Positions 1 to 64,000 of a DNA stretch of 64,000 nt are shown one piece after another; the first letter of the stretch is position 1; each line of letters opens with the position of its first letter. The stretch is taken from assembly GCA_016184455.1 (NCBI GenBank), contig JACPCS010000112.1:4822-68821 (forward strand), given 5' to 3'. A model generated the notes under the pieces. It was not told the DNA's origin. It made no database searches and saw only the letters and a program-made list of their open reading frames with translations. The position numbers and the translations under genes were made by a program. The stretch comes from Acidobacteriota bacterium (GTDB lineage: Bacteria; Acidobacteriota; Vicinamibacteria; Vicinamibacterales; UBA2999).

Positions 1-286
1 GGCTGTGAGCCAATCGTGCCACTTGCGGAAACAGGCGACCGTCAACGAGCGAGGCGATCAGGTCACGAATGGTCTTTCGCTCGACCAGCACTTCGCCGTT
101 CACCAAGTAATCGCCGGTAGCCAGACGTTCCATCCGCACGTCGAACCAGCCGCTCCGACACACCGCGTCCAGCAATACCGAGTCGCGCTCGGAGTGATCG
201 ACAGCGAGCTGATGGACAGAGTCAGGGATGCCCGGCGACGTCGTGATCCGTGAAGCAAGCGACCCCTTCGTTCTTCGCGCGTCCAT
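1..286 (-). CDS. ERCC4 (XPF/Mus81-family) nuclease domain protein, 3'-partial (runs off window)
   Basis: Not in the ORF track. Hand translation from ATG at 286: MDARRTKG...LAVDHSE...ERLATGDYLVNGEVLVERKTIRDLIASLVDGRLFPQVARL, containing the GD-x(n)-ERK-x3-D and DGRLxxQ ERCC4 signature. Confidence 0.8.
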   Translation of the reverse strand, partial: MDARRTKGSLASRITTSPGIPDSVHQLAVDHSERDSVLLDAVCRSGWFDVRMERLATGDYLVNGEVLVERKTIRDLIASLVDGRLFPQVARLAHS

Positions 287-352
287 ATCCGATTCCGCAC
301 GACGACGATGTCATCGTCGCCAGACGAGAATCAAGCGGAAAGGATTCCCGAT

Positions 353-961
353 TCAGGCTTTCCTCTCTTCCTTCAGAAGTGGGCCTCCGATGACCTCGAT
401 GCTGTCGTCCACGAACGCCCGAAGCGTGAAGCCCTCGAAGGACATCAACAGCCGGCCCACCTGATCCCAGGTGAAGGGTCGGCCGTCGATGACCAACAGC
501 GGAATCTCCCCGGCGCGGTCAGGATCCGACGTGATGCGGCCGACGAGATGACGTGCGTCCGTGATCCGCCAGCCGAGCTCGCCTCGCTCCACGTGGCGGA
601 CGGCGAGTCCATGCTGAATCCGGTCGTACAGCAACCTGAATAGGTCCCACGGGTTGGCGTCGAAGTCGCCGAGGACGGAGAACTCGTAGCCCTCTTGCCC
701 CTCGGGCACGCGCTCTCGCGCATACAGGGCGTGACCTGTAGGCACGAGCATCGATCGGAACTCGAACGTGTGCTCGACGTCATCAGCGTCTGCGACGGTG
801 ACTGGCTGCAGCGGCGTGTTATCGAAGTCGACACTCATCATCGCTGCCGTCTCCTCGTTGAAGCACCGGTAGCAGCGGAGGCCGACGTTGGCGACGGAAA
901 TCCTCTCGTGTGATTTCAGCGGCTGTCCGCAGCGTCCACACAGGTCTTGTTCCGGCATCAC
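353..961 (-). CDS. Hypothetical protein with N-terminal CxxC...CxxC (putative Zn-binding) motif
   Basis: 202 aa ORF with CGRC and CYRC motifs and protein-like composition; co-oriented with the ERCC4 gene. Confidence 0.65.
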   Translation of the reverse strand: MMPEQDLCGRCGQPLKSHERISVANVGLRCYRCFNEETAAMMSVDFDNTPLQPVTVADADDVEHTFEFRSMLVPTGHALYARERVPEGQEGYEFSVLGDFDANPWDLFRLLYDRIQHGLAVRHVERGELGWRITDARHLVGRITSDPDRAGEIPLLVIDGRPFTWDQVGRLLMSFEGFTLRAFVDDSIEVIGGPLLKEERKA

Positions 962-1250
962 GGTCCTCTCAGAGTTTGACGGGTCACTCGCAACGATTCG
1001 CGCGCCGACTCATTATCTCGAGTGGCACTGCGCAGCGCTGCACAGTGAGCTGCTGTTTTCCTGATCGTCCGCCACCGTGTCTCATTCGTGTCTCATCGAG
1101 ACTCCGCGAACCTGCCGAGTTGTTTCGCTAACACGTTGGAGATGAACCACTTGCGGTGGGTAGCCTCCGACACGGACAACGTGGGCCACGAACCGGGTGA
1201 ACCTGGTCGATTGTGAAAGCCGCCAAGTCGTTGTAGTCGAAGGAGATGAT

Positions 1251-1324
1251 TGGCTGGGAGGCAGGGATTCGAACCCCGATAACGTGGTCCAGAGCCACGT
1301 GTCCTACCGTTGAACGACCTCCCA
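1251..1324 (-). tRNA. trnQ: tRNA-Gln (anticodon CTG)
   Basis: Reverse complement TGGGAGGTCGTTCAACGGTAGGACACGTGGCTCTGGACCACGTTATCGGGGTTCGAATCCCTGCCTCCCAGCCA: cloverleaf, GTTCGAATC T-loop, encoded CCA. Confidence 0.96.
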
Positions 1325-1466
1325 GTGCTTGGGCGCGGGCGGGACTGCGCTCGGCGCCGAACGCCGCTGGCGCAGGAACCACCGATTGTACAAAGAAAAA
1401 GCGGCCCGGCGCAAACCACGCGGCGCGCCGGCCGCTCGAGCGTAACTCGTCGCGGACTCGCGACGA

Positions 1467-1736
1467 CTAGCGAATGTCTTCGCCTTGGTCCTCGCCGCCC
1501 GTGCGCTCGATCATCCCCGGCGAGCCCAGCTCGCCGCTCATGCCGGTCGGCCCCTCCTGCATCTCCTTGCGTCGCTGATGGCTCGCCATCCCGCCCTTGC
1601 GTCCGGCCTCCCGCGCCTCCTCGCTGGTCCACTCGTGAGCCGTTCCCTTCTGGTGGGCCGCCTTGCCCCCCTTGCTGGCAATCTCACGCTGCTTCGCGCG
1701 GTCCATCGAGGCAAATCCACGATCCTCTTTAGCCAC
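1467..1736 (-). CDS. KGG-motif general stress protein (YciG/GsiB-like)
   Basis: GTG start at 1736 with GGAGGT RBS; RGFASMD..KQREIASKGGKAAH and EEAREAGRKGG repeats. Confidence 0.88.
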   Translation of the reverse strand: MAKEDRGFASMDRAKQREIASKGGKAAHQKGTAHEWTSEEAREAGRKGGMASHQRRKEMQEGPTGMSGELGSPGMIERTGGEDQGEDIR

Positions 1737-1987
1737 ACTGACCTCCTGCCACATCCACGTCCGCGTCCCACCGCGCGCGCGCCCGGCTCCGTGCACCACC
1801 CGGCGGGCTCGCGCGGCGATGGCTGCAACGGCAGTGCCACGCCTCAAGAGGCGGTGACGCGTAACCCTCAGCAATATGGGAACTGAGCGACACACTTTCT
1901 CCGGCGGCCATGGCCGGCGTGCGACGGCACGCCTCATGTGATGCGCGCGAGCTCAGCGCGGGACGCAGTCGATCTGGGCTGATTTGC

Positions 1988-3454
1988 TCAGGAAATGCCG
2001 CGCGCGTTGCGCATGGCCAGGAAGTTGACGAGCCGCTCGATCCGCGCGACGGACCGATCGCGGCCGAGGATCACGATGATCTCGAACAGACCCGGACTGG
2101 TCGTGCGACCGGTGAGCGCCACACGCGTCGCATGGATGAGCACACCCGCCTTGATGCCCCGTTCAGCTGCCGTTCCACGCACCGCCGCTTCCACATGTGG
2201 CTCATCGAAGGGATCAGCCGTGCCGAGCGCCGCTGCCAGCGCCTCGAGATGCGCCGCGACGTCGGGCGCACGCAGATGCTGCTCCACCGCCGCCGGCTCG
2301 TACTCAACCGTATCAACCAGGAACGGCCGCGCCAACTCGACGAAGTCGGTGAGACGCCTGGCGCGCGGCCGCAGCAGATCGAGCAGCCGATACCACCACG
2401 CGGCGTCGGCGGGCACCGCGAAACCCGCATCACGCAGCAGCGGCGCGACCGCACCTGCGAGCTCACGGGCGGGAAGCCGCGCGATGTACTGCCCATTCAT
2501 CCAGTCGAGCTTCTCGACGTTGAAGACGGCGTTGCCGCCGCTGATCCCTTCGAGCGAGAAGCTCGCGACGAGCTCCTCGACCGACATCAGCTCGCGGTCG
2601 TCGCCGGGCGACCAGCCAAGCAGCGCGAGGAAGTTGACCATCGCCGCCGGCAGGTAGCCCTGGCGGCGGTACTCGGTGACCGAGGTGGCGCCGTGACGCT
2701 TGCTCAGCCGCTTCTTGTCGCCGCCGAGGATGAGCGGCACGTGCGCGAAGGTCGGCGGCACGGCGCCAAGCGCTTCGAAGAGCAGCAGGTGCTTCGGCGT
2801 GTTCGAGATGTGGTCGTCGCCGCGAATCACGTGCGTGATCCGCATCTCGACATCGTCGACAACGACGGACAGGTGATATGTCGGGTGATGATCCGAACGC
2901 AGGATGACGAAGTCCTCGATCGCGCGCGGGTCGAAGGCGATCGGTCCGTGCACCACGTCGTCGAACGCCGCGTGCGTCTCGGGGACCTTGAAACGAATCG
3001 CCCGCGGCGCGCCGGCGCGCTCCAGCTCGCTGCGGCGCTCCGGCGGGAGCGAGAGACACGCGCGATCGTACTGCCACGCTTCGCCGCGCGCTTCCGCCTT
3101 CTCGCGCTCGTCCCGCAGCCGCTCGGGTGAGCAGTAGCAGTCATAGGCGTGGCCGCCCGCCACGAGGCGTGCGGCAGCGGCGCGGTACCGGTCGAGCCGC
3201 TCCGACTGGAAGTACGGCCCATGCGCGCCACCGACCTCCGGCCCCTCGTCCCAGTCGAGGCCGAGCCAGCGCAGCCCGTCGAGGATGCCGGTCACCATGT
3301 CGGCCGACGAGCGCTGCACGTCGGTATCTTCGATGCGGAGGACGAACGTGCCGCCGTGCCGGCGTGCGAAGAGCCAATTGAAGAGCGCCGTGCGCGCGCC
3401 GCCGACGTGCAGGTACCCCGTCGGTGACGGCGCAAAGCGGACGCGCGGGGGCAC
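1988..3454 (-). CDS. gltX: Glutamate--tRNA ligase
   Basis: RVRFAPSPTGYLHVGG (HIGH-like), LRIEDTD, ITHVIRGDDH and RLSKR (KMSKS-like) motifs; start trimmed to GTG 3454. Confidence 0.95.
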   Translation of the reverse strand: MPPRVRFAPSPTGYLHVGGARTALFNWLFARRHGGTFVLRIEDTDVQRSSADMVTGILDGLRWLGLDWDEGPEVGGAHGPYFQSERLDRYRAAAARLVAGGHAYDCYCSPERLRDEREKAEARGEAWQYDRACLSLPPERRSELERAGAPRAIRFKVPETHAAFDDVVHGPIAFDPRAIEDFVILRSDHHPTYHLSVVVDDVEMRITHVIRGDDHISNTPKHLLLFEALGAVPPTFAHVPLILGGDKKRLSKRHGATSVTEYRRQGYLPAAMVNFLALLGWSPGDDRELMSVEELVASFSLEGISGGNAVFNVEKLDWMNGQYIARLPARELAGAVAPLLRDAGFAVPADAAWWYRLLDLLRPRARRLTDFVELARPFLVDTVEYEPAAVEQHLRAPDVAAHLEALAAALGTADPFDEPHVEAAVRGTAAERGIKAGVLIHATRVALTGRTTSPGLFEIIVILGRDRSVARIERLVNFLAMRNARGIS

Positions 3455-3517
3455 GGCCGCATTATTTCCTACCCGGGCACATTTCTGGCAGCCGCACGGT
3501 CCAGGAGGCTCTCTCAC

Positions 3518-4723
3518 ATGGCCAGTTATATCCGCGCTGCCGCGCTCGCGGCTGTGCTCCCGACGCTGCTCGTCGCCCAGACGCGGCAGACCGATGTCCT
3601 GTCGACCAAGTCCGGTCCTCTCCACGTCGAGCGGCTGGCGGCGCTCGAGTTCCCGTGGGGCATGGCCGTGCTCTCCGACGGACGCCTGCTCATCACCGAG
3701 AAGCCGGGGCGTCTCCGCATCTTTGCCAACGGCCGCCTCTCGCCGCCTGTCGAGAACGTCCCTGCGGTGTCCTATCGCGAGCGACCGAGCGAACAGGGGG
3801 GCCTGCTCGACGTGGCGATCGATCCCGACTTTGCGCGGAACGGACGGATCTACCTTTCGTACTCAGAGGCCGCGCCGCAGCAGTCTCCGGAACAGCGGGA
3901 AACCGGCGACCCGCGGTTCGGCGGATATCTCGATCTCACGGACAACCGGCTCGCCGGTGGCGCAGTGGCGCGCGCCGTGATCGACGGCAACCGGCTGCGC
4001 GACGTGCAGGTGATCTGGCGTCAGGAGCCGAAGACAATCGGCCGCGGTCATTTTGCCCATCGGCTCGTGTTCGGCCGCGACGGCACGCGCTTCATCACGT
4101 CGGGCGAGCGCATGCGCTTCGATCCGGCCCGGAGCCTCACGTCGAATCTCGGCAAGGTCGTGCGCATCAACGCGGATGGATCGATCCCCAAGGACAACCC
4201 GTTCGCCGGCAGGCGCGACGCGCGCGGCGACATCTGGAGCCTCGGCCACCGGAACATGCTGGCAGCGGCCGTGCACCCCGCGACGGGCGACCTCTGGGTC
4301 TGGGAGATGGGCCCGCTCGGCGGCGACGAGCTGAACATCATCAAACCCGGACGCAACTACGGGTGGCCGGTCGTGAGCAACGGCGACAACTACGACAAGT
4401 CGCCGATTCCGGACCATCGCACCCGGACGGAGTTCGAGGCGCCGATCCATTCGTGGACTCCGGTCATCTCGCCCTCGGGGGCGCTCTTCTCTCGCGGCTC
4501 GCTGCTGCCGTGGCGCGGCGACGCGGTCGTTGGTGGACTCTCGTCCAAGGCGATCATCCGGCTCACGCTCGACGGCGCCCGCATCGCCAACGAGGAGCGG
4601 ATCGACATGCAGCGGCGGATCCGCGACGTCGCCGAGGCGCCCGACGGCGCGCTCCTGCTGATCACCGATGACAAGAAGGGGGAGCTGCTGCGGCTGACGC
4701 CGGTGTCAGATGAAGATCGGTAA
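3518..4723 (+). CDS. PQQ-dependent sugar dehydrogenase (glucose/sorbosone dehydrogenase family), secreted
   Basis: Signal peptide; PWGMA, QGGLLDV, GHRN, GPxGGDELN, NYGWP and RIRDV motifs. Confidence 0.9.
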   Translation: MASYIRAAALAAVLPTLLVAQTRQTDVLSTKSGPLHVERLAALEFPWGMAVLSDGRLLITEKPGRLRIFANGRLSPPVENVPAVSYRERPSEQGGLLDVAIDPDFARNGRIYLSYSEAAPQQSPEQRETGDPRFGGYLDLTDNRLAGGAVARAVIDGNRLRDVQVIWRQEPKTIGRGHFAHRLVFGRDGTRFITSGERMRFDPARSLTSNLGKVVRINADGSIPKDNPFAGRRDARGDIWSLGHRNMLAAAVHPATGDLWVWEMGPLGGDELNIIKPGRNYGWPVVSNGDNYDKSPIPDHRTRTEFEAPIHSWTPVISPSGALFSRGSLLPWRGDAVVGGLSSKAIIRLTLDGARIANEERIDMQRRIRDVAEAPDGALLLITDDKKGELLRLTPVSDEDR

Positions 4724-4750
4724 GAACTGGATATAATCGCGCTCCCAGAG

Positions 4751-5134
4751 ATGGCGGACCCGAAGAGCGAGTCACCGAGGAAAGCGGAGCGTCGGCGGGC
4801 GGAGCGCGTCCGGTTGACCTTGCCCGTGCGCGTCAACGTGACGAACAAGGGCAGCCTGGTGGATTTGAGCGAGGGGGGCGCCCTGCTCCTGCTCGGGCGC
4901 TCCTACGATCCCGGTAAGCAGATCCCCGTCGCGATCGAGGCCCAGACCGGCACCATCCACCTGGCCGCGCGAGTCGTCCGCTGCACGCCGACGACCGGAC
5001 CCACCCAGCCGGCCACCGACGAGACGGCCTATCACGTGGCCGTCGAGTTCCTCGCGCTGCCTCCGGGTGCCGCCGACGCGCTGCGTCAGCTCCTGGGCCA
5101 GGACGACGGACGCACGGTGCTCTGGAACCGCTGA
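4751..5134 (+). CDS. Single-domain PilZ protein
   Basis: RRAER (RxxxR) and DLSEGG (DxSxxG) c-di-GMP-binding motifs. Confidence 0.85.
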   Translation: MADPKSESPRKAERRRAERVRLTLPVRVNVTNKGSLVDLSEGGALLLLGRSYDPGKQIPVAIEAQTGTIHLAARVVRCTPTTGPTQPATDETAYHVAVEFLALPPGAADALRQLLGQDDGRTVLWNR

Positions 5135-5135
5135 A

Positions 5136-5879
5136 TCAGAACCAGAGCTCGACCGCGGCGGTACCGCCCGGACGGACGATCACCGTATCCTGCGCGACCA
5201 CGTTGCCCGCGCCGGGGTTCGAGGTCTTCACGACGCGCACGGCGTGGAGCCCCATCGGAATATTCGAAAAGCTGAACGGCGCCGTCGACGCCGAGACCGA
5301 CGTCTGACTGCCGTCGGCCGCGTAATAGACATCCACGTGATAACCGACCGGGTCGACAATCGTCTTCTGGCCCTGCGTGGTCTTGACGGTCACGATGATA
5401 CTGCCCGTAATCGTCGGCGCCGCGGGCGGGTACACGATGTCGTCCGCCGTGTTGACCACGCCGTCGGTGCCCGCGCTCCGCACCTGCCCCGACGAGGCGC
5501 CCGTGTAAGGGCGTCCGAACCCGTCGTTCAGGTAGTCGGTCGCTGACGTGCCGACGTTGACATAGGGCCCGCGCCAGCCCATGCCGATGCTGCGCTCGGT
5601 GGCCGTCGTATACGACGGCAGGCTGCCCTGCTGCGCGAGCTCCTGGAACGAGGTGGGCAAGCGGCCGATGTCGCCGACGAAGCCGAATCGCGTTTCGCCC
5701 GACGAGGGCCCCACCATCGACTCGTACAGCACGCGTGCCTCGTCCTGCGTCGCCTGGATGCGCGACTCCCCGATTTGCTGGACGAAGGCCGGCGCGACGG
5801 CGGCAGCCAGGACGGCCAGCACGCCAAGAATCACGAGCAGCTCGATCAGCGTGAAACCTCGATTCGTCGCCGTTCTCAT
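5136..5879 (-). CDS. GspG-like prepilin/pseudopilin with a C-terminal beta-rich extension
   Basis: MRTATNRG|FTLIELLVILGVLAVL class III signal; GWRGPY, DGFGRPY and SAGTDG..ADDI motifs, followed by a ~90 aa extra domain. Confidence 0.85.
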   Translation of the reverse strand: MRTATNRGFTLIELLVILGVLAVLAAAVAPAFVQQIGESRIQATQDEARVLYESMVGPSSGETRFGFVGDIGRLPTSFQELAQQGSLPSYTTATERSIGMGWRGPYVNVGTSATDYLNDGFGRPYTGASSGQVRSAGTDGVVNTADDIVYPPAAPTITGSIIVTVKTTQGQKTIVDPVGYHVDVYYAADGSQTSVSASTAPFSFSNIPMGLHAVRVVKTSNPGAGNVVAQDTVIVRPGGTAAVELWF

Positions 5880-7093
5880 TGGATTACTCGCAGCAACTGG
5901 AAGAGCGGCAGGTAGAAGGCGAGCGCCATCAGCACGAACGTGCCGGCCAGCACGACCAGCATGATCGGGCCGAAGAGCGTCAGCGCGCGCTTGATGGTGC
6001 GCTCGACGTCGGCATCGAAGTACTTGCGCGTGTCCTCCAGGGCCTTTTCCATCCGGCCCGTCCGCTCGCCGAGCGCGATCATCTGAATCACCATCGGCGG
6101 GAACTCGCCGACCGCCCGCAGCGCACGCGAGAGCGATTCCCCGGCCATCACCCGCTGGACCGCCCGCCGGAACTGACTCGCCAGGTGCGCATGGCCGATC
6201 AGCTTCTCCACCAGCGTGAGCGACGGGGCGACCTCGAGGCCCGACTGGTGCAGCGTCGCAAAAGCGTGCGCGAACCGCGCGAGCGCGATCTTGCGGATGA
6301 GCTCGCCGACGATCGGTATCCGCGACACGATGCGGGACAGCCGTACGGATCCCTCGGGCGACTGGCCGTATACGCGGAGCGACACCACAACCGACAGGAT
6401 CCCGGTGAGGAAGATCGGCCAGTATCCGCGCAACACGGACGAGACCGCCATGACCATGCGCGTCGGGAGCGGCAGCGGGACCTGCGCGTTCAGTCGCTCG
6501 TAGACGTTGAGGAACCGCGGGATGGTGAAGCCGACGAGCACGAACGACAGCACCCCCAGCATGAAGATCACGATGATGGGGTAGGTGGCGACTTCGCGAA
6601 TGCGGTTGGCGAGCTCGGCCTGCCACTCGAGCTGCGCCACGAGATCTTCGAGCGCCCGCTCGATATTGCCGGTCGCCTCGCCCGCTTTGACGACGTTGAT
6701 GTACAGCTCGCTGAAGACCTTGGGGTGTCTGGCGAGGGCGGCCGAGAGCGCCTCGCCCGACTCGATGTCGCGACGCAGCGCGCCGACGATGCGCTTCATT
6801 GCCGGCTTGCGCAGCTCTTCCTCGATGTCCTGCAGGCCCTCGACGAGCCCGACGCCGGTCGCCATCACGGTCGACAGCTGGGTTGTGAACACGATCAGGT
6901 CCCGGCGGGTGACCCATTCGAGCACGCGAATCTCGGACAGGTTCGTGCCCGCGTCCGAGCCGGTCGAGGCGCGGACCAGGTAGTGCCCCTGCGCACGCAG
7001 GAGCGCCGCGAGCTGGTCCTCGGTGTCGGCGGCGGCGGTCCCCCGCACCTCGAGCCCGTTGTCGTCCACGCCCACGTAGCGGAAGTTCGGCAT
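5876..7093 (-). CDS. Type II secretion/type IV pilus inner-membrane platform protein (GspF/PilC family)
   Basis: MPNFRY start; two T2SSF domains (GEATGN, GERTGR); YP..V/PLPT and C-terminal YLPLF motifs. Confidence 0.93.
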   Translation of the reverse strand: MPNFRYVGVDDNGLEVRGTAAADTEDQLAALLRAQGHYLVRASTGSDAGTNLSEIRVLEWVTRRDLIVFTTQLSTVMATGVGLVEGLQDIEEELRKPAMKRIVGALRRDIESGEALSAALARHPKVFSELYINVVKAGEATGNIERALEDLVAQLEWQAELANRIREVATYPIIVIFMLGVLSFVLVGFTIPRFLNVYERLNAQVPLPLPTRMVMAVSSVLRGYWPIFLTGILSVVVSLRVYGQSPEGSVRLSRIVSRIPIVGELIRKIALARFAHAFATLHQSGLEVAPSLTLVEKLIGHAHLASQFRRAVQRVMAGESLSRALRAVGEFPPMVIQMIALGERTGRMEKALEDTRKYFDADVERTIKRALTLFGPIMLVVLAGTFVLMALAFYLPLFQLLRVIQ

Positions 7094-7098
7094 CGGTT

Positions 7099-8742
7099 CT
7101 ATTCGTACGCCACGCGCAGGACTTCTTCCAGCGTCGTCTGGCCGGCGGCCGCTTTCGCCAGCGCGTCGTCCATGAGCGTCGTCATGCCCGCGGCGACGGC
7201 CGCGCTCTTGACCTGGCGCGAGTCGCCGCGTTCGCGAATCAGCGTGTGAATCGCCGGGTCGATGACGAGCACCTCGAACACGCCCGTGCGGCCGCGGTAG
7301 CCGGTCTCGTTGCACCGGCTGCAGCCGCGGCCCCGCTGAAACTCGAGGCCCGAATCAGGGTTCGGGCCGACCTTCTTCAGCGTCTCCGCCGGGTAAGAGG
7401 CGGCCTCCTTGCAGTGCGGGCAGATCACCCGCACCAGCCGTTGTGCGATCACGCCTACAATCCCGGAGGCGAGCAGGTACGGCTCCAGTCCCATGTCCAT
7501 CAGACGGGGCACCGCGCCGGCCGAATCCTGCGTATGGAGCGTGCTGAAGACGAGAATCCCCGAGAGCGCCGCGCGCAGCGCGAGCTGCGCCGTTTCCGGA
7601 TCACGAATCTCGCCGATCATGATGATGTCGGGGTCCTGCCGCAGCAGCGCGCGAATCGCCGTCGCGTAGGTGAAGCCGGCCTTCGGGCGAACCTGCGTCT
7701 GGCGAATGGTCGGGATCTGGTACTCGACCGGATCCTCCACCGTGAGGATGTTTCGTTCCGTGCTCCCCAGGTATGCGAGCGCCGAGTAGAGCGTCGTCGT
7801 CTTGCCCGCCCCGGTCGGTCCGGTCACGAGCACGATGCCGCGCGACCGGCTGAGGATGTCGCGGAAGATCGCATACGTCGTGGGACTGAAGCCGAGCTCG
7901 GCAAGCCCGCGCACGAGCTTCTCTTTTTCGAGAATCCGGATCGCGACCTTCTCGCCGAAGGTGGTGGGGAAAGTCGCGACGCGCAGGTCGACGCGGCGCC
8001 CGTTCACCATCTGCGAGATCCGGCCGTCCTGCGGCAGCCGCTGCTCGGTGATGTCGAGGCCCGCGAGCACTTTGACGCGGCTGACGAGCGGCGCGTGCAG
8101 CTCCTTGGGAATCGTGTCGCTCGGGATGAGCACGCCGTCGATCCGATGGCGCACGCGGATCGTGAGGTCCTCGGGCTCGATGTGCAGATCCGTCGCGCCC
8201 CGGGCAATCGCGTCGTTGATGAGCAGCTCCAGCAGGCGGACGACCGGGGAGTCGATGGTAGCCACGTCGACCTGGGGCGTGCTGAGCGCGTCGACGCCTT
8301 CCTGCACGAGCTCGCTGACGCTGGATCGATCGGTGTACGAGCGCTCGATCAGGTTCAGCACGTCCTGTGCCCTGCCGCAGCTCACCCCCACCGGGCGCGA
8401 CACGAGCCGCTGGAGCTCGTCGACCGCGAGGACATCGAACGGATTGACCTGCAGGACCTCCAGCGTGCCGTTCTGCATCGTCAGCGGCACGAGCATGTAC
8501 TGCCGCGCGAACTGCTCGGGCACCATCGCGATGACGGATGGATCCGGCGTGAGGCCGTCGACCATCCTGAACGACACGCCGGCCTCCTGCGCCAGCGCGC
8601 GCGCGAGGTGCTCCTGGGTGATGAAGTTCAAGCCGAGCAGGATCTCGCCGAGCAAGGCTCCGCTGCTCCGCTGCTGCGCGAGCGCCTGCTCGAGCTGTGC
8701 GGACGTGATGATGCCGTCGGCGAGAAGTCGCTTCCCCAGCAC
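7099..8742 (-). CDS. Assembly ATPase, GspE/PilB family
   Basis: Walker A GPTGAGKT, TVEDPVE, RQDPDIIMIGEIRD, STLHT, tetracysteine CPHC/CSRC, MshEN-like N-terminus. Confidence 0.95.
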   Translation of the reverse strand: MLGKRLLADGIITSAQLEQALAQQRSSGALLGEILLGLNFITQEHLARALAQEAGVSFRMVDGLTPDPSVIAMVPEQFARQYMLVPLTMQNGTLEVLQVNPFDVLAVDELQRLVSRPVGVSCGRAQDVLNLIERSYTDRSSVSELVQEGVDALSTPQVDVATIDSPVVRLLELLINDAIARGATDLHIEPEDLTIRVRHRIDGVLIPSDTIPKELHAPLVSRVKVLAGLDITEQRLPQDGRISQMVNGRRVDLRVATFPTTFGEKVAIRILEKEKLVRGLAELGFSPTTYAIFRDILSRSRGIVLVTGPTGAGKTTTLYSALAYLGSTERNILTVEDPVEYQIPTIRQTQVRPKAGFTYATAIRALLRQDPDIIMIGEIRDPETAQLALRAALSGILVFSTLHTQDSAGAVPRLMDMGLEPYLLASGIVGVIAQRLVRVICPHCKEAASYPAETLKKVGPNPDSGLEFQRGRGCSRCNETGYRGRTGVFEVLVIDPAIHTLIRERGDSRQVKSAAVAAGMTTLMDDALAKAAAGQTTLEEVLRVAYE

Positions 8743-8757
8743 GGTCGTTTCCTGGGC

Positions 8758-10179
8758 CTAACTCTCCACCCGCTGCGCCTTCAGGCGCGATACCTCGATG
8801 CGATGCTTCTTCACCAGGTGCCACACCGATCGCTCGGTAATTCCCAGCAGGCGCGCGGCGGCCGCCTGCACACCGCCCGCCCGTGCCAGCGCGTCGACGA
8901 CGAACGCCCGTTCGAGCTGCGCCACTTTCTCATCGAGCGACAGATTCTGCAGCCCGTCCCAACGACCCTGGCCGCCGTTGGTCGGCATCTCCGCGGGACG
9001 GATGGGCGGCGGGAAGCTGCTCAGGAGGAGGACGTCACCGTCGTTCACGACGACGGCGCGCTCGATCATGTTGCGGAGCTCGCGGACGTTCCCCGGCCAG
9101 CCGTACTCCATCAGCGCTGCCAGCGTGTCGGGCGCCAGGCGCGTGACGGCCCGGCCCAGACGGCTGTTGGCGTCGGCAAGGAAGTGGTCCGCCAGCTCGG
9201 GGATCTCGTCTCGGCGTTCCCGCAGCGGCGGGACGTGGACGGTGACGACGTTCAGCCGGTAGTACAGATCGTCCCGGAACGTCCCTTCGCGGACGGCCCG
9301 CTCGAGGTCCTTGTTCGTCGACGCCACGATGCGCACGTCGACCTTGATGGTCTGTATGCCGCCGACGCGTTGGAATTCGCGCTCCTGGAGCGCGCGCAGG
9401 ATCTTCGCCTGCGTCGCGAGCGTCATGTCGCCGATCTCGTCGAGCAGGAGCGTGCCGCCATCCGCCTGCTCGAACTTGCCGAGCTTGCGGCCGACCGCGC
9501 CGGTAAACGCGCCCTTCTCGTGTCCGAAGAGCTCGGACTCGAGGAGCGTTTCGGGAATCGCGGCGCAGTTCAGCTTCACGAGCGGCCTGGCGCGCCGGGC
9601 CGAGTTCTCGTGGATCGCCTCCGCAATCAGCTCCTTGCCCGTGCCGCTCTCGCCGAGGATGAGAACCGTCGAATCGGTCGAGCCGACGCGGTCGATGAGG
9701 CGCAGCACTTCCTGCATCGGGCGGCTCGACCCGACGATGCGGCCACGGCGCCCGGCGGTCAGCAGCTGCTCCCGCAGCCGCTCCACCTCGTGCATCAGCC
9801 GCCTCCGCTCGAGCGCGCGGCGGATGACGATTTCCATCTCATCGAGGCGGAACGGCTTCGTGAAGTAGTCGTAGGCGCCGCGGCGCACGGCTTCGAGCGC
9901 GGTGTCACGCGTCCCGTGCGCGGTCATCACGATGATGGGTGTGCGGAGGTCGATCTTCTGGATCTCATTGACGGCATCCAGTCCGCTCATGGCCGGCAGC
10001 CGGATGTCCATCAGGATCAGATCGAACTTCGATGTCTTGAGCGCCGCGAGCGCGTCTTCGGCGCTGCCCGCCACCGTCACGGCGTACTGCTGCCGTTCGA
10101 GCGCTTCCTTCAGGAAGAACTGCATCTGCGGGTCGTCGTCGACGGCGAGAATGTCGTACTTCGAGCTTTCTGCGTGCAT
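8758..10179 (-). CDS. Sigma54-dependent response regulator (NtrC/PilR family)
   Basis: REC domain (VDDD, MDIRLP, KP), GESGTGKE, ESELFGHEKGAFTGA, WPGNVREL, C-terminal Fis-type HTH. Confidence 0.95.
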   Translation of the reverse strand: MHAESSKYDILAVDDDPQMQFFLKEALERQQYAVTVAGSAEDALAALKTSKFDLILMDIRLPAMSGLDAVNEIQKIDLRTPIIVMTAHGTRDTALEAVRRGAYDYFTKPFRLDEMEIVIRRALERRRLMHEVERLREQLLTAGRRGRIVGSSRPMQEVLRLIDRVGSTDSTVLILGESGTGKELIAEAIHENSARRARPLVKLNCAAIPETLLESELFGHEKGAFTGAVGRKLGKFEQADGGTLLLDEIGDMTLATQAKILRALQEREFQRVGGIQTIKVDVRIVASTNKDLERAVREGTFRDDLYYRLNVVTVHVPPLRERRDEIPELADHFLADANSRLGRAVTRLAPDTLAALMEYGWPGNVRELRNMIERAVVVNDGDVLLLSSFPPPIRPAEMPTNGGQGRWDGLQNLSLDEKVAQLERAFVVDALARAGGVQAAAARLLGITERSVWHLVKKHRIEVSRLKAQRVES

Positions 10180-10186
10180 GGGTGCC

Positions 10187-11680
10187 TCAGGTCTGTAATG
10201 CAGCTTCGATCTTCTCGGCCACGGCGGTCGCGAGCGGCAGCTCCACGACGAACGTCGTTCCGGTGTCCGGGCCGCTGTCCACGTCGATGCGGCCGTCCAT
10301 CGACGTGACGATCTGGCGTGCGATGGCGAGCCCGAGCCCCGTCCCGGTCGGCTTGGTGGTGAAGAACGGGACGAAGAGCTGCCGCTGCACGTGCGGCGGA
10401 ATGTACGAGCCGGTGTTGTGCACGGACACGAACGCCTGCCCGTTCTGCGGCTCGGCCCGCACGGTCACGGTGCCGCCGTCCGGCGTCGCCTGCGTCGCGT
10501 TGAGCACGATGTTCGTCAGGGCCTGGAGCAGGCGCTCGCGGTTGCCACGGATCAGGAGCGGCCGGCCCGATGCCGCAATCGCGAGCGTCACCGCCCGATC
10601 GCCCAGGCCGTGCTGCGCGAGCGAGATCGTCGCCTTGACGGCGTCGACGACGTCGACGTCTTCGCTGTCCACGGGACGCGGCGCCGAGAAGAGCAGCAGA
10701 TCCTCGATCAGCCGGTTGAGCCGGTCGATCGAGTCGAGCATCGTCTTGATGTAGCGCCGCCGCGTCTCGTCGGCGCCCACATCGCGGCCCAGCAGCTCGG
10801 CGAGGCCGCGCAGCGACGCGAGCGGGTTCCGGATCTCGTGCGCGACGCCCGCGGTCACGGTGCCGAGCGCGACGAGCTGGTCGGTCTGCTGGAGGCGCGC
10901 CTGCAGGCTGCGCATCTGATTGAGGTCTTTGAAGGCGATCATCACGCCCACGATTTCGCCCGATCGCGCCTTGGGATCCTGGCGGCCGGCTTTAGCCGGC
11001 CCGGAGCTCTGCTGGAGGTACGAGGCAGAAATGCCGATTCGTACGGGCCGTCCGTCGGCGGCGAGAATCTCCAAGTCCTCGAGCGACACCGGTTGGCGCC
11101 GGGAGATGGCGGTTTCGACCGCGGTGAGCGACGCGCGGCTGCCCGACGCAGGTGTGAACACGTCGCTGAATCGCCGGCCGACGAGGTCCTCCTCGCGGTA
11201 GCCGAGCGTCGCTTCCGCCGCTGGGCTGGAGCCGATCACGCGCCCCTCCGCGTCGAGCGTGATCACGGCGCCCGTCATGCTCTGGAAGAAGTAGCGCTGC
11301 AGCGCCGACAGCGCGTCATTGAACGCGCCGCCAAGTGAGTCGAGCTCCTTGGTCGAGGCGATGCTCAGCGCGCCGCGGAAATCACCCGACGCCAACGCTT
11401 CGAGCTGCTCCGTCACCTGGCGGACGGGCCGCGTCACCCCAAGCGCGATGCTGAAGCCGAGGAGCGCCGCGACCAGCGAGATCGCCGCAATCTGCACCCC
11501 CAGCTGCGCCAGCATGTTGCTGCCCACGACGTCGGTGCCGTAGAAGAGGTACAACCGGCTCGTCATGTTGAGCGTGAAGAACCCGGTGGCCGCGACGAGC
11601 AGCGCCATCGTGAGCGGCAGCACCACGAGGAGCTTTGCGCGCGTCGCGCGGTGGGCCGCCGTAAGGGGACGAGTGGTCAT
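10187..11680 (-). CDS. Sensor histidine kinase (2 TM, HAMP, PAS, HisKA, HATPase; PilS/NtrB-like)
   Basis: AHEIRNPL H-box, N-box NIVLNA, PFFTTK..GTGLGL G2 box. Confidence 0.92.
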   Translation of the reverse strand: MTTRPLTAAHRATRAKLLVVLPLTMALLVAATGFFTLNMTSRLYLFYGTDVVGSNMLAQLGVQIAAISLVAALLGFSIALGVTRPVRQVTEQLEALASGDFRGALSIASTKELDSLGGAFNDALSALQRYFFQSMTGAVITLDAEGRVIGSSPAAEATLGYREEDLVGRRFSDVFTPASGSRASLTAVETAISRRQPVSLEDLEILAADGRPVRIGISASYLQQSSGPAKAGRQDPKARSGEIVGVMIAFKDLNQMRSLQARLQQTDQLVALGTVTAGVAHEIRNPLASLRGLAELLGRDVGADETRRRYIKTMLDSIDRLNRLIEDLLLFSAPRPVDSEDVDVVDAVKATISLAQHGLGDRAVTLAIAASGRPLLIRGNRERLLQALTNIVLNATQATPDGGTVTVRAEPQNGQAFVSVHNTGSYIPPHVQRQLFVPFFTTKPTGTGLGLAIARQIVTSMDGRIDVDSGPDTGTTFVVELPLATAVAEKIEAALQT

Positions 11681-12198
11681 GGCGTCTTCGTCCCGGATCC
11701 TGGCGATTTCAGCGCGAGCGTCCGGCGGCCGCGTGCGGCCGACTCGAGGACGACCGCCTTTGGCAGGATGTCCACGACCTTCGAATCAGCCACCATATCC
11801 CCGACGCGGACGATGCGGCCGTCTATGAGCGCCAGGCGCCGCTCCGGCGAGTGCAGAATCGAGGCGATCTCCGGATCCGCGGCCGGTGCCGAAGCCGGCG
11901 AGGGTGTCTCAGCCGCCGTCGTCTGGACGATCGCCGGCTTCAGCCCTCGATGCTCGAACGGATCGCGCGCCCACACCGGCACGCGAATGAGCTCGACGTC
12001 GGGGAGCTGTTGCGGGTGCGATGGATCGAAGGCGGCCGCCGGCGCGGCGGCAGACGTAGGCGCCGGCGTGCTGGCCGGAGGCTGTGTGGCGGCGGCAGAT
12101 CGATTCGGCGCGGGCCGCGTGAAAACCCAGATGTTGTAGACGATGCTGCCCGCGAGGAGCATCAGCGAGACGATCACGTGCTGTCGTCCCAGCTTCAC
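11677..12198 (-). CDS. PilP/MshK/GspC-like assembly protein
   Basis: N-terminal TM, Pro/Ala linker, RDPF motif, SILHS...ALIDGRIVRVGD beta domain; position downstream of pilO. Confidence 0.6.
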   Translation of the reverse strand: MKLGRQHVIVSLMLLAGSIVYNIWVFTRPAPNRSAAATQPPASTPAPTSAAAPAAAFDPSHPQQLPDVELIRVPVWARDPFEHRGLKPAIVQTTAAETPSPASAPAADPEIASILHSPERRLALIDGRIVRVGDMVADSKVVDILPKAVVLESAARGRRTLALKSPGSGTKTP

Positions 12199-12815
12199 CG
12201 CCGCCCTCCAGCCGGCACCACGTCGCCCGGTTGCCGCGCAAACGCAAACAGGGTCAGCGTCATGTGTACGCGGCCGTCCCCGGTTTCAGTGGATCTCATC
12301 TCGAGCGTGCGGATCTCGACGACGGTCGGCGGATCCCGCAACTGCCACAGGAACTGGCCGGCGGCGGCGTACGGGCCGTCGAACGCCATCGTGATCGGCA
12401 GAAATGCCAGCGGGACCTCGAACAGCGCGATCCGCGGATCGGGCACCGCGCTGGCTGCCTGGGGCCCCGTGCCGACGGTCACCGCCGTCCGCTGTCCGGT
12501 CTCGATCGTGAGGTTCGTCACGCCTGCCTGCTTCGCAAGCGTCGCGAGGCGCTCGAACACCTGCGCCGACGCATCACGCGCCGCCACCTGACGTTCGAAC
12601 GCCGCTCGCGCATCGCCCGACACGGTGGCCGGCCGCGGCCCGGTCAGTGATCGGCGCACCGCCGCCAGCCGCTGCTCCAGCGCCTGCAGCTGCCGCGCGC
12701 TCTCGGCGCCGCTCGCCATCGTCGGGCGCACGAGCAGCAGCCAGCCGAACACCACGATGAGCAGCGGCAGCGCAAAGGGCGCGAAGTGCCTGAGACGCGC
12801 GGTGTCGAGCTTCAT
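12195..12815 (-). CDS. PilO/GspM-like alignment protein
   Basis: TM plus coiled coil plus ferredoxin-like segment (ITMAFDGPY..GQFLWQL); operon context. Confidence 0.7.
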   Translation of the reverse strand: MKLDTARLRHFAPFALPLLIVVFGWLLLVRPTMASGAESARQLQALEQRLAAVRRSLTGPRPATVSGDARAAFERQVAARDASAQVFERLATLAKQAGVTNLTIETGQRTAVTVGTGPQAASAVPDPRIALFEVPLAFLPITMAFDGPYAAAGQFLWQLRDPPTVVEIRTLEMRSTETGDGRVHMTLTLFAFARQPGDVVPAGGRR

Positions 12816-14362
12816 TTCATGACCCGGAAATTCAGCACGAATTCGACGCCGGTCATGCCCGGGGGAATGGCGGACGCCAGTATGGCGCTCCCCTCCGATG
12901 TGCCTCGACCCGAGACGACACGCAGCGAAGGCGGCTGTTCGGGCGTCCCGAGGTACGGCGAAGCGGACGCGCGTTCGATCAGCCGGTTGATGGCCATCTG
13001 CCCCGCGGCGGCATCCTCCGTGATCGCCACACCGGTGACCGTCACACGCCAGGCCATGCCTTCCGCCGTGACGGTCACGGCTGTGAGGACAATGTCGTCC
13101 GGCGCGGATCCTGAGAGCGCCTCGAGCAGACGTGCGAGCCGCGGACCTTGGGAGTCGAACGCGCTCACCGCCGCCTCGCGGGCGGTAGCGAGCGTGTACG
13201 CCTGCCTCAGCGCATCGACGCGCTGCGCTTCAGGTTCGAGCGACGCGAGCTGCGCCTCGACGCGCTGCCTCTGCGCCGCGTACGCCGACGCCGACCGCTG
13301 CGCCAGCATGTAGACGGCGAGCATGAGCACCAGACTGGCGGCCGTTGCGAGCGTCACCCGCCGCGTCCGTGTGCGTGCGGCACGCGCGGTCCGAATGCTC
13401 GCCGGGAGCAGGTTCGCGCCCGGCCGCGGATCGGACGCGGTGGCGATGGCAAGGCGCAGACCCGCCACTGCCGAGCGGAACTCGTCCGCCGGCTCGGGCA
13501 CGGTGGAGACGTCGATCCCCACCAGCGAGTCGAGCGTCTTGACCGTCGCGTTCAGCTCGGTGCCGAGCGGGGCGGTCAGCGCACGGATGTTCGCCATGTC
13601 GCCGCAGAGCACGACGTGCTCGACGGTCGCGCGAAACGTCTGCTTGAAGTAGAGGATTGAACGCTTGATCTCCGCGATGAGCCGCGCGCGCGTCGATTCC
13701 TGTCCCTCCGCCGACCAGTCGCCGTCGTGGCCCCACGGCATCTCGCGCGCAAACAGCACGACGCCGTCGCGGATGATCGCCACGCACGTCGATCGGGCGC
13801 TGAGAGCGACGTACGCGCTGGGGACCTCGGGTGCTGCCTCGTGATCGGCGCGCGCGACCGCTGCGAGCGCCAGCGCCGGCGTCAGAACCCCCTCGACGAC
13901 GAACCCGGCATCGATGACCGGCTGAATGCGCCGCCTCACCTCGTCGGCCGCAACCGCCACCAGCGACACTTCACGGCGTCGGTGACTGCCGACCTGAACT
14001 TCGGCGCCGATCGCGATGCTGACGCTCGGAGGATCCGTCGCCGTCTCGAGCGGCGCGATCTCCTTGCGGACCTCGCGCAGCGCGAGCGCTTCGAGGTCGG
14101 TCGGCTTGGCAGGCGGGAGGCGCAGGGACTGCTGAACCGATCGCAGGCCCCACACGGTGACCCACGCGCTCGGCACGAGCCCGCGATCCTGGCGGTGACG
14201 CGCCAGCTCGCGCGTCAGCAGTGCGGGGTCGTCGGGGCTGAAGACTTCGCTCAGGAACGCACGGACGCGGACGTCTCCCGCGGTGCGCCGGCGAAGCGGC
14301 AGCTCGACCTCAACGAGGCGGAAGCCGTCGCCGTGCAGTTCGATGCTCGTGCGCGCGCTCAT
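12812..14362 (-). CDS. PilM-PilN fusion (GspL/MshI-like)
   Basis: Actin-like PilM segment (EIKRSILYF, VVLCGD), then ANLLP, a TM, a coiled coil and a PilN-like domain (VTVTGVA). Confidence 0.75.
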   Translation of the reverse strand: MSARTSIELHGDGFRLVEVELPLRRRTAGDVRVRAFLSEVFSPDDPALLTRELARHRQDRGLVPSAWVTVWGLRSVQQSLRLPPAKPTDLEALALREVRKEIAPLETATDPPSVSIAIGAEVQVGSHRRREVSLVAVAADEVRRRIQPVIDAGFVVEGVLTPALALAAVARADHEAAPEVPSAYVALSARSTCVAIIRDGVVLFAREMPWGHDGDWSAEGQESTRARLIAEIKRSILYFKQTFRATVEHVVLCGDMANIRALTAPLGTELNATVKTLDSLVGIDVSTVPEPADEFRSAVAGLRLAIATASDPRPGANLLPASIRTARAARTRTRRVTLATAASLVLMLAVYMLAQRSASAYAAQRQRVEAQLASLEPEAQRVDALRQAYTLATAREAAVSAFDSQGPRLARLLEALSGSAPDDIVLTAVTVTAEGMAWRVTVTGVAITEDAAAGQMAINRLIERASASPYLGTPEQPPSLRVVSGRGTSEGSAILASAIPPGMTGVEFVLNFRVMK

Positions 14363-14460
14363 TAAACCTTTGATTCCAGGCTATTTATCGTCTGAGTGGC
14401 AGTGGGGAACCATGCACCGCTCCCACGCCATCCTCCATTATCGGCACTTCTGTGCAGCTC

Positions 14461-14492
14461 CTACAGGTTTTGTAGGACTTCAGAGAGTGAGG
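14461..14492. promoter_or_regulatory. Tandem pseudo-palindromic sites (putative enhancer-binding-protein sites)
   Basis: CTACA-ggttt-TGTAG (14461-14475) and CTTCA-gagag-TGAGG (14478-14492) in the divergent intergenic region; the same motif occurs upstream of sigma54 promoters elsewhere in the window. Confidence 0.5.
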
Positions 14493-14560
14493 GAACCGAA
14501 GAAATTTGCAACCCCGACGTCTGACACGAGCGAGCTCTATGAGCCATTGGCGCGTTTACC

Positions 14561-14590
14561 CCAAATGCACACAAATGCACCCAAATGCAC
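14561..14590. repeat. 10-bp tandem repeat x3 (C/A)CAAATGCAC
   Basis: ccaaatgcac-acaaatgcac-ccaaatgcac, seen directly. Confidence 0.9.
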
Positions 14591-14700
14591 CGACCCTTGT
14601 CAACCGCAAGCCCGGCGGCATAGCATGCCTGTTGGGCTCCGCCCAAACTTCATAGCCGGCTCTTCCGTGGAGGTCTGCCCAGGTGGCAGTTGCCCGCACG

Positions 14701-15450
14701 ATGACCGATGCCACGCGCCGCGCACCGCCGCGGTTGAGACGGTCCGCGCGCATGCCCACGCCGGGTATCCGCGCGCGTATCGACTACGTCAGCGGCGACC
14801 TCATCAATGTGAGCGCGACCGGTGCGCTGATCCGGACGGGCCGCACATTGGCCGTCGGCAGTGAATGGCCCGTCACGCTCGATCTGGAAGTCCGCCGCGT
14901 CAGCGTGTCGGGACGCGTGGTGCGCTCCGAGCCGGTGACCGTTGAGCTGCCAGGCGGGGCTGTGTTGAAGCGCGCCGCATTCTCGCTCGGCGTCGTGTTC
15001 ACAGCCGTCTCGTCGAATGCCATGCAGAGCCTCGTCCAGCTCTGCGGCGGCACGCTGACGGTTGAGGAGCTGCCGTATCGGATTCTCGCCGTCAATGACG
15101 ACCCCGTTACGGCGGGCACCGTCACGCAGATGCTCGCCGAGCTCGGGTATCAGGTTCGCAGCGTGGCGGACGCGCGGCAGGTGGTGGCCGCCGCAAAGGA
15201 GAACCGGGCAGATGCCGTCCTCATCCACCTCTCCAAGGAGCGCGAGCCATCGATGTGGTGGGCGCTCGAGATTCTTCAGTCCGATGCGACTACCGCGCGC
15301 CTCCCCGTCGTGGTGCTGACCGGGCCCCAACCGGTCGAGAACGACCGCGCCCGGTATCTCGCCGGGCGAAACGTGCGGATCGTCACAACACTGACAGCGG
15401 ACGGGCTCAACTCGGCGCTTCAGGCGGCGTTGCAGCCGCGCCGCCGGTAA
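14701..15450 (+). CDS. PilZ + pseudo-receiver domain protein (copy 1)
   Basis: RRSAR and NVSATG PilZ motifs; REC-like ILAVNDD...DAVLIHL with the acceptor Asp replaced by His. Confidence 0.8.
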   Translation: MTDATRRAPPRLRRSARMPTPGIRARIDYVSGDLINVSATGALIRTGRTLAVGSEWPVTLDLEVRRVSVSGRVVRSEPVTVELPGGAVLKRAAFSLGVVFTAVSSNAMQSLVQLCGGTLTVEELPYRILAVNDDPVTAGTVTQMLAELGYQVRSVADARQVVAAAKENRADAVLIHLSKEREPSMWWALEILQSDATTARLPVVVLTGPQPVENDRARYLAGRNVRIVTTLTADGLNSALQAALQPRRR

Positions 15451-15595
15451 GGGCTCGTCGCCGGCACCCCGCATCAGTTCTTGTGGGTGGCGACACGGTG
15501 TGGGCATCGCCGTTTGTCGGGCGCCGTCCCCGCCACGCGGGAGGCTCCCCAGGAAACACCAGTGTTTTAGCAATTTACGAGGTCAGGCCGGGCAG

Positions 15596-15611
15596 AGGCA
15601 CAGCCATTGCT
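15596..15611 (+). promoter_or_regulatory. Sigma54 -24/-12 promoter
   Basis: AGGCACAGCCATTGCT (GG-N10-GC), ending 28 bp before ATG 15639. Confidence 0.75.
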
Positions 15612-15638
15612 ACTGCCGAGCTACACCCGCAACTCTCG

Positions 15639-16388
15639 ATGCCGGATCCAGAGCACCGCTCTCCCCCTCGGCTGACGCGGTCTGCGCGCGTGCCGACGCT
15701 TGGCATGCGGGCGCGCATCAATGACGTGACCGGCGATCTCGTCAACGTGAGCGCCACCGGTGCGCTCATTCGCGCACGCCGCGCGCTGGGAGTCTGCACC
15801 GAGTGGCCGCTGGTGCTGGACTCGGAGGTCCGCCGCATTGCGCTCTCAGGGCGCGTGGTGCGCTGCGAGTCGGCCGCGGTCGAGCTGCCCGGCGGCGCGA
15901 TCTTGAAGCGGACCGTATTTGCCCTCGGCGTCGTGTTCACGGCCGTCTCGTCCGCGGCGATGCACAATATCGTGCAACTCTGCGGCGGCACGCTGAAGGT
16001 CGAGGCGCTCCCGCACCGGATTCTGCTGGTGGACGAGGATCCCTCGTCAAGCGGCGCACTCACGCAGACGCTCACCGACCTTCGATATGAGGTGCGAAGC
16101 GTCGCCGACGCGCGGCAAGTGATCGATGCTGCGAAGGACTGTCGGGCGGATGCCGTTGTGATCCACCTGGCCTCGCGGTGGGTGCCGTCCATGTGGTGGG
16201 CGCTTGAAGTCCTGCGATCGGATCCGGCGACCGCTCGCCTCCCGATCGTCGCCGTGACCACTGCTGACGCGCTCGACGTGCACCGACCGCAGTACCTCGC
16301 CGAACGGAAAGTCCATATCGTGACCGGGTCAACCGCGGAGGCACTCGAAGCGGCACTGCAACGCGCGCTGCAACTTCCGCTCGCGTAG
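15639..16388 (+). CDS. PilZ + pseudo-receiver domain protein (copy 2, tandem paralogue)
   Basis: Highly similar to 14701-15450 (GDLVNVSATGALIR, ELPGGA.LKR, PSMWWALE); DAVVIHL. Confidence 0.8.
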   Translation: MPDPEHRSPPRLTRSARVPTLGMRARINDVTGDLVNVSATGALIRARRALGVCTEWPLVLDSEVRRIALSGRVVRCESAAVELPGGAILKRTVFALGVVFTAVSSAAMHNIVQLCGGTLKVEALPHRILLVDEDPSSSGALTQTLTDLRYEVRSVADARQVIDAAKDCRADAVVIHLASRWVPSMWWALEVLRSDPATARLPIVAVTTADALDVHRPQYLAERKVHIVTGSTAEALEAALQRALQLPLA

Positions 16389-16530
16389 CCTCCGGGCTTT
16401 GCATGGACCATCACTTCGTGAAGGGCCCCACACAACCTGGCACCCGCATTTTGTAGGTCCGCTCTCGTCACAGCAGGCACTCGCGCCCGCAACCAACGCT
16501 CCATCAATCGTTTACGGATGCGAAGCACCC

Positions 16531-16546
16531 AGGCACAGCCATTGCT
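16531..16546 (+). promoter_or_regulatory. Sigma54 -24/-12 promoter of the polysaccharide operon, with an upstream IHF-like site
   Basis: AGGCACAGCCATTGCT, identical to 15596-15611; CATCAATCGTTTA (16502-16514) fits WATCAANNNNTTR with one mismatch. Confidence 0.75.
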
Positions 16547-16675
16547 GTCTCCCGTCACGCCTACGCGTTTGTAAACCGCGTTTCGGTTTTCGCCCCAGGT
16601 CTGCGGGCACTTGTCAGCCGCCCCATCCCACACCGGCTGTAAGTGAGAGGGCGAAGCCACGTCACATCACAAGCC

Positions 16676-17620
16676 ATGAATTTCGCAGTCACAGGCGTTT
16701 CGGGATTCGTCGCGCCGCGGCATCTCAATGCGATTCGCGCCACCGGGAACCGGTTGATCGCCGCGATGGATCCGCACGACGCGGCCGGCGTGCTCGACGC
16801 CTACTCGTACGACGTCCGATTCTTCACGGAATTCGAGCGGTTCGATCGGCACCTCGAAAAGCTGCGGCGAGGGCCCGAGGCCGATCGCGTGCACTACCTC
16901 ACCGTCTGCTCGCCGAACTATCTGCACGACGCGCACGTCCGCCTCGCGCTTCGAGTCGGCGCTGACGTGATCTGCGAAAAACCGCTCGTCATCAACCCGT
17001 GGAATCTCGACGCGCTCCAGGAACTCGAGATCGAGACCGGGCGCCGCGTCTGGACCGTGCTGCAGCTGCGCCTGAGCGAGACGCTTCTGGCGCTGCGCCG
17101 GCGCCTCGCATCGGGCGGCTCGCGCGTGCACCACGACGTGTGCCTGACGTACATCGCGCCGCGCGGCCGCTGGTACGACGTCTCCTGGAAGGGCATTCCG
17201 GACCGGTCGGGCGGCCTGGCGACGAACATCGGCGTCCACCTGTTCGATCTGCTGCTGTGGCTCTTCGGACCGGTCGAGCGCGTCGAGGTGCACGTGAGCA
17301 CGGCGCGCCGCCTTGCGGGGCTGCTCGAGTGTGGTTCGGCCGCGGTTCGGTGGTTTCTGTCGGCGGAGCCGTCGGATCTGCCGCTGCCTGCCGAACGCGG
17401 CGGGAAAGCGCACCGCTCGTTGACCGTGGACGGCGAGCAGGTCGAGTTCTCGGGCGGGTTCGACGATCTGCACACGAAGGTCTACGAGGCGGCCCTGGGG
17501 GGTGCGGGCTTCGGAATCGACGAGGCGCGGCCGTCGATCGAGCTCGCCTATCGGATCCGGCAGACGGCGGTGGCCGCGCGCACGCGCCGCGTACACCCGC
17601 TGGCCGCCGCGCTGGCATGA
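16676..17620 (+). CDS. wbpB: UDP-GlcNAcA 3-dehydrogenase (WbpB-like, Gfo/Idh/MocA)
   Basis: GFVAPRH, ICEKPLV, SPNYLHDAH, LQLR, SWKG..SGGLATNIGVH, GFDDLHT motifs. Confidence 0.85.
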   Translation: MNFAVTGVSGFVAPRHLNAIRATGNRLIAAMDPHDAAGVLDAYSYDVRFFTEFERFDRHLEKLRRGPEADRVHYLTVCSPNYLHDAHVRLALRVGADVICEKPLVINPWNLDALQELEIETGRRVWTVLQLRLSETLLALRRRLASGGSRVHHDVCLTYIAPRGRWYDVSWKGIPDRSGGLATNIGVHLFDLLLWLFGPVERVEVHVSTARRLAGLLECGSAAVRWFLSAEPSDLPLPAERGGKAHRSLTVDGEQVEFSGGFDDLHTKVYEAALGGAGFGIDEARPSIELAYRIRQTAVAARTRRVHPLAAALA

Positions 17621-18222
17621 CCTGCGCCGACTGCTTCGTGCACGAGTCGAGCTACGTCGAGGACGGGAGCACGATTGGCGCCGGCACCCACATCTGGCAT
17701 TTCTCGCACGTCATGGCGGACGCCTCGATCGGCCGCGACTGCACCATCGGCCAGAACGTGTTCATCGGGGCCGGCGTGGTCATCGGAGACCACGTCAAGA
17801 TTCAGAACAACGTGTCGGTGTACACGGGCGTGGTGCTGGAGGACGAGGTGTTCTGCGGACCCTCGGTCGTGTTCACCAACGTGTTGAACCCGCGATCGGA
17901 AATCGCGCGGCGGGACGAGTACCGATCGACCCGCGTCAGGCGCGGGGCCACCATCGGCGCGAACGCCACGATCGTCTGCGGCGCCGATATCGGGCGATAC
18001 GCGTTCATCGGGGCTGGCGCGGTCGTCCGCGGGCGCGTGCCGGACTACGCGCTGATGCTCGGCGTCCCCGCGAGCCCCGCGGGATGGATGGGCCGCCACG
18101 GCCACAAGCTCGTGCCCGCTGACGGATCGGGCCGCTGGAGCTGCCCGGTCACGGGATGGCGATACGAGCAGGGCCCCTCCGGCCTCAGGTGTCTCAACCA
18201 GGACGAGGAGCGGCCATTATGA
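17617..18222 (+). CDS. wbpD: Hexapeptide N-acetyltransferase (WbpD-like)
   Basis: IWHFSH, IGQNV, KIQNNVSVY, VFCGPSVVFTNV.NPRS hexapeptide repeats. Confidence 0.85.
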   Translation: MTCADCFVHESSYVEDGSTIGAGTHIWHFSHVMADASIGRDCTIGQNVFIGAGVVIGDHVKIQNNVSVYTGVVLEDEVFCGPSVVFTNVLNPRSEIARRDEYRSTRVRRGATIGANATIVCGADIGRYAFIGAGAVVRGRVPDYALMLGVPASPAGWMGRHGHKLVPADGSGRWSCPVTGWRYEQGPSGLRCLNQDEERPL

Positions 18223-20432
18223 CGCGCAACGGCGACGACGATCTTCTGACGACTGTGGGCCCGGACGAGGCGTCCGGCGAACCGAACCCACACCTGCGTC
18301 ACTACTTGCTGGCGCTGTACAAGCGGCGCTGGACTACTCTTGCGGCGTTCACCGTCGTGTTCGGCGCGGTCGTCGCCTACACCTTTACGGCCACGCCGGT
18401 CTACAGGGCCACCGCGCGCGTGCTGATTGACGCGGACCGGCAGCACGTCGTCGACTTCAGGGAAGTGGTCGAAGCCGACGAGGCCCGGACCGACTACTAC
18501 CAGACGCAGTACAACCTTCTGGAATCCCGCTCCCTCGCGCGAAAGACGCTGACGAACCTGAACATCTGGAACCATCCGGAGTTTGCGGGAACGCCGAAAG
18601 GTGCTGATCGCTTTGGCCTGCGCGCGCTCGCCGGCAGGCTGACGAACGTCTGGCCGGCGCCGCGCCGCGTGACGCCTCCGGCCGACGACGAGACGCAGGC
18701 CGAATCACGGGTGATCGATCGATTCCTGCAGCAGCTGACCGTGTCGCCGCTGCGGGCGAGCCGGCTCACCGACGTCAGCTTCCGATCGACCGACCCGTCA
18801 CTCGCCGCGCGAATCGTCAACGCGCACACGCGCGCGTTCATCGAGCAAAACCTGGAGTACCGCTTCGTGGCGTCGAAACAGGCGTCCGACTGGCTGACCG
18901 GGCAACTGCAGGAACAGCGGAAGCACGTCGAGAGCGCCGAGGTGGCGCTGCAGCGCTACCGCGAGTCGCAGGATGCGATCTCGTTCGAGGATCGCGAGAA
19001 CATCGTCGTGCAGAAGCTCGCCGACCTGAACGCGGCGGTGACGCGCGCCAAGACGGAGCGGATCGAGAAGGAGGCGCGGTACAACCAGCTGCTGACGCTG
19101 CAGCGCAGGAACGCGCCGCTCGACACGTTTCCGGCGATTCTCAGCAACCAGTTCATCCAGCAGCAGAAGGCGGAGCTCGCGGGGCTCCGCCGGCAGGAGC
19201 TGCAGCTCAGCGACCGCTTCGGCGACCGTCACCCGGAGATGGTGAAGCTGCGCATCGCGATCGACGAGGCGGAGGACAAGCTGGACACGGAGATCGCCAA
19301 GGTCGTCGAATCCGTCCGCAACGAATTCGTCGCGGCGCAGGCGGCCGAGCGCAGCCTGATCGAGGCGCTGAACGCGCAGAAGCAGGAGGCGCAGTCGATG
19401 AACCGGAAAGCGATCGAGTACGGCGTCCTCCAGCGCGACGTGGAGACGAACCGCCAGATCTACGACAGCCTTCTGCAGCGCGCCAAGGAAACCGGTGTCT
19501 CGACCGAGTTGAAGACGAGCAATATCCGCATCGTGGATGCCGCCGAGGTGCCGCGATCGCCGGTCTCGCCGCGCCGGCTGGTGAATGTGCTCGCCGGTCT
19601 GATTGGCGCGGCTGCGTTCGGCATCTTCCTGGCGTTCTTCTTCGAATACATCGACAACCGGCTCAAGACGCCCGAGGACGTGCACCACCATCTCGGCCTG
19701 TCGGCTCTCGCGATCCTGCCCCGCGTGCCGTGGTCCGGCGATCAGCCCCTGACGGCGACGGCGGCCGACGGCTTCTCCGAGGCGATCCGCGGGCTGCGCA
19801 CGAACCTGCTGTTCTCCACGCCGCACGAGCAGGGCGCGCGCACGCTCCTCGTCACGAGCACAGGCCCGCAGGAAGGGAAGTCGGTGACGGTCGCGAGCCT
19901 CGCGATTTCACTCGCGGAAGCCGGCCATCGGGTGCTGCTCGTCGATGCGGACCTGCGGCGCCCGCGCATGCACCACATCATGGACGTGCCGCAGGAGCCG
20001 GGCCTGTCGAACATCCTCGTCGGCAGCGCCGCCGCGGCCGACGTGATGCGGCGAAGCGCCATCGAGACGCTGTCGCTGATTCCCTCGGGACGCATTCCGC
20101 CGAATCCGGCAGAACTGCTCGGGTCCGCTCAGTTCCGCCGCCTGCTCGAATCGCTCCGCGAGTCGTTCGAGTGGATCCTGCTCGACTCGCCGCCGGCGCT
20201 GCCGGTGACCGATCCGGCGATCATGGCGCAGGCGGCGAGCGGCGTCATCTTCATCGTCGACGCGGAAAAGACGAACCGGTACCGCGCACGCTATGCGCTC
20301 ATGAAGCTGCGCCGGGTTCGCACGCCGCTGCTCGGCGCCGTGCTCAACGGCGTCGATCTGAACCGGAACAGCGCGTACTACGCCGACTACTACAGCGCGG
20401 ACGACTGCCAGTACTACGCCGCACGGACGTAA
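18219..20432 (+). CDS. wzc: Polysaccharide co-polymerase/tyrosine autokinase (Wzc/GumC)
   Basis: TM-coiled coil-TM; TSTGPQEGKS Walker A, DADLRRP, LLDSPP; Tyr-rich C-terminus. Confidence 0.92.
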   Translation: MTRNGDDDLLTTVGPDEASGEPNPHLRHYLLALYKRRWTTLAAFTVVFGAVVAYTFTATPVYRATARVLIDADRQHVVDFREVVEADEARTDYYQTQYNLLESRSLARKTLTNLNIWNHPEFAGTPKGADRFGLRALAGRLTNVWPAPRRVTPPADDETQAESRVIDRFLQQLTVSPLRASRLTDVSFRSTDPSLAARIVNAHTRAFIEQNLEYRFVASKQASDWLTGQLQEQRKHVESAEVALQRYRESQDAISFEDRENIVVQKLADLNAAVTRAKTERIEKEARYNQLLTLQRRNAPLDTFPAILSNQFIQQQKAELAGLRRQELQLSDRFGDRHPEMVKLRIAIDEAEDKLDTEIAKVVESVRNEFVAAQAAERSLIEALNAQKQEAQSMNRKAIEYGVLQRDVETNRQIYDSLLQRAKETGVSTELKTSNIRIVDAAEVPRSPVSPRRLVNVLAGLIGAAAFGIFLAFFFEYIDNRLKTPEDVHHHLGLSALAILPRVPWSGDQPLTATAADGFSEAIRGLRTNLLFSTPHEQGARTLLVTSTGPQEGKSVTVASLAISLAEAGHRVLLVDADLRRPRMHHIMDVPQEPGLSNILVGSAAAADVMRRSAIETLSLIPSGRIPPNPAELLGSAQFRRLLESLRESFEWILLDSPPALPVTDPAIMAQAASGVIFIVDAEKTNRYRARYALMKLRRVRTPLLGAVLNGVDLNRNSAYYADYYSADDCQYYAART

Positions 20433-20442
20433 TCGCCCTCTG

Positions 20443-21558
20443 GTGCTTCGCCTCTGCTATATCGCCAACGCCGACTCGGTGCACAGCCATCGGTGGATTT
20501 CCTACTTCGCCGAGCGCGGCCACACGGTGCACTGGGTGTCGCTCTCGGCGTGCACGAGCCCGGTGCCTGACGGGGTCGACCTGCACCTCGTCGGATCGGC
20601 CCGGGGGGCTGCGCGGCGTCCGGTTCCTCTCGCGCGGTCGGCGTGGCGCGTCCGCTCGCTGCTGCGCCGCATCAGGCCCGACCTGGTGCACGCGCACTAC
20701 GCGGGCGTCAACGGCATCGTTGCCGCCCAGGCCGGCGTGCGCCCGCTGATGGTCACCGCGTGGGGATCCGATGTGCTGTGCACCGGCCGCAGACGGATTG
20801 TGGGCCTGCCGGTGCGAGCCGCCCTGCGGCGGGCCGACCGGGTGACGTGCGACGCCGAGCACATGCGCCGGCAGATCCTCGCCATGGGAGTCCGGCCTGA
20901 ACGCCTCGACGTGATCGGCTTCGGCACCGATACGGATCGCTTCCAGCCCACGCCGCCTGATTCACAGCTCGCAGCCGAGGTCGGTGTGGCAGGGCGGCCC
21001 ACCGTGATCAGCCTGCGCAACTTCCACCCGGTCTACGACGTGGGCACCCTGATCCGCGCGATTCCGCTGGTTCGCGAGCAGGTGCCTCATGCCCTCTTCC
21101 TGCTGGCTGGCGCTGGACCCGAAGAGCCGGTGCTGCGCCGCACGGCTGCGGAACTCGGCGCCGCCGACGCGGTGCGGTTCCTCGGTCCCATTGCCCCGCA
21201 GCGTCTGCCCGCCTACCTGGCCCTTGCCGATGTCTACGTCTCGACCTCGAGATCCGACGCCGGCATTGCTGCCAGCACGGCGGAGGCGATGGCGTGCGGG
21301 CTTCCGGTGGTTGTCACCGACTCGGGCGAGAACGATCGGTGGATTGTCGACGGACGGAACGGCTACCTCGTGCCGGTCGGCGGCGACGCGCCTCTGGCTG
21401 ACGCCATCGTTCGCCTGCTGCGGGATCGCGGTCTTCGCCGCGCGTGCGGCGACGCGAACCGGGCCGTCATCGTGGAGCGCAACAGCTTTCGGACGGAGAT
21501 GGCCAAAGTGGAGGCGCTCTACTACGACATGACCAGCCGCGTCGGGAGGCCGTCGTGA
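20443..21558 (+). CDS. Glycosyltransferase family 4
   Basis: HAHY, TAWGSD and EAMACGLPVV motifs. Confidence 0.9.
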   Translation: MLRLCYIANADSVHSHRWISYFAERGHTVHWVSLSACTSPVPDGVDLHLVGSARGAARRPVPLARSAWRVRSLLRRIRPDLVHAHYAGVNGIVAAQAGVRPLMVTAWGSDVLCTGRRRIVGLPVRAALRRADRVTCDAEHMRRQILAMGVRPERLDVIGFGTDTDRFQPTPPDSQLAAEVGVAGRPTVISLRNFHPVYDVGTLIRAIPLVREQVPHALFLLAGAGPEEPVLRRTAAELGAADAVRFLGPIAPQRLPAYLALADVYVSTSRSDAGIAASTAEAMACGLPVVVTDSGENDRWIVDGRNGYLVPVGGDAPLADAIVRLLRDRGLRRACGDANRAVIVERNSFRTEMAKVEALYYDMTSRVGRPS

Positions 21559-22547
21559 CCCACAGCGCGGCGCTTGCGCGGTGGGGCGCCAAGGCGTGCG
21601 AGCTGCCCTACATGACGCGCGACTTCTGGCGGATTCTCCGCGGCAGCGACTACTTTCACTATCCCGACAACCCGGGCCGCTACTTTCGCGATCAGCGGTC
21701 CTACTTCGTCGATTTCCGCCACAAGGCGGCGTGGACAGGAGCGTACCGCGACGAGGTGCCGGTCCTCTTCGTGCCGACCCTCGGGCGGGACGTCGTCTTT
21801 CCCGGAATGGTCCTGCAATTCGGTCTCGGCGCCATCGACAGGTACATCGAGACCATGGATCGCCGATACCGCGACGCCGCCCTCGCGGTCTACCGGTGGC
21901 TGGGTGCACACGTGCTGTCTGACGGGTCGTTCGACAACCTCGTGTCGCTGCTGCATGGGCGCCGGCGATACGTCTCCAGCAACAGCGCGATGGTGCAGGG
22001 CGAAGCGCTGTCGTTCCTCACGCGCGTCATTCGCCTCGACCTCGCGCCCTCCGAGGCGCACGCCAGGGCTCTTCTCACGCGCGTGCATCACAACTGCGTG
22101 CTGCCGATCGAGCGCGGCGGCACGGTGCGCTACGAAGGCGAGGACGTGTTTCTCTGCGAGTACTGCCGCACGGACGGTCAGGTGGTGCTGAACGGCTGGA
22201 TCTTCGGGCTGTTCGGATTGCTCGACTACACGCGGATGACGGAGAGTCCGCACACGACGCTGCTCATCGATCGCAGCATCGCGACGCTCGAGCGGCACCT
22301 CCCGGGGTTCATTCGTCCCGACGGCTGGTCGAACTACGACAACCGCGGACGGATCGCCTCCCCCGTGTATCAGCACACACACATCACGCTGCTGTCGTGC
22401 CTCGCCACGCTCATCGGGAGCGAGACGCTGCACGGCGCGGCGGAGGCTCTGCGCCGCGGCGACACGTGGTGGAACCGCGTGCGATACACCGCACTGAAGA
22501 TTCGCGACCGGCTGGTCGACCCCGACGCGTATACCACCGCCGCATGA
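21555..22547 (+). CDS. D-glucuronyl C5-epimerase family protein
   Basis: SAMVQGEALS, EY..., VLNGWIFGLFGLLD, WSNYD and YQHTHITLL motifs resemble the C5-epimerase C-terminal domain. Confidence 0.75.
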   Translation: MTHSAALARWGAKACELPYMTRDFWRILRGSDYFHYPDNPGRYFRDQRSYFVDFRHKAAWTGAYRDEVPVLFVPTLGRDVVFPGMVLQFGLGAIDRYIETMDRRYRDAALAVYRWLGAHVLSDGSFDNLVSLLHGRRRYVSSNSAMVQGEALSFLTRVIRLDLAPSEAHARALLTRVHHNCVLPIERGGTVRYEGEDVFLCEYCRTDGQVVLNGWIFGLFGLLDYTRMTESPHTTLLIDRSIATLERHLPGFIRPDGWSNYDNRGRIASPVYQHTHITLLSCLATLIGSETLHGAAEALRRGDTWWNRVRYTALKIRDRLVDPDAYTTAA

Positions 22548-23275
22548 GCTGCAACTTCAGCATCGCCCACTACGAATCGACGCTGCGTGCGGCCCTCGCG
22601 CGCGGGTACCGCTTCGTGCGATTCGGCGACGAGACACCCGGAGCCGCCGTGCTGTACCTGCGCCACGACGTCAACTTTTCGCTCGCCCACGCCCGCCGCA
22701 TGGCGTGTCTCGAGGCGGCGCTCGGCGTCCGGAGCGCGTACTTCGTGCAGTGCAACTCCCCCTTCTACAACCTCTGCGAGCCGGAGTCGCGCGAGGCCAT
22801 CCTGCTGATCCATGCAGCCGGCCACGAGATCGGGCTGCACCTCGACGAGCGCTGCGCGGAAGACGACGAGGATCTGGAGGCATTCGCCGAGCGGATGTAT
22901 TCGATCGCGTCGCCGATCATTCCCCTCGCGCGCGTCGTCTCGTTCCATCGTCCGACGGCGGCGGTGCTCGGGCGCACGCTCGAGGGATTCGTCAACACGT
23001 ACGAGACGCGCTACGTCGGCGGAGCGCGCTACATCTCCGACAGCCGAAAGCAGTGGCGCGAAGGCTGCCTCTGCCAGGTGATCGCCGCCGGGCCCGACAG
23101 ACTCCAGGCGCTCGTGCACCCCGAGTGGTGGAACGACGCCGACCGTCCGGCGGAGCTGATCGGCCACGACATTCTCGAGACGCGCATCGAGCAGCTCCAG
23201 GCTTACATGGGCGCGAACTGCGCGCCGCTGCGCCTCATCATGCCCGCGCTCGCGTGCGCGCAGGGGCGCCGGTGA
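22544..23275 (+). CDS. Polysaccharide deacetylase-like protein
   Basis: LRHDV, GHEIGLH, SFHRP, YISDS and LVHPEWW motifs. Confidence 0.7.
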   Translation: MSCNFSIAHYESTLRAALARGYRFVRFGDETPGAAVLYLRHDVNFSLAHARRMACLEAALGVRSAYFVQCNSPFYNLCEPESREAILLIHAAGHEIGLHLDERCAEDDEDLEAFAERMYSIASPIIPLARVVSFHRPTAAVLGRTLEGFVNTYETRYVGGARYISDSRKQWREGCLCQVIAAGPDRLQALVHPEWWNDADRPAELIGHDILETRIEQLQAYMGANCAPLRLIMPALACAQGRR

Positions 23276-24252
23276 CCTCGATGCAGTACGCACAGCTCGC
23301 GGACGGGGCGCTTCGGGTCTCGCGGATCGGCTTCGGCTGCTGGCAGCTCGGCGGCCACGGCTGGGGGCCGATCGACTCGCACACGGCGACCGCCGCGGTG
23401 CAGGCGGCGCTGGATCTGGGGATCACGCTCTTCGACACCGCCGACGTGTACGGGTTCGGCACGTCCGAGGAGCGTCTCTCGTACGCACTCGGCGCGCGCC
23501 GGCACGAGGTCGTGATCGCGACCAAGTTCGGCGTCCGGTGGAACGCCGGCGGCGCCGTCTGGCGGGACGTCAGTCTGGCGTGGCTCGACGAGGCGCTGCA
23601 CGCGAGCCTTCGCCGGCTGCGGCTCGAGCGGATTCCGCTCTATCAGGTCCACTGGCCCGATGGCGTCACGCCGCTCGAAGCGGTCGTCGAGCGGCTCTCG
23701 CGATACATCGAAAGCGGGAAGGTCGGCGCGGTCGGCTGCTGCAACTGCACCCCCGCCGAGATTGCCCGCGTGGCCGCCGCCGGCCCGATTGTCTCCCTGC
23801 AGACGGCGTACAACGCCATCGATCGCGCCGCGGAAACCAGCGGCGTCTTCTCGGCCTGCGATGGCGCCCGCATTCCCGTGGTGACTCACAGCTCGCTCGC
23901 ACAGGGCCTCTGCTCGGGCAACTACGGACCGGCCTCGACGTTTGCGGCCGACGATGTACGCAGTCGGAGCCCGTACTTCAACGGCGCGTATGCCGCCAAC
24001 ATGGCGGTCGTTGCGAGGATGCGCGTCGTCGGCGACCGTCACGGCAAGGCGCCCGCCCAGGTGGCCCTCGGCTGGGTCCTGCGCAGCCCCCGCGTGGCCG
24101 CGGCGCTCGTCGGCATCAAGAGCGCGGCGCAGGTGCGGGAGAACGTCGGCGCGCTCTGGACGATGTCGGACGCCGAGTGGCACTACATCGCGGACGAAGG
24201 AGACGTCCTGGCACCCGGGCCGGCAGCAGCGCACGCGGGACACGCCCAATGA
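23272..24252 (+). CDS. Aldo/keto reductase
   Basis: IGFGCWQLGG, FDTADVYG, ATKFG, SLRRL, YQVHWPD motifs. Confidence 0.9.
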   Translation: MTSMQYAQLADGALRVSRIGFGCWQLGGHGWGPIDSHTATAAVQAALDLGITLFDTADVYGFGTSEERLSYALGARRHEVVIATKFGVRWNAGGAVWRDVSLAWLDEALHASLRRLRLERIPLYQVHWPDGVTPLEAVVERLSRYIESGKVGAVGCCNCTPAEIARVAAAGPIVSLQTAYNAIDRAAETSGVFSACDGARIPVVTHSSLAQGLCSGNYGPASTFAADDVRSRSPYFNGAYAANMAVVARMRVVGDRHGKAPAQVALGWVLRSPRVAAALVGIKSAAQVRENVGALWTMSDAEWHYIADEGDVLAPGPAAAHAGHAQ

Positions 24253-25229
24253 CGAACCACCGGCTGGAGCTGTTGCGGGACCTCTACTCGAGGATGGTGA
24301 CGATCCGTCTGGCCGAAGAGCGCCTGGCCGACCTCGTGACGGCGGGTGAGGTGGGTTGCCCGTGCCACCTGTACATCGGTCAGGAGGCGATCGCCGCCGG
24401 GGTCTGCGCCGCGCTCGAGACCGACGACACCGTCTGGGGCGGACACCGATCGCACGGGCACTATCTCGCCAAAGGCGGCGATCTCGGCGCGATGTTCGCG
24501 GAAATCTTCGGCAAGGTCCTCGGCTGCGCAGAGGGGCGCGGCGGCTCCATGCACCTCCTGGCGACCGACGTCGGCATTCTCGGCACCGTGCCGATCGTGG
24601 CAGCCACCATCCCGCTCGCCACCGGCGCGGCACTCGCCTCGAAGCTGCGGCGTGACGGCCGGGTGGCGATCGCCTTCTTCGGCGACGGTGCGATGGAAGA
24701 GGGACATTGCCACGAATCGATGAATCTCGCCGCGCTGTATGCGCTGCCCATCGTCTTCGTCTGTGAGAACAACTTCTACGCGAGCCACATGGCGCTCACC
24801 GGGCGCCGGGCGGCGGACAACCTCGTCACGGCGGCGGACGCGCACGCGATGCCCGGCGAGGTGGTGGATGGCAACGACGCGGTGGCGGTGTACGACGCCG
24901 CCGTGCGCGCGGTGGCGCGCGCCAGGGCTGGCGTGGGGCCGACGCTGCTCGAGTGCCGCACGTTCCGGTGGCGTGGCCACGTCGGGCCGTCCTGGGACAT
25001 GGACGTGGGCGTGAAGCGGCGCGACGAGCTGCAGCAGTGGCTCGACCGCGACCCGATTCGACTGCTGCGTCGCGTCATGGAGTCTGCGGGCGTCGCTGGG
25101 GCGGCGTTCGACGAGGTCGACGAGCGCGTCCGCGCGGAGATTCGGGCGGCGGAGGCGTTCGCGCGGAGCGCGCCGTGTCCGCCGGCCGACGAGCTCGACA
25201 CGCACGTGTATGCCACGGGGGCGCGGTGA
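24249..25229 (+). CDS. ThDP-dependent dehydrogenase E1 component alpha subunit
   Basis: HLYIGQEA, GRGGSMH, GDGA...ENN ThDP-binding motif. Confidence 0.9.
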   Translation: MTNHRLELLRDLYSRMVTIRLAEERLADLVTAGEVGCPCHLYIGQEAIAAGVCAALETDDTVWGGHRSHGHYLAKGGDLGAMFAEIFGKVLGCAEGRGGSMHLLATDVGILGTVPIVAATIPLATGAALASKLRRDGRVAIAFFGDGAMEEGHCHESMNLAALYALPIVFVCENNFYASHMALTGRRAADNLVTAADAHAMPGEVVDGNDAVAVYDAAVRAVARARAGVGPTLLECRTFRWRGHVGPSWDMDVGVKRRDELQQWLDRDPIRLLRRVMESAGVAGAAFDEVDERVRAEIRAAEAFARSAPCPPADELDTHVYATGAR

Positions 25230-25230
25230 C

Positions 25231-26238
25231 ATGCGGACGCTGACCTACGCGGCCGCCATTCGCGAGGCGTTCGCACAGCTGCTCGAGGCCGATCCGCGCG
25301 TCTTCGTCATCGGTCAGGGATTGTGGAGCCCCTGGTACGTGGGTCAGAGCATGACCGGCCTCGACGTGGAGTTCGGACGCGAGCGGATTCTCGACTCGCC
25401 GGTGGCGGAAAACGCGACCACCGGAGCCGCCGTCGGCGCCGCCCTGGCGGGAATGCGGCCCATCGTCGTGCACCCGCGCATGGACTTCATGCTCCTCGCC
25501 GTCGACCCGATCGTGAACCAGGCGGCGAACTGGTCGTACATGTTCGCCGGCAAGGTGCCCGCCCCCGTCGTCATTCGCGGCATCATCAACCGCGGCGGCG
25601 AGCAGGCGGCCCAGCACTCCCAGGCGCTGCAGGCGATGTTCATGCACGTGCCCGGCCTCAAGATCGTGATGCCGAGCACGCCGTACGACGCCAAGGGCCT
25701 CCTCATCGCGGCCGTGAACGACGGCAATCCAGTCCTGTACATCGACGATCGGTGGCTGTACGAGGCCGCCGGACCCGTGCCCGAGGAGATGTATCAGGTG
25801 CCGATCGGGTCGGGGGTCGTCCGCCGGCCGGGAACGGACCTCACGGTCGTGGCGAGCTCGTACGTGGCCGCACAGGCCGTCGAGGCGGCCCGCACGCTCG
25901 AGGCGCGGGGGTTCGATCCCGAGGTGATCGACCTGCGCTCGATCAAGCCGTGGGATCGCGAGCTGGTCTTCGCCTCGATCCGGAAGACGTCGCGGCTGCT
26001 CGTCGTCGACGGCGCGTGGAAGACCTGCGGCGTCGCCGCGGAGATCGCCGCCGCGGCCGCCGAGCACGTCTTCGAGCATCTGTCGGCGCCGGTCGCGCGG
26101 TTGACCCTCCCCGACGCCCCCGCGCCGATGAGCAGGCCGCTCGAGCGTGCGTACTACATCCACGCGCCGCGGATCGTCGAGGCCGTGGAGCATCTGATGG
26201 CGAGCCGCCGCCCGCAGCGCGCGCTCGTGCTCTCATGA
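25231..26238 (+). CDS. ThDP-dependent dehydrogenase E1 component beta subunit
   Basis: DSPVAE, QHSQ, PGLKIVMPST, DLRSIKPWD motifs. Confidence 0.9.
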   Translation: MRTLTYAAAIREAFAQLLEADPRVFVIGQGLWSPWYVGQSMTGLDVEFGRERILDSPVAENATTGAAVGAALAGMRPIVVHPRMDFMLLAVDPIVNQAANWSYMFAGKVPAPVVIRGIINRGGEQAAQHSQALQAMFMHVPGLKIVMPSTPYDAKGLLIAAVNDGNPVLYIDDRWLYEAAGPVPEEMYQVPIGSGVVRRPGTDLTVVASSYVAAQAVEAARTLEARGFDPEVIDLRSIKPWDRELVFASIRKTSRLLVVDGAWKTCGVAAEIAAAAAEHVFEHLSAPVARLTLPDAPAPMSRPLERAYYIHAPRIVEAVEHLMASRRPQRALVLS

Positions 26239-27179
26239 CGTCGGCCGAACGCATTCTCGTGACCGGCGGCGCGGGCTACATCGGCTCCGTGCTGGTGGGG
26301 CATCTTCTGCGCCGCGGCTATCGGGTGACCGTCCTGGACAATCTGCTCTACGGGCAAACCAGCCTGCTTCAGTACTGCGGATCGGCGGGGTTCGAGTTCG
26401 TTCGAGGCGATGCCCGCGACGAGGACGTGCTCCGGCCGCTCGTCGCGCGTCACGACACGTTGATTCCGCTGGCGGCGATCGTCGGCATGCCGGCGTGCAC
26501 GCGCGACCCCATCCAGGCGCGCACGGTGAACGTCGATGCGATTGCGGCGCTGAACCGCCTGCGCAGCCGCGCGCAGCGCGTCGTCTATCCGTGCACCAAC
26601 AGCGGCTACGGAAGCAAGTCGGGCGAGATGCACTGCACGGAGGAGACGCCGCTCGAGCCGGTCTCGCTCTACGGCGTCACGAAGGTCGAGGCGGAGCGGC
26701 TGCTTCTCGACAGCCCGAACACGATCACGCTCCGGCTCGCCACGGTCTTCGGCGTGTCGCCTCGCATGCGGCTCGATCTGCTCGTGAACGACTTCACCTA
26801 TCGCGCGGTCCGCGACCGGGTGCTGCTGCTGTACGAGAAGCATTTCAAGCGGAACTACGTGCACATCGACGACGTGTGCGAGGCGTTCTGCCATGTGCTG
26901 GAACGCTTCGAGACCATGTGCGGCCGGCCGTACAACGTCGGCCTCGACGCCGCGAATCTCTCGAAGGAAGAGCTGGCGCTCAAGATTCGGGAGCACGTCC
27001 CCGACCTGGTCATCCAGAACGGGTGCACCGGTTCTGATCCCGACCGGCGCAATTACATCGTGTCGAACGAGCGCATCCGGCGGCACGGGTTCGAGCCGTG
27101 GCGGACGCTCGACCAGGGCATCCGCGAGCTGCTGACCGCGGTCCGCATGCTGCCGATGTCGCCCTTCCACAACGCCTGA
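26235..27179 (+). CDS. NAD-dependent nucleotide-sugar epimerase/dehydratase
   Basis: VTGGAGYIG, YGVTK (YxxxK), RLATVFGVSPRMRLDL motifs. Confidence 0.9.
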   Translation: MTSAERILVTGGAGYIGSVLVGHLLRRGYRVTVLDNLLYGQTSLLQYCGSAGFEFVRGDARDEDVLRPLVARHDTLIPLAAIVGMPACTRDPIQARTVNVDAIAALNRLRSRAQRVVYPCTNSGYGSKSGEMHCTEETPLEPVSLYGVTKVEAERLLLDSPNTITLRLATVFGVSPRMRLDLLVNDFTYRAVRDRVLLLYEKHFKRNYVHIDDVCEAFCHVLERFETMCGRPYNVGLDAANLSKEELALKIREHVPDLVIQNGCTGSDPDRRNYIVSNERIRRHGFEPWRTLDQGIRELLTAVRMLPMSPFHNA

Positions 27180-27190
27180 CAGGTCACCAC

Positions 27191-28264
27191 ATGATCATCA
27201 GCCGCACGCCGTATCGCATCTCCTTCTTCGGAGGAGGCACGGACTATCCGGCCTGGTACCGGCGCCACGGCGGTGCCGTCCTGGGGGCGACCATCAACAA
27301 GTACAGCTATCTGAGTTGCCGGTACCTGCCGCCGTTCTTCGAGCACCGGACCCGCATCGTCTATCGCCAGATCGAGAACGTCAAGACCGTCGACGAGATC
27401 GCGCATCCAGCCGTCCGCGAAGTGCTCCGGTACCTGGGGATGACTCGTGGCGTCGAGATCCATCACGACGGCGACCTTCCGGCGCGCAGTGGCGTCGGGT
27501 CGAGCTCCGCGTTCACGGTCGGGCTGATGAACGCCTTGTACGCGCTCAAAGGCGTCATTCCGACCAGGGAGCGGCTCGCACAGGAGAGCATCTTCATCGA
27601 GCAGCACATCCTGAAGGAACACGTCGGGTGCCAGGACCAGGTCCTGGCCGCCTACGGCGGCGTGAACCATATCGACTTCGCCCCTGGCGGCGAAATCCAA
27701 GTGCGGCCGATCACGCTCAAGCCGGACCGCCTGAAGCTGCTCAACTCACACCTGATGTTGTTCTTTACCGGCCTCCATCGCACCGCCTCCGATGTGGCGG
27801 CCACCTACACGGCATCCCTCGTCGACAAGGAACCGGAGATGAAGGCGATCGCCGCGATGGTACCAGAGGCTCTTGCCATCCTCACCTCGGAACGGAGTCT
27901 CAACGACTTCGGACGGTTGCTCGATGAGGGGTGGCGCGCGAAGCGAAGTCTGAGCGCTACCGTCACGAACGGGCGGATCGAAGAGATCTACCGCGAGGCA
28001 CGTTGCGCTGGCGCGATCGGCGGCAAACTCATCGGCGCCGGCGGCGGGGGCTTCATGCTGCTGTTCGCTCCACCGGAGGCGCACGCACAGGTCCGTGACC
28101 GGCTGCGCGCGCTCACCTATGTCCCGTTCACATTCGAGTTCCGCGGCAGCCAGGTGATCTTCTTCGACCCCGAGGAAGACTTGTCGGAAGAGGAGCGGCA
28201 GCGCGACGTCTCCGCCCGAGGCGTGCTCGCGACGGTCGCGGACAACGGTGTCGAATATGTCTGA
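27191..28264 (+). CDS. hddA: GHMP kinase, D-glycero-alpha-D-manno-heptose 7-phosphate kinase-like
   Basis: TPYRISFFGGGTD, LPARSGVGSSS, GCQDQ, GKLIGAGGGGF motifs. Confidence 0.82.
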   Translation: MIISRTPYRISFFGGGTDYPAWYRRHGGAVLGATINKYSYLSCRYLPPFFEHRTRIVYRQIENVKTVDEIAHPAVREVLRYLGMTRGVEIHHDGDLPARSGVGSSSAFTVGLMNALYALKGVIPTRERLAQESIFIEQHILKEHVGCQDQVLAAYGGVNHIDFAPGGEIQVRPITLKPDRLKLLNSHLMLFFTGLHRTASDVAATYTASLVDKEPEMKAIAAMVPEALAILTSERSLNDFGRLLDEGWRAKRSLSATVTNGRIEEIYREARCAGAIGGKLIGAGGGGFMLLFAPPEAHAQVRDRLRALTYVPFTFEFRGSQVIFFDPEEDLSEEERQRDVSARGVLATVADNGVEYV

Positions 28265-29396
28265 CTATCGAGTCACGTTCGGTGATGTCGTGATCGGTGA
28301 CACCGCGCGGCGATACCTCAACGCCGCGCTCGGCCGTAACTGGGTGTCCGAGGGAGCGAACGTGCGGCTGTTCGAGCAGCGCTTCGCGGCCAGGTTCGGC
28401 TATCACGCAGCGGTCGCCACGAGTTCCGGTACCGACGCTGGCCTGGTGGCGATGGCCGCGCTGCACGATCTCGGCGCCAGCCGCGGCGACGAGGTGATCA
28501 CGCCCGCCCTGGCATTCGCGGCGACGGCAAATTGCATTCTCGCAGCTGGCTTCGTGCCGCGGTTCGTCGACGTGGAGCTCGAGACGCTGAACATCGATCC
28601 ACGCCGCATCGAGGCGACCATCACACCGCGCAGCCGCGCCATCCAGGTGGTGCACACGATGGGCAAACCCTGTCGCATGGACGAGATTCTCGAGATCGCG
28701 CGCGCGCACCGCTTGTCCGTCATCGAAGACTGCTGCGAGGCGCACGGCGCGACGCTCGACGGTGCGCTCGTTGGGTCGTTCGGCATGGCCGGCCTCTTCA
28801 GCTTCTACGCCGCGCATCTGATCTGCAGCGGCGAGGGCGGGATGATCGTGACCGGGTCGCCCGACGTCGCGGCTCTGTGCCGGTCGATCCGCACGCACGG
28901 CCGTCGCGATGGCGCGCTGTACTTCGACTTCGATCGAATCGGGTTCAATTCGAAGATGAACGACCTCGAGGCGGCCGTTGGCCTCGAGGGCCTCGAGGCG
29001 TTCGATGAGACGTTCGCCATCCGCCGGCGCCACTGGGCGCGGCTGCACGAGATGCTCCGTGACCTGGAAGAGCGGCTGATGCTGTATCCCGATGGTCCTG
29101 GAGAGACGGTCGCGCCGCACGCCTTCCCCCTCGTCTTGAGGGACGCCGAACGGATTGACGGCCTGTATGCACACCTAGAGCGTCACGGAATCCAGTGCAA
29201 GACGCTCTTCGGCTCGCTGCCGACACAGCACCGGGCGTTTCGGTTTCTCGGCTACCGCGAAGGCGACTTTCCGGTCGCGGAGCGGATCGGTCGCAGTGGC
29301 CTGCACTTTGGTCTGCACCAGTACCTGACCGATGCAGATGTCGAGTTCATCGCGGACACCGTGTCCCGGCATTTTGCGCTCACCCGTTCAGCATGA
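28257..29396 (+). CDS. DegT/DnrJ/EryC1/StrS PLP enzyme (His at the usual Lys position; possible 3-dehydratase)
   Basis: SSGT, IEDCCEAHG; FSFYAAHLICSGEGG carries H where aminotransferases have K, as in ColD-type enzymes. Confidence 0.8.
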   Translation: MSDYRVTFGDVVIGDTARRYLNAALGRNWVSEGANVRLFEQRFAARFGYHAAVATSSGTDAGLVAMAALHDLGASRGDEVITPALAFAATANCILAAGFVPRFVDVELETLNIDPRRIEATITPRSRAIQVVHTMGKPCRMDEILEIARAHRLSVIEDCCEAHGATLDGALVGSFGMAGLFSFYAAHLICSGEGGMIVTGSPDVAALCRSIRTHGRRDGALYFDFDRIGFNSKMNDLEAAVGLEGLEAFDETFAIRRRHWARLHEMLRDLEERLMLYPDGPGETVAPHAFPLVLRDAERIDGLYAHLERHGIQCKTLFGSLPTQHRAFRFLGYREGDFPVAERIGRSGLHFGLHQYLTDADVEFIADTVSRHFALTRSA

Positions 29397-30334
29397 TGGA
29401 CGTTGCGAGCCGCGTCTTCGTCGCTGGTGCCGAAACGCCGATCGGGAGCGCCATTGTGGCGGCGCTGCGGCGGCGCGGATACACGCGCGTGTTCGGCGAC
29501 GACGTATCGGAAGCAGCCCTGACCGATCCCGCAGCCGTCGACCGCTCGTTCCGGCGAGTCCATCCGGAGTACGTGTTTCAGGCCGCGGGCCGGAGTGGCG
29601 GCATCGCATTGAACCAGCGCGATCCGGCGGACCTGATGATCCACAACCTCCGCGTCACGCTGACGGTGCTGGACGCCGCGCGCACGCACGGCGTGCGAAA
29701 GCTCCTGTACATCGGCAGCTCGTGCGCCTATCCGAAGGCGTGCCCGCAGCCGATGCGGCCGGACGCACTCATGACGGGCCCACTGGAGTGGACGAGCGAG
29801 TACTACGCGACGGCGAAGCTCACCGGCATCCGCCTCTGCCAGGCGTACCGCCGGCAGTACGGGGCGCCCTTCATTGCCGCCATTCCGGCGAATCCCTTCG
29901 GCCCCGAGGATCACTTCGACGATGAGAACAGCCACGTGATCGCGGCGCTCATCCGCCGGATGCACGAGGCGAAGGCCAGCGGCGCGCCGACGGTCGCCGT
30001 GTGGGGCAGCGGGGCGCCGCGACGTGATTTCCTCTACGCGGACGACCTCGGCGACGCCTGCGTCTTCGTGCTGCGCCACTACGACGGGCTCGACCCGATC
30101 AACGTCGGCTCGGGTACGGACACCTCGATCGCGGAGGTCGCGCAGCTGGTCCGCGAGGTCGTCGGCTACGCCGGCCGGCTCGAATTCGATGCGACGCGGC
30201 CCGACGGCATGCCCCTGAAGCTGCTCGACGTCGCACCGCTCCTGGCGCTGGGGTGGCGGCCCAGGGTTCCGCTGCGCGACGCCATCCAATTCACCTACGA
30301 CGCCTTCCTGGCTGTGCAACCGGTGCTGCAATGA
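29393..30334 (+). CDS. fcl: GDP-L-fucose synthase family epimerase/reductase
   Basis: GSSCAYPK..PQPM, YATAK, SHVIAALIRR, VWGSG..RRDF, PDGMP.K motifs. Confidence 0.82.
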   Translation: MMDVASRVFVAGAETPIGSAIVAALRRRGYTRVFGDDVSEAALTDPAAVDRSFRRVHPEYVFQAAGRSGGIALNQRDPADLMIHNLRVTLTVLDAARTHGVRKLLYIGSSCAYPKACPQPMRPDALMTGPLEWTSEYYATAKLTGIRLCQAYRRQYGAPFIAAIPANPFGPEDHFDDENSHVIAALIRRMHEAKASGAPTVAVWGSGAPRRDFLYADDLGDACVFVLRHYDGLDPINVGSGTDTSIAEVAQLVREVVGYAGRLEFDATRPDGMPLKLLDVAPLLALGWRPRVPLRDAIQFTYDAFLAVQPVLQ

Positions 30335-31137
30335 CACTTCACGCTGCCGAACGTCGATGCCTCGAGCACGTGTTCACGATTCTCGAGCTCAATGGCCTCG
30401 GCCACACGGGCGGCTCGCTGTCCGTGCTCCAGACGCTCGTGGCCCTCTATTTCGACGTGGCGCGGGTGGACCCGGCGAACCCCGCCTGGCCTGACCGCGA
30501 TCGCATCGTGCTGTCGAAGGCGCATGCCTGCGAGGCGATGTACGCGGTTCTCGCGGAGCGCGGGTTCTTCCCCGCCGAGCGATTCGCAGAGTATCTGCGC
30601 TTCGGGTCGATGCTGCAGGGGCACACCGAGCGGTGCACGCCGGGCGTCGAATATTCGGGCGGGTCGCTCGGACAGGGCATCTGCTTCGCGGCCGGCCTGG
30701 CGTACGCCGCGAAGCTGCGCCGCCAGCAGCACCGCATCTTCTGCATCGTCGGCGACGGCGAGTGCCACGAAGGCTCCGTCTGGGAGGCGGCGATGTTCGG
30801 TGCCCATTACCGGCTCGACAACCTCTACGTCGCCGTCGACTACAACCATTACGCCGACCACGCCAACATCTCGGAGCTGATGGAGCTCGAGCCGTTCGTC
30901 GAGAAGTGGCGGAGCTTCGGGTGGGAGACGGTGTTCGTGGAGCAGGGCAACGACGTCGAACGCGTCGCAGCCGCGTTCAAGGGCGTCACCGCCGAGGGAC
31001 GGCCGAAATGCCTCGTCGTGAACACGGTGAAGAACTGTGGCGTGGCCGTCTGGGCCGAGCACCGTCTGCACCAGGCCAACGGCCAGCTGCTTCGCGACGG
31101 ACTCGCCGAGGGGAGGGCGCGGCTGCATGTGGAATGA
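30331..31137 (+). CDS. Transketolase N-terminal (ThDP-binding) subunit
   Basis: GHTGGSLS, RDRIVLSKAH, LQGH, GSLGQG, GDGECHEG motifs. Confidence 0.9.
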   Translation: MTLHAAERRCLEHVFTILELNGLGHTGGSLSVLQTLVALYFDVARVDPANPAWPDRDRIVLSKAHACEAMYAVLAERGFFPAERFAEYLRFGSMLQGHTERCTPGVEYSGGSLGQGICFAAGLAYAAKLRRQQHRIFCIVGDGECHEGSVWEAAMFGAHYRLDNLYVAVDYNHYADHANISELMELEPFVEKWRSFGWETVFVEQGNDVERVAAAFKGVTAEGRPKCLVVNTVKNCGVAVWAEHRLHQANGQLLRDGLAEGRARLHVE

Positions 31138-32068
31138 CCAGGCGTTCCGGAAGATGCGCGAGGCCTACGGCGACGCGGTGATCGACCTCGCCAGGCACGA
31201 CCCGCGCGTGCTGTTCGTGTCGGCCGACTGCGGCGCCCACGAGCGCGAGTTCTTCCGCAAGGAGCACGCGGGACGGCTGATCGAAATGGGGATTGCGGAA
31301 GCGAATTCCGCGTGCGTGGCGGCGGCGCTGGCGTCCGAGGGGTTCAAGCCGCACCTGCTGAACTTCGCCTACCTGCTCGCCCGCATGTACAACCAGATCG
31401 GCCAGACCATCTGCGTCGACGCGTACCCGGTCCGCATCGCGGCGTACTACGCCGGTGTCTGGGGCATCGGCGGCCGATCCCACAACTGCGTCATCGACCT
31501 CGCCTTCATGCGGGCGCTGCCGAATCTGACGATCTTCTCGCCGGCGGACTACTGGGAGACCGCCACGATCGTGCGCCAGGCGGAGACGATCGATGGACCG
31601 ACGTATATCCGGCTCGCCGGCGTGCCGACGCCGGTCGTCTTCGACGCGCAGCCGCGGTTCACGCCGGTCCGGCGGATGGCCGACGGCGCCGACTGCACCA
31701 TCTTCTGTCACGGCCCGGCGGTGGCCGAGGCGCTGCGCGCCCGGACGCATGCCGGGCTGGATGCGGCCATCGTCAGCGTCGCGCAAATCAAGCCGCTGCC
31801 GGTCGAGGCGATCGTGGCGGAAGCGGCGCGCCGTCCGGCCGTCGTTGTCGTCGAGGATCACTCGCGCATTGGCGGGCTGGGCGAAGCAATCGCCGCTGCG
31901 GTCGCGGAGCACTGCCCGCGGCCGATCGCGCTCCTCGGTGTGCCCGACGTCTTCCCCTGGTCGGTCCTCGGCGAGGAGCCGGAGGTCTACGGGCGGTACG
32001 GCATCGGCGCGCGCGACATCGCCGCCGCGGTCGAGCGTGTGTCTCCATGTACAAACGTATTCTCGTAA
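31127..32068 (+). CDS. Transketolase C-terminal subunit
   Basis: MGIAEAN, FMRALPNL, PTYIRL, IKPL, EDHSRIGGLG motifs. Confidence 0.88.
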   Translation: MWNDQAFRKMREAYGDAVIDLARHDPRVLFVSADCGAHEREFFRKEHAGRLIEMGIAEANSACVAAALASEGFKPHLLNFAYLLARMYNQIGQTICVDAYPVRIAAYYAGVWGIGGRSHNCVIDLAFMRALPNLTIFSPADYWETATIVRQAETIDGPTYIRLAGVPTPVVFDAQPRFTPVRRMADGADCTIFCHGPAVAEALRARTHAGLDAAIVSVAQIKPLPVEAIVAEAARRPAVVVVEDHSRIGGLGEAIAAAVAEHCPRPIALLGVPDVFPWSVLGEEPEVYGRYGIGARDIAAAVERVSPCTNVFS

Positions 32069-32988
32069 CCGGCAGCTCCGGCGTCCTCGGTGCGGCGGTG
32101 AGGGCCGTCAGCGCCGAGTACGCGCAATCGGAATTCGTTTTCTTCACGAGCCGCGACTGCGACCTTCGCGACCCGGCCGCCACGCTGCGGGCGTTCCGCG
32201 AGGTCAGGCCCGACGCCGTGCTGCACCTCGCCGCGGTCAGCGGCGGCGTGACGCTCACGCGCGAAAGGCCGGCAACGGTGCTCCGCGACAACCTGCTGAT
32301 GACGCTCAGCGTCCTCGAGGCGGCCCGCCTCGTGCCGGTCAGGAAGACGGTGATGACGCTGTCGACCGGCATGTATCCGCCGGACGCCGCGCTGCCGCTC
32401 AAGGAAGCATCGGTGCACGCGGGACCGGCGCACGAGTCGAACTACAGCTACGCCTATGCGAAGCGCCTGATCGAGCCCGCCATCCGCGCGTATCGCCAGG
32501 AGTTCGGCGAGAACGTGATCGGTCTCGTGCCGAACGGCATCTTCGGCGAGCACGACAAGTTCTTCAGCCCGGCGGCCACGTTCCTTGCCTCGCTCATTCG
32601 CCGCTTCTGCGAGCATCGTGATGATACGGAGCCGATTGTCGTCTGGGGTGACGGCTCTCCGCTCCGCGAGATGACGTACGGCAAGGACATGGCACGCGCG
32701 TTCCTCTGGTGCCTGTTCAACTACGACGACGCGCAGATCCTGAACGTGGGTACTCCCGAGGAGCGAACGATTGGCGAGATGGCGCTGATGATTGCCGACC
32801 TGCTCGGGATCGCACGCTCGCGCGTGATGTTCGATCCCGCGAAGCCGGGCGGTGTGTTCCGCAAGACGACCGATCAGAGCCGGTTCCTGGCGTTGTCCGG
32901 GTTTCAGTTCACGCCCCTGCGCGAGGGCCTCCGGCTGACGCTCGACTGGTTCATGGCGCAGTACGGGGCTGCCGCCGCATGCCGGTGA
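32047..32988 (+). CDS. GDP-sugar epimerase/reductase (second Fcl-like SDR)
   Basis: VTGSSGVLG, HLAAVSGG, SNYSYAYAKR, VWGDGSPLRE motifs. Confidence 0.82.
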   Translation: MYKRILVTGSSGVLGAAVRAVSAEYAQSEFVFFTSRDCDLRDPAATLRAFREVRPDAVLHLAAVSGGVTLTRERPATVLRDNLLMTLSVLEAARLVPVRKTVMTLSTGMYPPDAALPLKEASVHAGPAHESNYSYAYAKRLIEPAIRAYRQEFGENVIGLVPNGIFGEHDKFFSPAATFLASLIRRFCEHRDDTEPIVVWGDGSPLREMTYGKDMARAFLWCLFNYDDAQILNVGTPEERTIGEMALMIADLLGIARSRVMFDPAKPGGVFRKTTDQSRFLALSGFQFTPLREGLRLTLDWFMAQYGAAAACR

Positions 32989-33947
32989 ACCCGCGCGCAC
33001 TCGGCCGCACGGGCCTGACGGTTTCCGAGATTGGTTTCGGGGCCTGGGGGATCGGCGGCACGGCCGACGGCGCCGTCGGCTACGGTCCGGTGGACGACGC
33101 CGTGTCACTGCGGACGCTGGGCCGCGCCCTCGACCTCGGGATCACGTTCTTCGACACGTCGGACCTCTACGGGTACGGCCACAGCGAGCGCCTGCTCGGT
33201 GAAGCGCTCCGCGGCTGGCGGCCGCGCGTCGTGATCGCGTCGAAGGTGGGCATGCTGAACGCGGCGGACGAGCAGGATTTCTCTCCGCGCCACATCAGGA
33301 CCGCGCTCGAGCGCAGCCTCCGCCGCCTCGGGACCGACTACGTCGATGTCTACCAGCTTCACGACCCTCCGGTGGCAGCAATGGCCGCCGACGATCCGGC
33401 GCTCGTGGAGCTGCGGCGGCTCAAGCAGCAAGGAACGATTCGCGTGGTGGGGATCTCCGTCAGGTCGCCGCACGAGGCGATCGACGCGGTCCGCCGGCTC
33501 GGCGCCGACTGCGTGCAGCTGAACTTCAGCCTGATCGATCAGCGAGCGCTCGACACCGGCGCGCTCGCCGAATGTGGCCGGCTCGGTGCCGGCGTCATTG
33601 CGCGCACGCCGTTGTGCTACGGCTTCCTCAGCGGCCGCCTCGACGCGAACCGGATGTTTGGCGACGGTGATCACCGCAGACGCTGGCCGGCGGCACAGCT
33701 CGCGAGGTGGGCGGACGCGCCGGGACGGTTCGAAGCAATCCGAGCGGCCGACAGCCAGACCGCCGCGCAGTTCGCCCTGCGGTTCTGCCTCTCCTTCGGT
33801 GAAATCTCGACGGTCATCCCTGGAATGCTCTTCGAGCACGAGGTGGAGGAGAACGCGGCGGCGAGCCATCTGGGGCCGCTGGCGCCGCACTCGGTTCGGG
33901 CGGCGGAGCTCGTCTACCAGCAGCACGAATTCTTTGGTGGCCGCTGA
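32979..33947 (+). CDS. Aldo/keto reductase
   Basis: LGRTGLTVSEIGFGAWGIGG, FDTSDLYG, SLRRLGTDYVDVYQLH motifs. Confidence 0.9.
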   Translation: MPVNPRALGRTGLTVSEIGFGAWGIGGTADGAVGYGPVDDAVSLRTLGRALDLGITFFDTSDLYGYGHSERLLGEALRGWRPRVVIASKVGMLNAADEQDFSPRHIRTALERSLRRLGTDYVDVYQLHDPPVAAMAADDPALVELRRLKQQGTIRVVGISVRSPHEAIDAVRRLGADCVQLNFSLIDQRALDTGALAECGRLGAGVIARTPLCYGFLSGRLDANRMFGDGDHRRRWPAAQLARWADAPGRFEAIRAADSQTAAQFALRFCLSFGEISTVIPGMLFEHEVEENAAASHLGPLAPHSVRAAELVYQQHEFFGGR

Positions 33948-33963
33948 CACCCCTCGATCACAG

Positions 33964-34791
33964 ATGAATCGGACCGGCGGTCCCCTCGTGAGCATCGTCA
34001 CGCCTGTGTTGAACGGGATGCCCGATATCCGTGCCTGTCTCGACAGCGTCGCCACCCAGACCTACCCGCACATCGAGCACATCCTGGTGGACGGGTGCTC
34101 AACCGACGGCACCGTGGAGCTGATTGCCGACTACGCCGCGCGATACCCCGATCGCGTGCGGTTCACGTCTGAGCCGGACTCCGGCTGTGGAGACGCCTGG
34201 GCCAAAGGCGTGAGGATGGCGCACGGGCAGATTCTCGGCTGCCTCGGGGCGGACGACCTCTGCGAGCCGGGCGCGGTCGACGCCGTCGCCGTCTTCTTCC
34301 GCGAGCATCCCGACGCAATGTTCGTGCACGGCGGCTGCCGTCAGGTGTGGGGCGACGGCACGGCCGTCATCCATCGCCCCACACCATTCGACTACCGCAC
34401 GTTCGTGCGGACAGCGCGGCACATCGCCACGCCGTCGTCGTACTACCGGCGCGAGCTCGTCGAGCACGTCGGACCGGTGGAGGAGTGCGGCAACGATTTC
34501 GAGTTCATGCTGCGCGTGGCACGCGTCTGTCAGGTTCACTCGCTCGACGCCACGCTGTCGACGCTGTCCCGGCGCGTCGGAACGGCGTTCAACCCGCTCG
34601 ATCCCGTACGCCGAGCGGTATCGTTTCGCGACGACTACGAGGCCAGCCGCCGCCACGGCGGCGGCCGGCTGTCGCCGATCGCGCTCCGGTACTACTGGGC
34701 GGCGCTCTCGGCGCGCCTGGGCATTCAGCCGACCTCGCGAATTGCCCGCGGCCTGTCCGCGGCGGCGCGTGCCGTGAGGGCGCACCGGTGA
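33964..34791 (+). CDS. Glycosyltransferase family 2
   Basis: VSIVTPVLN, VDGCSTDGT, LGADD motifs. Confidence 0.88.
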   Translation: MNRTGGPLVSIVTPVLNGMPDIRACLDSVATQTYPHIEHILVDGCSTDGTVELIADYAARYPDRVRFTSEPDSGCGDAWAKGVRMAHGQILGCLGADDLCEPGAVDAVAVFFREHPDAMFVHGGCRQVWGDGTAVIHRPTPFDYRTFVRTARHIATPSSYYRRELVEHVGPVEECGNDFEFMLRVARVCQVHSLDATLSTLSRRVGTAFNPLDPVRRAVSFRDDYEASRRHGGGRLSPIALRYYWAALSARLGIQPTSRIARGLSAAARAVRAHR

Positions 34792-36365
34792 GCATCGTCC
34801 CCGCCGCGTGGGTGTCGGCGGCTCGGACCGCGGTCGTCCTGGCCCGCCGCCGCGAGGCGCAGGCGGTGCTGGCGGCCTACGGCCACCTGGTGTCGAGTGC
34901 GGCTGTGTTCGTCTTCCTCACGCCGATCATTCTCGACGCCGTCGGCGCCGCCGCCTACGGCTATTGGGTGATTCTCAACGCGCTCGGCGGCTACCTGCTG
35001 CTGAGCGATCTCGGCCTGTCGACGGCCGTCGCGCGGTACACGGCGGTGCACCGCGCCACCGGCACCGCCGACAGCCTCAGCGCGTTTCTCTCCACCGCGG
35101 CTGCTGTGTTCGCCGGCACGGCCGCCGTGATCCTCGCGGCAACGGTTCTCGCGGCTCCGCTGGTGGTCCGCGTGTTCGACGTGCCCGCGCCGCTGCAGAT
35201 GGAGGTGACGGCCGCGGCGCTGATGACGGGCGCGAACGTCGCGGCGCTCCTGCTGACGCTGTTTGTCGCCAACGTCAACTACGGGCACAACCGCCTCGAC
35301 GCCTCGAAGGGGGCGACCGTGCTGGGCCAGGCCGTCATGGCGGCCGCGACCGTGTGGCTGCTGCGTCACGGCGCCGGGATCGACGGTGTCGCGGCCGCCA
35401 CACTGGCCGGGACGCTCACGACGCTCGCCGCGAACGCGATGTGCCTGAGGGCCGGGTGTCGCGACGTCGTCTTCAGCGCCGCCCGGATCGAGAAGGCTGC
35501 GCTCGCGGGTGTCTGGCGCTACAGCCTCCGAACCCTCGTCCTGGCGGTTGCCAACCGCATCGTGAACTACACGGATGCGATCGTCATCGGCGTCGCCCTG
35601 GGCGCCGCGGCGGTCGCGAAGTACGAGCTGACGTTCCGTCTCTGCTTTCTTGCGACGTATCTGTTTGCCAGCGTCTCGATGGCGCTGTTCCCGAGATTTG
35701 CGTCCGCGACCTGTGATGCCGGCCACGAGGGCCGCACGCGCGCGACGTATCTGCGCGTGGTTCGGCTGTCAGTGCTCATCGCGGTTCCCGTCGGGATTTC
35801 CCTGGCGGCGTTCGCCGGGCCGTTCGTCACCGTCTGGGCCGGCCCAGGGATGTTTGCCGGCGGCAGCGTCCTCGCCGTGCTCCTGGCGATGCACGTGCTG
35901 CACGCGATCGGCACGCCGGCGGTGACGTTCCTGCAGGGCGCGGGACGCAACCACGGGCTGATGTACGCGGAAATGGCCAACGCGGTCCTGAACCTCGCGC
36001 TGTCGCTCGTGCTGGTCCGCTCGTTCGGCCTCGCGGGCGTCGCCGCCGGCACGCTCGTCGCGCACCTCGCCACCTCGTTCTGGGTGTTGCAGCTCGTGCC
36101 GGCCCGGATGCTCGGCCTCTCGCCGATCGCCGTGTGGCGCCATGCGATCGCGGCGCCGCTCGCGCTCGGCGTTCCGGCAGCGCTGGTCGCCGCGGCCCTG
36201 GCGATTCAGCGCGCGGCCGCACCGACGCTGGTGTCCCTGGCGACGGCGAGCGCGGTCGTGGGGGGCACGTATCTGCTGACCTACCTCGCGTATGTGGCGA
36301 TCGGCGGCAGAGGGGCGGCACCTGTGACGGCCGGTGCGCCGGCCTCCGCGTTGAGTCAAACCTGA
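34788..36365 (+). CDS. wzx: Oligosaccharide flippase (Wzx/MOP family)
   Basis: ~12-14 TM segments; YGYW, DLGL..AVARY, D.IVIG...G..AVAKY motifs. Confidence 0.85.
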   Translation: MSIVPAAWVSAARTAVVLARRREAQAVLAAYGHLVSSAAVFVFLTPIILDAVGAAAYGYWVILNALGGYLLLSDLGLSTAVARYTAVHRATGTADSLSAFLSTAAAVFAGTAAVILAATVLAAPLVVRVFDVPAPLQMEVTAAALMTGANVAALLLTLFVANVNYGHNRLDASKGATVLGQAVMAAATVWLLRHGAGIDGVAAATLAGTLTTLAANAMCLRAGCRDVVFSAARIEKAALAGVWRYSLRTLVLAVANRIVNYTDAIVIGVALGAAAVAKYELTFRLCFLATYLFASVSMALFPRFASATCDAGHEGRTRATYLRVVRLSVLIAVPVGISLAAFAGPFVTVWAGPGMFAGGSVLAVLLAMHVLHAIGTPAVTFLQGAGRNHGLMYAEMANAVLNLALSLVLVRSFGLAGVAAGTLVAHLATSFWVLQLVPARMLGLSPIAVWRHAIAAPLALGVPAALVAAALAIQRAAAPTLVSLATASAVVGGTYLLTYLAYVAIGGRGAAPVTAGAPASALSQT

Positions 36366-36376
36366 AGGAACGCTCG

Positions 36377-37495
36377 ATGGCCTATTCAGTGCGCTTCGTG
36401 AACCCGCAGGAGCACTACCGCCGGCTCAAGCCTGAAATCGACGCCGCGATCATCGGCTGCCTGACGCGTGGCGATCTCGTGTATCGCGGCGAGCTGCGCG
36501 CGTTCGAGTCGCACCTCGCGGAATTCGTCGGCACCCGGTACGCCGTTGGCGTCAAGAGCGGCTATCACGCGCTGCACTTCGCGCTTCTCGCGGCTGGGAT
36601 CGGCCTTGGCGATGAGGTCATCACGGTGGCGCACACGTTCGTCGCCAGTGTGTCCGCCATCGTCCACTGCGGCGCGACGCCGGTGCTCGTCGACATCGGC
36701 GCCGACTACAACATGGATCCGGCGAAGGTCGAGGCGGCGATGACGCCGCGGACGCGCGCGATCATGGTGGTGCACCTGAACGGCCGCATGTGCGACATGG
36801 CCGCAATCGGGGCGATTGCCGGTCGGCACGGCCTGCTCCTGGTCGAGGACGCCGCGCAGGCGCTCGGCGCCACCTTCGACGGACGCCGCGCCGGGTCGTT
36901 CGGCATCGGGTGCTTCAGCTTTTACCCGTTCAAGATCCTCGGGGGATTCGGCGACGGCGGGGCGGTGACGACCAGTGACGCCCGCATCGCGCAGGCGATC
37001 AGCCGGATCCGCTTCAACGGCGAGGACCGCGAGACCGGCGAGTATCACTTTCACGGCTACTCCGCGCTCCTCGACAACGTGCAGGCGGCCGTGCTCGACG
37101 TGAAGCTGGCGCACGTGCCGGCCTGGATTGCGCATCGCCGCGCGATCGCGCAGCTGTACCACGAGCGGCTCACCGACATTCCTGGCCTGCGGCTGCCCCC
37201 GATCGATGGGCCCCGCCAGACCGACGTGTTTCAGAACTACGTCGTCCGGACGACGGAGCGTGACCAGCTGCGGGAGCACCTGAAGACGTTGGGGGTGGAG
37301 ACGCTCGTCCACTGGGCCCGGCCGATGTGGGCCCATCCGGCGCTTGGACTTGCCGATCCCGGCCTCAGCGACACCGCGCGTCTGTGTCGCGAGGTGATCT
37401 CGCTGCCGATGAGCGCCGAGACGACGGAGGCCGACGTGGCCGCGACCGCTGACGCGATCCGCGCCTGGTTCCTCTCGCCCGTGAGCGTCGCGTGA
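36377..37495 (+). CDS. DegT/DnrJ/EryC1/StrS aminotransferase
   Basis: EDAAQALGA, FSFYPFKILGGFGDGG motifs. Confidence 0.9.
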   Translation: MAYSVRFVNPQEHYRRLKPEIDAAIIGCLTRGDLVYRGELRAFESHLAEFVGTRYAVGVKSGYHALHFALLAAGIGLGDEVITVAHTFVASVSAIVHCGATPVLVDIGADYNMDPAKVEAAMTPRTRAIMVVHLNGRMCDMAAIGAIAGRHGLLLVEDAAQALGATFDGRRAGSFGIGCFSFYPFKILGGFGDGGAVTTSDARIAQAISRIRFNGEDRETGEYHFHGYSALLDNVQAAVLDVKLAHVPAWIAHRRAIAQLYHERLTDIPGLRLPPIDGPRQTDVFQNYVVRTTERDQLREHLKTLGVETLVHWARPMWAHPALGLADPGLSDTARLCREVISLPMSAETTEADVAATADAIRAWFLSPVSVA

Positions 37496-38865
37496 ACGTG
37501 ACCGAAGGCACGCTGTCGATCGGCGATCTGGCGGGACCGCTCGGTCTTGCGATCATCGCGCTCGCCGCGTGCCTGCTCGGCGCCGCCATGCTGCGGCCCC
37601 GCTGGGCGTGGCCGCTGCTCGTGATCGGCGCGATCGTCGGCAGCGGCCCGAAGCTCAAGGGGTACGTGGTCTACGACGAGCTGTTCCTGCTCGCACTGGT
37701 GGGCGGTGTGCTGCTGGCCGCGGCCGTGGGTGTCGTCCGCGAGCGGCTCACGCCGGCGCCGCGCACGGACACGGCCCTGTTTGTGACGTGGGCGCTCCTG
37801 ATGGCCGTGCAGTCCGTGCGGGGGATGCTGGCCGAAGGCGATCCCCGGATCGCCCGCTGGATTGCGATGTACCTGGCGCTCGCCGCGCTCGCCTGGGTAC
37901 TGAGCCGCTATCGCGTCGCGCCGCTCCGCAACCGCTATGCAGTCGTCGTCGGCGCGACGGTTGCCGTCTACACGGCCTATCTCGCCGCCGGCGCGTACTG
38001 GGAGGCGACCGTTGCGCCCGGCGCGCGGTTCTTCGCCCAGGGCTACGTCTGGGCCGGCACTGCCGGCGCCGTGTTCCCGACCGTGGTGGCATTCCCGGCG
38101 GCACTCCTGCTCGCGGAGCGCCAGCGCGGGTGGATGCGAGCCCTCGGGGTCGCCGGCCTGCTCGTCATCGCTGCGGTCGCCTGGTACTACGATTCGCGGT
38201 ACTCGTGGCTGGTGATGGGCGGCTACGTGGTCCTGTGGCTGACGAACCGCCTGTGGATGCTTGCAGGTACGGTCGCCGTGGCGGCGTCGTTCGTGCTCGT
38301 GACGGGCATGGGGCTCACCGCGTCGGACGCGGTCGACTACGTCAGCGACCAGACGCGCACGCTCCAGTTCGAGATCGCGCGCGACGCGATCGCCGACGAC
38401 TGGACGCTCGCGGCGATCGGTGCCGGGGTGTACACGCACCGCACCATCCTGCCGCCGTATGCGCAGCGCGCGTTCGACCGGTACGTCTCCGACGAGACGT
38501 TGAATGGCATGTGGCTCGACTACGAAGGACAACCCATCGCGCGCGGGTTCGGCGGCACGTACCGGACGACCGGCCTGCCGGCATTCTTCATCGATACGGG
38601 CATCCTTGGCATCGGACTGCTGGCGGTGTTGTTCATCCTGCGCGCGGTCGCGCTGGCGCGGAGTACGGCCTCGGATCGGCGGCTCTGGCTTGCGGCGCTG
38701 GCCTTCGGCGGAGCGGCCATGCTGCTCCTGAATCCGATCGACCTCGTCCTCTTCTATCTCCTCATCATGCCCGACGGCTTGCTCGACGAGCTCGCGGGCA
38801 GTAGCGCGCGTACCGCCGGGCGCCGCGCGGCAGCGGCCACGGTCCGCGCGGTTCGGGCAGCGTGA
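37492..38865 (+). CDS. Multi-pass membrane protein, probable Wzy polymerase
   Basis: ~11 hydrophobic segments with a large periplasmic loop, DSR and TGILG; located inside the glycan locus. Confidence 0.55.
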   Translation: MNVTEGTLSIGDLAGPLGLAIIALAACLLGAAMLRPRWAWPLLVIGAIVGSGPKLKGYVVYDELFLLALVGGVLLAAAVGVVRERLTPAPRTDTALFVTWALLMAVQSVRGMLAEGDPRIARWIAMYLALAALAWVLSRYRVAPLRNRYAVVVGATVAVYTAYLAAGAYWEATVAPGARFFAQGYVWAGTAGAVFPTVVAFPAALLLAERQRGWMRALGVAGLLVIAAVAWYYDSRYSWLVMGGYVVLWLTNRLWMLAGTVAVAASFVLVTGMGLTASDAVDYVSDQTRTLQFEIARDAIADDWTLAAIGAGVYTHRTILPPYAQRAFDRYVSDETLNGMWLDYEGQPIARGFGGTYRTTGLPAFFIDTGILGIGLLAVLFILRAVALARSTASDRRLWLAALAFGGAAMLLLNPIDLVLFYLLIMPDGLLDELAGSSARTAGRRAAAATVRAVRAA

Positions 38866-39932
38866 TGGTCATGCGACAGCTTCGCGTGCTGGTCACGGGC
38901 GCCGGTGCGCCGGGCGTCCGCGGGACGCTCCATGCGCTGCACCACAATCCCGACGGCATTGAGATCTCCACGGTCGGCGTCGATCTGCAGGCGGATCCAG
39001 TCGGACGGCACATGGTCGACCGTTTCTTCCAGGTGCCGGCGCCGGAGTCAGACGCCTATCTGGACGTGCTGGCCGACATCGGCCGGCGCGAAGCCATCGA
39101 CGTCATCGTCCCCCAGACCACGCGGGAAGTCGCCGTGCTGGCGCGGCGGCGAGGAGACCTGCCGGTCCCGGTGATGGTCGGCGATGCCGAAGCGGTCGAA
39201 CGAGCGAACGACAAGTTCCGGCTGCTCGAGGCGTTTGCCGAGATCGGCCTGCCGCATCCGGAATACGCGCTCGTCACGAGCCCTGCGGAGCTGGTGCGCG
39301 CCGCCGAGCGCTTCGGATATCCCGTCAGGCCGGTGGTCGTGAAGCCGCCCGTGTCCAACGGCATGCGCGGGCTCCGGATCCTGCGGGAGCACGCGTGGAA
39401 CGTCGAGCGCTACCTCCGCGAGAAGCCGACGGGCATCGAGATCTCGCTGCCGGCGCTCTGCGAGATTCTCGAGCGCGGCACGGCGTGGCCGGCACTCCTC
39501 GTCACCGAGTACCTGCCGGGCGCGGAGTACTCGGTCGATGCATTCGTGGGTACGAGCACGGAAGTCGCCATCCCGCGGCTTCGCTGCGCGATCCGCGACG
39601 GCATCAGTTTTCGGACGGCGCTCGACTGGCGCGAAGACCTGATCCGGCCGACGCTCGATGGCGCCCGGTACATCGGCCTGCGGCTCGTGTTCGGGTTCCA
39701 GTACAAGCTCGACGCGCACGGCGTTCCAAAGGTGCTCGAGTGCAATCCGCGCGTCCAGGGCACGATGGTCGCGAGCCTCTTCAGCGGCACCAATGTCGTC
39801 TGGCTCGGCATTCGTGAGCTTCTGGGATGGCCCGGCACGCCTGCAACCCGTCCCGTTTCGCCCGGCGCCGCGTTCTACCGCTTCTGGGGCGGCCTCGCCG
39901 TCCAGGCCGACGGGACGACGATCGAGATCTGA
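38862..39932 (+). CDS. ATP-grasp domain protein
   Basis: NDKFRL, VVKPP..NGMRG, EYLPGAEYSVD, LECNPR motifs. Confidence 0.85.
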   Translation: MMVMRQLRVLVTGAGAPGVRGTLHALHHNPDGIEISTVGVDLQADPVGRHMVDRFFQVPAPESDAYLDVLADIGRREAIDVIVPQTTREVAVLARRRGDLPVPVMVGDAEAVERANDKFRLLEAFAEIGLPHPEYALVTSPAELVRAAERFGYPVRPVVVKPPVSNGMRGLRILREHAWNVERYLREKPTGIEISLPALCEILERGTAWPALLVTEYLPGAEYSVDAFVGTSTEVAIPRLRCAIRDGISFRTALDWREDLIRPTLDGARYIGLRLVFGFQYKLDAHGVPKVLECNPRVQGTMVASLFSGTNVVWLGIRELLGWPGTPATRPVSPGAAFYRFWGGLAVQADGTTIEI

Positions 39933-39937
39933 CGCAC

Positions 39938-41197
39938 ATGCACGTGTGGGTGATCAAGGACGGCGAGGTGCTGCCGCTGGATCCGTCGAGCAGCCGGATG
40001 CGAACCGGCATGCTGGCCACGGAGCTCTGCCGCCGCGGTCATACCGTCACCTGGTGGGCGAGCACCTTTTCGCACCAGACGAAGGAGCGGCTGTTCGACC
40101 GCGACACCGTGGTCCGCATCGACTCGCGCCTGCAGCTCCGCCTTCTGCACGGCGGCATCTATCGGCGAAACGTCTCGCTGCGGCGGGCCATACACCATCG
40201 CATCGTCGGCCGCCGGTTCGCCCGCGCGGCCCGGTCGGTACCGCGGCCGGACGTTGTGGTCGCGGCGCTGCCGACGATCGACCTGGCGTACCACGCGGCC
40301 CGCTACTGTGAGGCGTCGAAGGTGCCCCTCGTCGTCGACGTCCGGGACCCGTGGCCCGAGTCGCTGGTCGACAAGTGCCCGCCGCTGCTGCAGTCCGTCG
40401 CCCGGCGGCTGCTCGCGTACGAGTACCGGCGCGCGGCCGCGGCGCTGCGCGGCGCGACGGCCATCGCCGCCATCACGCCGGGATGCCTGCAGTGGGGCCT
40501 CGACCTGGCTGGACGGCAGCGGTCGTCTGCCGACGCGGTGTTCGCTCTCGGCGCGGAGCCAATTCGGCCGGTAGGTGCGCCAACCGCCGCCGTGCGCGAC
40601 GTGCTGACCCGGATTCGCGACAAGGTCGTCTTCATCTATGTCGGCACCTTCGGTCACTCGTATCAACTGGGGCTCGTCGCCGACGTCGCCGAGGATCTCG
40701 ATCGGCGCGGCGTCGAAGAGGCGCATTTCGTGCTGGCGGGCGACGGCCAGCAGCTCGCGGGGTTGCGCCGGCGGGCGGCGCGGCTGCGCAATCTGACCGT
40801 GACGGGGTGGCTGAACCGAACCGATCGTGGTCACCTGCTGGCCGCCGCGTCCGTCGGACTCGCCCCGTTGCTGAGCGTGCCGCAGGCGCTCGGAAACAAG
40901 GTGTGTGAATACCTGGCGGCCGGGTTACCGCTGCTTACCTCCTTGCGGGGCGAAACGGGCGACCTGATCAGGAGCCACGGTGTCGGCTATCTCTATAGGG
41001 CTGGTGATGTCACGTCGCTCCGTGCGGCGGTGGAGGCCATGCTGTCGGCCCCGACCGAACGCGCGCGAATGGCGGCCCGCAGCCGCGAGTTGTTCGAACA
41101 TCGGTTCCAGGCCTGCCACATTTACTCCGCGTACGCAGATCTCGTCGAACGCCTCGGCGCCCAAGTCACCGCCGTGGCGGCCGCGGCGGCCAGCTGA
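39938..41197 (+). CDS. Glycosyltransferase family 4
   Basis: DVRDPWPES, YVGTFG.SY, NKVCEYLAAGLP motifs. Confidence 0.88.
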   Translation: MHVWVIKDGEVLPLDPSSSRMRTGMLATELCRRGHTVTWWASTFSHQTKERLFDRDTVVRIDSRLQLRLLHGGIYRRNVSLRRAIHHRIVGRRFARAARSVPRPDVVVAALPTIDLAYHAARYCEASKVPLVVDVRDPWPESLVDKCPPLLQSVARRLLAYEYRRAAAALRGATAIAAITPGCLQWGLDLAGRQRSSADAVFALGAEPIRPVGAPTAAVRDVLTRIRDKVVFIYVGTFGHSYQLGLVADVAEDLDRRGVEEAHFVLAGDGQQLAGLRRRAARLRNLTVTGWLNRTDRGHLLAAASVGLAPLLSVPQALGNKVCEYLAAGLPLLTSLRGETGDLIRSHGVGYLYRAGDVTSLRAAVEAMLSAPTERARMAARSRELFEHRFQACHIYSAYADLVERLGAQVTAVAAAAAS

Positions 41198-41214
41198 TCG
41201 CGACGGCTTCTGAC

Positions 41215-41976
41215 ATGTTGAAACGCGTCCTCCGGAAATCGCATTGGGCCTACACGCGGCTGCAGCACGGGTACTACGCCGGGTGCGGTGCGCTGGAGCG
41301 GCGCCTGCTCGGCACGAAGCTGCAGGTGTGGCGCTGGCGCATGCGGGGCACCTGCTTTCGCCGTGACGAGATCACAGCGAGCGCCCACTCCCAGGGTCAT
41401 CCGCATCGCGATCTGCTGATCGACCGAGTGGCCGCACTGGCCCCGTTCACCAATGTGCTCGAGGTCGGCTGTGGTGGCGGTCCGAATCTGCTTCGTCTCG
41501 CCGAGCGATTCCCAGGCGTGCGGCTCCACGGCGTGGATGTCAACGCTCGTGCGCTGCGATTCGCGGCCGACGCGCTGCGCGGCATGGAATGGCCGGCACG
41601 ACTGTACCTCGCCACCGCATCGGCGCTGTCGCCGTTCCCGAACGACAGCGTGGACGTTGTCGTCACGGATGCCGTCCTCATGTACGTCGGACCGGATCGA
41701 ATCTCCAACGCAATCGCCGAGATCGTGCGTGTCGCACGACGCGGCGCCGTGCTCATCGAGTGGCACACGCCCACGCGAGCGTCGGAGCCCCAGGCATCGC
41801 GATACCACTTCGCACACTGGATTCACGACTATCGGGCGCTGTTTCTGCAGCACGGCTGCTCGAACGTACGCGTCGCCGCGCTGCCGCCGAACGTCTGGGA
41901 CGATACAGGGTGGCGGGCGTTCGGCGCCGTCATTGAAGTCGACACACGCCCGAGTAGAGCCGGACACATAGGTTGA
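41215..41976 (+). CDS. Class I SAM-dependent methyltransferase
   Basis: VLEVGCGGG, GVDVN, SVDVV..DAVLMY motifs. Confidence 0.85.
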   Translation: MLKRVLRKSHWAYTRLQHGYYAGCGALERRLLGTKLQVWRWRMRGTCFRRDEITASAHSQGHPHRDLLIDRVAALAPFTNVLEVGCGGGPNLLRLAERFPGVRLHGVDVNARALRFAADALRGMEWPARLYLATASALSPFPNDSVDVVVTDAVLMYVGPDRISNAIAEIVRVARRGAVLIEWHTPTRASEPQASRYHFAHWIHDYRALFLQHGCSNVRVAALPPNVWDDTGWRAFGAVIEVDTRPSRAGHIG

Positions 41977-42632
41977 TCGTGAAACGGCTCTTCGATCTCG
42001 CGCTCAGCACGATGGCGCTGCCGCTCGCCCTACCGTTCGGCGTCGCGATCGCGCTCCTCATCAAGCTCGATTCTCCCGGCCCCATCTTTTATCGGGGGGT
42101 GCGCACGGGGCGGGGCATGAAGCCGTTCCGCATCTTCAAGTTCCGGACGATGGTCGACCAGGCCGAGCGGCTGGGCGGCCCCTCGACCGCGCACCACGAT
42201 CCGCGGCTGACCCGCGTCGGCGCCGTGCTGCGGCGCTACAAGCTCGACGAGCTGCCGCAGCTCCTCAACATCCTCCGCGGCGAGATGAGCGTCGTGGGGC
42301 CGCGACCCCAGGTCGAGGAGTACACCCGGCTGCACACGGCGGAGGAGCGCGTCATCTTCGACGTCCGGCCGGGTCTCACCGATTTCGCTTCGATTCGGTT
42401 CATCAATCTCGACGAGCTGCTGGGCGACGAGAACGTCGACGAGCGGTACCGCCGCGAGGTGGAGCCGATCAAGAACCGGCTGCGCGTGCGATACGTGCGC
42501 GAGCGAAGCCTCGGCGTCGACCTGAAGATTCTCGGTCTGACGCTGCTGGCACTCGCGGGGCTCTATCGGATGCCGGCGGATGAAGCGGAGGCATGCGCCT
42601 CCGTGCGGATGAGGACCGCGCGATCAGGATGA
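41973..42632 (+). CDS. Initiating phosphoglycosyl transferase (bacterial sugar transferase, PglC-like)
   Basis: KRLFD, KFRTM, DPR.T.VG..LR..KLDELPQL.N.L.GEMS.VGPRP motifs. Confidence 0.92.
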   Translation: MIVKRLFDLALSTMALPLALPFGVAIALLIKLDSPGPIFYRGVRTGRGMKPFRIFKFRTMVDQAERLGGPSTAHHDPRLTRVGAVLRRYKLDELPQLLNILRGEMSVVGPRPQVEEYTRLHTAEERVIFDVRPGLTDFASIRFINLDELLGDENVDERYRREVEPIKNRLRVRYVRERSLGVDLKILGLTLLALAGLYRMPADEAEACASVRMRTARSG

Positions 42633-44557
42633 CGACCGCCCAGAGGCTCGCTTGCGGCCTCGCCGAGGCCGCAATCCAATACCGGCGCATCGGCAATGTG
42701 CTGCTGCACATTCTGCTGGCGGCGTCTGCGAATTCCGTCGCGTTCTGGCTGCGCTTCGACGGCCAGGTTCCCGTGGACCAGACCGCGCTGCGGCTCAATC
42801 TCGTGCCGGCGCTGCTGCTGGTGCGCGTGGTGACGCTGCTGCCGTTCCGGCTCTATGAGGGCGTGTGGCGATACACGGGCTGGTGGGACCTGCGCAACAC
42901 CGTGCTCGCGGTGGTGGCGAGCTCGACCGCGTTCTTCGTGCTCGTGCACGGGATTCTCGGCAACGAGCGCTACCCGCGATCGGTCTTCATCATCGAGGCG
43001 CTGCTCCTGATCTTCATGATGTGCGGCGTTCGGGCCATCGGCCGCGTCTCCCGCGAGCTGTGGGGCTTCCGGCGGCACCGCCGGGTGTTGATCTGCGGCG
43101 CGGGCGACGCCGGCGCGATGCTCGCGCGGGAGATGCGGGAGCATTCGGGCTACCTCCCGGTCGGCTTCGTCGACGACGACCGGCGGAAGCTCGGCCAGCG
43201 GATCCATGGCGCGCCGGTCCTCGGCACGCGGAAGGACCTGCCGTGGATCGTGGAGCGGTACGCCCCGGAGGAGGCGCTCATTGCGATGCCAGGCGCCGGG
43301 CCGGCCGCCGTTCGCGCCTTCGTCGAGGCACTGCGGCCGTTCAAGCTGCTCATCACCACCACGCCGGGCGCGCGCGAGATTATCGACGGCAAAGTGGCGG
43401 TCGGCCAGATCCGGAAGCTGCAGATCGAGGATCTGCTGAGCAGGGCGCCGATCGTGCCGCAGCCGCTGCTCGTCAAGGAGCTGATCCGCGGTCGCCGCAT
43501 CCTGGTCACCGGCGCGGGCGGCTCGATCGGCTCCGAGCTGTGCCGCCAGATTGCCCTGCTCGAGCCGGAGGTGCTCGTGCTCTTCGAGCGGCACGAGAAC
43601 GCGCTCTACGAGATTGCGAGCAGCCTCGCCGATCAGGGCCTTCGCTCGGTGCGGCCCGTCGTCGGCGACATCACCGACCAGAAGCGCGTCGATGCCGTGT
43701 TCGCCGAGCACCGTCCGGAGCTCGTGTTCCATGCCGCCGCGCACAAACACGTGCCGATGATGGAAGACAACCCGTGCGAGGCGGTCAAGAACAACGTCGG
43801 CGGCACGCGCACGCTCGTCGACGCGGCCAGGCGCCACGATGTCGGGACGTTCGTGCTGATCTCCACGGACAAGGCGGTCAATCCGACGAGCGTGATGGGC
43901 GCGACCAAGCGCGTCGCGGAGCTGATGGTGCGCGCGCAGCGCGCGAATGGCACGTCGTACCTCACGGTTCGCTTCGGCAACGTGCTGGCCAGCAATGGGA
44001 GTGTCGTGCCGCGCTTCCTGGAGCAGATTCGCGCGGGCGGGCCGCTGACGGTCACCCACCCCGACGTGACGCGCTATTTCATGCTCATCCCCGAGGCCGT
44101 CCATCTGGTGCTGCAGGCGGCCGCCGTGGGCGAGCACGGCAGCACTTACGTGCTGGATATGGGCGAGCAGATCCGCGTCGCCGACATGGCGCGGACCCTC
44201 ATCCGTCTGTGCGGCTTCGTGCCCGACGAGGAGATCCGTGTCGACTTCGTGGGCCTGCGTCCGGGGGAGAAGCTGTTCGAGGAGCTCGTCACCGAGGATG
44301 AGACGGTGCGCCGGTCGGCCGTCGACCACGTCCTCGAGGTCATGCCGGCGCGCGGGCCGGATGTGCGATCGCTGGCCGCCCGCGTCCGCGAGCTCGAAGC
44401 CGCCGCCGCCGCGGACGACGCCGCGGGAGTTCTCGCGCTGCTGAAACGGGTCGTGCCCGAGTACGAGCCGCCCGAGATCGGTGAGGCGCCGACGACGCCT
44501 GCGCCGGTGCCCACCGCCCCGCACGTCCTGGCGGCGAAGAAGGTGCGCTTTGCGTGA
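42629..44557 (+). CDS. Membrane-bound UDP-GlcNAc 4,6-dehydratase (CapD/PglF/WbpM family)
   Basis: 4 TM, GAGDAG, VTGAGGSIGSEL, HAAAHKHVP, STDKAVNP, VRFGNV, GLRPGEKL motifs. Confidence 0.92.
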   Translation: MTTAQRLACGLAEAAIQYRRIGNVLLHILLAASANSVAFWLRFDGQVPVDQTALRLNLVPALLLVRVVTLLPFRLYEGVWRYTGWWDLRNTVLAVVASSTAFFVLVHGILGNERYPRSVFIIEALLLIFMMCGVRAIGRVSRELWGFRRHRRVLICGAGDAGAMLAREMREHSGYLPVGFVDDDRRKLGQRIHGAPVLGTRKDLPWIVERYAPEEALIAMPGAGPAAVRAFVEALRPFKLLITTTPGAREIIDGKVAVGQIRKLQIEDLLSRAPIVPQPLLVKELIRGRRILVTGAGGSIGSELCRQIALLEPEVLVLFERHENALYEIASSLADQGLRSVRPVVGDITDQKRVDAVFAEHRPELVFHAAAHKHVPMMEDNPCEAVKNNVGGTRTLVDAARRHDVGTFVLISTDKAVNPTSVMGATKRVAELMVRAQRANGTSYLTVRFGNVLASNGSVVPRFLEQIRAGGPLTVTHPDVTRYFMLIPEAVHLVLQAAAVGEHGSTYVLDMGEQIRVADMARTLIRLCGFVPDEEIRVDFVGLRPGEKLFEELVTEDETVRRSAVDHVLEVMPARGPDVRSLAARVRELEAAAAADDAAGVLALLKRVVPEYEPPEIGEAPTTPAPVPTAPHVLAAKKVRFA

Positions 44558-45968
44558 ACGCGTCACCGCGGGCGTAATTGCCGTGCTCCTCGCCGCATCG
44601 GCATTCTGCTTCGGGGCCGTCTATCCGTGGGCGTACCTCCCGCTGCTCGCTGCGGCGGTCGCTGTTGGCGCGGCAGGCCTGCGTCTCGGGCGTGGACGCG
44701 CATTCCCCCTGTCCCTGGGCGTCGCGTTCGTGGCGGTCGGGGTGGCCATCGGCGCCCAGCTCGTCCCACTCCCCAGTGGAGTGCTCGAGAGGGCCGTCCC
44801 CACGACGCACCGCCTCCTCGAGGACATCGATGCCGCCTATGCCGCGCGCGGGGGAGCCCACGCGCTCTCGGTGCATCCGACCTCGACGGCGCTCGCGCTC
44901 GCGTTCTACAGCGCCTTTGCCCTGCTCGTCGCGGGTCTGTCGGTGGTGCTCTCCCGCAGCGCCACCGCGGTCCGCCTGGTGGCCGGTGGGATCGTGGGGA
45001 CCGGCGCGCTGCTGGCGTCCGTCGGTCTCGCGCAGCGCGCCACCTTCAACGGCCGCGTGTTGTGGGTCTGGGAACCCTCGGGATGGCATCCGCCAGACCC
45101 GTTCGGCCCGTTCCTCAACCGCAATCACTTTGCCGGCTGGATGATCATGGCGCTGCCCGTCGTGCTCGGCTGGTTTGCCGCCCGCTGCGCCGGCGGCATG
45201 CGTCACCGAGCGCGCACGACGCGCGAGCGGCTCCTCTGGCTCGGCTCGCCGGCGGCCGGCGGCGCGATGGTGCTGCTCGCGGCTGCCGTGCTGATGGCGC
45301 TGTCGCTGGTCCTGACGCTTTCCCGGTCGGGCATCATCGGGCTGCTGGCGGTCGCCGCCACCTTTGGGGCCGTGCTCCTCACGAGAACAGGCGGCGCCGC
45401 GCGCACGCTGGCCGTGACGGGTCTGGCGACGATGCTGCTCGTCGCGCTCGTGCAGGCAGGCACCGATCCCGTGTTCCGCCGCTTCGCGGGCGGCGCGTCG
45501 TCACTCGAGGCGCGTGTCGAGATCTGGGATGTGGCGCTCGACCGAATCGGGCGGTTCTGGCCCACTGGCACCGGCCTCAACACCTTCGGCGTCGTCACCC
45601 TCGCGACCGAGCCGGATCGCCCCTGGCAGTTCACCGAAGCGCACAACGAATACCTGCAGCTCGCGTCGGAGGGCGGCGTGCTCGTCGTGGTACCCGTGCT
45701 GGTGCTCGTCGGCTTCGCGTTCGCCACGATCCGGCGACGCTTTCGTGCCGACCGCCCCGATGGCGTCCGGCGGTGGATCCGTTTTGGAGCGGTGACGGGC
45801 CTGCTGGCCATCGCGCTGCAGGCGGCGGTCGATTTCAGCCTGCACGTGCCCGCGAACGCGCTGCTATTGTCCGTCCTGCTCGCCGTCGCACTGCACCGCG
45901 CGCCAGTCCGCGTGAAGCGCCGCCGACCGGTGCTGATTCATGGAGCACATGCGCGTACCGCTCGTTGA
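44550..45968 (+). CDS. O-antigen ligase family protein (Wzy_C; WaaL/O-oligosaccharyltransferase-like)
   Basis: [47 protein letters not shown] motifs. Confidence 0.85.
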
Positions 45969-47073
45969 CCTGACCCGCCAGTACGCACAGGTTCGGCCGG
46001 AAGTGCTCGAAGCCATTGTCCGCGTCTGCGATCGCCAGCAGTTCATCCTCGGCGCCGAAGTGGAGCAGTTCGAGCAGGCGCTCTCCGCGAGGCTCGGTGT
46101 GAATGCCGCGATTGGCGTCTCGTCCGGGTCCGATGCGCTGCTGCTGGCGCTGATGGCGCTCGAGGCCGGGCCCGGCGACGAAGTCATCACGACGGCGTTT
46201 TCGTTCTTCGCCACCGCCGGCGCCATCGCCCGCCTCGGCGCCCGGCCGGTGTTCGTGGACGTGGACGACTCCTATAACCTCGATCCCGCTGCCGTCGGCG
46301 CGGCGATCACGCGCCGCACGCGGGCCATCATTGCCGTCCACCTGTTCGGGCTGTGCGCCGACATGGATCCGATCCTGGCCGCGGCGCGCGCGGCCGGCGT
46401 GCCGGTGATCGAAGACGCCGCCCAGGCCATCGACGCCACGTACGCTGGCCGGCCGGCCGGCCGCCTCGGCGACATCGGATGCTTCTCGTTCTTCCCGAGC
46501 AAGAATCTCGGCGCGTTCGGCGATGCCGGCCTGGTGACGACCGACGACCCGGCGCTCGCGCGGCGCATCCGGCTCCTGCGTACGCACGGCGCGGAGACGA
46601 AGTACCACCACCAGCTCGTCGGCGGAAACTTCCGACTCGACGCGCTGCAGGCGGCGGTTCTGCACGCCAAGCTGCCGTACCTCTCCGCGTGGACGTCGCG
46701 GCGCCGCGAGCGCGCGCAGCGGTACACGCGCCTGTTCGAGGCGTCGGGCCTGTCGAGTGCGATCGCGCTACCGGTCGAGCCGTGCCGCCGCCGGCACGTC
46801 TATCACCAGTACGTCGTGCGCACGGACCAGCGGGACGCGCTCCGCGCCCATCTCGCCGCGCGCGGCGTTGAAACCGCCGTCTACTATCCGGTCCCGCTTC
46901 ACCTGCAGGAATGTTTCGCGCCGCTCGGATACGGACCGGGCGATTTCCCGCGCGCCGAGGACGCGGCGCGCACCACCCTCGCGCTGCCGATGTACCCCGA
47001 ACTGACCGATAACGAACAAGAGTACGTGGTCGACGCGGTCGCCCACTTCTCAACCGAGTGTGCCACGCTATGA
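45940..47073 (+). CDS. DegT-family aminotransferase (WbpE-like)
   Basis: [39 protein letters not shown] motifs. Confidence 0.88.
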
Positions 47074-48275
47074 GACTTCATCCGCGACTGCTCCTGTGTC
47101 TCTCGCTGACGTGCGTGGTGACCGCGGGGCGGCCGGCTGGCGCGCAGCAGCGCGGAGACGATCCGGTCGAGACCGCGCGCATCCAGATCGGCCCGCTGGG
47201 TGTCACGCCGGCGATTGCCGTGAGCAATATCGGCATCGATTCGAACGTGTTCCGCTCGGAGGAACGTCCGGAGCGGGATGTGACCTTCACCGTCTCGCCC
47301 GGCGCGACCGCATGGCTGCGGGCGGGGCGCACCCGACTCACGCTGGAAGGCCGCAGCGATATGGTCTACTTCCAGCGGTACGCCAGCGAGCGGAGCCTGG
47401 ACGGCACGATCGGCGGACGGTACGAAATCCGCGCCAACCGCCTGACGCCCTGGGTCGCCGGGCAGTGGACGAGCGGCCGGCAGCGCGTCGGATATGAAAT
47501 CGACGCTCGTTCGCGGCGCGTCGAGCGGCAGACCGGCGCGGGCGTCGATCTGCGCCTGCGGCCCAACACGGACATCACGCTGTCGGTGCAGCGCACCGAC
47601 CACGCCTACGACGCGGACGCCATGTTCCTCGGCACGAGCCTGTACGAGGTCCTGAACCGTCGTGGCGAGTCGATGGCCATCGGGCTCTCGCAGCGGCTCA
47701 CGTCGCTGACGACGTTCAAGCTCGAGGGGCAGCAGATCCGGGACCGGTTCGTCCACGCGCCCGCACGTGACGCGGATGCCGCACGCCTGCTCGCCGGATT
47801 CGATCTCGAGCCGTTCGCGCTCATTTCCGGGAGCGTCCGCGTTGGCTACCAGCGATTCGATCTGCGCGACAACGTGCCCGACTACACGGGCCTGGTCGCC
47901 TGGGCCGACGCCGCCTATACGCTGCTCGGCCGGACGCGGTTCGACGTGGTCGGCCAGCGCGAGATCAACTACTCCTTCGACGTCGCCAGTCCGTATTACG
48001 TGCTCACCGGCGGCCAGCTGACTGTGACGCCCCGGCTGTCGTCACACTGGGACCTCCAGGGCCGGATCGGCCGCCATCAGCTCGACTATCGCGCCGCACA
48101 CGGCGGATCGGGCCGCGTCGAGCACCACCTGCTGCACGGCGGCGGCATCGGGTACCGGCTCGGCGCGTCGGTGCGCGTCGCGTTCGACGTCGATCGTGAA
48201 CAGCGGGCGTCGGGCGTGCCGGGCCGCGAGTACCGCGGGTACAAGATGGGAGTGTCGATGACCTATGGGCGCTAA
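47070..48275 (+). CDS. Outer-membrane beta-barrel protein associated with polysaccharide export
   Basis: Signal peptide, DSNVF motif, alternating amphipathic strands, terminal aromatic residue; directly upstream of wza. Confidence 0.75.
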
Positions 48276-49098
48276 ACATTTGCTGTGTGTCACGCTTGCC
48301 GCCTGGCTCATAGACGGGGCCGCGGTCTCGCGTGCGGCGCAGGTCGCCAACTACATCGTTGGACCGCAAGACGTGCTCGCCGTCGCCGTTTGGGACCAGC
48401 CGAACCTGTCGGGCAAATTCACCGTCGATGCGGACGGGAGCTTCACGTTCCCGCTCGTCGGCCGCGTGGAGGTCGGCGGTCTGACGCTGCGCACGATCGA
48501 GGAGCTGCTGACGACACGGCTCGCGGACGGCTTCCTGCGTAACCCGCAGGTGAACGTGACGGTGGATCAGTACCGCAGCCAGCGGATCTACGTGGTGGGG
48601 GAGGTGCGTAATCCAGGCGCGTACACGCTGGACGGCCATATGACGCTCATCGAAGCGCTGGCGCGCGCGGGATCGGCGACGCCCGCGGCGAGCGGAGAGG
48701 CAGTCATCGTGCGGCCCCAGCCGGGCAACCACCGGGACGAGCCGTTGCTGCCGGATGCGGCCGAGGCGGCCGAGATCATCCGCGTCGACATCAAGGACCT
48801 GCAGAGCGGCGGGCTCGCCCGCAACGTGGCGTTGCAGGACAACGACACGATCTATCTGCCAAGGGCCGAGCTCGTGTACGTGTTCGGGCAGGTGAGAACC
48901 CCGGGCGCCTATCCGCTGCAGAAGGGCACCACCGTGCTGCAGGCGCTGTCGCTCGCCGGCGGTGTGACGGACCGTGGCGCGACCGGGCGCATCCGGATCG
49001 TCAGGCTCGAGGGTGCGAAGAAGGTCGACGTGAAGGTGCGCCTGAACGACGCCGTGCAGCCGGGCGATACGATCGTCGTCCCCGAACGGTTCTTCTAG
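48265..49098 (+). CDS. wza: Polysaccharide export protein (Wza/OPX, Poly_export + SLBB)
   Basis: YIVGPQDVL.V.VW, DG...FPLVG.V...GLT, two SLBB repeats, ends PERFF without a C-terminal OM helix. Confidence 0.88.
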   Translation: MGAKHLLCVTLAAWLIDGAAVSRAAQVANYIVGPQDVLAVAVWDQPNLSGKFTVDADGSFTFPLVGRVEVGGLTLRTIEELLTTRLADGFLRNPQVNVTVDQYRSQRIYVVGEVRNPGAYTLDGHMTLIEALARAGSATPAASGEAVIVRPQPGNHRDEPLLPDAAEAAEIIRVDIKDLQSGGLARNVALQDNDTIYLPRAELVYVFGQVRTPGAYPLQKGTTVLQALSLAGGVTDRGATGRIRIVRLEGAKKVDVKVRLNDAVQPGDTIVVPERFF

Positions 49099-49100
49099 AC

Positions 49101-49649
49101 GTGGCGTCCGGTCTCAGGGCGGTATTTCTCGATCGAGACGGCGTTCTCAACCGCCCGGTCCTCCGGCACGGATGCCTGATGTGTCCCGCTACGCCCAACG
49201 AGTGCGACCTCTATCCCGACGTGCACGACGCGCTGCCGGCGCTCCGGCGCGCCGGCTTCCGCCTCGTGGTCGTCACGAATCAGCCCGAAGTCGCACGGGG
49301 CATCCAGACCAGGGCGGGTGTCGAGGCGATTCACGCGTGGCTGCGGGGTCAGGTGCCGCTCGACGAGATCCGCGTCTGCTACCACGACGACGGCGAGTGC
49401 GGCTGCCGGAAGCCCCAGCCGGGTATGCTGCTGGCCGATGCGGCGATCGATCTCGCTCGCAGCTTCATGATCGGCGACCGGTGGCGTGATATCGAGGCCG
49501 GTCGCCGCGCGGGCTGTACGACGGTCCTGGTCGATCGCGGCTACCTCGATGCGCCCCCGTGCGACCCTGACGTGACGGTGTCGTCGCTGGGGGAGGCCGC
49601 AGCCTGGATCCTGGCGCGTGCGGGCGCGACGCGCGAGCACGCGCCCTGA
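49101..49649 (+). CDS. gmhB: D,D-heptose 1,7-bisphosphate phosphatase (HAD-IIIA)
   Basis: FLDRDGVLN, VTNQP, CxH..C.CRKP.PGML, MIGDRWRD motifs. Confidence 0.85.
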   Translation: MASGLRAVFLDRDGVLNRPVLRHGCLMCPATPNECDLYPDVHDALPALRRAGFRLVVVTNQPEVARGIQTRAGVEAIHAWLRGQVPLDEIRVCYHDDGECGCRKPQPGMLLADAAIDLARSFMIGDRWRDIEAGRRAGCTTVLVDRGYLDAPPCDPDVTVSSLGEAAAWILARAGATREHAP

Positions 49650-49689
49650 GCGGCAGGCGAGAGCAAAAGACGATTCAAGCCGACGTATG

Positions 49690-49720
49690 AACCCCAGGCA
49701 GTGTCCTGGGGTTTTTTGTT
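49690..49720 (+). terminator. Rho-independent terminator ending the glycan operon
   Basis: AACCCCAGG-cagtgt-CCTGGGGTT hairpin followed by TTTTGTT. Confidence 0.8.
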
Positions 49721-49722
49721 GC

Positions 49723-49950
49723 TCAGCCCGGGCAGCTACTGACGTACGCGTTCGTTCGCTCGACATAGTACGGGATGTCGCGTGCGGCCGCCTGGACCGC
49801 GTCAAACACCTTCGCGGCATCCAGGTCGTTGTACTCCGCGAGATCGAGGTCGCTGTCGGGCCGGGCGTGTCCGGAGACCGTCGAACCGAACTGCAGCAGC
49901 AAACGTATCCCATGCTCTTGCGCGACAGATCTGACCTGTTCCGGATCCAC
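49723..49950 (-). pseudogene. Deletion-fusion remnant of an MNT-HEPN (MntA/HepT-like) toxin-antitoxin pair
   Basis: N-part LLLQFGSTVSGHARPDSDLDLA is the nucleotidyltransferase GS/DxD motif; it continues directly into EYNDLDAAKVF, resembling the DUF86/HEPN C-terminal tail. Confidence 0.6.
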
Positions 49951-49998
49951 GCCTGGATGATCGCATCTGAGGCCCGAGGCCTGGGCCCCTGAGGCCTG

Positions 49999-50778
49999 CT
50001 ACTGCAGACGCAGGCCGATGTCGTCGCCGCCGGCCACGGCAACCGTGATCGACTGGCTGTAGGCGGTTTCGATAGTGCCGTTGGGGCCGGCTGTAATCGC
50101 CCAGACTGCGTTCTTGGTGCCGCCGCCGGCGGCCTGGGTCCCCTGGGTCGTGTCGAGCAGCCCGACGTTCACCATGTAGCGGTTGTTCCACGGGTCAGGG
50201 TTGATCACGTTCGACACGTACGGGCCGTTCCAGCCGAACGCCGAGGTCGACGTTCTCATCGTATACGCCGGCGCATTGGTCACGAGCTGGTCTTCGAGCC
50301 CGTCGCTCGTGCCCGTCGTCCACAGGTTCGGCGCCGCCACGGCCGGAATGTTGCCGGGACCGACGAGCAGGTCGACCTTGTTGGCACTGGTCCCCGGCCC
50401 GCCGTTGTTCGAGGCGCTCCACTGTGGAAAGAACCCGTTGTCACGATAGAACTGAATGATCGCCGCGCCGATCGTCTGCGTATCGGTGCGCGCACGCGCG
50501 ACACGCGAGTCGTTGATGAAATTGATGATCGACGGCGTGAGCACGAGCGCGAGCGTGACGATGACAGCGAGGACGACCGTCAGCTCGATCAGCGTGAAGC
50601 CACCACGGCCACGCTCGCGTCGCGCGTCACGTGGCGTCGACAAGCTGAGCAACGCCACCATCCTACGCGTGCCGGGATCCGAGTTCAAGAAGCCTCTCGG
50701 CATCGCCGCCGGCTCTCGCGTCTTCGATGGCGCGAACGTCAACTCCGATGGCGCGGTTCGCGCGAGTTGGCGCCTCAT
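49999..50778 (-). CDS. GspG-like prepilin paralogue (start uncertain, possibly 50661)
   Basis: G|FTLIELTVVLAVIVTL; GWNGPY, PDPWNNRY.VN, AGPNG.IET, GDDI motifs. Confidence 0.88.
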   Translation of the reverse strand: MRRQLARTAPSELTFAPSKTREPAAMPRGFLNSDPGTRRMVALLSLSTPRDARRERGRGGFTLIELTVVLAVIVTLALVLTPSIINFINDSRVARARTDTQTIGAAIIQFYRDNGFFPQWSASNNGGPGTSANKVDLLVGPGNIPAVAAPNLWTTGTSDGLEDQLVTNAPAYTMRTSTSAFGWNGPYVSNVINPDPWNNRYMVNVGLLDTTQGTQAAGGGTKNAVWAITAGPNGTIETAYSQSITVAVAGGDDIGLRLQ

Positions 50779-50949
50779 GATCAGTTTGACTGACTGTTGC
50801 TCACTCGAGCTCGGTATCTCGACTTCGCCAGCCGCCCGGCGCGCCGGCTCCGTTCGGTCGCAGCGCTGGTGCGGGCCTCAGCGTCTTGAGCTTGGGTCAC
50901 GAGTTCGTCCCTTGCTCGAGCAGTTTGCGATGCTCCCATCACGCCCAAA

Positions 50950-50965
50950 GCCAATTTCCGTGCCG
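50950..50965 (-). promoter_or_regulatory. Probable sigma54 promoter (variant -12)
   Basis: Minus strand CGGCACGGAAATTGGC: strong -24 element, TTGG instead of TTGC; shared palindromes at 51079-51093 and 51103-51117. Confidence 0.45.
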
Positions 50966-51259
50966 CAAAAATCGTTCCGCGAAAGCGAGCCGCGGAGAAC
51001 CCGCGAGAGGAAAACGCTGCGAAATGTCTGATTGGAAGGCTGCTTATGAGGAGTCTTGGCCGCCGGTTCACGTGTGACCCACTGAAAATGAAGGGAGCAA
51101 CGCCACACGTAGTGAAGGGGCCGCGCCGATGCCGCCCGGTAACGCATTGGCTAACCGCTAATAGCTCAGCAGCTTAGTGTGGGCTCCACGATGTGTTGGC
51201 CCAAAGCCGGAAATCTACCCGTTCTGTAGGACCTCGGTCGGCGCCACATCGCCCTGGTG

Positions 51260-51940
51260 CTACTGCACCCGCACCGCGATGTCGTCGCCGCCGAGGACCG
51301 CGGCTGTGATCGCCTGCTGGTAGGCGGTCTCAATCTGGCCGTTCGGACCGGACGACAGCACCCAGACCGCGTTCTTGGTGGCGCCGCTGCCATCTTTCGT
51401 GCCTTGAGTCACGTCGATCAACCCGACGTTCACCGCATACCGGTTGTTCCAGGCGTCGGCGCCGATGTCGGTGGACACGTACGGGCCGTTCCAGCCAAAG
51501 TTCGCGGTGGCCGTCCGCATGGTGTAGTTCGGCGCGTTGTTGACGAGCTGATCCTCGAGCGGGTCGCTCATCCCAGTCGTCCACGTGTTGGGGCTCGCCA
51601 CGACCGGGACGTTTCCTTCACTGACCAACAGATCGACCTTGTTCTGTGCCGTGCCTGGCCCACCGTTGCTGGCCAGCGACCACTGAGGGAAGAACCCGTT
51701 GTCCTTGTAGAACTGGACGATGGCGGCGGCGACCGTCTGCGTGTCGCTTCTCGTCCGCGCCACGCGCGAATCGGTGATGAAGTTCGTGATCGAGGGCGTC
51801 AAGATGAGCGCCAGCGTCACGATGACGGCGAGGACCACGGTGAGCTCGATGAGCGTGAACCCGCGACTGTCGACCCGTCTGCAGGCTCGCTCCCGCCGAG
51901 GCTCCCCGGTCATGCACGGCATCTGCGGTCTCCAGTCCAA
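51260..51940 (-). CDS. GspG-like prepilin paralogue
   Basis: G|FTLIELTVVLAVIVTL; closely similar to 49999-50778 along the whole mature protein. Confidence 0.88.
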   Translation of the reverse strand: MDWRPQMPCMTGEPRRERACRRVDSRGFTLIELTVVLAVIVTLALILTPSITNFITDSRVARTRSDTQTVAAAIVQFYKDNGFFPQWSLASNGGPGTAQNKVDLLVSEGNVPVVASPNTWTTGMSDPLEDQLVNNAPNYTMRTATANFGWNGPYVSTDIGADAWNNRYAVNVGLIDVTQGTKDGSGATKNAVWVLSSGPNGQIETAYQQAITAAVLGGDDIAVRVQ

Positions 51941-51983
51941 GAACCTAAAGGGGGAACACTCGTCGAATCCGGTCGTCGCGCAA

Positions 51984-52010
51984 GCCCCGGGGCAGGAGGA
52001 CTGCCGGGGC
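51984..52010 (-). terminator. GC-rich stem-loop after the pilin gene 52031-52819
   Basis: GCCCCGG-GGCAG-gagga-CTGCC-GGGGC imperfect hairpin; no clear U-tract. Confidence 0.4.
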
Positions 52011-52030
52011 GCTCGCGCTCGAGGTCGCCC

Positions 52031-52819
52031 TTACCTGCCGAAGCCGGAGATCACAGACACGATGTCGTCATTGCCAACGCTGCTGCCCGTGGCGAATGAC
52101 GTGCCCTTTAGCGTGGTCGCCTCGAAGTCGACCTCAATCACGTTGTTGCGGCCCCCTGAGATCACGAACGTGTCGAACGACCAGCCGGTCCCGGCCCGGC
52201 CCTCACCCGCAGTGGTCGCGTCACTGGCGGCGCCGAGATACACGGAGTTGACCATGTACCGGTAGCCCCACGGGTCGGGCTTGATGATCCCGCTGAGGTA
52301 TGCCCCCCGCCACCCGTGCCCAAACGCGCCGAGCGAGTTCGGCACCGCGGGATCGACGGTGTCCATGGCGGTTGTCGGGGCGACGTAGGTGGCGTCGTTG
52401 CTCACGAGCTGGTCGTACATCGACGCTGTGTTTACAGAGGCCGCGGCAAGGTCAGTCGCCCAGCCCACGGCGCCCGTCATGTTGGCGGTGTTCGTTGTGG
52501 CCGTGTTGACGTTCGCGCCGGCCGTGGCTTCCATCCCGTTGCCGATGAGGAGGTCGACGCGATTGGCTTTCTTGAAACGGTCCGCCAGCGTGGCATCACC
52601 GTCGACCAGCAGGAACGGATCGCCCGTATCCCGGAGCAGGCGCGCGATCGCCGTGCCAATCGCCTCCACGTCCTCCTTCGCCGCCGCGTCTCGCGCATCG
52701 TCCACGTACTGGTTGATTGTAGGCGCGAGGACCCCGGTCAGCACGGCGAGGACCATCAGGATGATGGTGGCCTCGACGAGCGACATGCCCTTCTGCCCCG
52801 AAAAGTCGACCTTCATCAT
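52031..52819 (-). CDS. GspG-like prepilin paralogue (candidate major subunit)
   Basis: GGAGGA RBS; MMKVDFSGQKG|MSLVEATIILMVLAVL; GWRGAY, PDPWGYRY.VN, GNDDI; has its own sigma54 promoter. Confidence 0.88.
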   Translation of the reverse strand: MMKVDFSGQKGMSLVEATIILMVLAVLTGVLAPTINQYVDDARDAAAKEDVEAIGTAIARLLRDTGDPFLLVDGDATLADRFKKANRVDLLIGNGMEATAGANVNTATTNTANMTGAVGWATDLAAASVNTASMYDQLVSNDATYVAPTTAMDTVDPAVPNSLGAFGHGWRGAYLSGIIKPDPWGYRYMVNSVYLGAASDATTAGEGRAGTGWSFDTFVISGGRNNVIEVDFEATTLKGTSFATGSSVGNDDIVSVISGFGR

Positions 52820-52953
52820 CTCCTCCACAAAACGGCTGCGCGCCTCCAGGAATCCCGGCAGGGGCTCCAGGAACTCGCTGCGTCGAGATCGGTCCACGTG
52901 CTCGGTCTGTGGGTACCTGTGTTCCGAGTGATACGGAACCCTGGCCGTCCAAG

Positions 52954-52969
52954 AGCAACTGCCATGCCC
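52954..52969 (-). promoter_or_regulatory. Sigma54 -24/-12 promoter with an IHF-like site and an upstream palindrome
   Basis: Minus strand GGGCATGGCAGTTGCT; AT-rich TGTCAATTACTTA (52998-53010); CTACA-caaaa-TGATG (53077-53091). Confidence 0.7.
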
Positions 52970-53397
52970 GCTGAGGTCTATCTAATAAGTAACTTATTGT
53001 CAATTACTTACAAGGAGTCTATCAACCCAGGGCCGGCAAGAGGCTTCAATCGGCGGGGACCTCGATGCTGTATGACCTACACAAAATGATGAGATATGGG
53101 CAGACAATGACTCGGGGCTGTTAACTGGCTGGTCCGATTGTTGGGGGCGCCGCCGGCGGGACGATGCGACAAATCGTCTGACCTCGCTTAGGAAAACCCC
53201 CGACAGAAAATGGGGCGTGTGAGATCGCTCAGACCTCTCGTCACGCCGGAGACAGTTGAAGTCACGAGACGGCATGGCGCGGGCAGGGCGACGGGCGACG
53301 TCCTGTGCGTCGTGACCGGTCCGATGCGGTGGGGAGCCGGATGTCGCATCCGTCACGTCCGTTGATTCCCGCGAGCTGTTGCACTACGCTGTAGTAC

Positions 53398-53691
53398 ATG
53401 GCCCGAAAGACGGAGGTGTACACGTGGCGGCTTTCGTCTGTGACGAAAGCCAGCCTCGAAGAGGCGGCGCGGGACACAAATCGAAGCGTGGCCCAACTAT
53501 TGGACGAGATCGTCGCTGAACGTCTCGATGCCCCTGGCCGCGCGAGCGAGTCGGACATGGACAATCAGCGCCGCCTCCACGCTCGGGCAGCGCGCTTGCT
53601 CGGGTGCATTTCCGGCGGTGGCGCCCGGAGCGAACGAATCCGTCAGCTCGTCAGGGCACGACTGAAGCGACGGCGCGCCCATGCACGTTAG
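53398..53691 (+). CDS. Putative antitoxin (ribbon-helix-helix-like)
   Basis: Small basic ORF overlapping the downstream PIN gene; YTWRL...LEEAAR..NRSVAQLL. Confidence 0.7.
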   Translation: MARKTEVYTWRLSSVTKASLEEAARDTNRSVAQLLDEIVAERLDAPGRASESDMDNQRRLHARAARLLGCISGGGARSERIRQLVRARLKRRRAHAR

Positions 53692-54100
53692 GGCGCTCGC
53701 CGACACTGGGGCCCTCTTGGCGTGCCTTGATCGCCGCGATCCGTGGCATGAACGGTGCTGCGAGGCCTTCGGGCAGCTCCGGTTACCGCTGCCGACATCG
53801 AGTGCCGTACTGACCGAGCTCTTTCATCTGCTCGGCGATAACCCGCGCGACGTGGAGCTCGCCTGGGCTTTCGTCCGCTCGGGGGCTGTGACGGTCCTTC
53901 CAATTTCGGACCGGGATCTACCTGACATCGAGACCCTCATGCGCAAGTATCACGACCGTCCGATGGATTTCGCGGACGCCACGCTCGTGCACCTGGCGCA
54001 GCGCGAATCGCTCTCCACTGTCTTCACAATCGACCACGACGACTTCGAGACCTACCGCCTCGGCGGACGCAAACGGTTACGCATCCTGCCGCCCAGGTAA
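53681..54100 (+). CDS. vapC: PIN-domain toxin (VapC family)
   Basis: ADTG, VLTE, MDFADATLV, FTID..DF..YR motifs. Confidence 0.9.
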   Translation: MHVRALADTGALLACLDRRDPWHERCCEAFGQLRLPLPTSSAVLTELFHLLGDNPRDVELAWAFVRSGAVTVLPISDRDLPDIETLMRKYHDRPMDFADATLVHLAQRESLSTVFTIDHDDFETYRLGGRKRLRILPPR

Positions 54101-54119
54101 CGGGCTTTCACGGCACCAT

Positions 54120-54923
54120 TTACTTTCCGAACCCGGAGATGACGTAGATCAGATCGTCGTTACCCACGCTGCCGCCCGTCGCCAGCGAGGTGCCCTTGAG
54201 GTTCGTCGATTCGAAGTCGGTTTCGGCGGTGTTGTTGCGGCCGGCAGACACAACGAACGTATCGAACGACCATCCGGTTCCCGCCCGGCCTTCACCCGAG
54301 GTCGTCGCGTCAGTCGCGGCACCGAGGTATACCGAATTCACCATGTACCGGTAGCCCCAGGGATCGGGCCCCGGGATACCGTTCACATACGCGCCGCGCC
54401 AGCCGTGTCCGAACGCACCGAGTGACTGCGGGACGGAAGGATCCGCCGTGTCGAGCGCGTCGGCTGGATGCCGGTAGCCATCATCGGCATCGCTCAGCCC
54501 CTCGTTCATCACGAGATGGTCGTACATCGATGCGATGGTGTTGCCGTTGAGATCGCTGGACCAGCCGAGCGGCAAAGACGAGCCAACGATGTTCGATGTG
54601 TTCGTCGTGGCGGTGTTGACGTTCGCGCCTGCCGTCGGTTTGTTGCCATTGCTCAGCAGCAGGTCCACGCGGAACGGCTTCGTGAATTGGTTTCCCGCAC
54701 CACTCTTCACAACGAGCAGAAACGGATTGCCGGTATCCCTTAGGAGGCGTGCGATAGCGACGCCGATGGCCTCAACGTCCTCCTTCGCCTTGGCCTCCCG
54801 CGCATCGTCGACGTACTGATTGATCGCTGGCGCGAGCACCGCTGTCAGCAGGGCAAGCACCATCAGGATGATCGTCGCCTCGACGAGCGACATGCCGCGG
54901 TCGCTGGGTCCGGAGATGTGCAT
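54120..54923 (-). CDS. GspG-like prepilin paralogue
   Basis: G|MSLVEATIILMVLALL; C-terminus nearly identical to those of 52031 and 54927. Confidence 0.88.
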   Translation of the reverse strand: MHISGPSDRGMSLVEATIILMVLALLTAVLAPAINQYVDDAREAKAKEDVEAIGVAIARLLRDTGNPFLLVVKSGAGNQFTKPFRVDLLLSNGNKPTAGANVNTATTNTSNIVGSSLPLGWSSDLNGNTIASMYDHLVMNEGLSDADDGYRHPADALDTADPSVPQSLGAFGHGWRGAYVNGIPGPDPWGYRYMVNSVYLGAATDATTSGEGRAGTGWSFDTFVVSAGRNNTAETDFESTNLKGTSLATGGSVGNDDLIYVISGFGK

Positions 54924-54926
54924 GCG

Positions 54927-55832
54927 CTACTTTCCGAACCCGGAGATGACGTACAGCAGGTCGTCGTTGCCCACGCTGCCGCCCGTCGCGAGCGAGGTAC
55001 CTTTGAGATTCGTCGATTCGAAGTCGGTTTCCACGGTGTTGTTGCGGCCGGCGGACACGACAAACGTGTCGAAGGACCACCCGGTGCCCGCGCGGCCTTC
55101 GCCCGAGGTCGTGGCATCGCGCGCCGCACCGAGGTACACGGAATTGACCATGTAGCGATAGCCCCACGGGTCCGGTTCGACGATTCCACTCAGGTACGCG
55201 CCGCGCCACCCGTGGCCGAACGCGCCAAGTGAGTTCGGCACGGCAGGGTCGATGGAAGTGCTTGGCACTAGGTTGGTGGTCTGCCCAGGGTGCACATACA
55301 GCTCGTTGTTCCCTTGCTCGAAAGGACGGTTTTGGACAAAGGTGCCGTACATTGACGCCACGTTTGCGTTGAGCGACGGAGCCGCCAAATCGCTTGACCA
55401 GCCGACGGCCGCGTGCATGTTCGAGGTGTTCGTCACCGCCGTGTTGATGTTTGCGCCGGCGATTGGCTTGTTGCCATCGCCGACGAGCAGATCCGCCCGC
55501 GACGACTTTTCGCAGGTGGTGTTCCCCGCGTAAACCAAGCAGGGCATCCCGGCATCCCTCAGGAGCCGGGCGACCGCTGTGCCGATCGCTTCGACATCCT
55601 CCTTCGCCTTCGCCTCCCGGGCATCGTCCACGTACTGGTTGACGGCCGGCGCGAGCACCGCCGTCAGCACGGCGAGCACCATCAGGATGATGGTCGCCTC
55701 GACGAGGGACATGCCCTCGCGTTTCCGGAGCTGCGCCTTTATGTGTGTCGGGAGAAACCAGACCACCGTGGCAACCTGTAGTGACCACGGCTCAGCAACT
55801 TTCGATCCCGGATGGGACCGCGGACCCATCAA
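54927..55832 (-). CDS. GspG-like prepilin paralogue (start uncertain)
   Basis: RKREG|MSLVEATIILMVLAVL; GWRGAY, PDPWGYRY, GNDDL motifs. Confidence 0.85.
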   Translation of the reverse strand: MMGPRSHPGSKVAEPWSLQVATVVWFLPTHIKAQLRKREGMSLVEATIILMVLAVLTAVLAPAVNQYVDDAREAKAKEDVEAIGTAVARLLRDAGMPCLVYAGNTTCEKSSRADLLVGDGNKPIAGANINTAVTNTSNMHAAVGWSSDLAAPSLNANVASMYGTFVQNRPFEQGNNELYVHPGQTTNLVPSTSIDPAVPNSLGAFGHGWRGAYLSGIVEPDPWGYRYMVNSVYLGAARDATTSGEGRAGTGWSFDTFVVSAGRNNTVETDFESTNLKGTSLATGGSVGNDDLLYVISGFGK

Positions 55833-55940
55833 GTCGTTTTCAATCAGCCGCTTGCGAGGGTCGATCCGCTTCGGGCCACTCGGGGGAATGCTACAAAGTG
55901 CGGGGTGTGGGCCGCGCCGGGACCCACAGAGAATGCAGAA

Positions 55941-56717
55941 CTATCGGGTCCCCCCAGACACGAGCGCATGGATGTCGTCGAAACTGTCGGTGGCGAGCGT
56001 CGGCGTCGTCGCCGCAAACGCGGTGTCGACGCGGGCATTCGGACCCGCAGACAGGACCACCACGTCGTTCTCGCTCGGGCTGCTCCCGGATGGGTGCCCG
56101 AGGAACTCGACGTTTGCCATGTACCGATAGCCCCACGGATCGGGGCCGACGATGGGCGTCAGGTACGCGCCGCGCCAGTAGAACTCGCTGTTCCCCTCGT
56201 CGCCCCCGTCCGGGTCGAACTGGGCGGCCACGTTCATCTCGGCTGCGCTCCGGTACGCCGGTTGGTTGGCCACGAGCTGGTCGTAGAACGACCACACGTC
56301 GGCGCTGGCCCCGGGCGTATCGAGCGTGTCGTCCCAATCCGTGTTGCCAGGCGCGCGGTCGACTGAGGTCTCAATCGTCGGAATCATCCCGTTGCCGACC
56401 AGCAGGTTGACGCGATTGGTGGAGCCACGGGAGGGCGGGTCGGTCGTCGTCGTGCCGTTGCCGTCGCGCAGGAAGAACGTTTCGCCGATATCGGTCAGCA
56501 TCCGGCTCATCGCCGCCGCCAGCACGGCGACATCCTCTTGTGCGCGGGCCTGACGCGACGCGTCGATGTAATCGCGGATGGACGGCGCCAGCACGGCCGT
56601 CAGCGCGGAGATCACGGCGAGCACGACGGTCGCTTCGACGAGCGACATGCCGCCCTCCGTACGGAACTCTCTAAGCCCAACGCCCAACGCCCAAAGCCGA
56701 GAGTCCTTACTTCGCAT
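55941..56717 (-). CDS. GspG-like prepilin paralogue
   Basis: G|MSLVEATVVLAVI; WRGAY, PDPWGYRY, SAGPN, DDI motifs. Confidence 0.87.
   Translation of the reverse strand: MRSKDSRLWALGVGLREFRTEGGMSLVEATVVLAVISALTAVLAPSIRDYIDASRQARAQEDVAVLAAAMSRMLTDIGETFFLRDGNGTTTTDPPSRGSTNRVNLLVGNGMIPTIETSVDRAPGNTDWDDTLDTPGASADVWSFYDQLVANQPAYRSAAEMNVAAQFDPDGGDEGNSEFYWRGAYLTPIVGPDPWGYRYMANVEFLGHPSGSSPSENDVVVLSAGPNARVDTAFAATTPTLATDSFDDIHALVSGGTR
56673..56707. repeat. Degenerate heptamer tandem repeat (A(A/C)GCCCA) in a prepilin leader
   Basis: aagccca-acgccca-acgccca-aagccga-gagtcct. Confidence 0.7.
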
Positions 56718-57591
56718 GCGAGCTCACCAGGTAGATGAAATCGTCGTCGCCCGGCACGGCCCCGTCCTGGGCCGACTTCGTGTCGATTTCCTCGTCGGCG
56801 CCGGCCGAGAGCACGAACACGTCGAGGCGATAGTAGTCCGAGGCCGACCATCCCGAGGTGATGTTGCTGACCGTGTCCGTTGGCGACGGATCCAGGAACG
56901 CCACGTTGACCGTGTAGCGGTTCCCCCACGGATCCGGATCGGCCGGGCTGCGCAGGTACGGGCCGCGCCACGCGTACGGGGCATTGGAACCGCTCGAGTC
57001 AGTGCGCGCAAAGTCGATGTTGTTGCCGCCGGGCGAGGCCACGGAGACATCGGTCGGATGCCGGTAACGGGTCGTGCCCTGCGATGTCCCGTCCGACGAC
57101 AGTGGCGCATTGTCGATCAGATGGTTCGCCAGCGTGTCGACGGTGGTGCTGTTCACCGCCTGCGTCCAGTACGATTCGGTCGAGACCGCGGTGGCCAGGG
57201 TCGGGACGTCGCCGTCGCTCACGAGCAGGTCGACGCGGTTCGTGTCTGCGCGCGTCGGCGGATCCGAGTCGTCGCTGCCGTTGCTGGCGTTTCGCAGGAA
57301 CTGGTGCTCGGCATTGTCCTCGATGAAGTCCTGGATCGCCTCCGCAATCGTCTGGACGTCCTCCCTGGTGCGCGCTTGCCGCGCCTGCTCGATGTAGCCG
57401 TTGATGGCCGGCGACAGCACGGCCGACAGCACGGCGACGACCGACAGGATGATCGATGCCTCGACGAGCGACATGCCGCGCTGCGCGCGCAAATCCCAAA
57501 CCCCAAACCCCAAACCCCACAATGATGGCGACACTGCTCTTTGGGATTTGGGATTTGGGATTTGGGTGTTGACGTAATCGATGATCTTCAT
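56707..57591 (-). CDS. GspG-like prepilin paralogue with a repeat-encoded leader
   Basis: ATG 57591; leader QIPNPKSQ...LWGLGFGVWDL; RG|MSLVEASIIL; WRGPY, DPWGNRY, GDDDF motifs. Confidence 0.87.
   Translation of the reverse strand: MKIIDYVNTQIPNPKSQRAVSPSLWGLGFGVWDLRAQRGMSLVEASIILSVVAVLSAVLSPAINGYIEQARQARTREDVQTIAEAIQDFIEDNAEHQFLRNASNGSDDSDPPTRADTNRVDLLVSDGDVPTLATAVSTESYWTQAVNSTTVDTLANHLIDNAPLSSDGTSQGTTRYRHPTDVSVASPGGNNIDFARTDSSGSNAPYAWRGPYLRSPADPDPWGNRYTVNVAFLDPSPTDTVSNITSGWSASDYYRLDVFVLSAGADEEIDTKSAQDGAVPGDDDFIYLVSSHAK
57490..57567. repeat. Two inverted arms of 4x heptamer repeats (CAAACCC / TTTGGGA)
   Basis: caaatcc-caaaccc-caaaccc-caaaccc (57490-57517) and tttggga x3-tttgggt (57540-57567). 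Confidence 0.9.
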
Positions 57592-58198
57592 GGCACCGTC
57601 AGCCCTTCGTCCCGCCATCGGGACCAGCGGAGATCACGAACGTGTCATTGGACGTCGAGGTCTTTAGATACTCCACGTTGACGGCGTAGCGGTTGCCCCA
57701 TGGATCCGGATCGATCGGCGCGTTCATGTAGGCGCCTTTCCAACCGCCTGTGGAGGTGGAATACGAACCGACGCCGCCGAGGCTGCTGTTCGTGACGAGG
57801 TGTCCCTCCATGAACACAACGTCGACCGTTGGAGAGCAGGTTGTCGTCGTCACGTCATCCCAGTTGGCGCCGCCGCCGGAGCCGAGCGCTGGAATGTCGC
57901 CGTCGCTGACCAGCACCTCGACGACGTCGCCGCCCGATGCGCCGGTGCACGTGAACGGCCTAAAGAGCGTGTGCTCGTCGATGAAGTTGTCGATCGCGGT
58001 GGCGATCGCGTCCACGTCGGACTGCGCCCGGCTCAGCCGTGCCCGGTCGAGCGCGCGCGAGGCGGCCGGCGCCGCAGCCGCGACGAGCACGGCCCCGACC
58101 GTCAGGATGATCGTCGCCTCGATCAACGAGACGCCCTGGCCTGAGCGAGCGCGGGCCGCGAGGGGCGCGCGAGTCGAACGGCCGCGCTCGCCTCTCAT
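57588..58198 (-). pseudogene. GspG-like prepilin paralogue with a C-terminal deletion/frameshift
   Basis: G|VSLIEATIIL; ORF ends SAGPDGGTKG* (57599) without the E.DT...DDI tail. A shifted frame reads RDEGLTVP* (stop 57588), matching the neighbour's RDPGRTVP*. Confidence 0.7.
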
Positions 58199-58863
58199 GG
58201 CACCGTCCGCCCCGGATCGCGCCGGACGATGACGAGGATGTCATCCTCACCTGGCTTGATCCTGTTGATGTTGTACGCGGTGTCGATTTCCTCGTCCGGT
58301 CCGGCCGAGAGCACGATGACATCGACGTCGCGCGACGACGTGATCAGCCGCTGCGTATTCACCGCATAGCGGTTGCCCCATGGATCAGGATCGACCGGGC
58401 CGTTCAGGTACGCCCCACGCCAGTAGCCGTTGTTGCCGACGGTGGTGGAATAGTCGTTCGCCACGTCTCCGCGCGGGTTGTTGGTCACCAGATGCCGCTC
58501 GAGGAAGTCGACCAGCCCAGTGGTGTTATTGACCGGATCGTCCCACTCTGTGCCGCCGCTGCCGATTGCCGGAATGTCGCCGTCACTGACCAGGATATCG
58601 ACGGGGGTTCCGTTCTGGTTCCCGATCCCCTCGATCGTGAAACCTATGTTCTGGCCCTGCGAATTCCCGGTCATGTCGGTCAGGAAGTTGACGATGGCGG
58701 TCTTGATCGCTTCCTCGTCGGTGACCACGCGGACCAGTCGGGCACGCTGGATTGTGCGTGCCGCGCTCGGCGCGGCCGCCGCCGTGAGCAGGGCCACCAC
58801 CGCCAGCACGACCGTCGCCTCGACCAGAGTGATCCCGTACGCCGAGCGCCAGCATCGCCTCAT
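58195..58863 (-). CDS. GspG-like prepilin paralogue
   Basis: G|ITLVEATVVLAVVALL; SDGDIP, WRGAY, DPDPWGNRYAVN, SAGPDEEIDT, EDDI motifs. Confidence 0.87.
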   Translation of the reverse strand: MRRCWRSAYGITLVEATVVLAVVALLTAAAAPSAARTIQRARLVRVVTDEEAIKTAIVNFLTDMTGNSQGQNIGFTIEGIGNQNGTPVDILVSDGDIPAIGSGGTEWDDPVNNTTGLVDFLERHLVTNNPRGDVANDYSTTVGNNGYWRGAYLNGPVDPDPWGNRYAVNTQRLITSSRDVDVIVLSAGPDEEIDTAYNINRIKPGEDDILVIVRRDPGRTVP

Positions 58864-58867
58864 CGGG

Positions 58868-59539
58868 TCATGACTCCAGCAGGACAATCAAATCGTCGCC
58901 GCCGGCGCTCAGCGAGGTCGCCTCGAAGACGGTCTCGATGATCTCGTTCTGGCCGGCGGACAGGACCACCACATCGTTGGTCGAGTTGGGATCCAGCCAC
59001 TGCGAGTTGATCATGTACCTGTTGCCCCACGGGTCCGGGTCGAGCGGTGCATTCAGGTACGGCCCGCGCCATCCGCGCGCCGGGGCTTCCGGGTTGCCCA
59101 GCTCGTTGTAGGCCGGGGCGGCGGCGCCCACCAGATCGTTCAAGACGAGGTGCCGCTCGAGGAAGTCGTACCGCGTGGTCGACGAGTTGACGACTGCCGT
59201 CTGCCACGTTGCCATCGTGGCCGCGTCGCTCACCTCGCGCGGGATATCGCCGTCGGTGACGAGCAGGTAGACGATGCGGCTCGAGTTGTTCGAGGCGTCG
59301 AAGGTGAAGATCTTCACCTGCATGTCGTCCTGGAAGGCGAGGACCGCCGTCTGGATATCGGTCATCGCGTCCGACGCCGCAGTATTCCTCGCGTTGCGGA
59401 CGACGGCGACGAGGGTCGGCGCAAGCGCGAACACGATGACAGCCGTGACGATGAGCATCAGCGAGACCTCGAGCAGGGTGACGCCGGCTTCGTCTGTCAG
59501 CGGCTCGGGGCGTTGGACTGTGGCCTTCGCGAGCATCAC
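58868..59539 (-). CDS. GspG-like prepilin paralogue
   Basis: G|VTLLEVSLML; TDGDIP, GWRGPY, DPDPWGNRY, GDDL motifs. Confidence 0.87.
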   Translation of the reverse strand: MMLAKATVQRPEPLTDEAGVTLLEVSLMLIVTAVIVFALAPTLVAVVRNARNTAASDAMTDIQTAVLAFQDDMQVKIFTFDASNNSSRIVYLLVTDGDIPREVSDAATMATWQTAVVNSSTTRYDFLERHLVLNDLVGAAAPAYNELGNPEAPARGWRGPYLNAPLDPDPWGNRYMINSQWLDPNSTNDVVVLSAGQNEIIETVFEATSLSAGGDDLIVLLES

Positions 59540-60330
59540 TGGATCCGGATGACGATGTCGTCGCCGTAGGCGCGCGCGTCGATGATCGGCTGCTCGAACG
59601 GCGTCTCGATGATCCCGTTGTTGCCCGCGGAGATCACGAAGACGGCGCGACGCGGGCGGCCCTCGCCGTCAGCCGCCGTGCTGCCGCCGTCGAGCCACTG
59701 CGAGTTGACGAGGAACTGGTTGCCCCACGGATCGCCTTTGAGCTCGGCGCTCACGTACGGCCCGTTCCAACCGCCGTACTCGCCCGGCCTGCGCAGCCGG
59801 TATCCCTTGCGATTCGTCCGGAGGTGATCGTCCAGCGACTCGGCCGGCGTCTCACGCCACTGCCGCCGCTCGACGGGTGTCGCCTCGGCCGAGCTTGCTG
59901 CGCCCGATCTGACGAACAGATTCAGCACCGGCAGCATCGACGCGTGGCCGACGCCGTCGCCGGCGTCTTCGGTCTGCGGCGGATCGCCGGCGCTGGCCAG
60001 CACGCCAGGCAGCCGCATCGGCGTGGGGGCGGCAAAGCCCGCGCTGCCCATGCCCGCGCTGGCCATGGCTAGGCCGTCGCTGGCCCGGACGGCCATCGCG
60101 CCGGCCACGCCCGCGCCGCCGTACGCGAGCGCGTCGCCGCCAAGGTCCTTTTGCAGATTGATCAACCCCATCGCGATCATCGAGGCGTCGTTCTTGGCCT
60201 TCACCGCGCGGGCCGTCGTCACCGACTCGGACACGATCGGCGACATGGCGCCTGCCAGGATGAAGAGCACCGACAGGATGACCGTGGTCTCGATGATGGT
60301 GATGCCGCGTTCACTGTGTCGCTCGATCAC
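59536..60330 (-). CDS. GspG-like prepilin paralogue (first gene of the pilin operon)
   Basis: GGAGA RBS; RG|ITIIETTVIL; GWNGPY, DPWGNQF, SAGNNG.IET, GDDI motifs. Confidence 0.87.
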   Translation of the reverse strand: MIERHSERGITIIETTVILSVLFILAGAMSPIVSESVTTARAVKAKNDASMIAMGLINLQKDLGGDALAYGGAGVAGAMAVRASDGLAMASAGMGSAGFAAPTPMRLPGVLASAGDPPQTEDAGDGVGHASMLPVLNLFVRSGAASSAEATPVERRQWRETPAESLDDHLRTNRKGYRLRRPGEYGGWNGPYVSAELKGDPWGNQFLVNSQWLDGGSTAADGEGRPRRAVFVISAGNNGIIETPFEQPIIDARAYGDDIVIRIQ

Positions 60331-60405
60331 GACTGGTCTCCCTGCTGTGGGCGCAAGCCCCAGGGCCCTGGGGCCTGCCGGTTTCGTGCGCGCTGCCCCC
60401 GGTTG

Positions 60406-60421
60406 AGCAAGCGACGTGCCC
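60406..60421 (-). promoter_or_regulatory. Sigma54 -24/-12 promoter of the pilin operon
   Basis: Minus strand GGGCACGTCGCTTGCT (near-consensus); AT-rich tract upstream; palindromes at 60484-60498 and 60530-60544. Confidence 0.8.
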
Positions 60422-60567
60422 GGCTGAAGTGAGGATGTAAGTTGCTGTATATGAGTTGGTTAACTCGAAGGACCGGCGCCGAACTACACAATCTGATGGT
60501 GGTGGGATCGTTCGGCCCCGGTTTGCACCCCACAGAGTTTGTAGCCGTTTGTTGAGGACGAGGTATC

Positions 60568-60595
60568 GTTGACTGAGCTAATGAACTTAGTCAAC
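60568..60595 (+). promoter_or_regulatory. Inverted repeat, probable TA autoregulatory operator
   Basis: GTTGACTGAG...CTTAGTCAAC, immediately before the antitoxin start. Confidence 0.55.
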
Positions 60596-60604
60596 ATGCC
60601 TGGT

Positions 60605-60859
60605 ATGAAGTCGGTCAACATCCATGAGGCCAAGACGCACCTGTCGCGACTGATCGCGGACGTCGAGCGAGGCGAGGAGATCATCATTTCCCGCGGCGGC
60701 AAGCCGGTGGCGCGGCTGCTGAAGTTCGAGCCCGCCCCAGCCAAGCGGGAGATGGGCTTCGACCGCGGACTATTTGAAATCCCCGAGGACTTCGATGCGC
60801 CGATGCCTGATTTTGAAGCGGAGCTCTACGGAGACGACGAAGACGACGTCGAGAAGTGA
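60605..60859 (+). CDS. Phd/YefM family antitoxin
   Basis: MKSVNIHEAKTHLSRLI..VE.GEEIII.R.GKPVARL. Confidence 0.9.
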   Translation: MKSVNIHEAKTHLSRLIADVERGEEIIISRGGKPVARLLKFEPAPAKREMGFDRGLFEIPEDFDAPMPDFEAELYGDDEDDVEK

Positions 60860-61245
60860 AACTGCTGCTGGACACGCAATGCTGGATCTGGATTGGACTA
60901 TCGCCTGAGCGCTTTTCCACCGGCACACACTCGCTGATTTCAGCTGACGACACGGATCTGCTGCTCTCCGCAGCCAGTGCGTGGGAAATCGCCATCAAGT
61001 ACGCCCGCGGGAAGCTCCCATTGCCTGATGCGCCCGCCGATTACGTTGCGCACCGTCTGAGACGTACCCGTACCGCCCCGCTCGTCGTGACCCTCGAGCA
61101 TGCGTTGCGCGCCGGCGCGCTGCCGCGCCATCATCGCGATCCGTTCGACCGGCTCCTGATCGCGCAGGCGCAACTCGTACGCCTGCCGATCGTCACGGCC
61201 GATCCGCAGTTCCGCCGCTACGACGTTGAGATCATCGATGCCTAG
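60856..61245 (+). CDS. vapC: PIN-domain toxin (VapC family)
   Basis: LLLDT, SAASAWEIAIK, HRDPFDRLLIAQA, TAD motifs. Confidence 0.92.
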   Translation: MKLLLDTQCWIWIGLSPERFSTGTHSLISADDTDLLLSAASAWEIAIKYARGKLPLPDAPADYVAHRLRRTRTAPLVVTLEHALRAGALPRHHRDPFDRLLIAQAQLVRLPIVTADPQFRRYDVEIIDA

Positions 61246-61282
61246 CGTGGTCCGGCTAAAGCCGCACGCCACGTACGGGTAG

Positions 61283-61792
61283 CTATTCCGTATCGTTGTC
61301 GACGCGCGCGGTCAGTACGGTTTCCACGGGCTGCGGCGCGCAGATGGTCCGCACGCGGATACGGAAACGTCCCTTCGCGACCGGAATGAGGCGCCCCTGC
61401 GCCACGTCGGGGTCGTTCGATCGGAGCTGAACGACCGGCGGCGATACCTCTTCGGCTTCGATGGCGAGCGGCACGTCGCGGACGGCAATGTCCGCCGCAT
61501 TCACGGCCACCACATTGAGTGCGCTCAGCGGGAAGCGCTCGCCCACGCGAAAGCCCAACGTCCGAAACGGCGTTTCGAGCCGGGCCACCGGCCGGAGCGT
61601 CGCGCACGCCTCGGTCCGCTGAAAGATGTTGAAGCCGCGGGGGATCACGCGCATCGGCTCGGTCAGCGTCGGCGCCGACAGTCCCTCCGCGACGAGCACG
61701 TAGTACGGGTCCGGCCGGCGACGCGACGCGCAGGCGGTCAGCAGCGAGGTCACGCATGCCGCACACGCGACGGCTGTGATGGCGCGCCTCAT
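61283..61792 (-). CDS. Hypothetical lipoprotein
   Basis: Signal peptide with lipobox LTAC; ATGA overlap with the upstream vapC. Confidence 0.6.
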   Translation of the reverse strand: MRRAITAVACAACVTSLLTACASRRRPDPYYVLVAEGLSAPTLTEPMRVIPRGFNIFQRTEACATLRPVARLETPFRTLGFRVGERFPLSALNVVAVNAADIAVRDVPLAIEAEEVSPPVVQLRSNDPDVAQGRLIPVAKGRFRIRVRTICAPQPVETVLTARVDNDTE

Positions 61793-62160
61793 ACCCAGAT
61801 CACTGACACGTCGTACGGCTTGAACCGAGGATCGTGCGTGACGATGGTTGCGCCTTCGACTTTCGCCTGCGCAATCAGCATGCGATCGAATGGATCGCCA
61901 TGATGCCGCGCCAACGCGAGGAACTGGGCCGCGTGCGCGAAGGTTACAGGAAGGCCGACGAAGCCGCTGTCATCCACCATCCACTCGAACGCGTCCTCCA
62001 GTCGCAACCGCCCGCTGCTTTGCTTGATGGCTGCCTCCCATGCAGACGCCGCACTGACCCACACCGTCTGCGCGGTGGCAATCGACCGTGTGACTCGGGC
62101 GAGACGCGAATCATTGGCACGCCACCACAAGAAGACGTGCGTGTCGAGCAGCAGCGTCAC
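61789..62160 (-). CDS. vapC: PIN-domain toxin (VapC family)
   Basis: GTG 62160; LLLDTHVFLWW, SAASAWE, HGDPFDRMLIAQA motifs. Confidence 0.9.
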   Translation of the reverse strand: MTLLLDTHVFLWWRANDSRLARVTRSIATAQTVWVSAASAWEAAIKQSSGRLRLEDAFEWMVDDSGFVGLPVTFAHAAQFLALARHHGDPFDRMLIAQAKVEGATIVTHDPRFKPYDVSVIWV

Positions 62161-62447
62161 CGTGCCTTCGCGCCGCGCTTTGAACGGATCCACAGCTCAG
62201 GGGGGTCGCTCGTGCCCTCGAATGCATCGAGGACCTCCTTGGGCAGAGGGGCGTCGAAGTCGGGAGAAATCCAGATACGGCCCTCGGAGCCACCTGGCCG
62301 GCGACGTACGGAGCGCTGCCGCAGCGGCACCAGGCGAGCGCGGGGGACGCCGGCTTTCGCAATGATGATCTCAGCACCGGCCGACGCCTCCTCGACCAGA
62401 GCCGAGAGTCGCGATTTGGCTTCGTACAAGTTGAGGACCTTGGCCAT
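62157..62447 (-). CDS. Phd/YefM family antitoxin
   Basis: NLYEAKSRLSALVE.A..G.EIIIAK.G.P.ARL...DFDAPLP. Confidence 0.9.
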   Translation of the reverse strand: MAKVLNLYEAKSRLSALVEEASAGAEIIIAKAGVPRARLVPLRQRSVRRRPGGSEGRIWISPDFDAPLPKEVLDAFEGTSDPPELWIRSKRGAKAR

Positions 62448-62507
62448 GCGTACATTGTGGCCGGCGGGTCGAGGTTGGTCAAGTTGGTCAAGCCGAGGGT
62501 CTGGATT

Positions 62508-62927
62508 TCAGCGACGCCCCGGCCGGGCGATTCTGGCCAGCCGTTGCGCGATGATGAACAGCAGGATCGCAATGACGACGAGGAGCGCGCGGACGGTCGT
62601 CAGCGCCTGGAGGAAGCGGCCGCCTTCGCCGAGCACCAGGCTCCAGCGGCCGGAGGCGGCATCCTCACTCGTCGGGAGCACGCTGAGGCCGACGAACCAT
62701 GCTGCGGCAGCGAGCGCGAGCGCAAGGACGAGCCAGCGCGCGATTCTCGGGTGCTGTACGAAATACCACACGAGGAAGATCGCCGCGACGGAGCCGCCGA
62801 ACGTGAGTGCCGCGGCAAAGGCGCCCTGCCACGCATACACGAGGGCAGTGCCTGCCGCGACGACAGATCCCGTGACGAACCCGATCACCGCTGCAGAACG
62901 TGCACCCACGCCCCAGCCCTTCGACAA
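62508..62927 (-). CDS. Hypothetical membrane protein (about 4 TM)
   Basis: Strongly hydrophobic 139 aa ORF. Confidence 0.5.
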   Translation of the reverse strand: MSKGWGVGARSAAVIGFVTGSVVAAGTALVYAWQGAFAAALTFGGSVAAIFLVWYFVQHPRIARWLVLALALAAAAWFVGLSVLPTSEDAASGRWSLVLGEGGRFLQALTTVRALLVVIAILLFIIAQRLARIARPGRR

Positions 62928-63055
62928 CTAGTTGAGAGCGATGATGCCCGACCGCGTTTCGTCGGTCAAGCATGCGTCAGGGCCGCAGGCGGCAACGATC
63001 AGGGCGTCAAGGACACGAGTGCCACGATGCGCACACTCCGCGCAGGAATCTTTCT

Positions 63056-63655
63056 TTACGCTGCGCGGCGATCCGCCTCAGCGGTGAATCGCGAGCGGTC
63101 GCGATATCCGTCGAGGCCGATGACGGTGGAGCTCCACCGAGGATCCTTCAGCGCCCGCAGCGCCCGGAGCACGACGGGGTCGAGCGCCGCCTCATCCCGC
63201 TGCTCCAACATGTCGATCGCCTGTCCCACGGGTGCGGCCGGATCGGCGGCGAGCTCATCGTACGCGTCGGCCACCGCGACAATGGCCGCACCCATCGCAC
63301 GTACGTCAGTCCCGCTCCTCGCCAGCATCCCCATGGCCAAGGCGCGAGCCGCAGCCGCGATGGCGGCGGCACTGGCGAGAAAGGGCACGTCCCGCATGAC
63401 GGCGTAGAGAACGGGCTGTTCGACCTCGTGCAGCAGCGCCGCGCGCTCGATGTCGGAGACGTGCGGCTCCGGAATCTCCAGCACGAGCGCGAGGTCGACG
63501 GCCAGGCGCGACACCCGGCGCGCGTGCTCGAGGGCGTCACCGCCGCGGCCGCGTGCCAGCAGCCTCGCGACGCTCATCGCGTTCAACTCCAATTGCTCGA
63601 ACGCCAGCGTGATCCCCGGGTGTCGGCCCGGCTCATCGAACAGTGGGTCGTCCAT
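63056..63655 (-). CDS. Degenerate, shortened HD-GYP-like protein
   Basis: HARRV...AALLHEV (HD changed to HE)...IVAVADAYDEL...LDPVV; the GYP loop is absent. Confidence 0.6.
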   Translation of the reverse strand: MDDPLFDEPGRHPGITLAFEQLELNAMSVARLLARGRGGDALEHARRVSRLAVDLALVLEIPEPHVSDIERAALLHEVEQPVLYAVMRDVPFLASAAAIAAAARALAMGMLARSGTDVRAMGAAIVAVADAYDELAADPAAPVGQAIDMLEQRDEAALDPVVLRALRALKDPRWSSTVIGLDGYRDRSRFTAEADRRAA

Positions 63656-64000
63656 GACCTGCCCCCATCGAAGACACGACCGCTACGATGTCGTCGCCAA
63701 TCGCCGGCAACCCATACAGTCCGAATGGCGTCTCGGCGACGCCATTTGGTCCGGCACTGAGCACCACCGTGTACGAGTCCCCCTCCCTCATCGCCTGCAC
63801 GTTCACACCGTAACGATTTCCCCAGGGATCCGGTTGCACGACCTGCTGCAAGTACGCCCCTCGCCAGCCGAACCACGCGCCCGGGTCGCGTGGGGTATAG
63901 CCGGCGGTATTCGTGATCAAGTGGTCATCGACAAGGCCGACCCCTCCACCTTCGATCGCGGCGCCCCACTGGTCCGTGCCGTCCCCGTAGACCGCTGGCG
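63633..64000 (-). CDS. GspG-like prepilin paralogue, 5'-partial (runs off window)
   Basis: DDHLITN, GWRGAY, PDPWGNRYGVN, SAGPNG.AET, GDDI motifs. Confidence 0.85.
   Translation of the reverse strand, partial: PAVYGDGTDQWGAAIEGGGVGLVDDHLITNTAGYTPRDPGAWFGWRGAYLQQVVQPDPWGNRYGVNVQAMREGDSYTVVLSAGPNGVAETPFGLYGLPAIGDDIVAVVSSMGAGHGRPTVR

Follow-up and report, generated by a model that had tools for sequence, protein, structure and literature searches.

Control of pilA by the two-component system PilS-PilR is a feature of the type IVa pili of Pseudomonas, Geobacter and Myxococcus, and PilF of Thermus possesses three GSPII domains. The pilins of Thermus are described, in excerpts of one study, as resembling the pseudopilins of type II secretion systems (T2SS) (PMC5131608). 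According to excerpts of two others, the MshEN domain binds c-di-GMP, and c-di-GMP drives the extension of the MSHA pilus (PMC5013675, PMC7096442). This pilus of Vibrio and Shewanella belongs to the MSH class, which is reported, in the excerpted text of Denise et al. (2019, PMC6668835), only for Gamma- and Epsilonproteobacteria and Chrysiogenetes.

A filament- or secretion-type machine that is conserved yet unstudied is encoded by an uncultured groundwater acidobacterium, whose genome comprises 4.73 Mb and is 92.8% complete. The window, i.e., the whole 64,000-nucleotide stretch of DNA analysed, contains three blocks: a machine operon (5136-14362, minus strand), a 33-kb polysaccharide locus (16643-49649, plus strand) and 12 prepilin genes (49999-64000, minus strand). 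The genes listed in the initial annotation for the machine operon, the Wzx/Wzy glycan locus and the prepilin array were all recovered in Pfam and NCBIfam profile searches. Its overall interpretation stands as far as a non-ordinary T2SS, the linkage of machine and array and the σ54-type pilin promoters are concerned, but not with respect to the linkage of the glycan genes or to a single σ54 regulon. The window holds two separate entities, namely a conserved type IV filament (TFF) gene cluster and a Wzx/Wzy polysaccharide locus. It is reasonably probable that the former encodes a T2SS/MSH-hybrid type IV filament system controlled by c-di-GMP and σ54, from which the polysaccharide locus is separate; the term “hybrid” is suggested by profile scores and gene content. 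The T2SS-like share consists of GspL/M/C-like assembly proteins and of the ATPase, the platform and a GspG-fold pilin in E-F-G order, whereas the MSH-type share comprises an MshL-like secretin, an MshM/ExeA-like ATPase, a TPR protein, the MshEN domain on the assembly ATPase and a locus devoid of a prepilin peptidase.

All genes of the machine operon lie on the minus strand, and its end is convergent with a plus-strand gene for a PilZ-domain protein (4751..5134; PF07238, 50.9 bits). The operon pilin, here termed pilinM (5136..5864; N_methyl match), occupies the gspG position 3' of gspE-gspF, a placement after GspF that is kept in relatives, and combines a prepilin signal and a GspG-fold domain with a C-terminal β-sandwich. 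Its AlphaFold2 (AF2) model (pLDDT 87.5) matches EpsG with a Z-score of 10.1 and an rmsd of 2.2 Å across 95 residues, and structure comparison of the same model suggests that residues 148-240 are transthyretin/CnaB-like (Z 7-9). The GspF/PilC-type inner-membrane platform (T2SSF, 5876..7093; PF00482, 171 bits) reaches 296.7 bits with the GspF model TIGR02120, against a cut-off of 424, and 261 and 238 bits with PilC models. The assembly ATPase (7099..8742; T2SSE, 417.9 bits) carries an N-terminal, c-di-GMP-binding type MshEN domain (50.2 bits) and exceeds the cut-off of the MshEN motif model NF053729 (58.4 vs 38), its GspE and PilB scores (561.9 and 529) both being below the respective cut-offs. 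Next come a σ54-dependent response regulator with REC, AAA+ and HTH_8 domains (8758..10179; PF00158, 244.7 bits; PF00072) and with GAFTGA at residue 223, encoded in a genome with a single rpoN, and a sensor histidine kinase for which profiles and transmembrane (TM) prediction indicate two TM segments, HAMP, PAS, HisKA and HATPase (10187..11680). The remaining genes encode a PilP/GspC-like bitopic protein (11677..12198; one N-terminal TM; weak matches to T2SSB, E 2e-4, and GspC_delta, E 0.0026), a PilO/GspM-like bitopic protein (12195..12815; one TM; weak match to GspM_XpsM, E 0.0024), both conserved in position among relatives, and a PilM-PilN fusion of GspL/MshI-like architecture (12812..14362; PilM_2, E 8e-5; Amuc_1101 family, E 7e-12), with a cytoplasmic actin-like domain, a predicted TM near residue 335 and a periplasmic part. 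No prepilin peptidase was found within the locus, and matches in the genome are limited to two other contigs (C39 and C31). Past the array, beyond the window, the cluster continues on its contig (C41:69454-78155) with another pilin, a REC-HD-GYP regulator, a TPR protein, an MshM-like ATPase, an MshL-like secretin and a GldG-ABC transporter. MshL is the top-scoring NCBIfam model of the secretin, although it and the model nearest to MshM both remain below their cut-offs.

The window contains 13 prepilin genes: 11 complete ones in the array (49999-60330), one cut at the window end and pilinM, with one more beyond. The array genes are all on the minus strand and were assigned by a pilin tree of 62 sequences to seven classes: G (49999..50778, mature part from 50601, and 51260..51940, 74% identical to this neighbour), F (52031..52897, 54120..54923 and 54927..55832), E (55941..56717), D (56707..57618), C (57599..58198 and 58195..58887), B (58868..59539) and A (59536..60330), which opens the 11-gene run with a GTG start. 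The twelfth is represented by its 3' part (63633..64000), the gene extending to C41:69128. Classes A-G occur in the same order in loci G0, L005, L003, L004 and L007/L033, the support being starred in most cases, and the F-G unit is duplicated; the initial count of at least 13 GspG-like pilins is correct, but these genes are not equivalent, representing about seven ancient collinear orthogroups. Common to all prepilins are the motifs G-(F/M/V/I)-(S/T)-L-x-E, W.G.Y and DPWGNRY, with an invariant Glu at alignment position 6, which becomes position 5 once the signal has been cleaved off behind the conserved Gly. The class C pilin encoded at 58195..58887 was modelled with a pLDDT of 90.6 as a GspG fold with insertions, comparable to EpsG (Z 8.5) and PulG (Z 7.5) and much less to MshA (Z 3.1). 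Its top ten Foldseek matches are all GspG-type pseudopilins, with weak E-values of 0.2-1, and EpsG is the best of 48,161 chains for both this model and that of pilinM. The richness in Ser, Thr, Asn, Asp and Gly noticed earlier is real, with these residues making up 43.7% of the globular parts of the pilins vs 26.1% in the other proteins of the window. The array is interrupted by a plus-strand PIN-domain toxin gene (53681..54100; PF01850), and upstream of the 11-gene run, profile searches revealed a lipoprotein gene (61283-61792) between two Phd/YefM-PIN toxin-antitoxin pairs, one on the plus strand (60569-61245) and one on the minus strand (61789-62447). A degenerate HD-domain protein is encoded at 63056..63655 (minus strand; HD_5 below cut-off) and, judged by eye, looks like a remnant copy of the REC-HD-GYP regulator.

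The order of the cluster in relatives is ABC-GldG, secretin, MshM, TPR, (REC-HD-GYP), pilins, PilMN, PilO, PilP, (histidine kinase,) response regulator, GspE, GspF and pilinM. It is contiguous in the related Acidobacteriota MAG loci L023, L004, L008, L009, L012 and L007+L033, in three of which (L008, L009 and L012) no kinase homologue was detected, and each related cluster encodes 3 to 13 pilins. In 18 other sampled genomes of the organism's own family the cluster is absent; it may be a recent acquisition, and is possibly poorly integrated or not expressed. This DNA was found in no RNA run.

Conserved σ54-type promoters precede the pilin genes, in line with what had been proposed. At the array head, GGGCACGTCGCTTGCT (60406..60421, minus strand) is located 76 nt 5' of the GTG start, and a further, σ54-like site, GGGCATGGCAGTTGCT (52954-52969), lies ahead of the class F gene at 52031..52897. 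Sites equivalent to that of the array head recur in 10 of the 11 related loci scanned, as 16-mers oriented like the gene and located 56-198 nt upstream of the conserved Gly codon in class A or class F pilins. On the plus strand, identical copies of AGGCACAGCCATTGCT, whose flanks have diverged, are found before the second of two PilZ-REC genes (site 15596..15611; gene about 15637-16388) and 97 nt ahead of the first glycan gene (16531..16546). The first PilZ-REC protein (14683..15450, plus strand; PilZ and Response_reg) has a homologue, at 53%, inside the cluster of L007. The sequence GGCAC-N5-TTGCT occurs 14 times in the 4.73-Mb genome, three of these sites being in the window (0.19 expected); a loose consensus with two mismatches shows no overall enrichment in the window (50 matches vs 59.75 expected), and σ54 sites across the genome need not be those of this regulator. 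The scanned region upstream of the machine operon revealed no σ54 site. The initially reported shared promoter motifs therefore hold for the array head, the PilZ-REC gene and the first glycan gene but not for the machine operon, and “one σ54 regulon” is an overstatement because this operon lacks such a promoter. Instead, it is preceded by a palindrome-like motif, CTACAAAACCTGT(AG) (14463..14475, minus strand), with GATAAT 17-20 nt further on, which together form a putative σ70-type promoter and operator. The motif is kept 5' of PilMN in L003, L023 and L017 and has two matches in the window vs 0.11 expected. The second copy, CTACAAA..CTGT (60532..60544, minus strand), lies 124 nt upstream of the array-head σ54 site and is a candidate enhancer for the regulator, although only 3 of 17 σ54 sites examined have the palindrome at a like distance. 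Direct reading of the divergent intergenic region also revealed three tandem GTGCATTTG(G/T) repeats (14562..14590, minus strand), with 10 nt deleted at 14562 in one run.

In the hybrid filament system that we favour, the machine operon, kinase and regulator genes included, would be transcribed from the σ70-type promoter. The histidine kinase would then phosphorylate the σ54 enhancer-binding regulator, which in turn would activate the σ54 promoters of the class A (array head) and class F pilin genes, comparable to the action of PilS/PilR on pilA. Binding of c-di-GMP to the MshEN domain of the ATPase would license polymerisation; the REC-HD-GYP phosphodiesterase would adjust this signal, and the PilZ proteins would sense it. 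Once matured by a prepilin peptidase encoded elsewhere, the pilins would form a surface filament, assembled via the secretin and taken to be an adhesive pilus, with classes F and G and the β-sandwich pilin as its presumed abundant subunits and classes A to E as low-abundance ones.

The cluster could also be the organism's divergent T2SS, although this is rather unlikely. Folded proteins would then be exported via the secretin by a short periplasmic pseudopilus consisting mainly of the GspG-plus-β-sandwich pilin, with the array pilins acting as minor or alternative, cargo-matched pseudopilins. The E-F-G gene order, the top profiles of ATPase and platform (GspE and GspF), the weak GspM and GspC matches and the best structural match of both pilin models, EpsG/PulG, are consistent with such a function, as are the lack of the disulphide that characterises T4a pilins (no Cys in 11 of the 13 pilins) and a genome in which neither another GspG-like gene nor, outside the cluster, an ATPase above the GspE cut-off was found. 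However, none of the machine components reaches a Gsp equivalog cut-off in NCBIfam, no GspH/I/J/K-like genes were found, every pilin being GspG-like, and the accessory genes are of MSH type, with a secretin scoring best as MshL, MshM and TPR partners and the MshEN domain of the ATPase; on these grounds the view that this is not an ordinary T2SS is upheld. Moreover, a set of seven conserved pilin classes that have σ54 promoters of their own is closer to the major and minor sets of a pilus than to a pseudopilus, and the system is missing from 26 of 31 relatives.

Even less probable is the integrated envelope apparatus of the initial annotation, in which Wzy_C would O-glycosylate the Ser/Thr-rich pilins with the sugar of the polysaccharide locus, yielding glycosylated filaments or a surface layer under one σ54 regulon. 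The three blocks are indeed physically nested here, the left junction of the glycan locus being spanned by contigs from four runs, both blocks are flanked by PilZ proteins, and the composition of the pilins and the σ54-type site ahead of the first glycan gene would suit such a scheme. The Wzx/Wzy-dependent locus itself, all on the plus strand, encodes a PCP-tyrosine kinase (18156-20432), two GT4 glycosyltransferases, a C5-epimerase, E1 alpha and beta subunits, a GHMP kinase, three DegT aminotransferases, epimerases, a split transketolase, an AKR, Wzx (about 34900-36365), an ATP-grasp protein, a methyltransferase, Bac_transf (41973-42632), a PglF-like protein (42593-44557), Wzy_C (44481-45968), a BBP2_2 porin (47058-48275), Wza (48265-49098) and a HAD protein (49101-49649). 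It contains, besides Wzy_C, a second Wzy-like membrane protein with nine TM segments and no family match (37492-38865), so one of the two could be a ligase rather than a polymerase. Nevertheless, Wzy_C matches no curated ligase or oligosaccharyltransferase family in NCBIfam, the locus encodes its own complete export set (PCP, Wza and porin), as expected for a free polysaccharide, and the machine operon has no σ54 promoter. Above all, the postulated linkage of three blocks is borne out for machine and pilin array, which are contiguous in relatives, but not for the glycan genes, which are present in none of the related clusters. The PCP and Wza homologues are found either on other contigs or at distances of 79 kb to 2.3 Mb; in the eight genomes whose contigs are long enough, 79 kb to over 2 Mb separate the polysaccharide export genes from the cluster, and in all five f38 genomes the nearest PCP or Wza gene is no closer than about 79 kb. 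In G031 there are only partial PCP homologues, more than 380 kb from the cluster, in G032 the distance is 1.15 Mb, and in G033-G035 they are on other contigs, while in G028, with its contig taken as circular, Wzy_C and PilMN are more than 1.1 Mb apart. Among 31 relatives, Wzy_C homologues occur in 16 and the machine (PilMN) in five, with no correlation, Wzy_C being common without the machine. Since the related clusters are free of glycan genes and export genes are distant in the eight genomes, the glycan locus is a genome-specific insertion, an independent capsule or EPS pathway located between pilin array and machine operon in this genome only, and a glycosylated-filament system is not supported. 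Because the 16-mer at its head is identical to the σ54 site before PilZ-REC, local co-regulation, and with it a functional link to the filament cluster in this genome, is possible; at most, the locus has been co-opted locally into the same σ54/c-di-GMP control via the promoter at 16531.

It is very improbable, finally, that the array proteins are cargo or surface-anchored proteins using the class III signal and displayed individually, like the archaeal bindosome sugar-binding proteins: their large, variable and hydrophilic middle regions, their high copy numbers and a weak match of the ATPase to the bindosome ATPase family (33.6 bits vs a cut-off of 1000) would fit, but all members keep the GspG core that packs into a pseudopilus (invariant Glu, W.G.Y and DPWG motifs), and the models predict compact pilin folds without a ligand-binding domain.

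When compared with known systems, the locus recalls the PEP-CTERM/exosortase EPS systems (Haft; NCBIfam TIGR03015, TIGR02915-7) in that the XrtA/PEP-CTERM-associated ATPase model is the top-scoring one for the MshM-like ATPase (267 bits) and PrsT for the TPR protein, in that the regulator reaches 430 bits with PrsR, and in that export parts of the glycan locus resemble EpsE, EpsF/G and EpsL. Yet all these scores are below cut-off, the paralogous family carries N-terminal class III signals instead of C-terminal sorting signals, and the analogy drawn earlier fails on the exosortase, none of which was found in the 92.8%-complete genome. With PilS-PilR it shares a two-component system within a pilus gene cluster and an NtrC-family regulator expected to drive a pilin gene from a σ54 promoter; in contrast to the six-TM PilS type, however, the kinase has two TM segments, HAMP and PAS, at least two promoters of a multi-gene array would be targeted, and the regulator scores no better than generic AtoC/NtrC models. 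The Thermus thermophilus pilin cluster provides, with PilF, the best solved match of the assembly ATPase (504 bits, top PDB match), PilF differing from the latter by its three GSPII domains. In the excerpts of the works concerned, however, this cluster has a small number of pilins, which belong to different families, and it appears without a σ54 two-component system and without MshL/M partners (PMC5131608, PMC11731258). The T2SS (Gsp/Eps/Pul) has in common with the locus the E-F-G order, GspE and GspF as top profiles, a secretin, a GspL-like fusion protein, weak GspM and GspC similarity and the GspG fold of all pilins, DPWG.xY motif included. It differs in having GspH, I, J and K and one GspG gene, vs up to 14 GspG-like genes here with scores below equivalog cut-offs, and the MshEN domain, the MshM/TPR partners and the σ54 promoters of the pilin genes also set the locus apart. 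From the MSHA pilus it is distinguished by pilins with the GspG rather than the MshA fold (Z 8.5 vs 3.1), by the histidine kinase and σ54 regulator embedded in the operon, by the one-family array of 3-13 pilin genes, the GldG-ABC transporter and the REC-HD-GYP regulator, and by its hosts, which are Acidobacteriota plus scattered Lentisphaerota, Planctomycetota and others. Nonetheless, as judged from the excerpted account of MSH loci, the two share an ATPase with an N-terminal MshEN domain, the L-M-N gene order (short MshL-like secretin, MshM/ExeA-like ATPase, TPR protein), a PilM-PilN fusion followed by PilO-like and PilP-like genes, comparable to mshI-J-K, and a locus without a prepilin peptidase that contains several consecutive pilin genes (PMC6668835).

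Two components that lie interleaved in this region, a filament cluster that is conserved among relatives and a polysaccharide locus nested within it, have to be considered separately. The region corresponds to G000:C41:4822-68821, within a 4.73 Mb genome of 162 contigs that is 92.8% complete; the GC content is ~68%, and genes were called by third-position GC. Its DNA is present in five metagenome DNA runs from two studies, four of which may be the source samples; all five are groundwater DNA, and none of the runs matching the region is an RNA run carrying the pilin array. The machine operon spans 14362-5136 on the minus strand. Its first gene encodes a PilM/PilN fusion (PilMN) with a transmembrane (TM) segment near residue 335 and a GspL/MshI-like architecture, followed by PilO/GspM-like and PilP/GspC-like proteins with one TM each, a histidine kinase with two TM, HAMP and PAS, a REC-sigma54-AAA-HTH_8 regulator in which GAFTGA is present, a T2SSE ATPase whose N-terminus carries an MshEN c-di-GMP domain and, at the 3' end, a T2SSF platform protein and then a prepilin, referred to here as the operon pilin. 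The minus-strand pilin array comprises 11 complete GspG-like prepilin genes from 49999 onwards, plus one cut by the window end.

The initial annotation closed the system at the window end, which cuts it short, because contig C41 continues with two further pilins (one of them the truncated gene), a REC-HD-GYP response regulator, a Pro-rich TPR protein, an ExeA/MshM-type ATPase, a 540-residue secretin and a GldG-type ABC-2 transporter; the secretin module is part of the filament system. The transporter, with its GldG-like auxiliary protein (PF09822), adjoins the cluster at C41:74917-78155 (locus L001) and also occurs at L008-L013, L016, L019, L024-L026, L033, L060, L061 and L073; it lies directly ahead of the ATPase in distant Acidobacteriota, beside pilins in Lentisphaerota/Victivallales MAGs, and is found in close relatives too, so that it looks like a conserved partner of the filament cluster. 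Three PIN toxin genes (53681-54100, 60569-61245 and 61789-62447), two of them with Phd/YefM antitoxins, have inserted in and beside the pilin array, and the region is thus genomically fluid. Outside the system, a protein with DUF7685, DUF7686 and DUF7713 is encoded at 353-961 on the minus strand.

The pilin alignment, scanned against 185,579 species genomes, yielded 71 loci, almost all from MAGs labelled Acidobacteriota or Vicinamibacterales, against which the window proteins were compared by tblastn. A co-oriented order is conserved in L023, L004, L008, L009, L012 and L007+L033, running from the ABC ATPase, ABC permease, GldG, secretin, MshM-like protein, TPR protein and, in some cases, REC-HD-GYP through the pilin array to PilMN, PilO, PilP, kinase, regulator, ATPase, platform and operon pilin. 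The arrays of related clusters hold 3 to 13 pilins each, and no kinase homologue was detected in the clusters of L008, L009 and L012. In two long-contig MAGs the secretin of the cluster is spread over two to four frames (G031:C3:997538-999120 and G032:C2:1496467-1497958), reflecting either frameshift errors or pseudogenisation.

The initial annotation had joined the machine, the glycan locus and the pilin array into one linked system, and had itself proposed that linkage in relatives should decide the matter. By that measure the glycan block is unlinked, since tblastn returned zero matches to glycan-locus proteins in the related clusters. Homologues of its PCP-tyrosine kinase in the two closest long-contig genomes are found only at >380 kb (a partial one) and 1.15 Mb from the cluster, and those of three other genomes on contigs other than the cluster's; in five genomes of another family, assembled in megabase contigs, no PCP/Wza gene lies within ~79 kb of the array. 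Likewise, among 31 relatives PilMN occurs in 5 and a Wzy_C homologue in 16 with no correlation between them, and two of the four relatives that have the machine carry a Wzy_C homologue, on another contig or >1.1 Mb away (>1.1 Mb from PilMN in G028, a single-contig genome). The nesting of the glycan locus in the filament cluster is nevertheless real, yet specific to this genome: the junction of PilMN, PilZ-REC and glycan head is spanned by contigs of four runs, possibly the source samples, in a check that used run contigs alone and carries no gene ranking or transcript information. Only short, chance-level repeat matches flank the block. The nesting of this 33-kb glycan locus in the cluster is not evidence of one system; comparative synteny dissolves the link.

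The locus itself (16643-49649, plus strand) is complete for a polysaccharide pathway of the Wzx/Wzy type and brings its own export genes, for PCP-tyrosine kinase, Wza and BBP2_2 porin. It encodes an initiating phosphoglycosyl transferase, a PglF-like dehydratase and three DegT aminotransferases, together with unusual TPP-enzyme, transketolase and GHMP-kinase genes, and its membrane proteins comprise Wzx, Wzy_C and another, with 9 TM, that matches no family. Between 23538 and 33947, TPP-dependent dehydrogenase E1 alpha/beta, a split transketolase, the GHMP kinase, an aldo-keto reductase, an ATP-grasp protein and a heparosan-type C5-epimerase domain form an unusual combination of enzymes, suggestive of a sugar that is modified or branched. 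Most simply, the locus makes its own capsule or EPS; where it sits in this genome, and the promoter it has there, may cause it to be expressed together with the filament, as a biofilm island. Nothing indicates pilin glycosylation. Wzy_C, considered as a PglL/TfpO-type O-oligosaccharyltransferase, is neither linked to nor co-distributed with the pilin genes in the related clusters and the 31 relatives.

The pilins form a single family, whose HMM finds 14 members on C41, including the operon pilin, and three more elsewhere in the genome (C18, C144 and C137); no other GspG-like gene is present in the genome. Their identity to the reference is 31-39%, with one pair at 74%, and Ser, Thr, Asn, Asp and Gly make up 43.7% of their globular parts, compared with 26.1% of the other window proteins. 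At the sequence level the GspG model TIGR01710 scores 33-46 bits against a cut-off of 88.85, 6 of 11 scanned array pilins exceed the PF08334 cut-off, and the pilin profile matches PDB entries at the N-terminal helix only (MshA, for example, at E 0.0036). An AlphaFold model of one array pilin, built from an 87-sequence alignment (pLDDT 90.6), was compared by VIA-align with 48,161 solved chains and best resembles Vibrio cholerae EpsG (Z 8.5, rmsd 3.5 A over 105 residues, 28% identity), followed by the PulG pseudopilus (Z 7.5) and other pilins at Z <=5.4; the Shewanella MshA pilus subunit gives Z 3.1, weak yet compatible with that fold. The top ten Foldseek rows for this model are all GspG-type pseudopilins at weak E-values of 0.2-1, none reaching E <= 0.001. 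The operon pilin (pLDDT 87.5) is likewise predicted to adopt the GspG fold (EpsG, Z 10.1, rmsd 2.2 A over 95 residues), and its C-terminus is modelled as a transthyretin/CnaB-like beta-sandwich, a common fold (Z 7-9). Since EpsG and PulG are the best structural matches of both models, calling these pilins GspG-like appears correct by predicted fold, while by sequence they fall below the GspG equivalog cut-off.

They are not 13 equivalent subunits. In a maximum-likelihood tree, the 62 pilins of this genome and eight related loci fall into seven classes, A to G, most with starred support; ORFs scoring <100 bits, lacking G-x-[ST]-x-x-E or with a mature part of <150 residues had been dropped beforehand, as had two L033 rows duplicating L007 on the same contig. 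The order A-B-C-(C)-D-E-F-G recurs in this genome and in L003, L004, L005 and L007/L033, and lineage-specific duplications have affected class C, class F (present here in three copies) and F-G units. A sublineage (L008, L012) has classes F and G only, plus the operon pilin.

With respect to regulation, rpoN is present as a single copy in the genome. A weighted scan for TGGCAC-N5-TTGCA-type sites found gene-strand sites in 10 of 11 related loci (L007 being the exception), 56-198 nt ahead of the Gly codon in pilin genes of class A or F. In the window, such sigma54-type sites precede class A at the array head (60406-60421) and, in weaker form, class F (52954-52969), and an identical sigma54-type 16-mer is found at 15596, before the second PilZ-REC gene, and at 16531, before the first gene of the glycan locus. 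Of the 14 GGCAC-N5-TTGCT sites in the genome, three fall in the window (0.19 expected), whereas the consensus with two mismatches gives 50 matches there against 59.75 expected, the strict form alone being enriched. No sigma54-type site lies upstream of the machine operon, for which reason the proposal of one sigma54 regulon was too strong: the pilin genes are sigma54-type and the glycan head possibly so in this genome, and the machine operon drops out. What precedes that operon, as in L003, L023 and L017, is a palindrome-like CTACAAA..CTGT(A/T)G with a GATAAT-like hexamer after it. As the palindrome occurs again 124 nt ahead of the sigma54 site at the array head (two matches in the window, 0.11 expected), and a like motif lies at 122-134 nt in 3 of 17 sigma54 sites examined, it is weakly proposed as a candidate regulator binding site.

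Other motifs were noted in the same scans. The GGGCTTGCG motif has three matches, all upstream of PilMN/pilin genes, a number reached in 8 of 100 shuffles; it was dropped as a promoter because it lacks the GG of the -24 element. Identical or near-identical copies of the array-head and PilZ-REC 16-mers precede genes for a secreted protein (C132:7274, minus), a small exported protein (C136:84676, minus) and a REC-domain protein (C2:5184, plus), and these genes may belong to that regulon as well. A perfect sigma54 consensus, TGGCACTGCCGTTGCA, at 1824-1839 on the minus strand lies inside the longest frame of a KGG-repeat stress protein gene (1467-1937), suggesting that this gene is shorter than that frame and has a sigma54 promoter. 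Three tandem GTGCATTTG(G/T) repeats occupy 14562-14590, between PilMN and PilZ-REC, and their copy number varies in the population, given a 10-nt deletion in one of four groundwater runs.

The pilin family is present in 30 of 401 sampled Acidobacteriota genomes (~7%; 29 of 400 without one unpublished genome, G081), concentrated in a few families. Within the organism's own family the pilins are absent from all 12 other sampled genomes and PilMN from all 18, and this points to patchy inheritance or horizontal transfer. The 881 metagenome homologues at E <= 1e-10 bear generic names only, either prepilin-type domain protein or GspG/PulG. No description of this cluster or of GspG arrays in Acidobacteriota was found in the literature searched; the word "Acidobacteria" has no occurrence in the main text of PMC6668835, whose supplementary tables, listing all detected and "generic" systems, may include relatives.

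Pilin genes can be under the control of PilS/PilR. By analogy, the kinase and regulator of the machine operon would switch on the pilin genes, c-di-GMP would license the ATPase, and the HD-GYP regulator and PilZ proteins would tune this signal. Prepilins would be matured by a peptidase encoded elsewhere, and a filament of GspG-fold subunits would be extruded through the MshL-like secretin for attachment. We infer this working from PilS/PilR, from the anatomy of the cluster and from MshEN-c-di-GMP biology (PMC5013675 and PMC7096442). A broader reading, offered tentatively and on balance rather doubtful, would be that of an undescribed filament machine between T2SS and MSH, widespread in uncultured soil and groundwater Acidobacteriota, which builds a heteropolymer of seven ordered GspG-fold pilin classes, with A to E for initiation or tip, sigma54-driven F/G as an exchangeable shaft and the beta-sandwich GspG as adhesin, and which acts with the GldG-type ABC transporter under c-di-GMP control, the polysaccharide locus being wired here into the same sigma54/c-di-GMP circuit as a single biofilm island. 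Classifications of type IV filaments generally recognise a small number of classes, each with a single major subunit. A cluster that joins T2SS and MSH parts to seven GspG-like pilin classes, kept in a fixed order and with sigma54 promoters of their own, would be useful for understanding the step from pseudopilus to pilus, the ordering of heteropolymeric filaments, and surface attachment in bacteria that are abundant in soil and groundwater but uncultured.

The main rival explanation is a secretion role, the cluster being a divergent T2SS. The catalytic part of the ATPase alone scores slightly higher with GspE (391 bits) than with PilF (373), and over its full length the best-matching solved structures are those of Thermus PilF and Geobacter PilB. 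Against the equivalog models, the ATPase reaches 561.9 bits for GspE TIGR02533 (cut-off 630.25) and 529 for PilB, the platform 296.7 bits for GspF TIGR02120 (cut-off 424), and the GspM and GspC matches stand at E ~0.002. No GspH, I, J or K gene is found in the cluster, the GspH/GspI models matching only at the N-terminal helix. Other filament systems of the genome comprise a true PilB/PilT/PilC system (C119), one that resembles Tad (C31) and one of no assigned class (C161); only the C119 ATPase is a PilB equivalog, those of C161 and C114 being unclassified. As for PEP-CTERM systems, no exosortase (EpsH/XrtA, PF09721) match was obtained in the 92.8%-complete genome, and the PEP-CTERM domain PF07589 gave none, but its control search matched no genome either; the MshM-like ATPase adjoining the secretin has as its only match, among models of which none is specific to MshM, the PEP-CTERM-associated ATPase TIGR03015, at 267.4 bits (cut-off 324.5).

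In comparison with MSH, the defining set given by Denise et al. (PMC6668835) is mshA, E, G, L and M, with no peptidase in the locus. Here the MshEN domain of the ATPase (PF05157 50.2, cut-off 23.1; NF053729 58.4, cut-off 38), the platform and the missing peptidase agree, prepilin peptidase (PF01478) being found only on C39 and C31; L and M are matched only below cut-off, the secretin (PF00263, 141 bits) having MshL TIGR02519 as its best model (215.6 bits, cut-off 250.2) ahead of GspD (171) and PilQ (150), and the pilin match to MshA is the weak structural one. In comparison with T2SS, no component attains a T2SS equivalog cut-off, GspH-K are absent, and the cluster pilins all belong to one GspG-like family. 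The earlier judgement that this is not an ordinary T2SS therefore stands, and the cluster is provisionally placed, by its profile scores and gene content, in the type IV filament superfamily as a variant that is a hybrid of T2SS and MSH.
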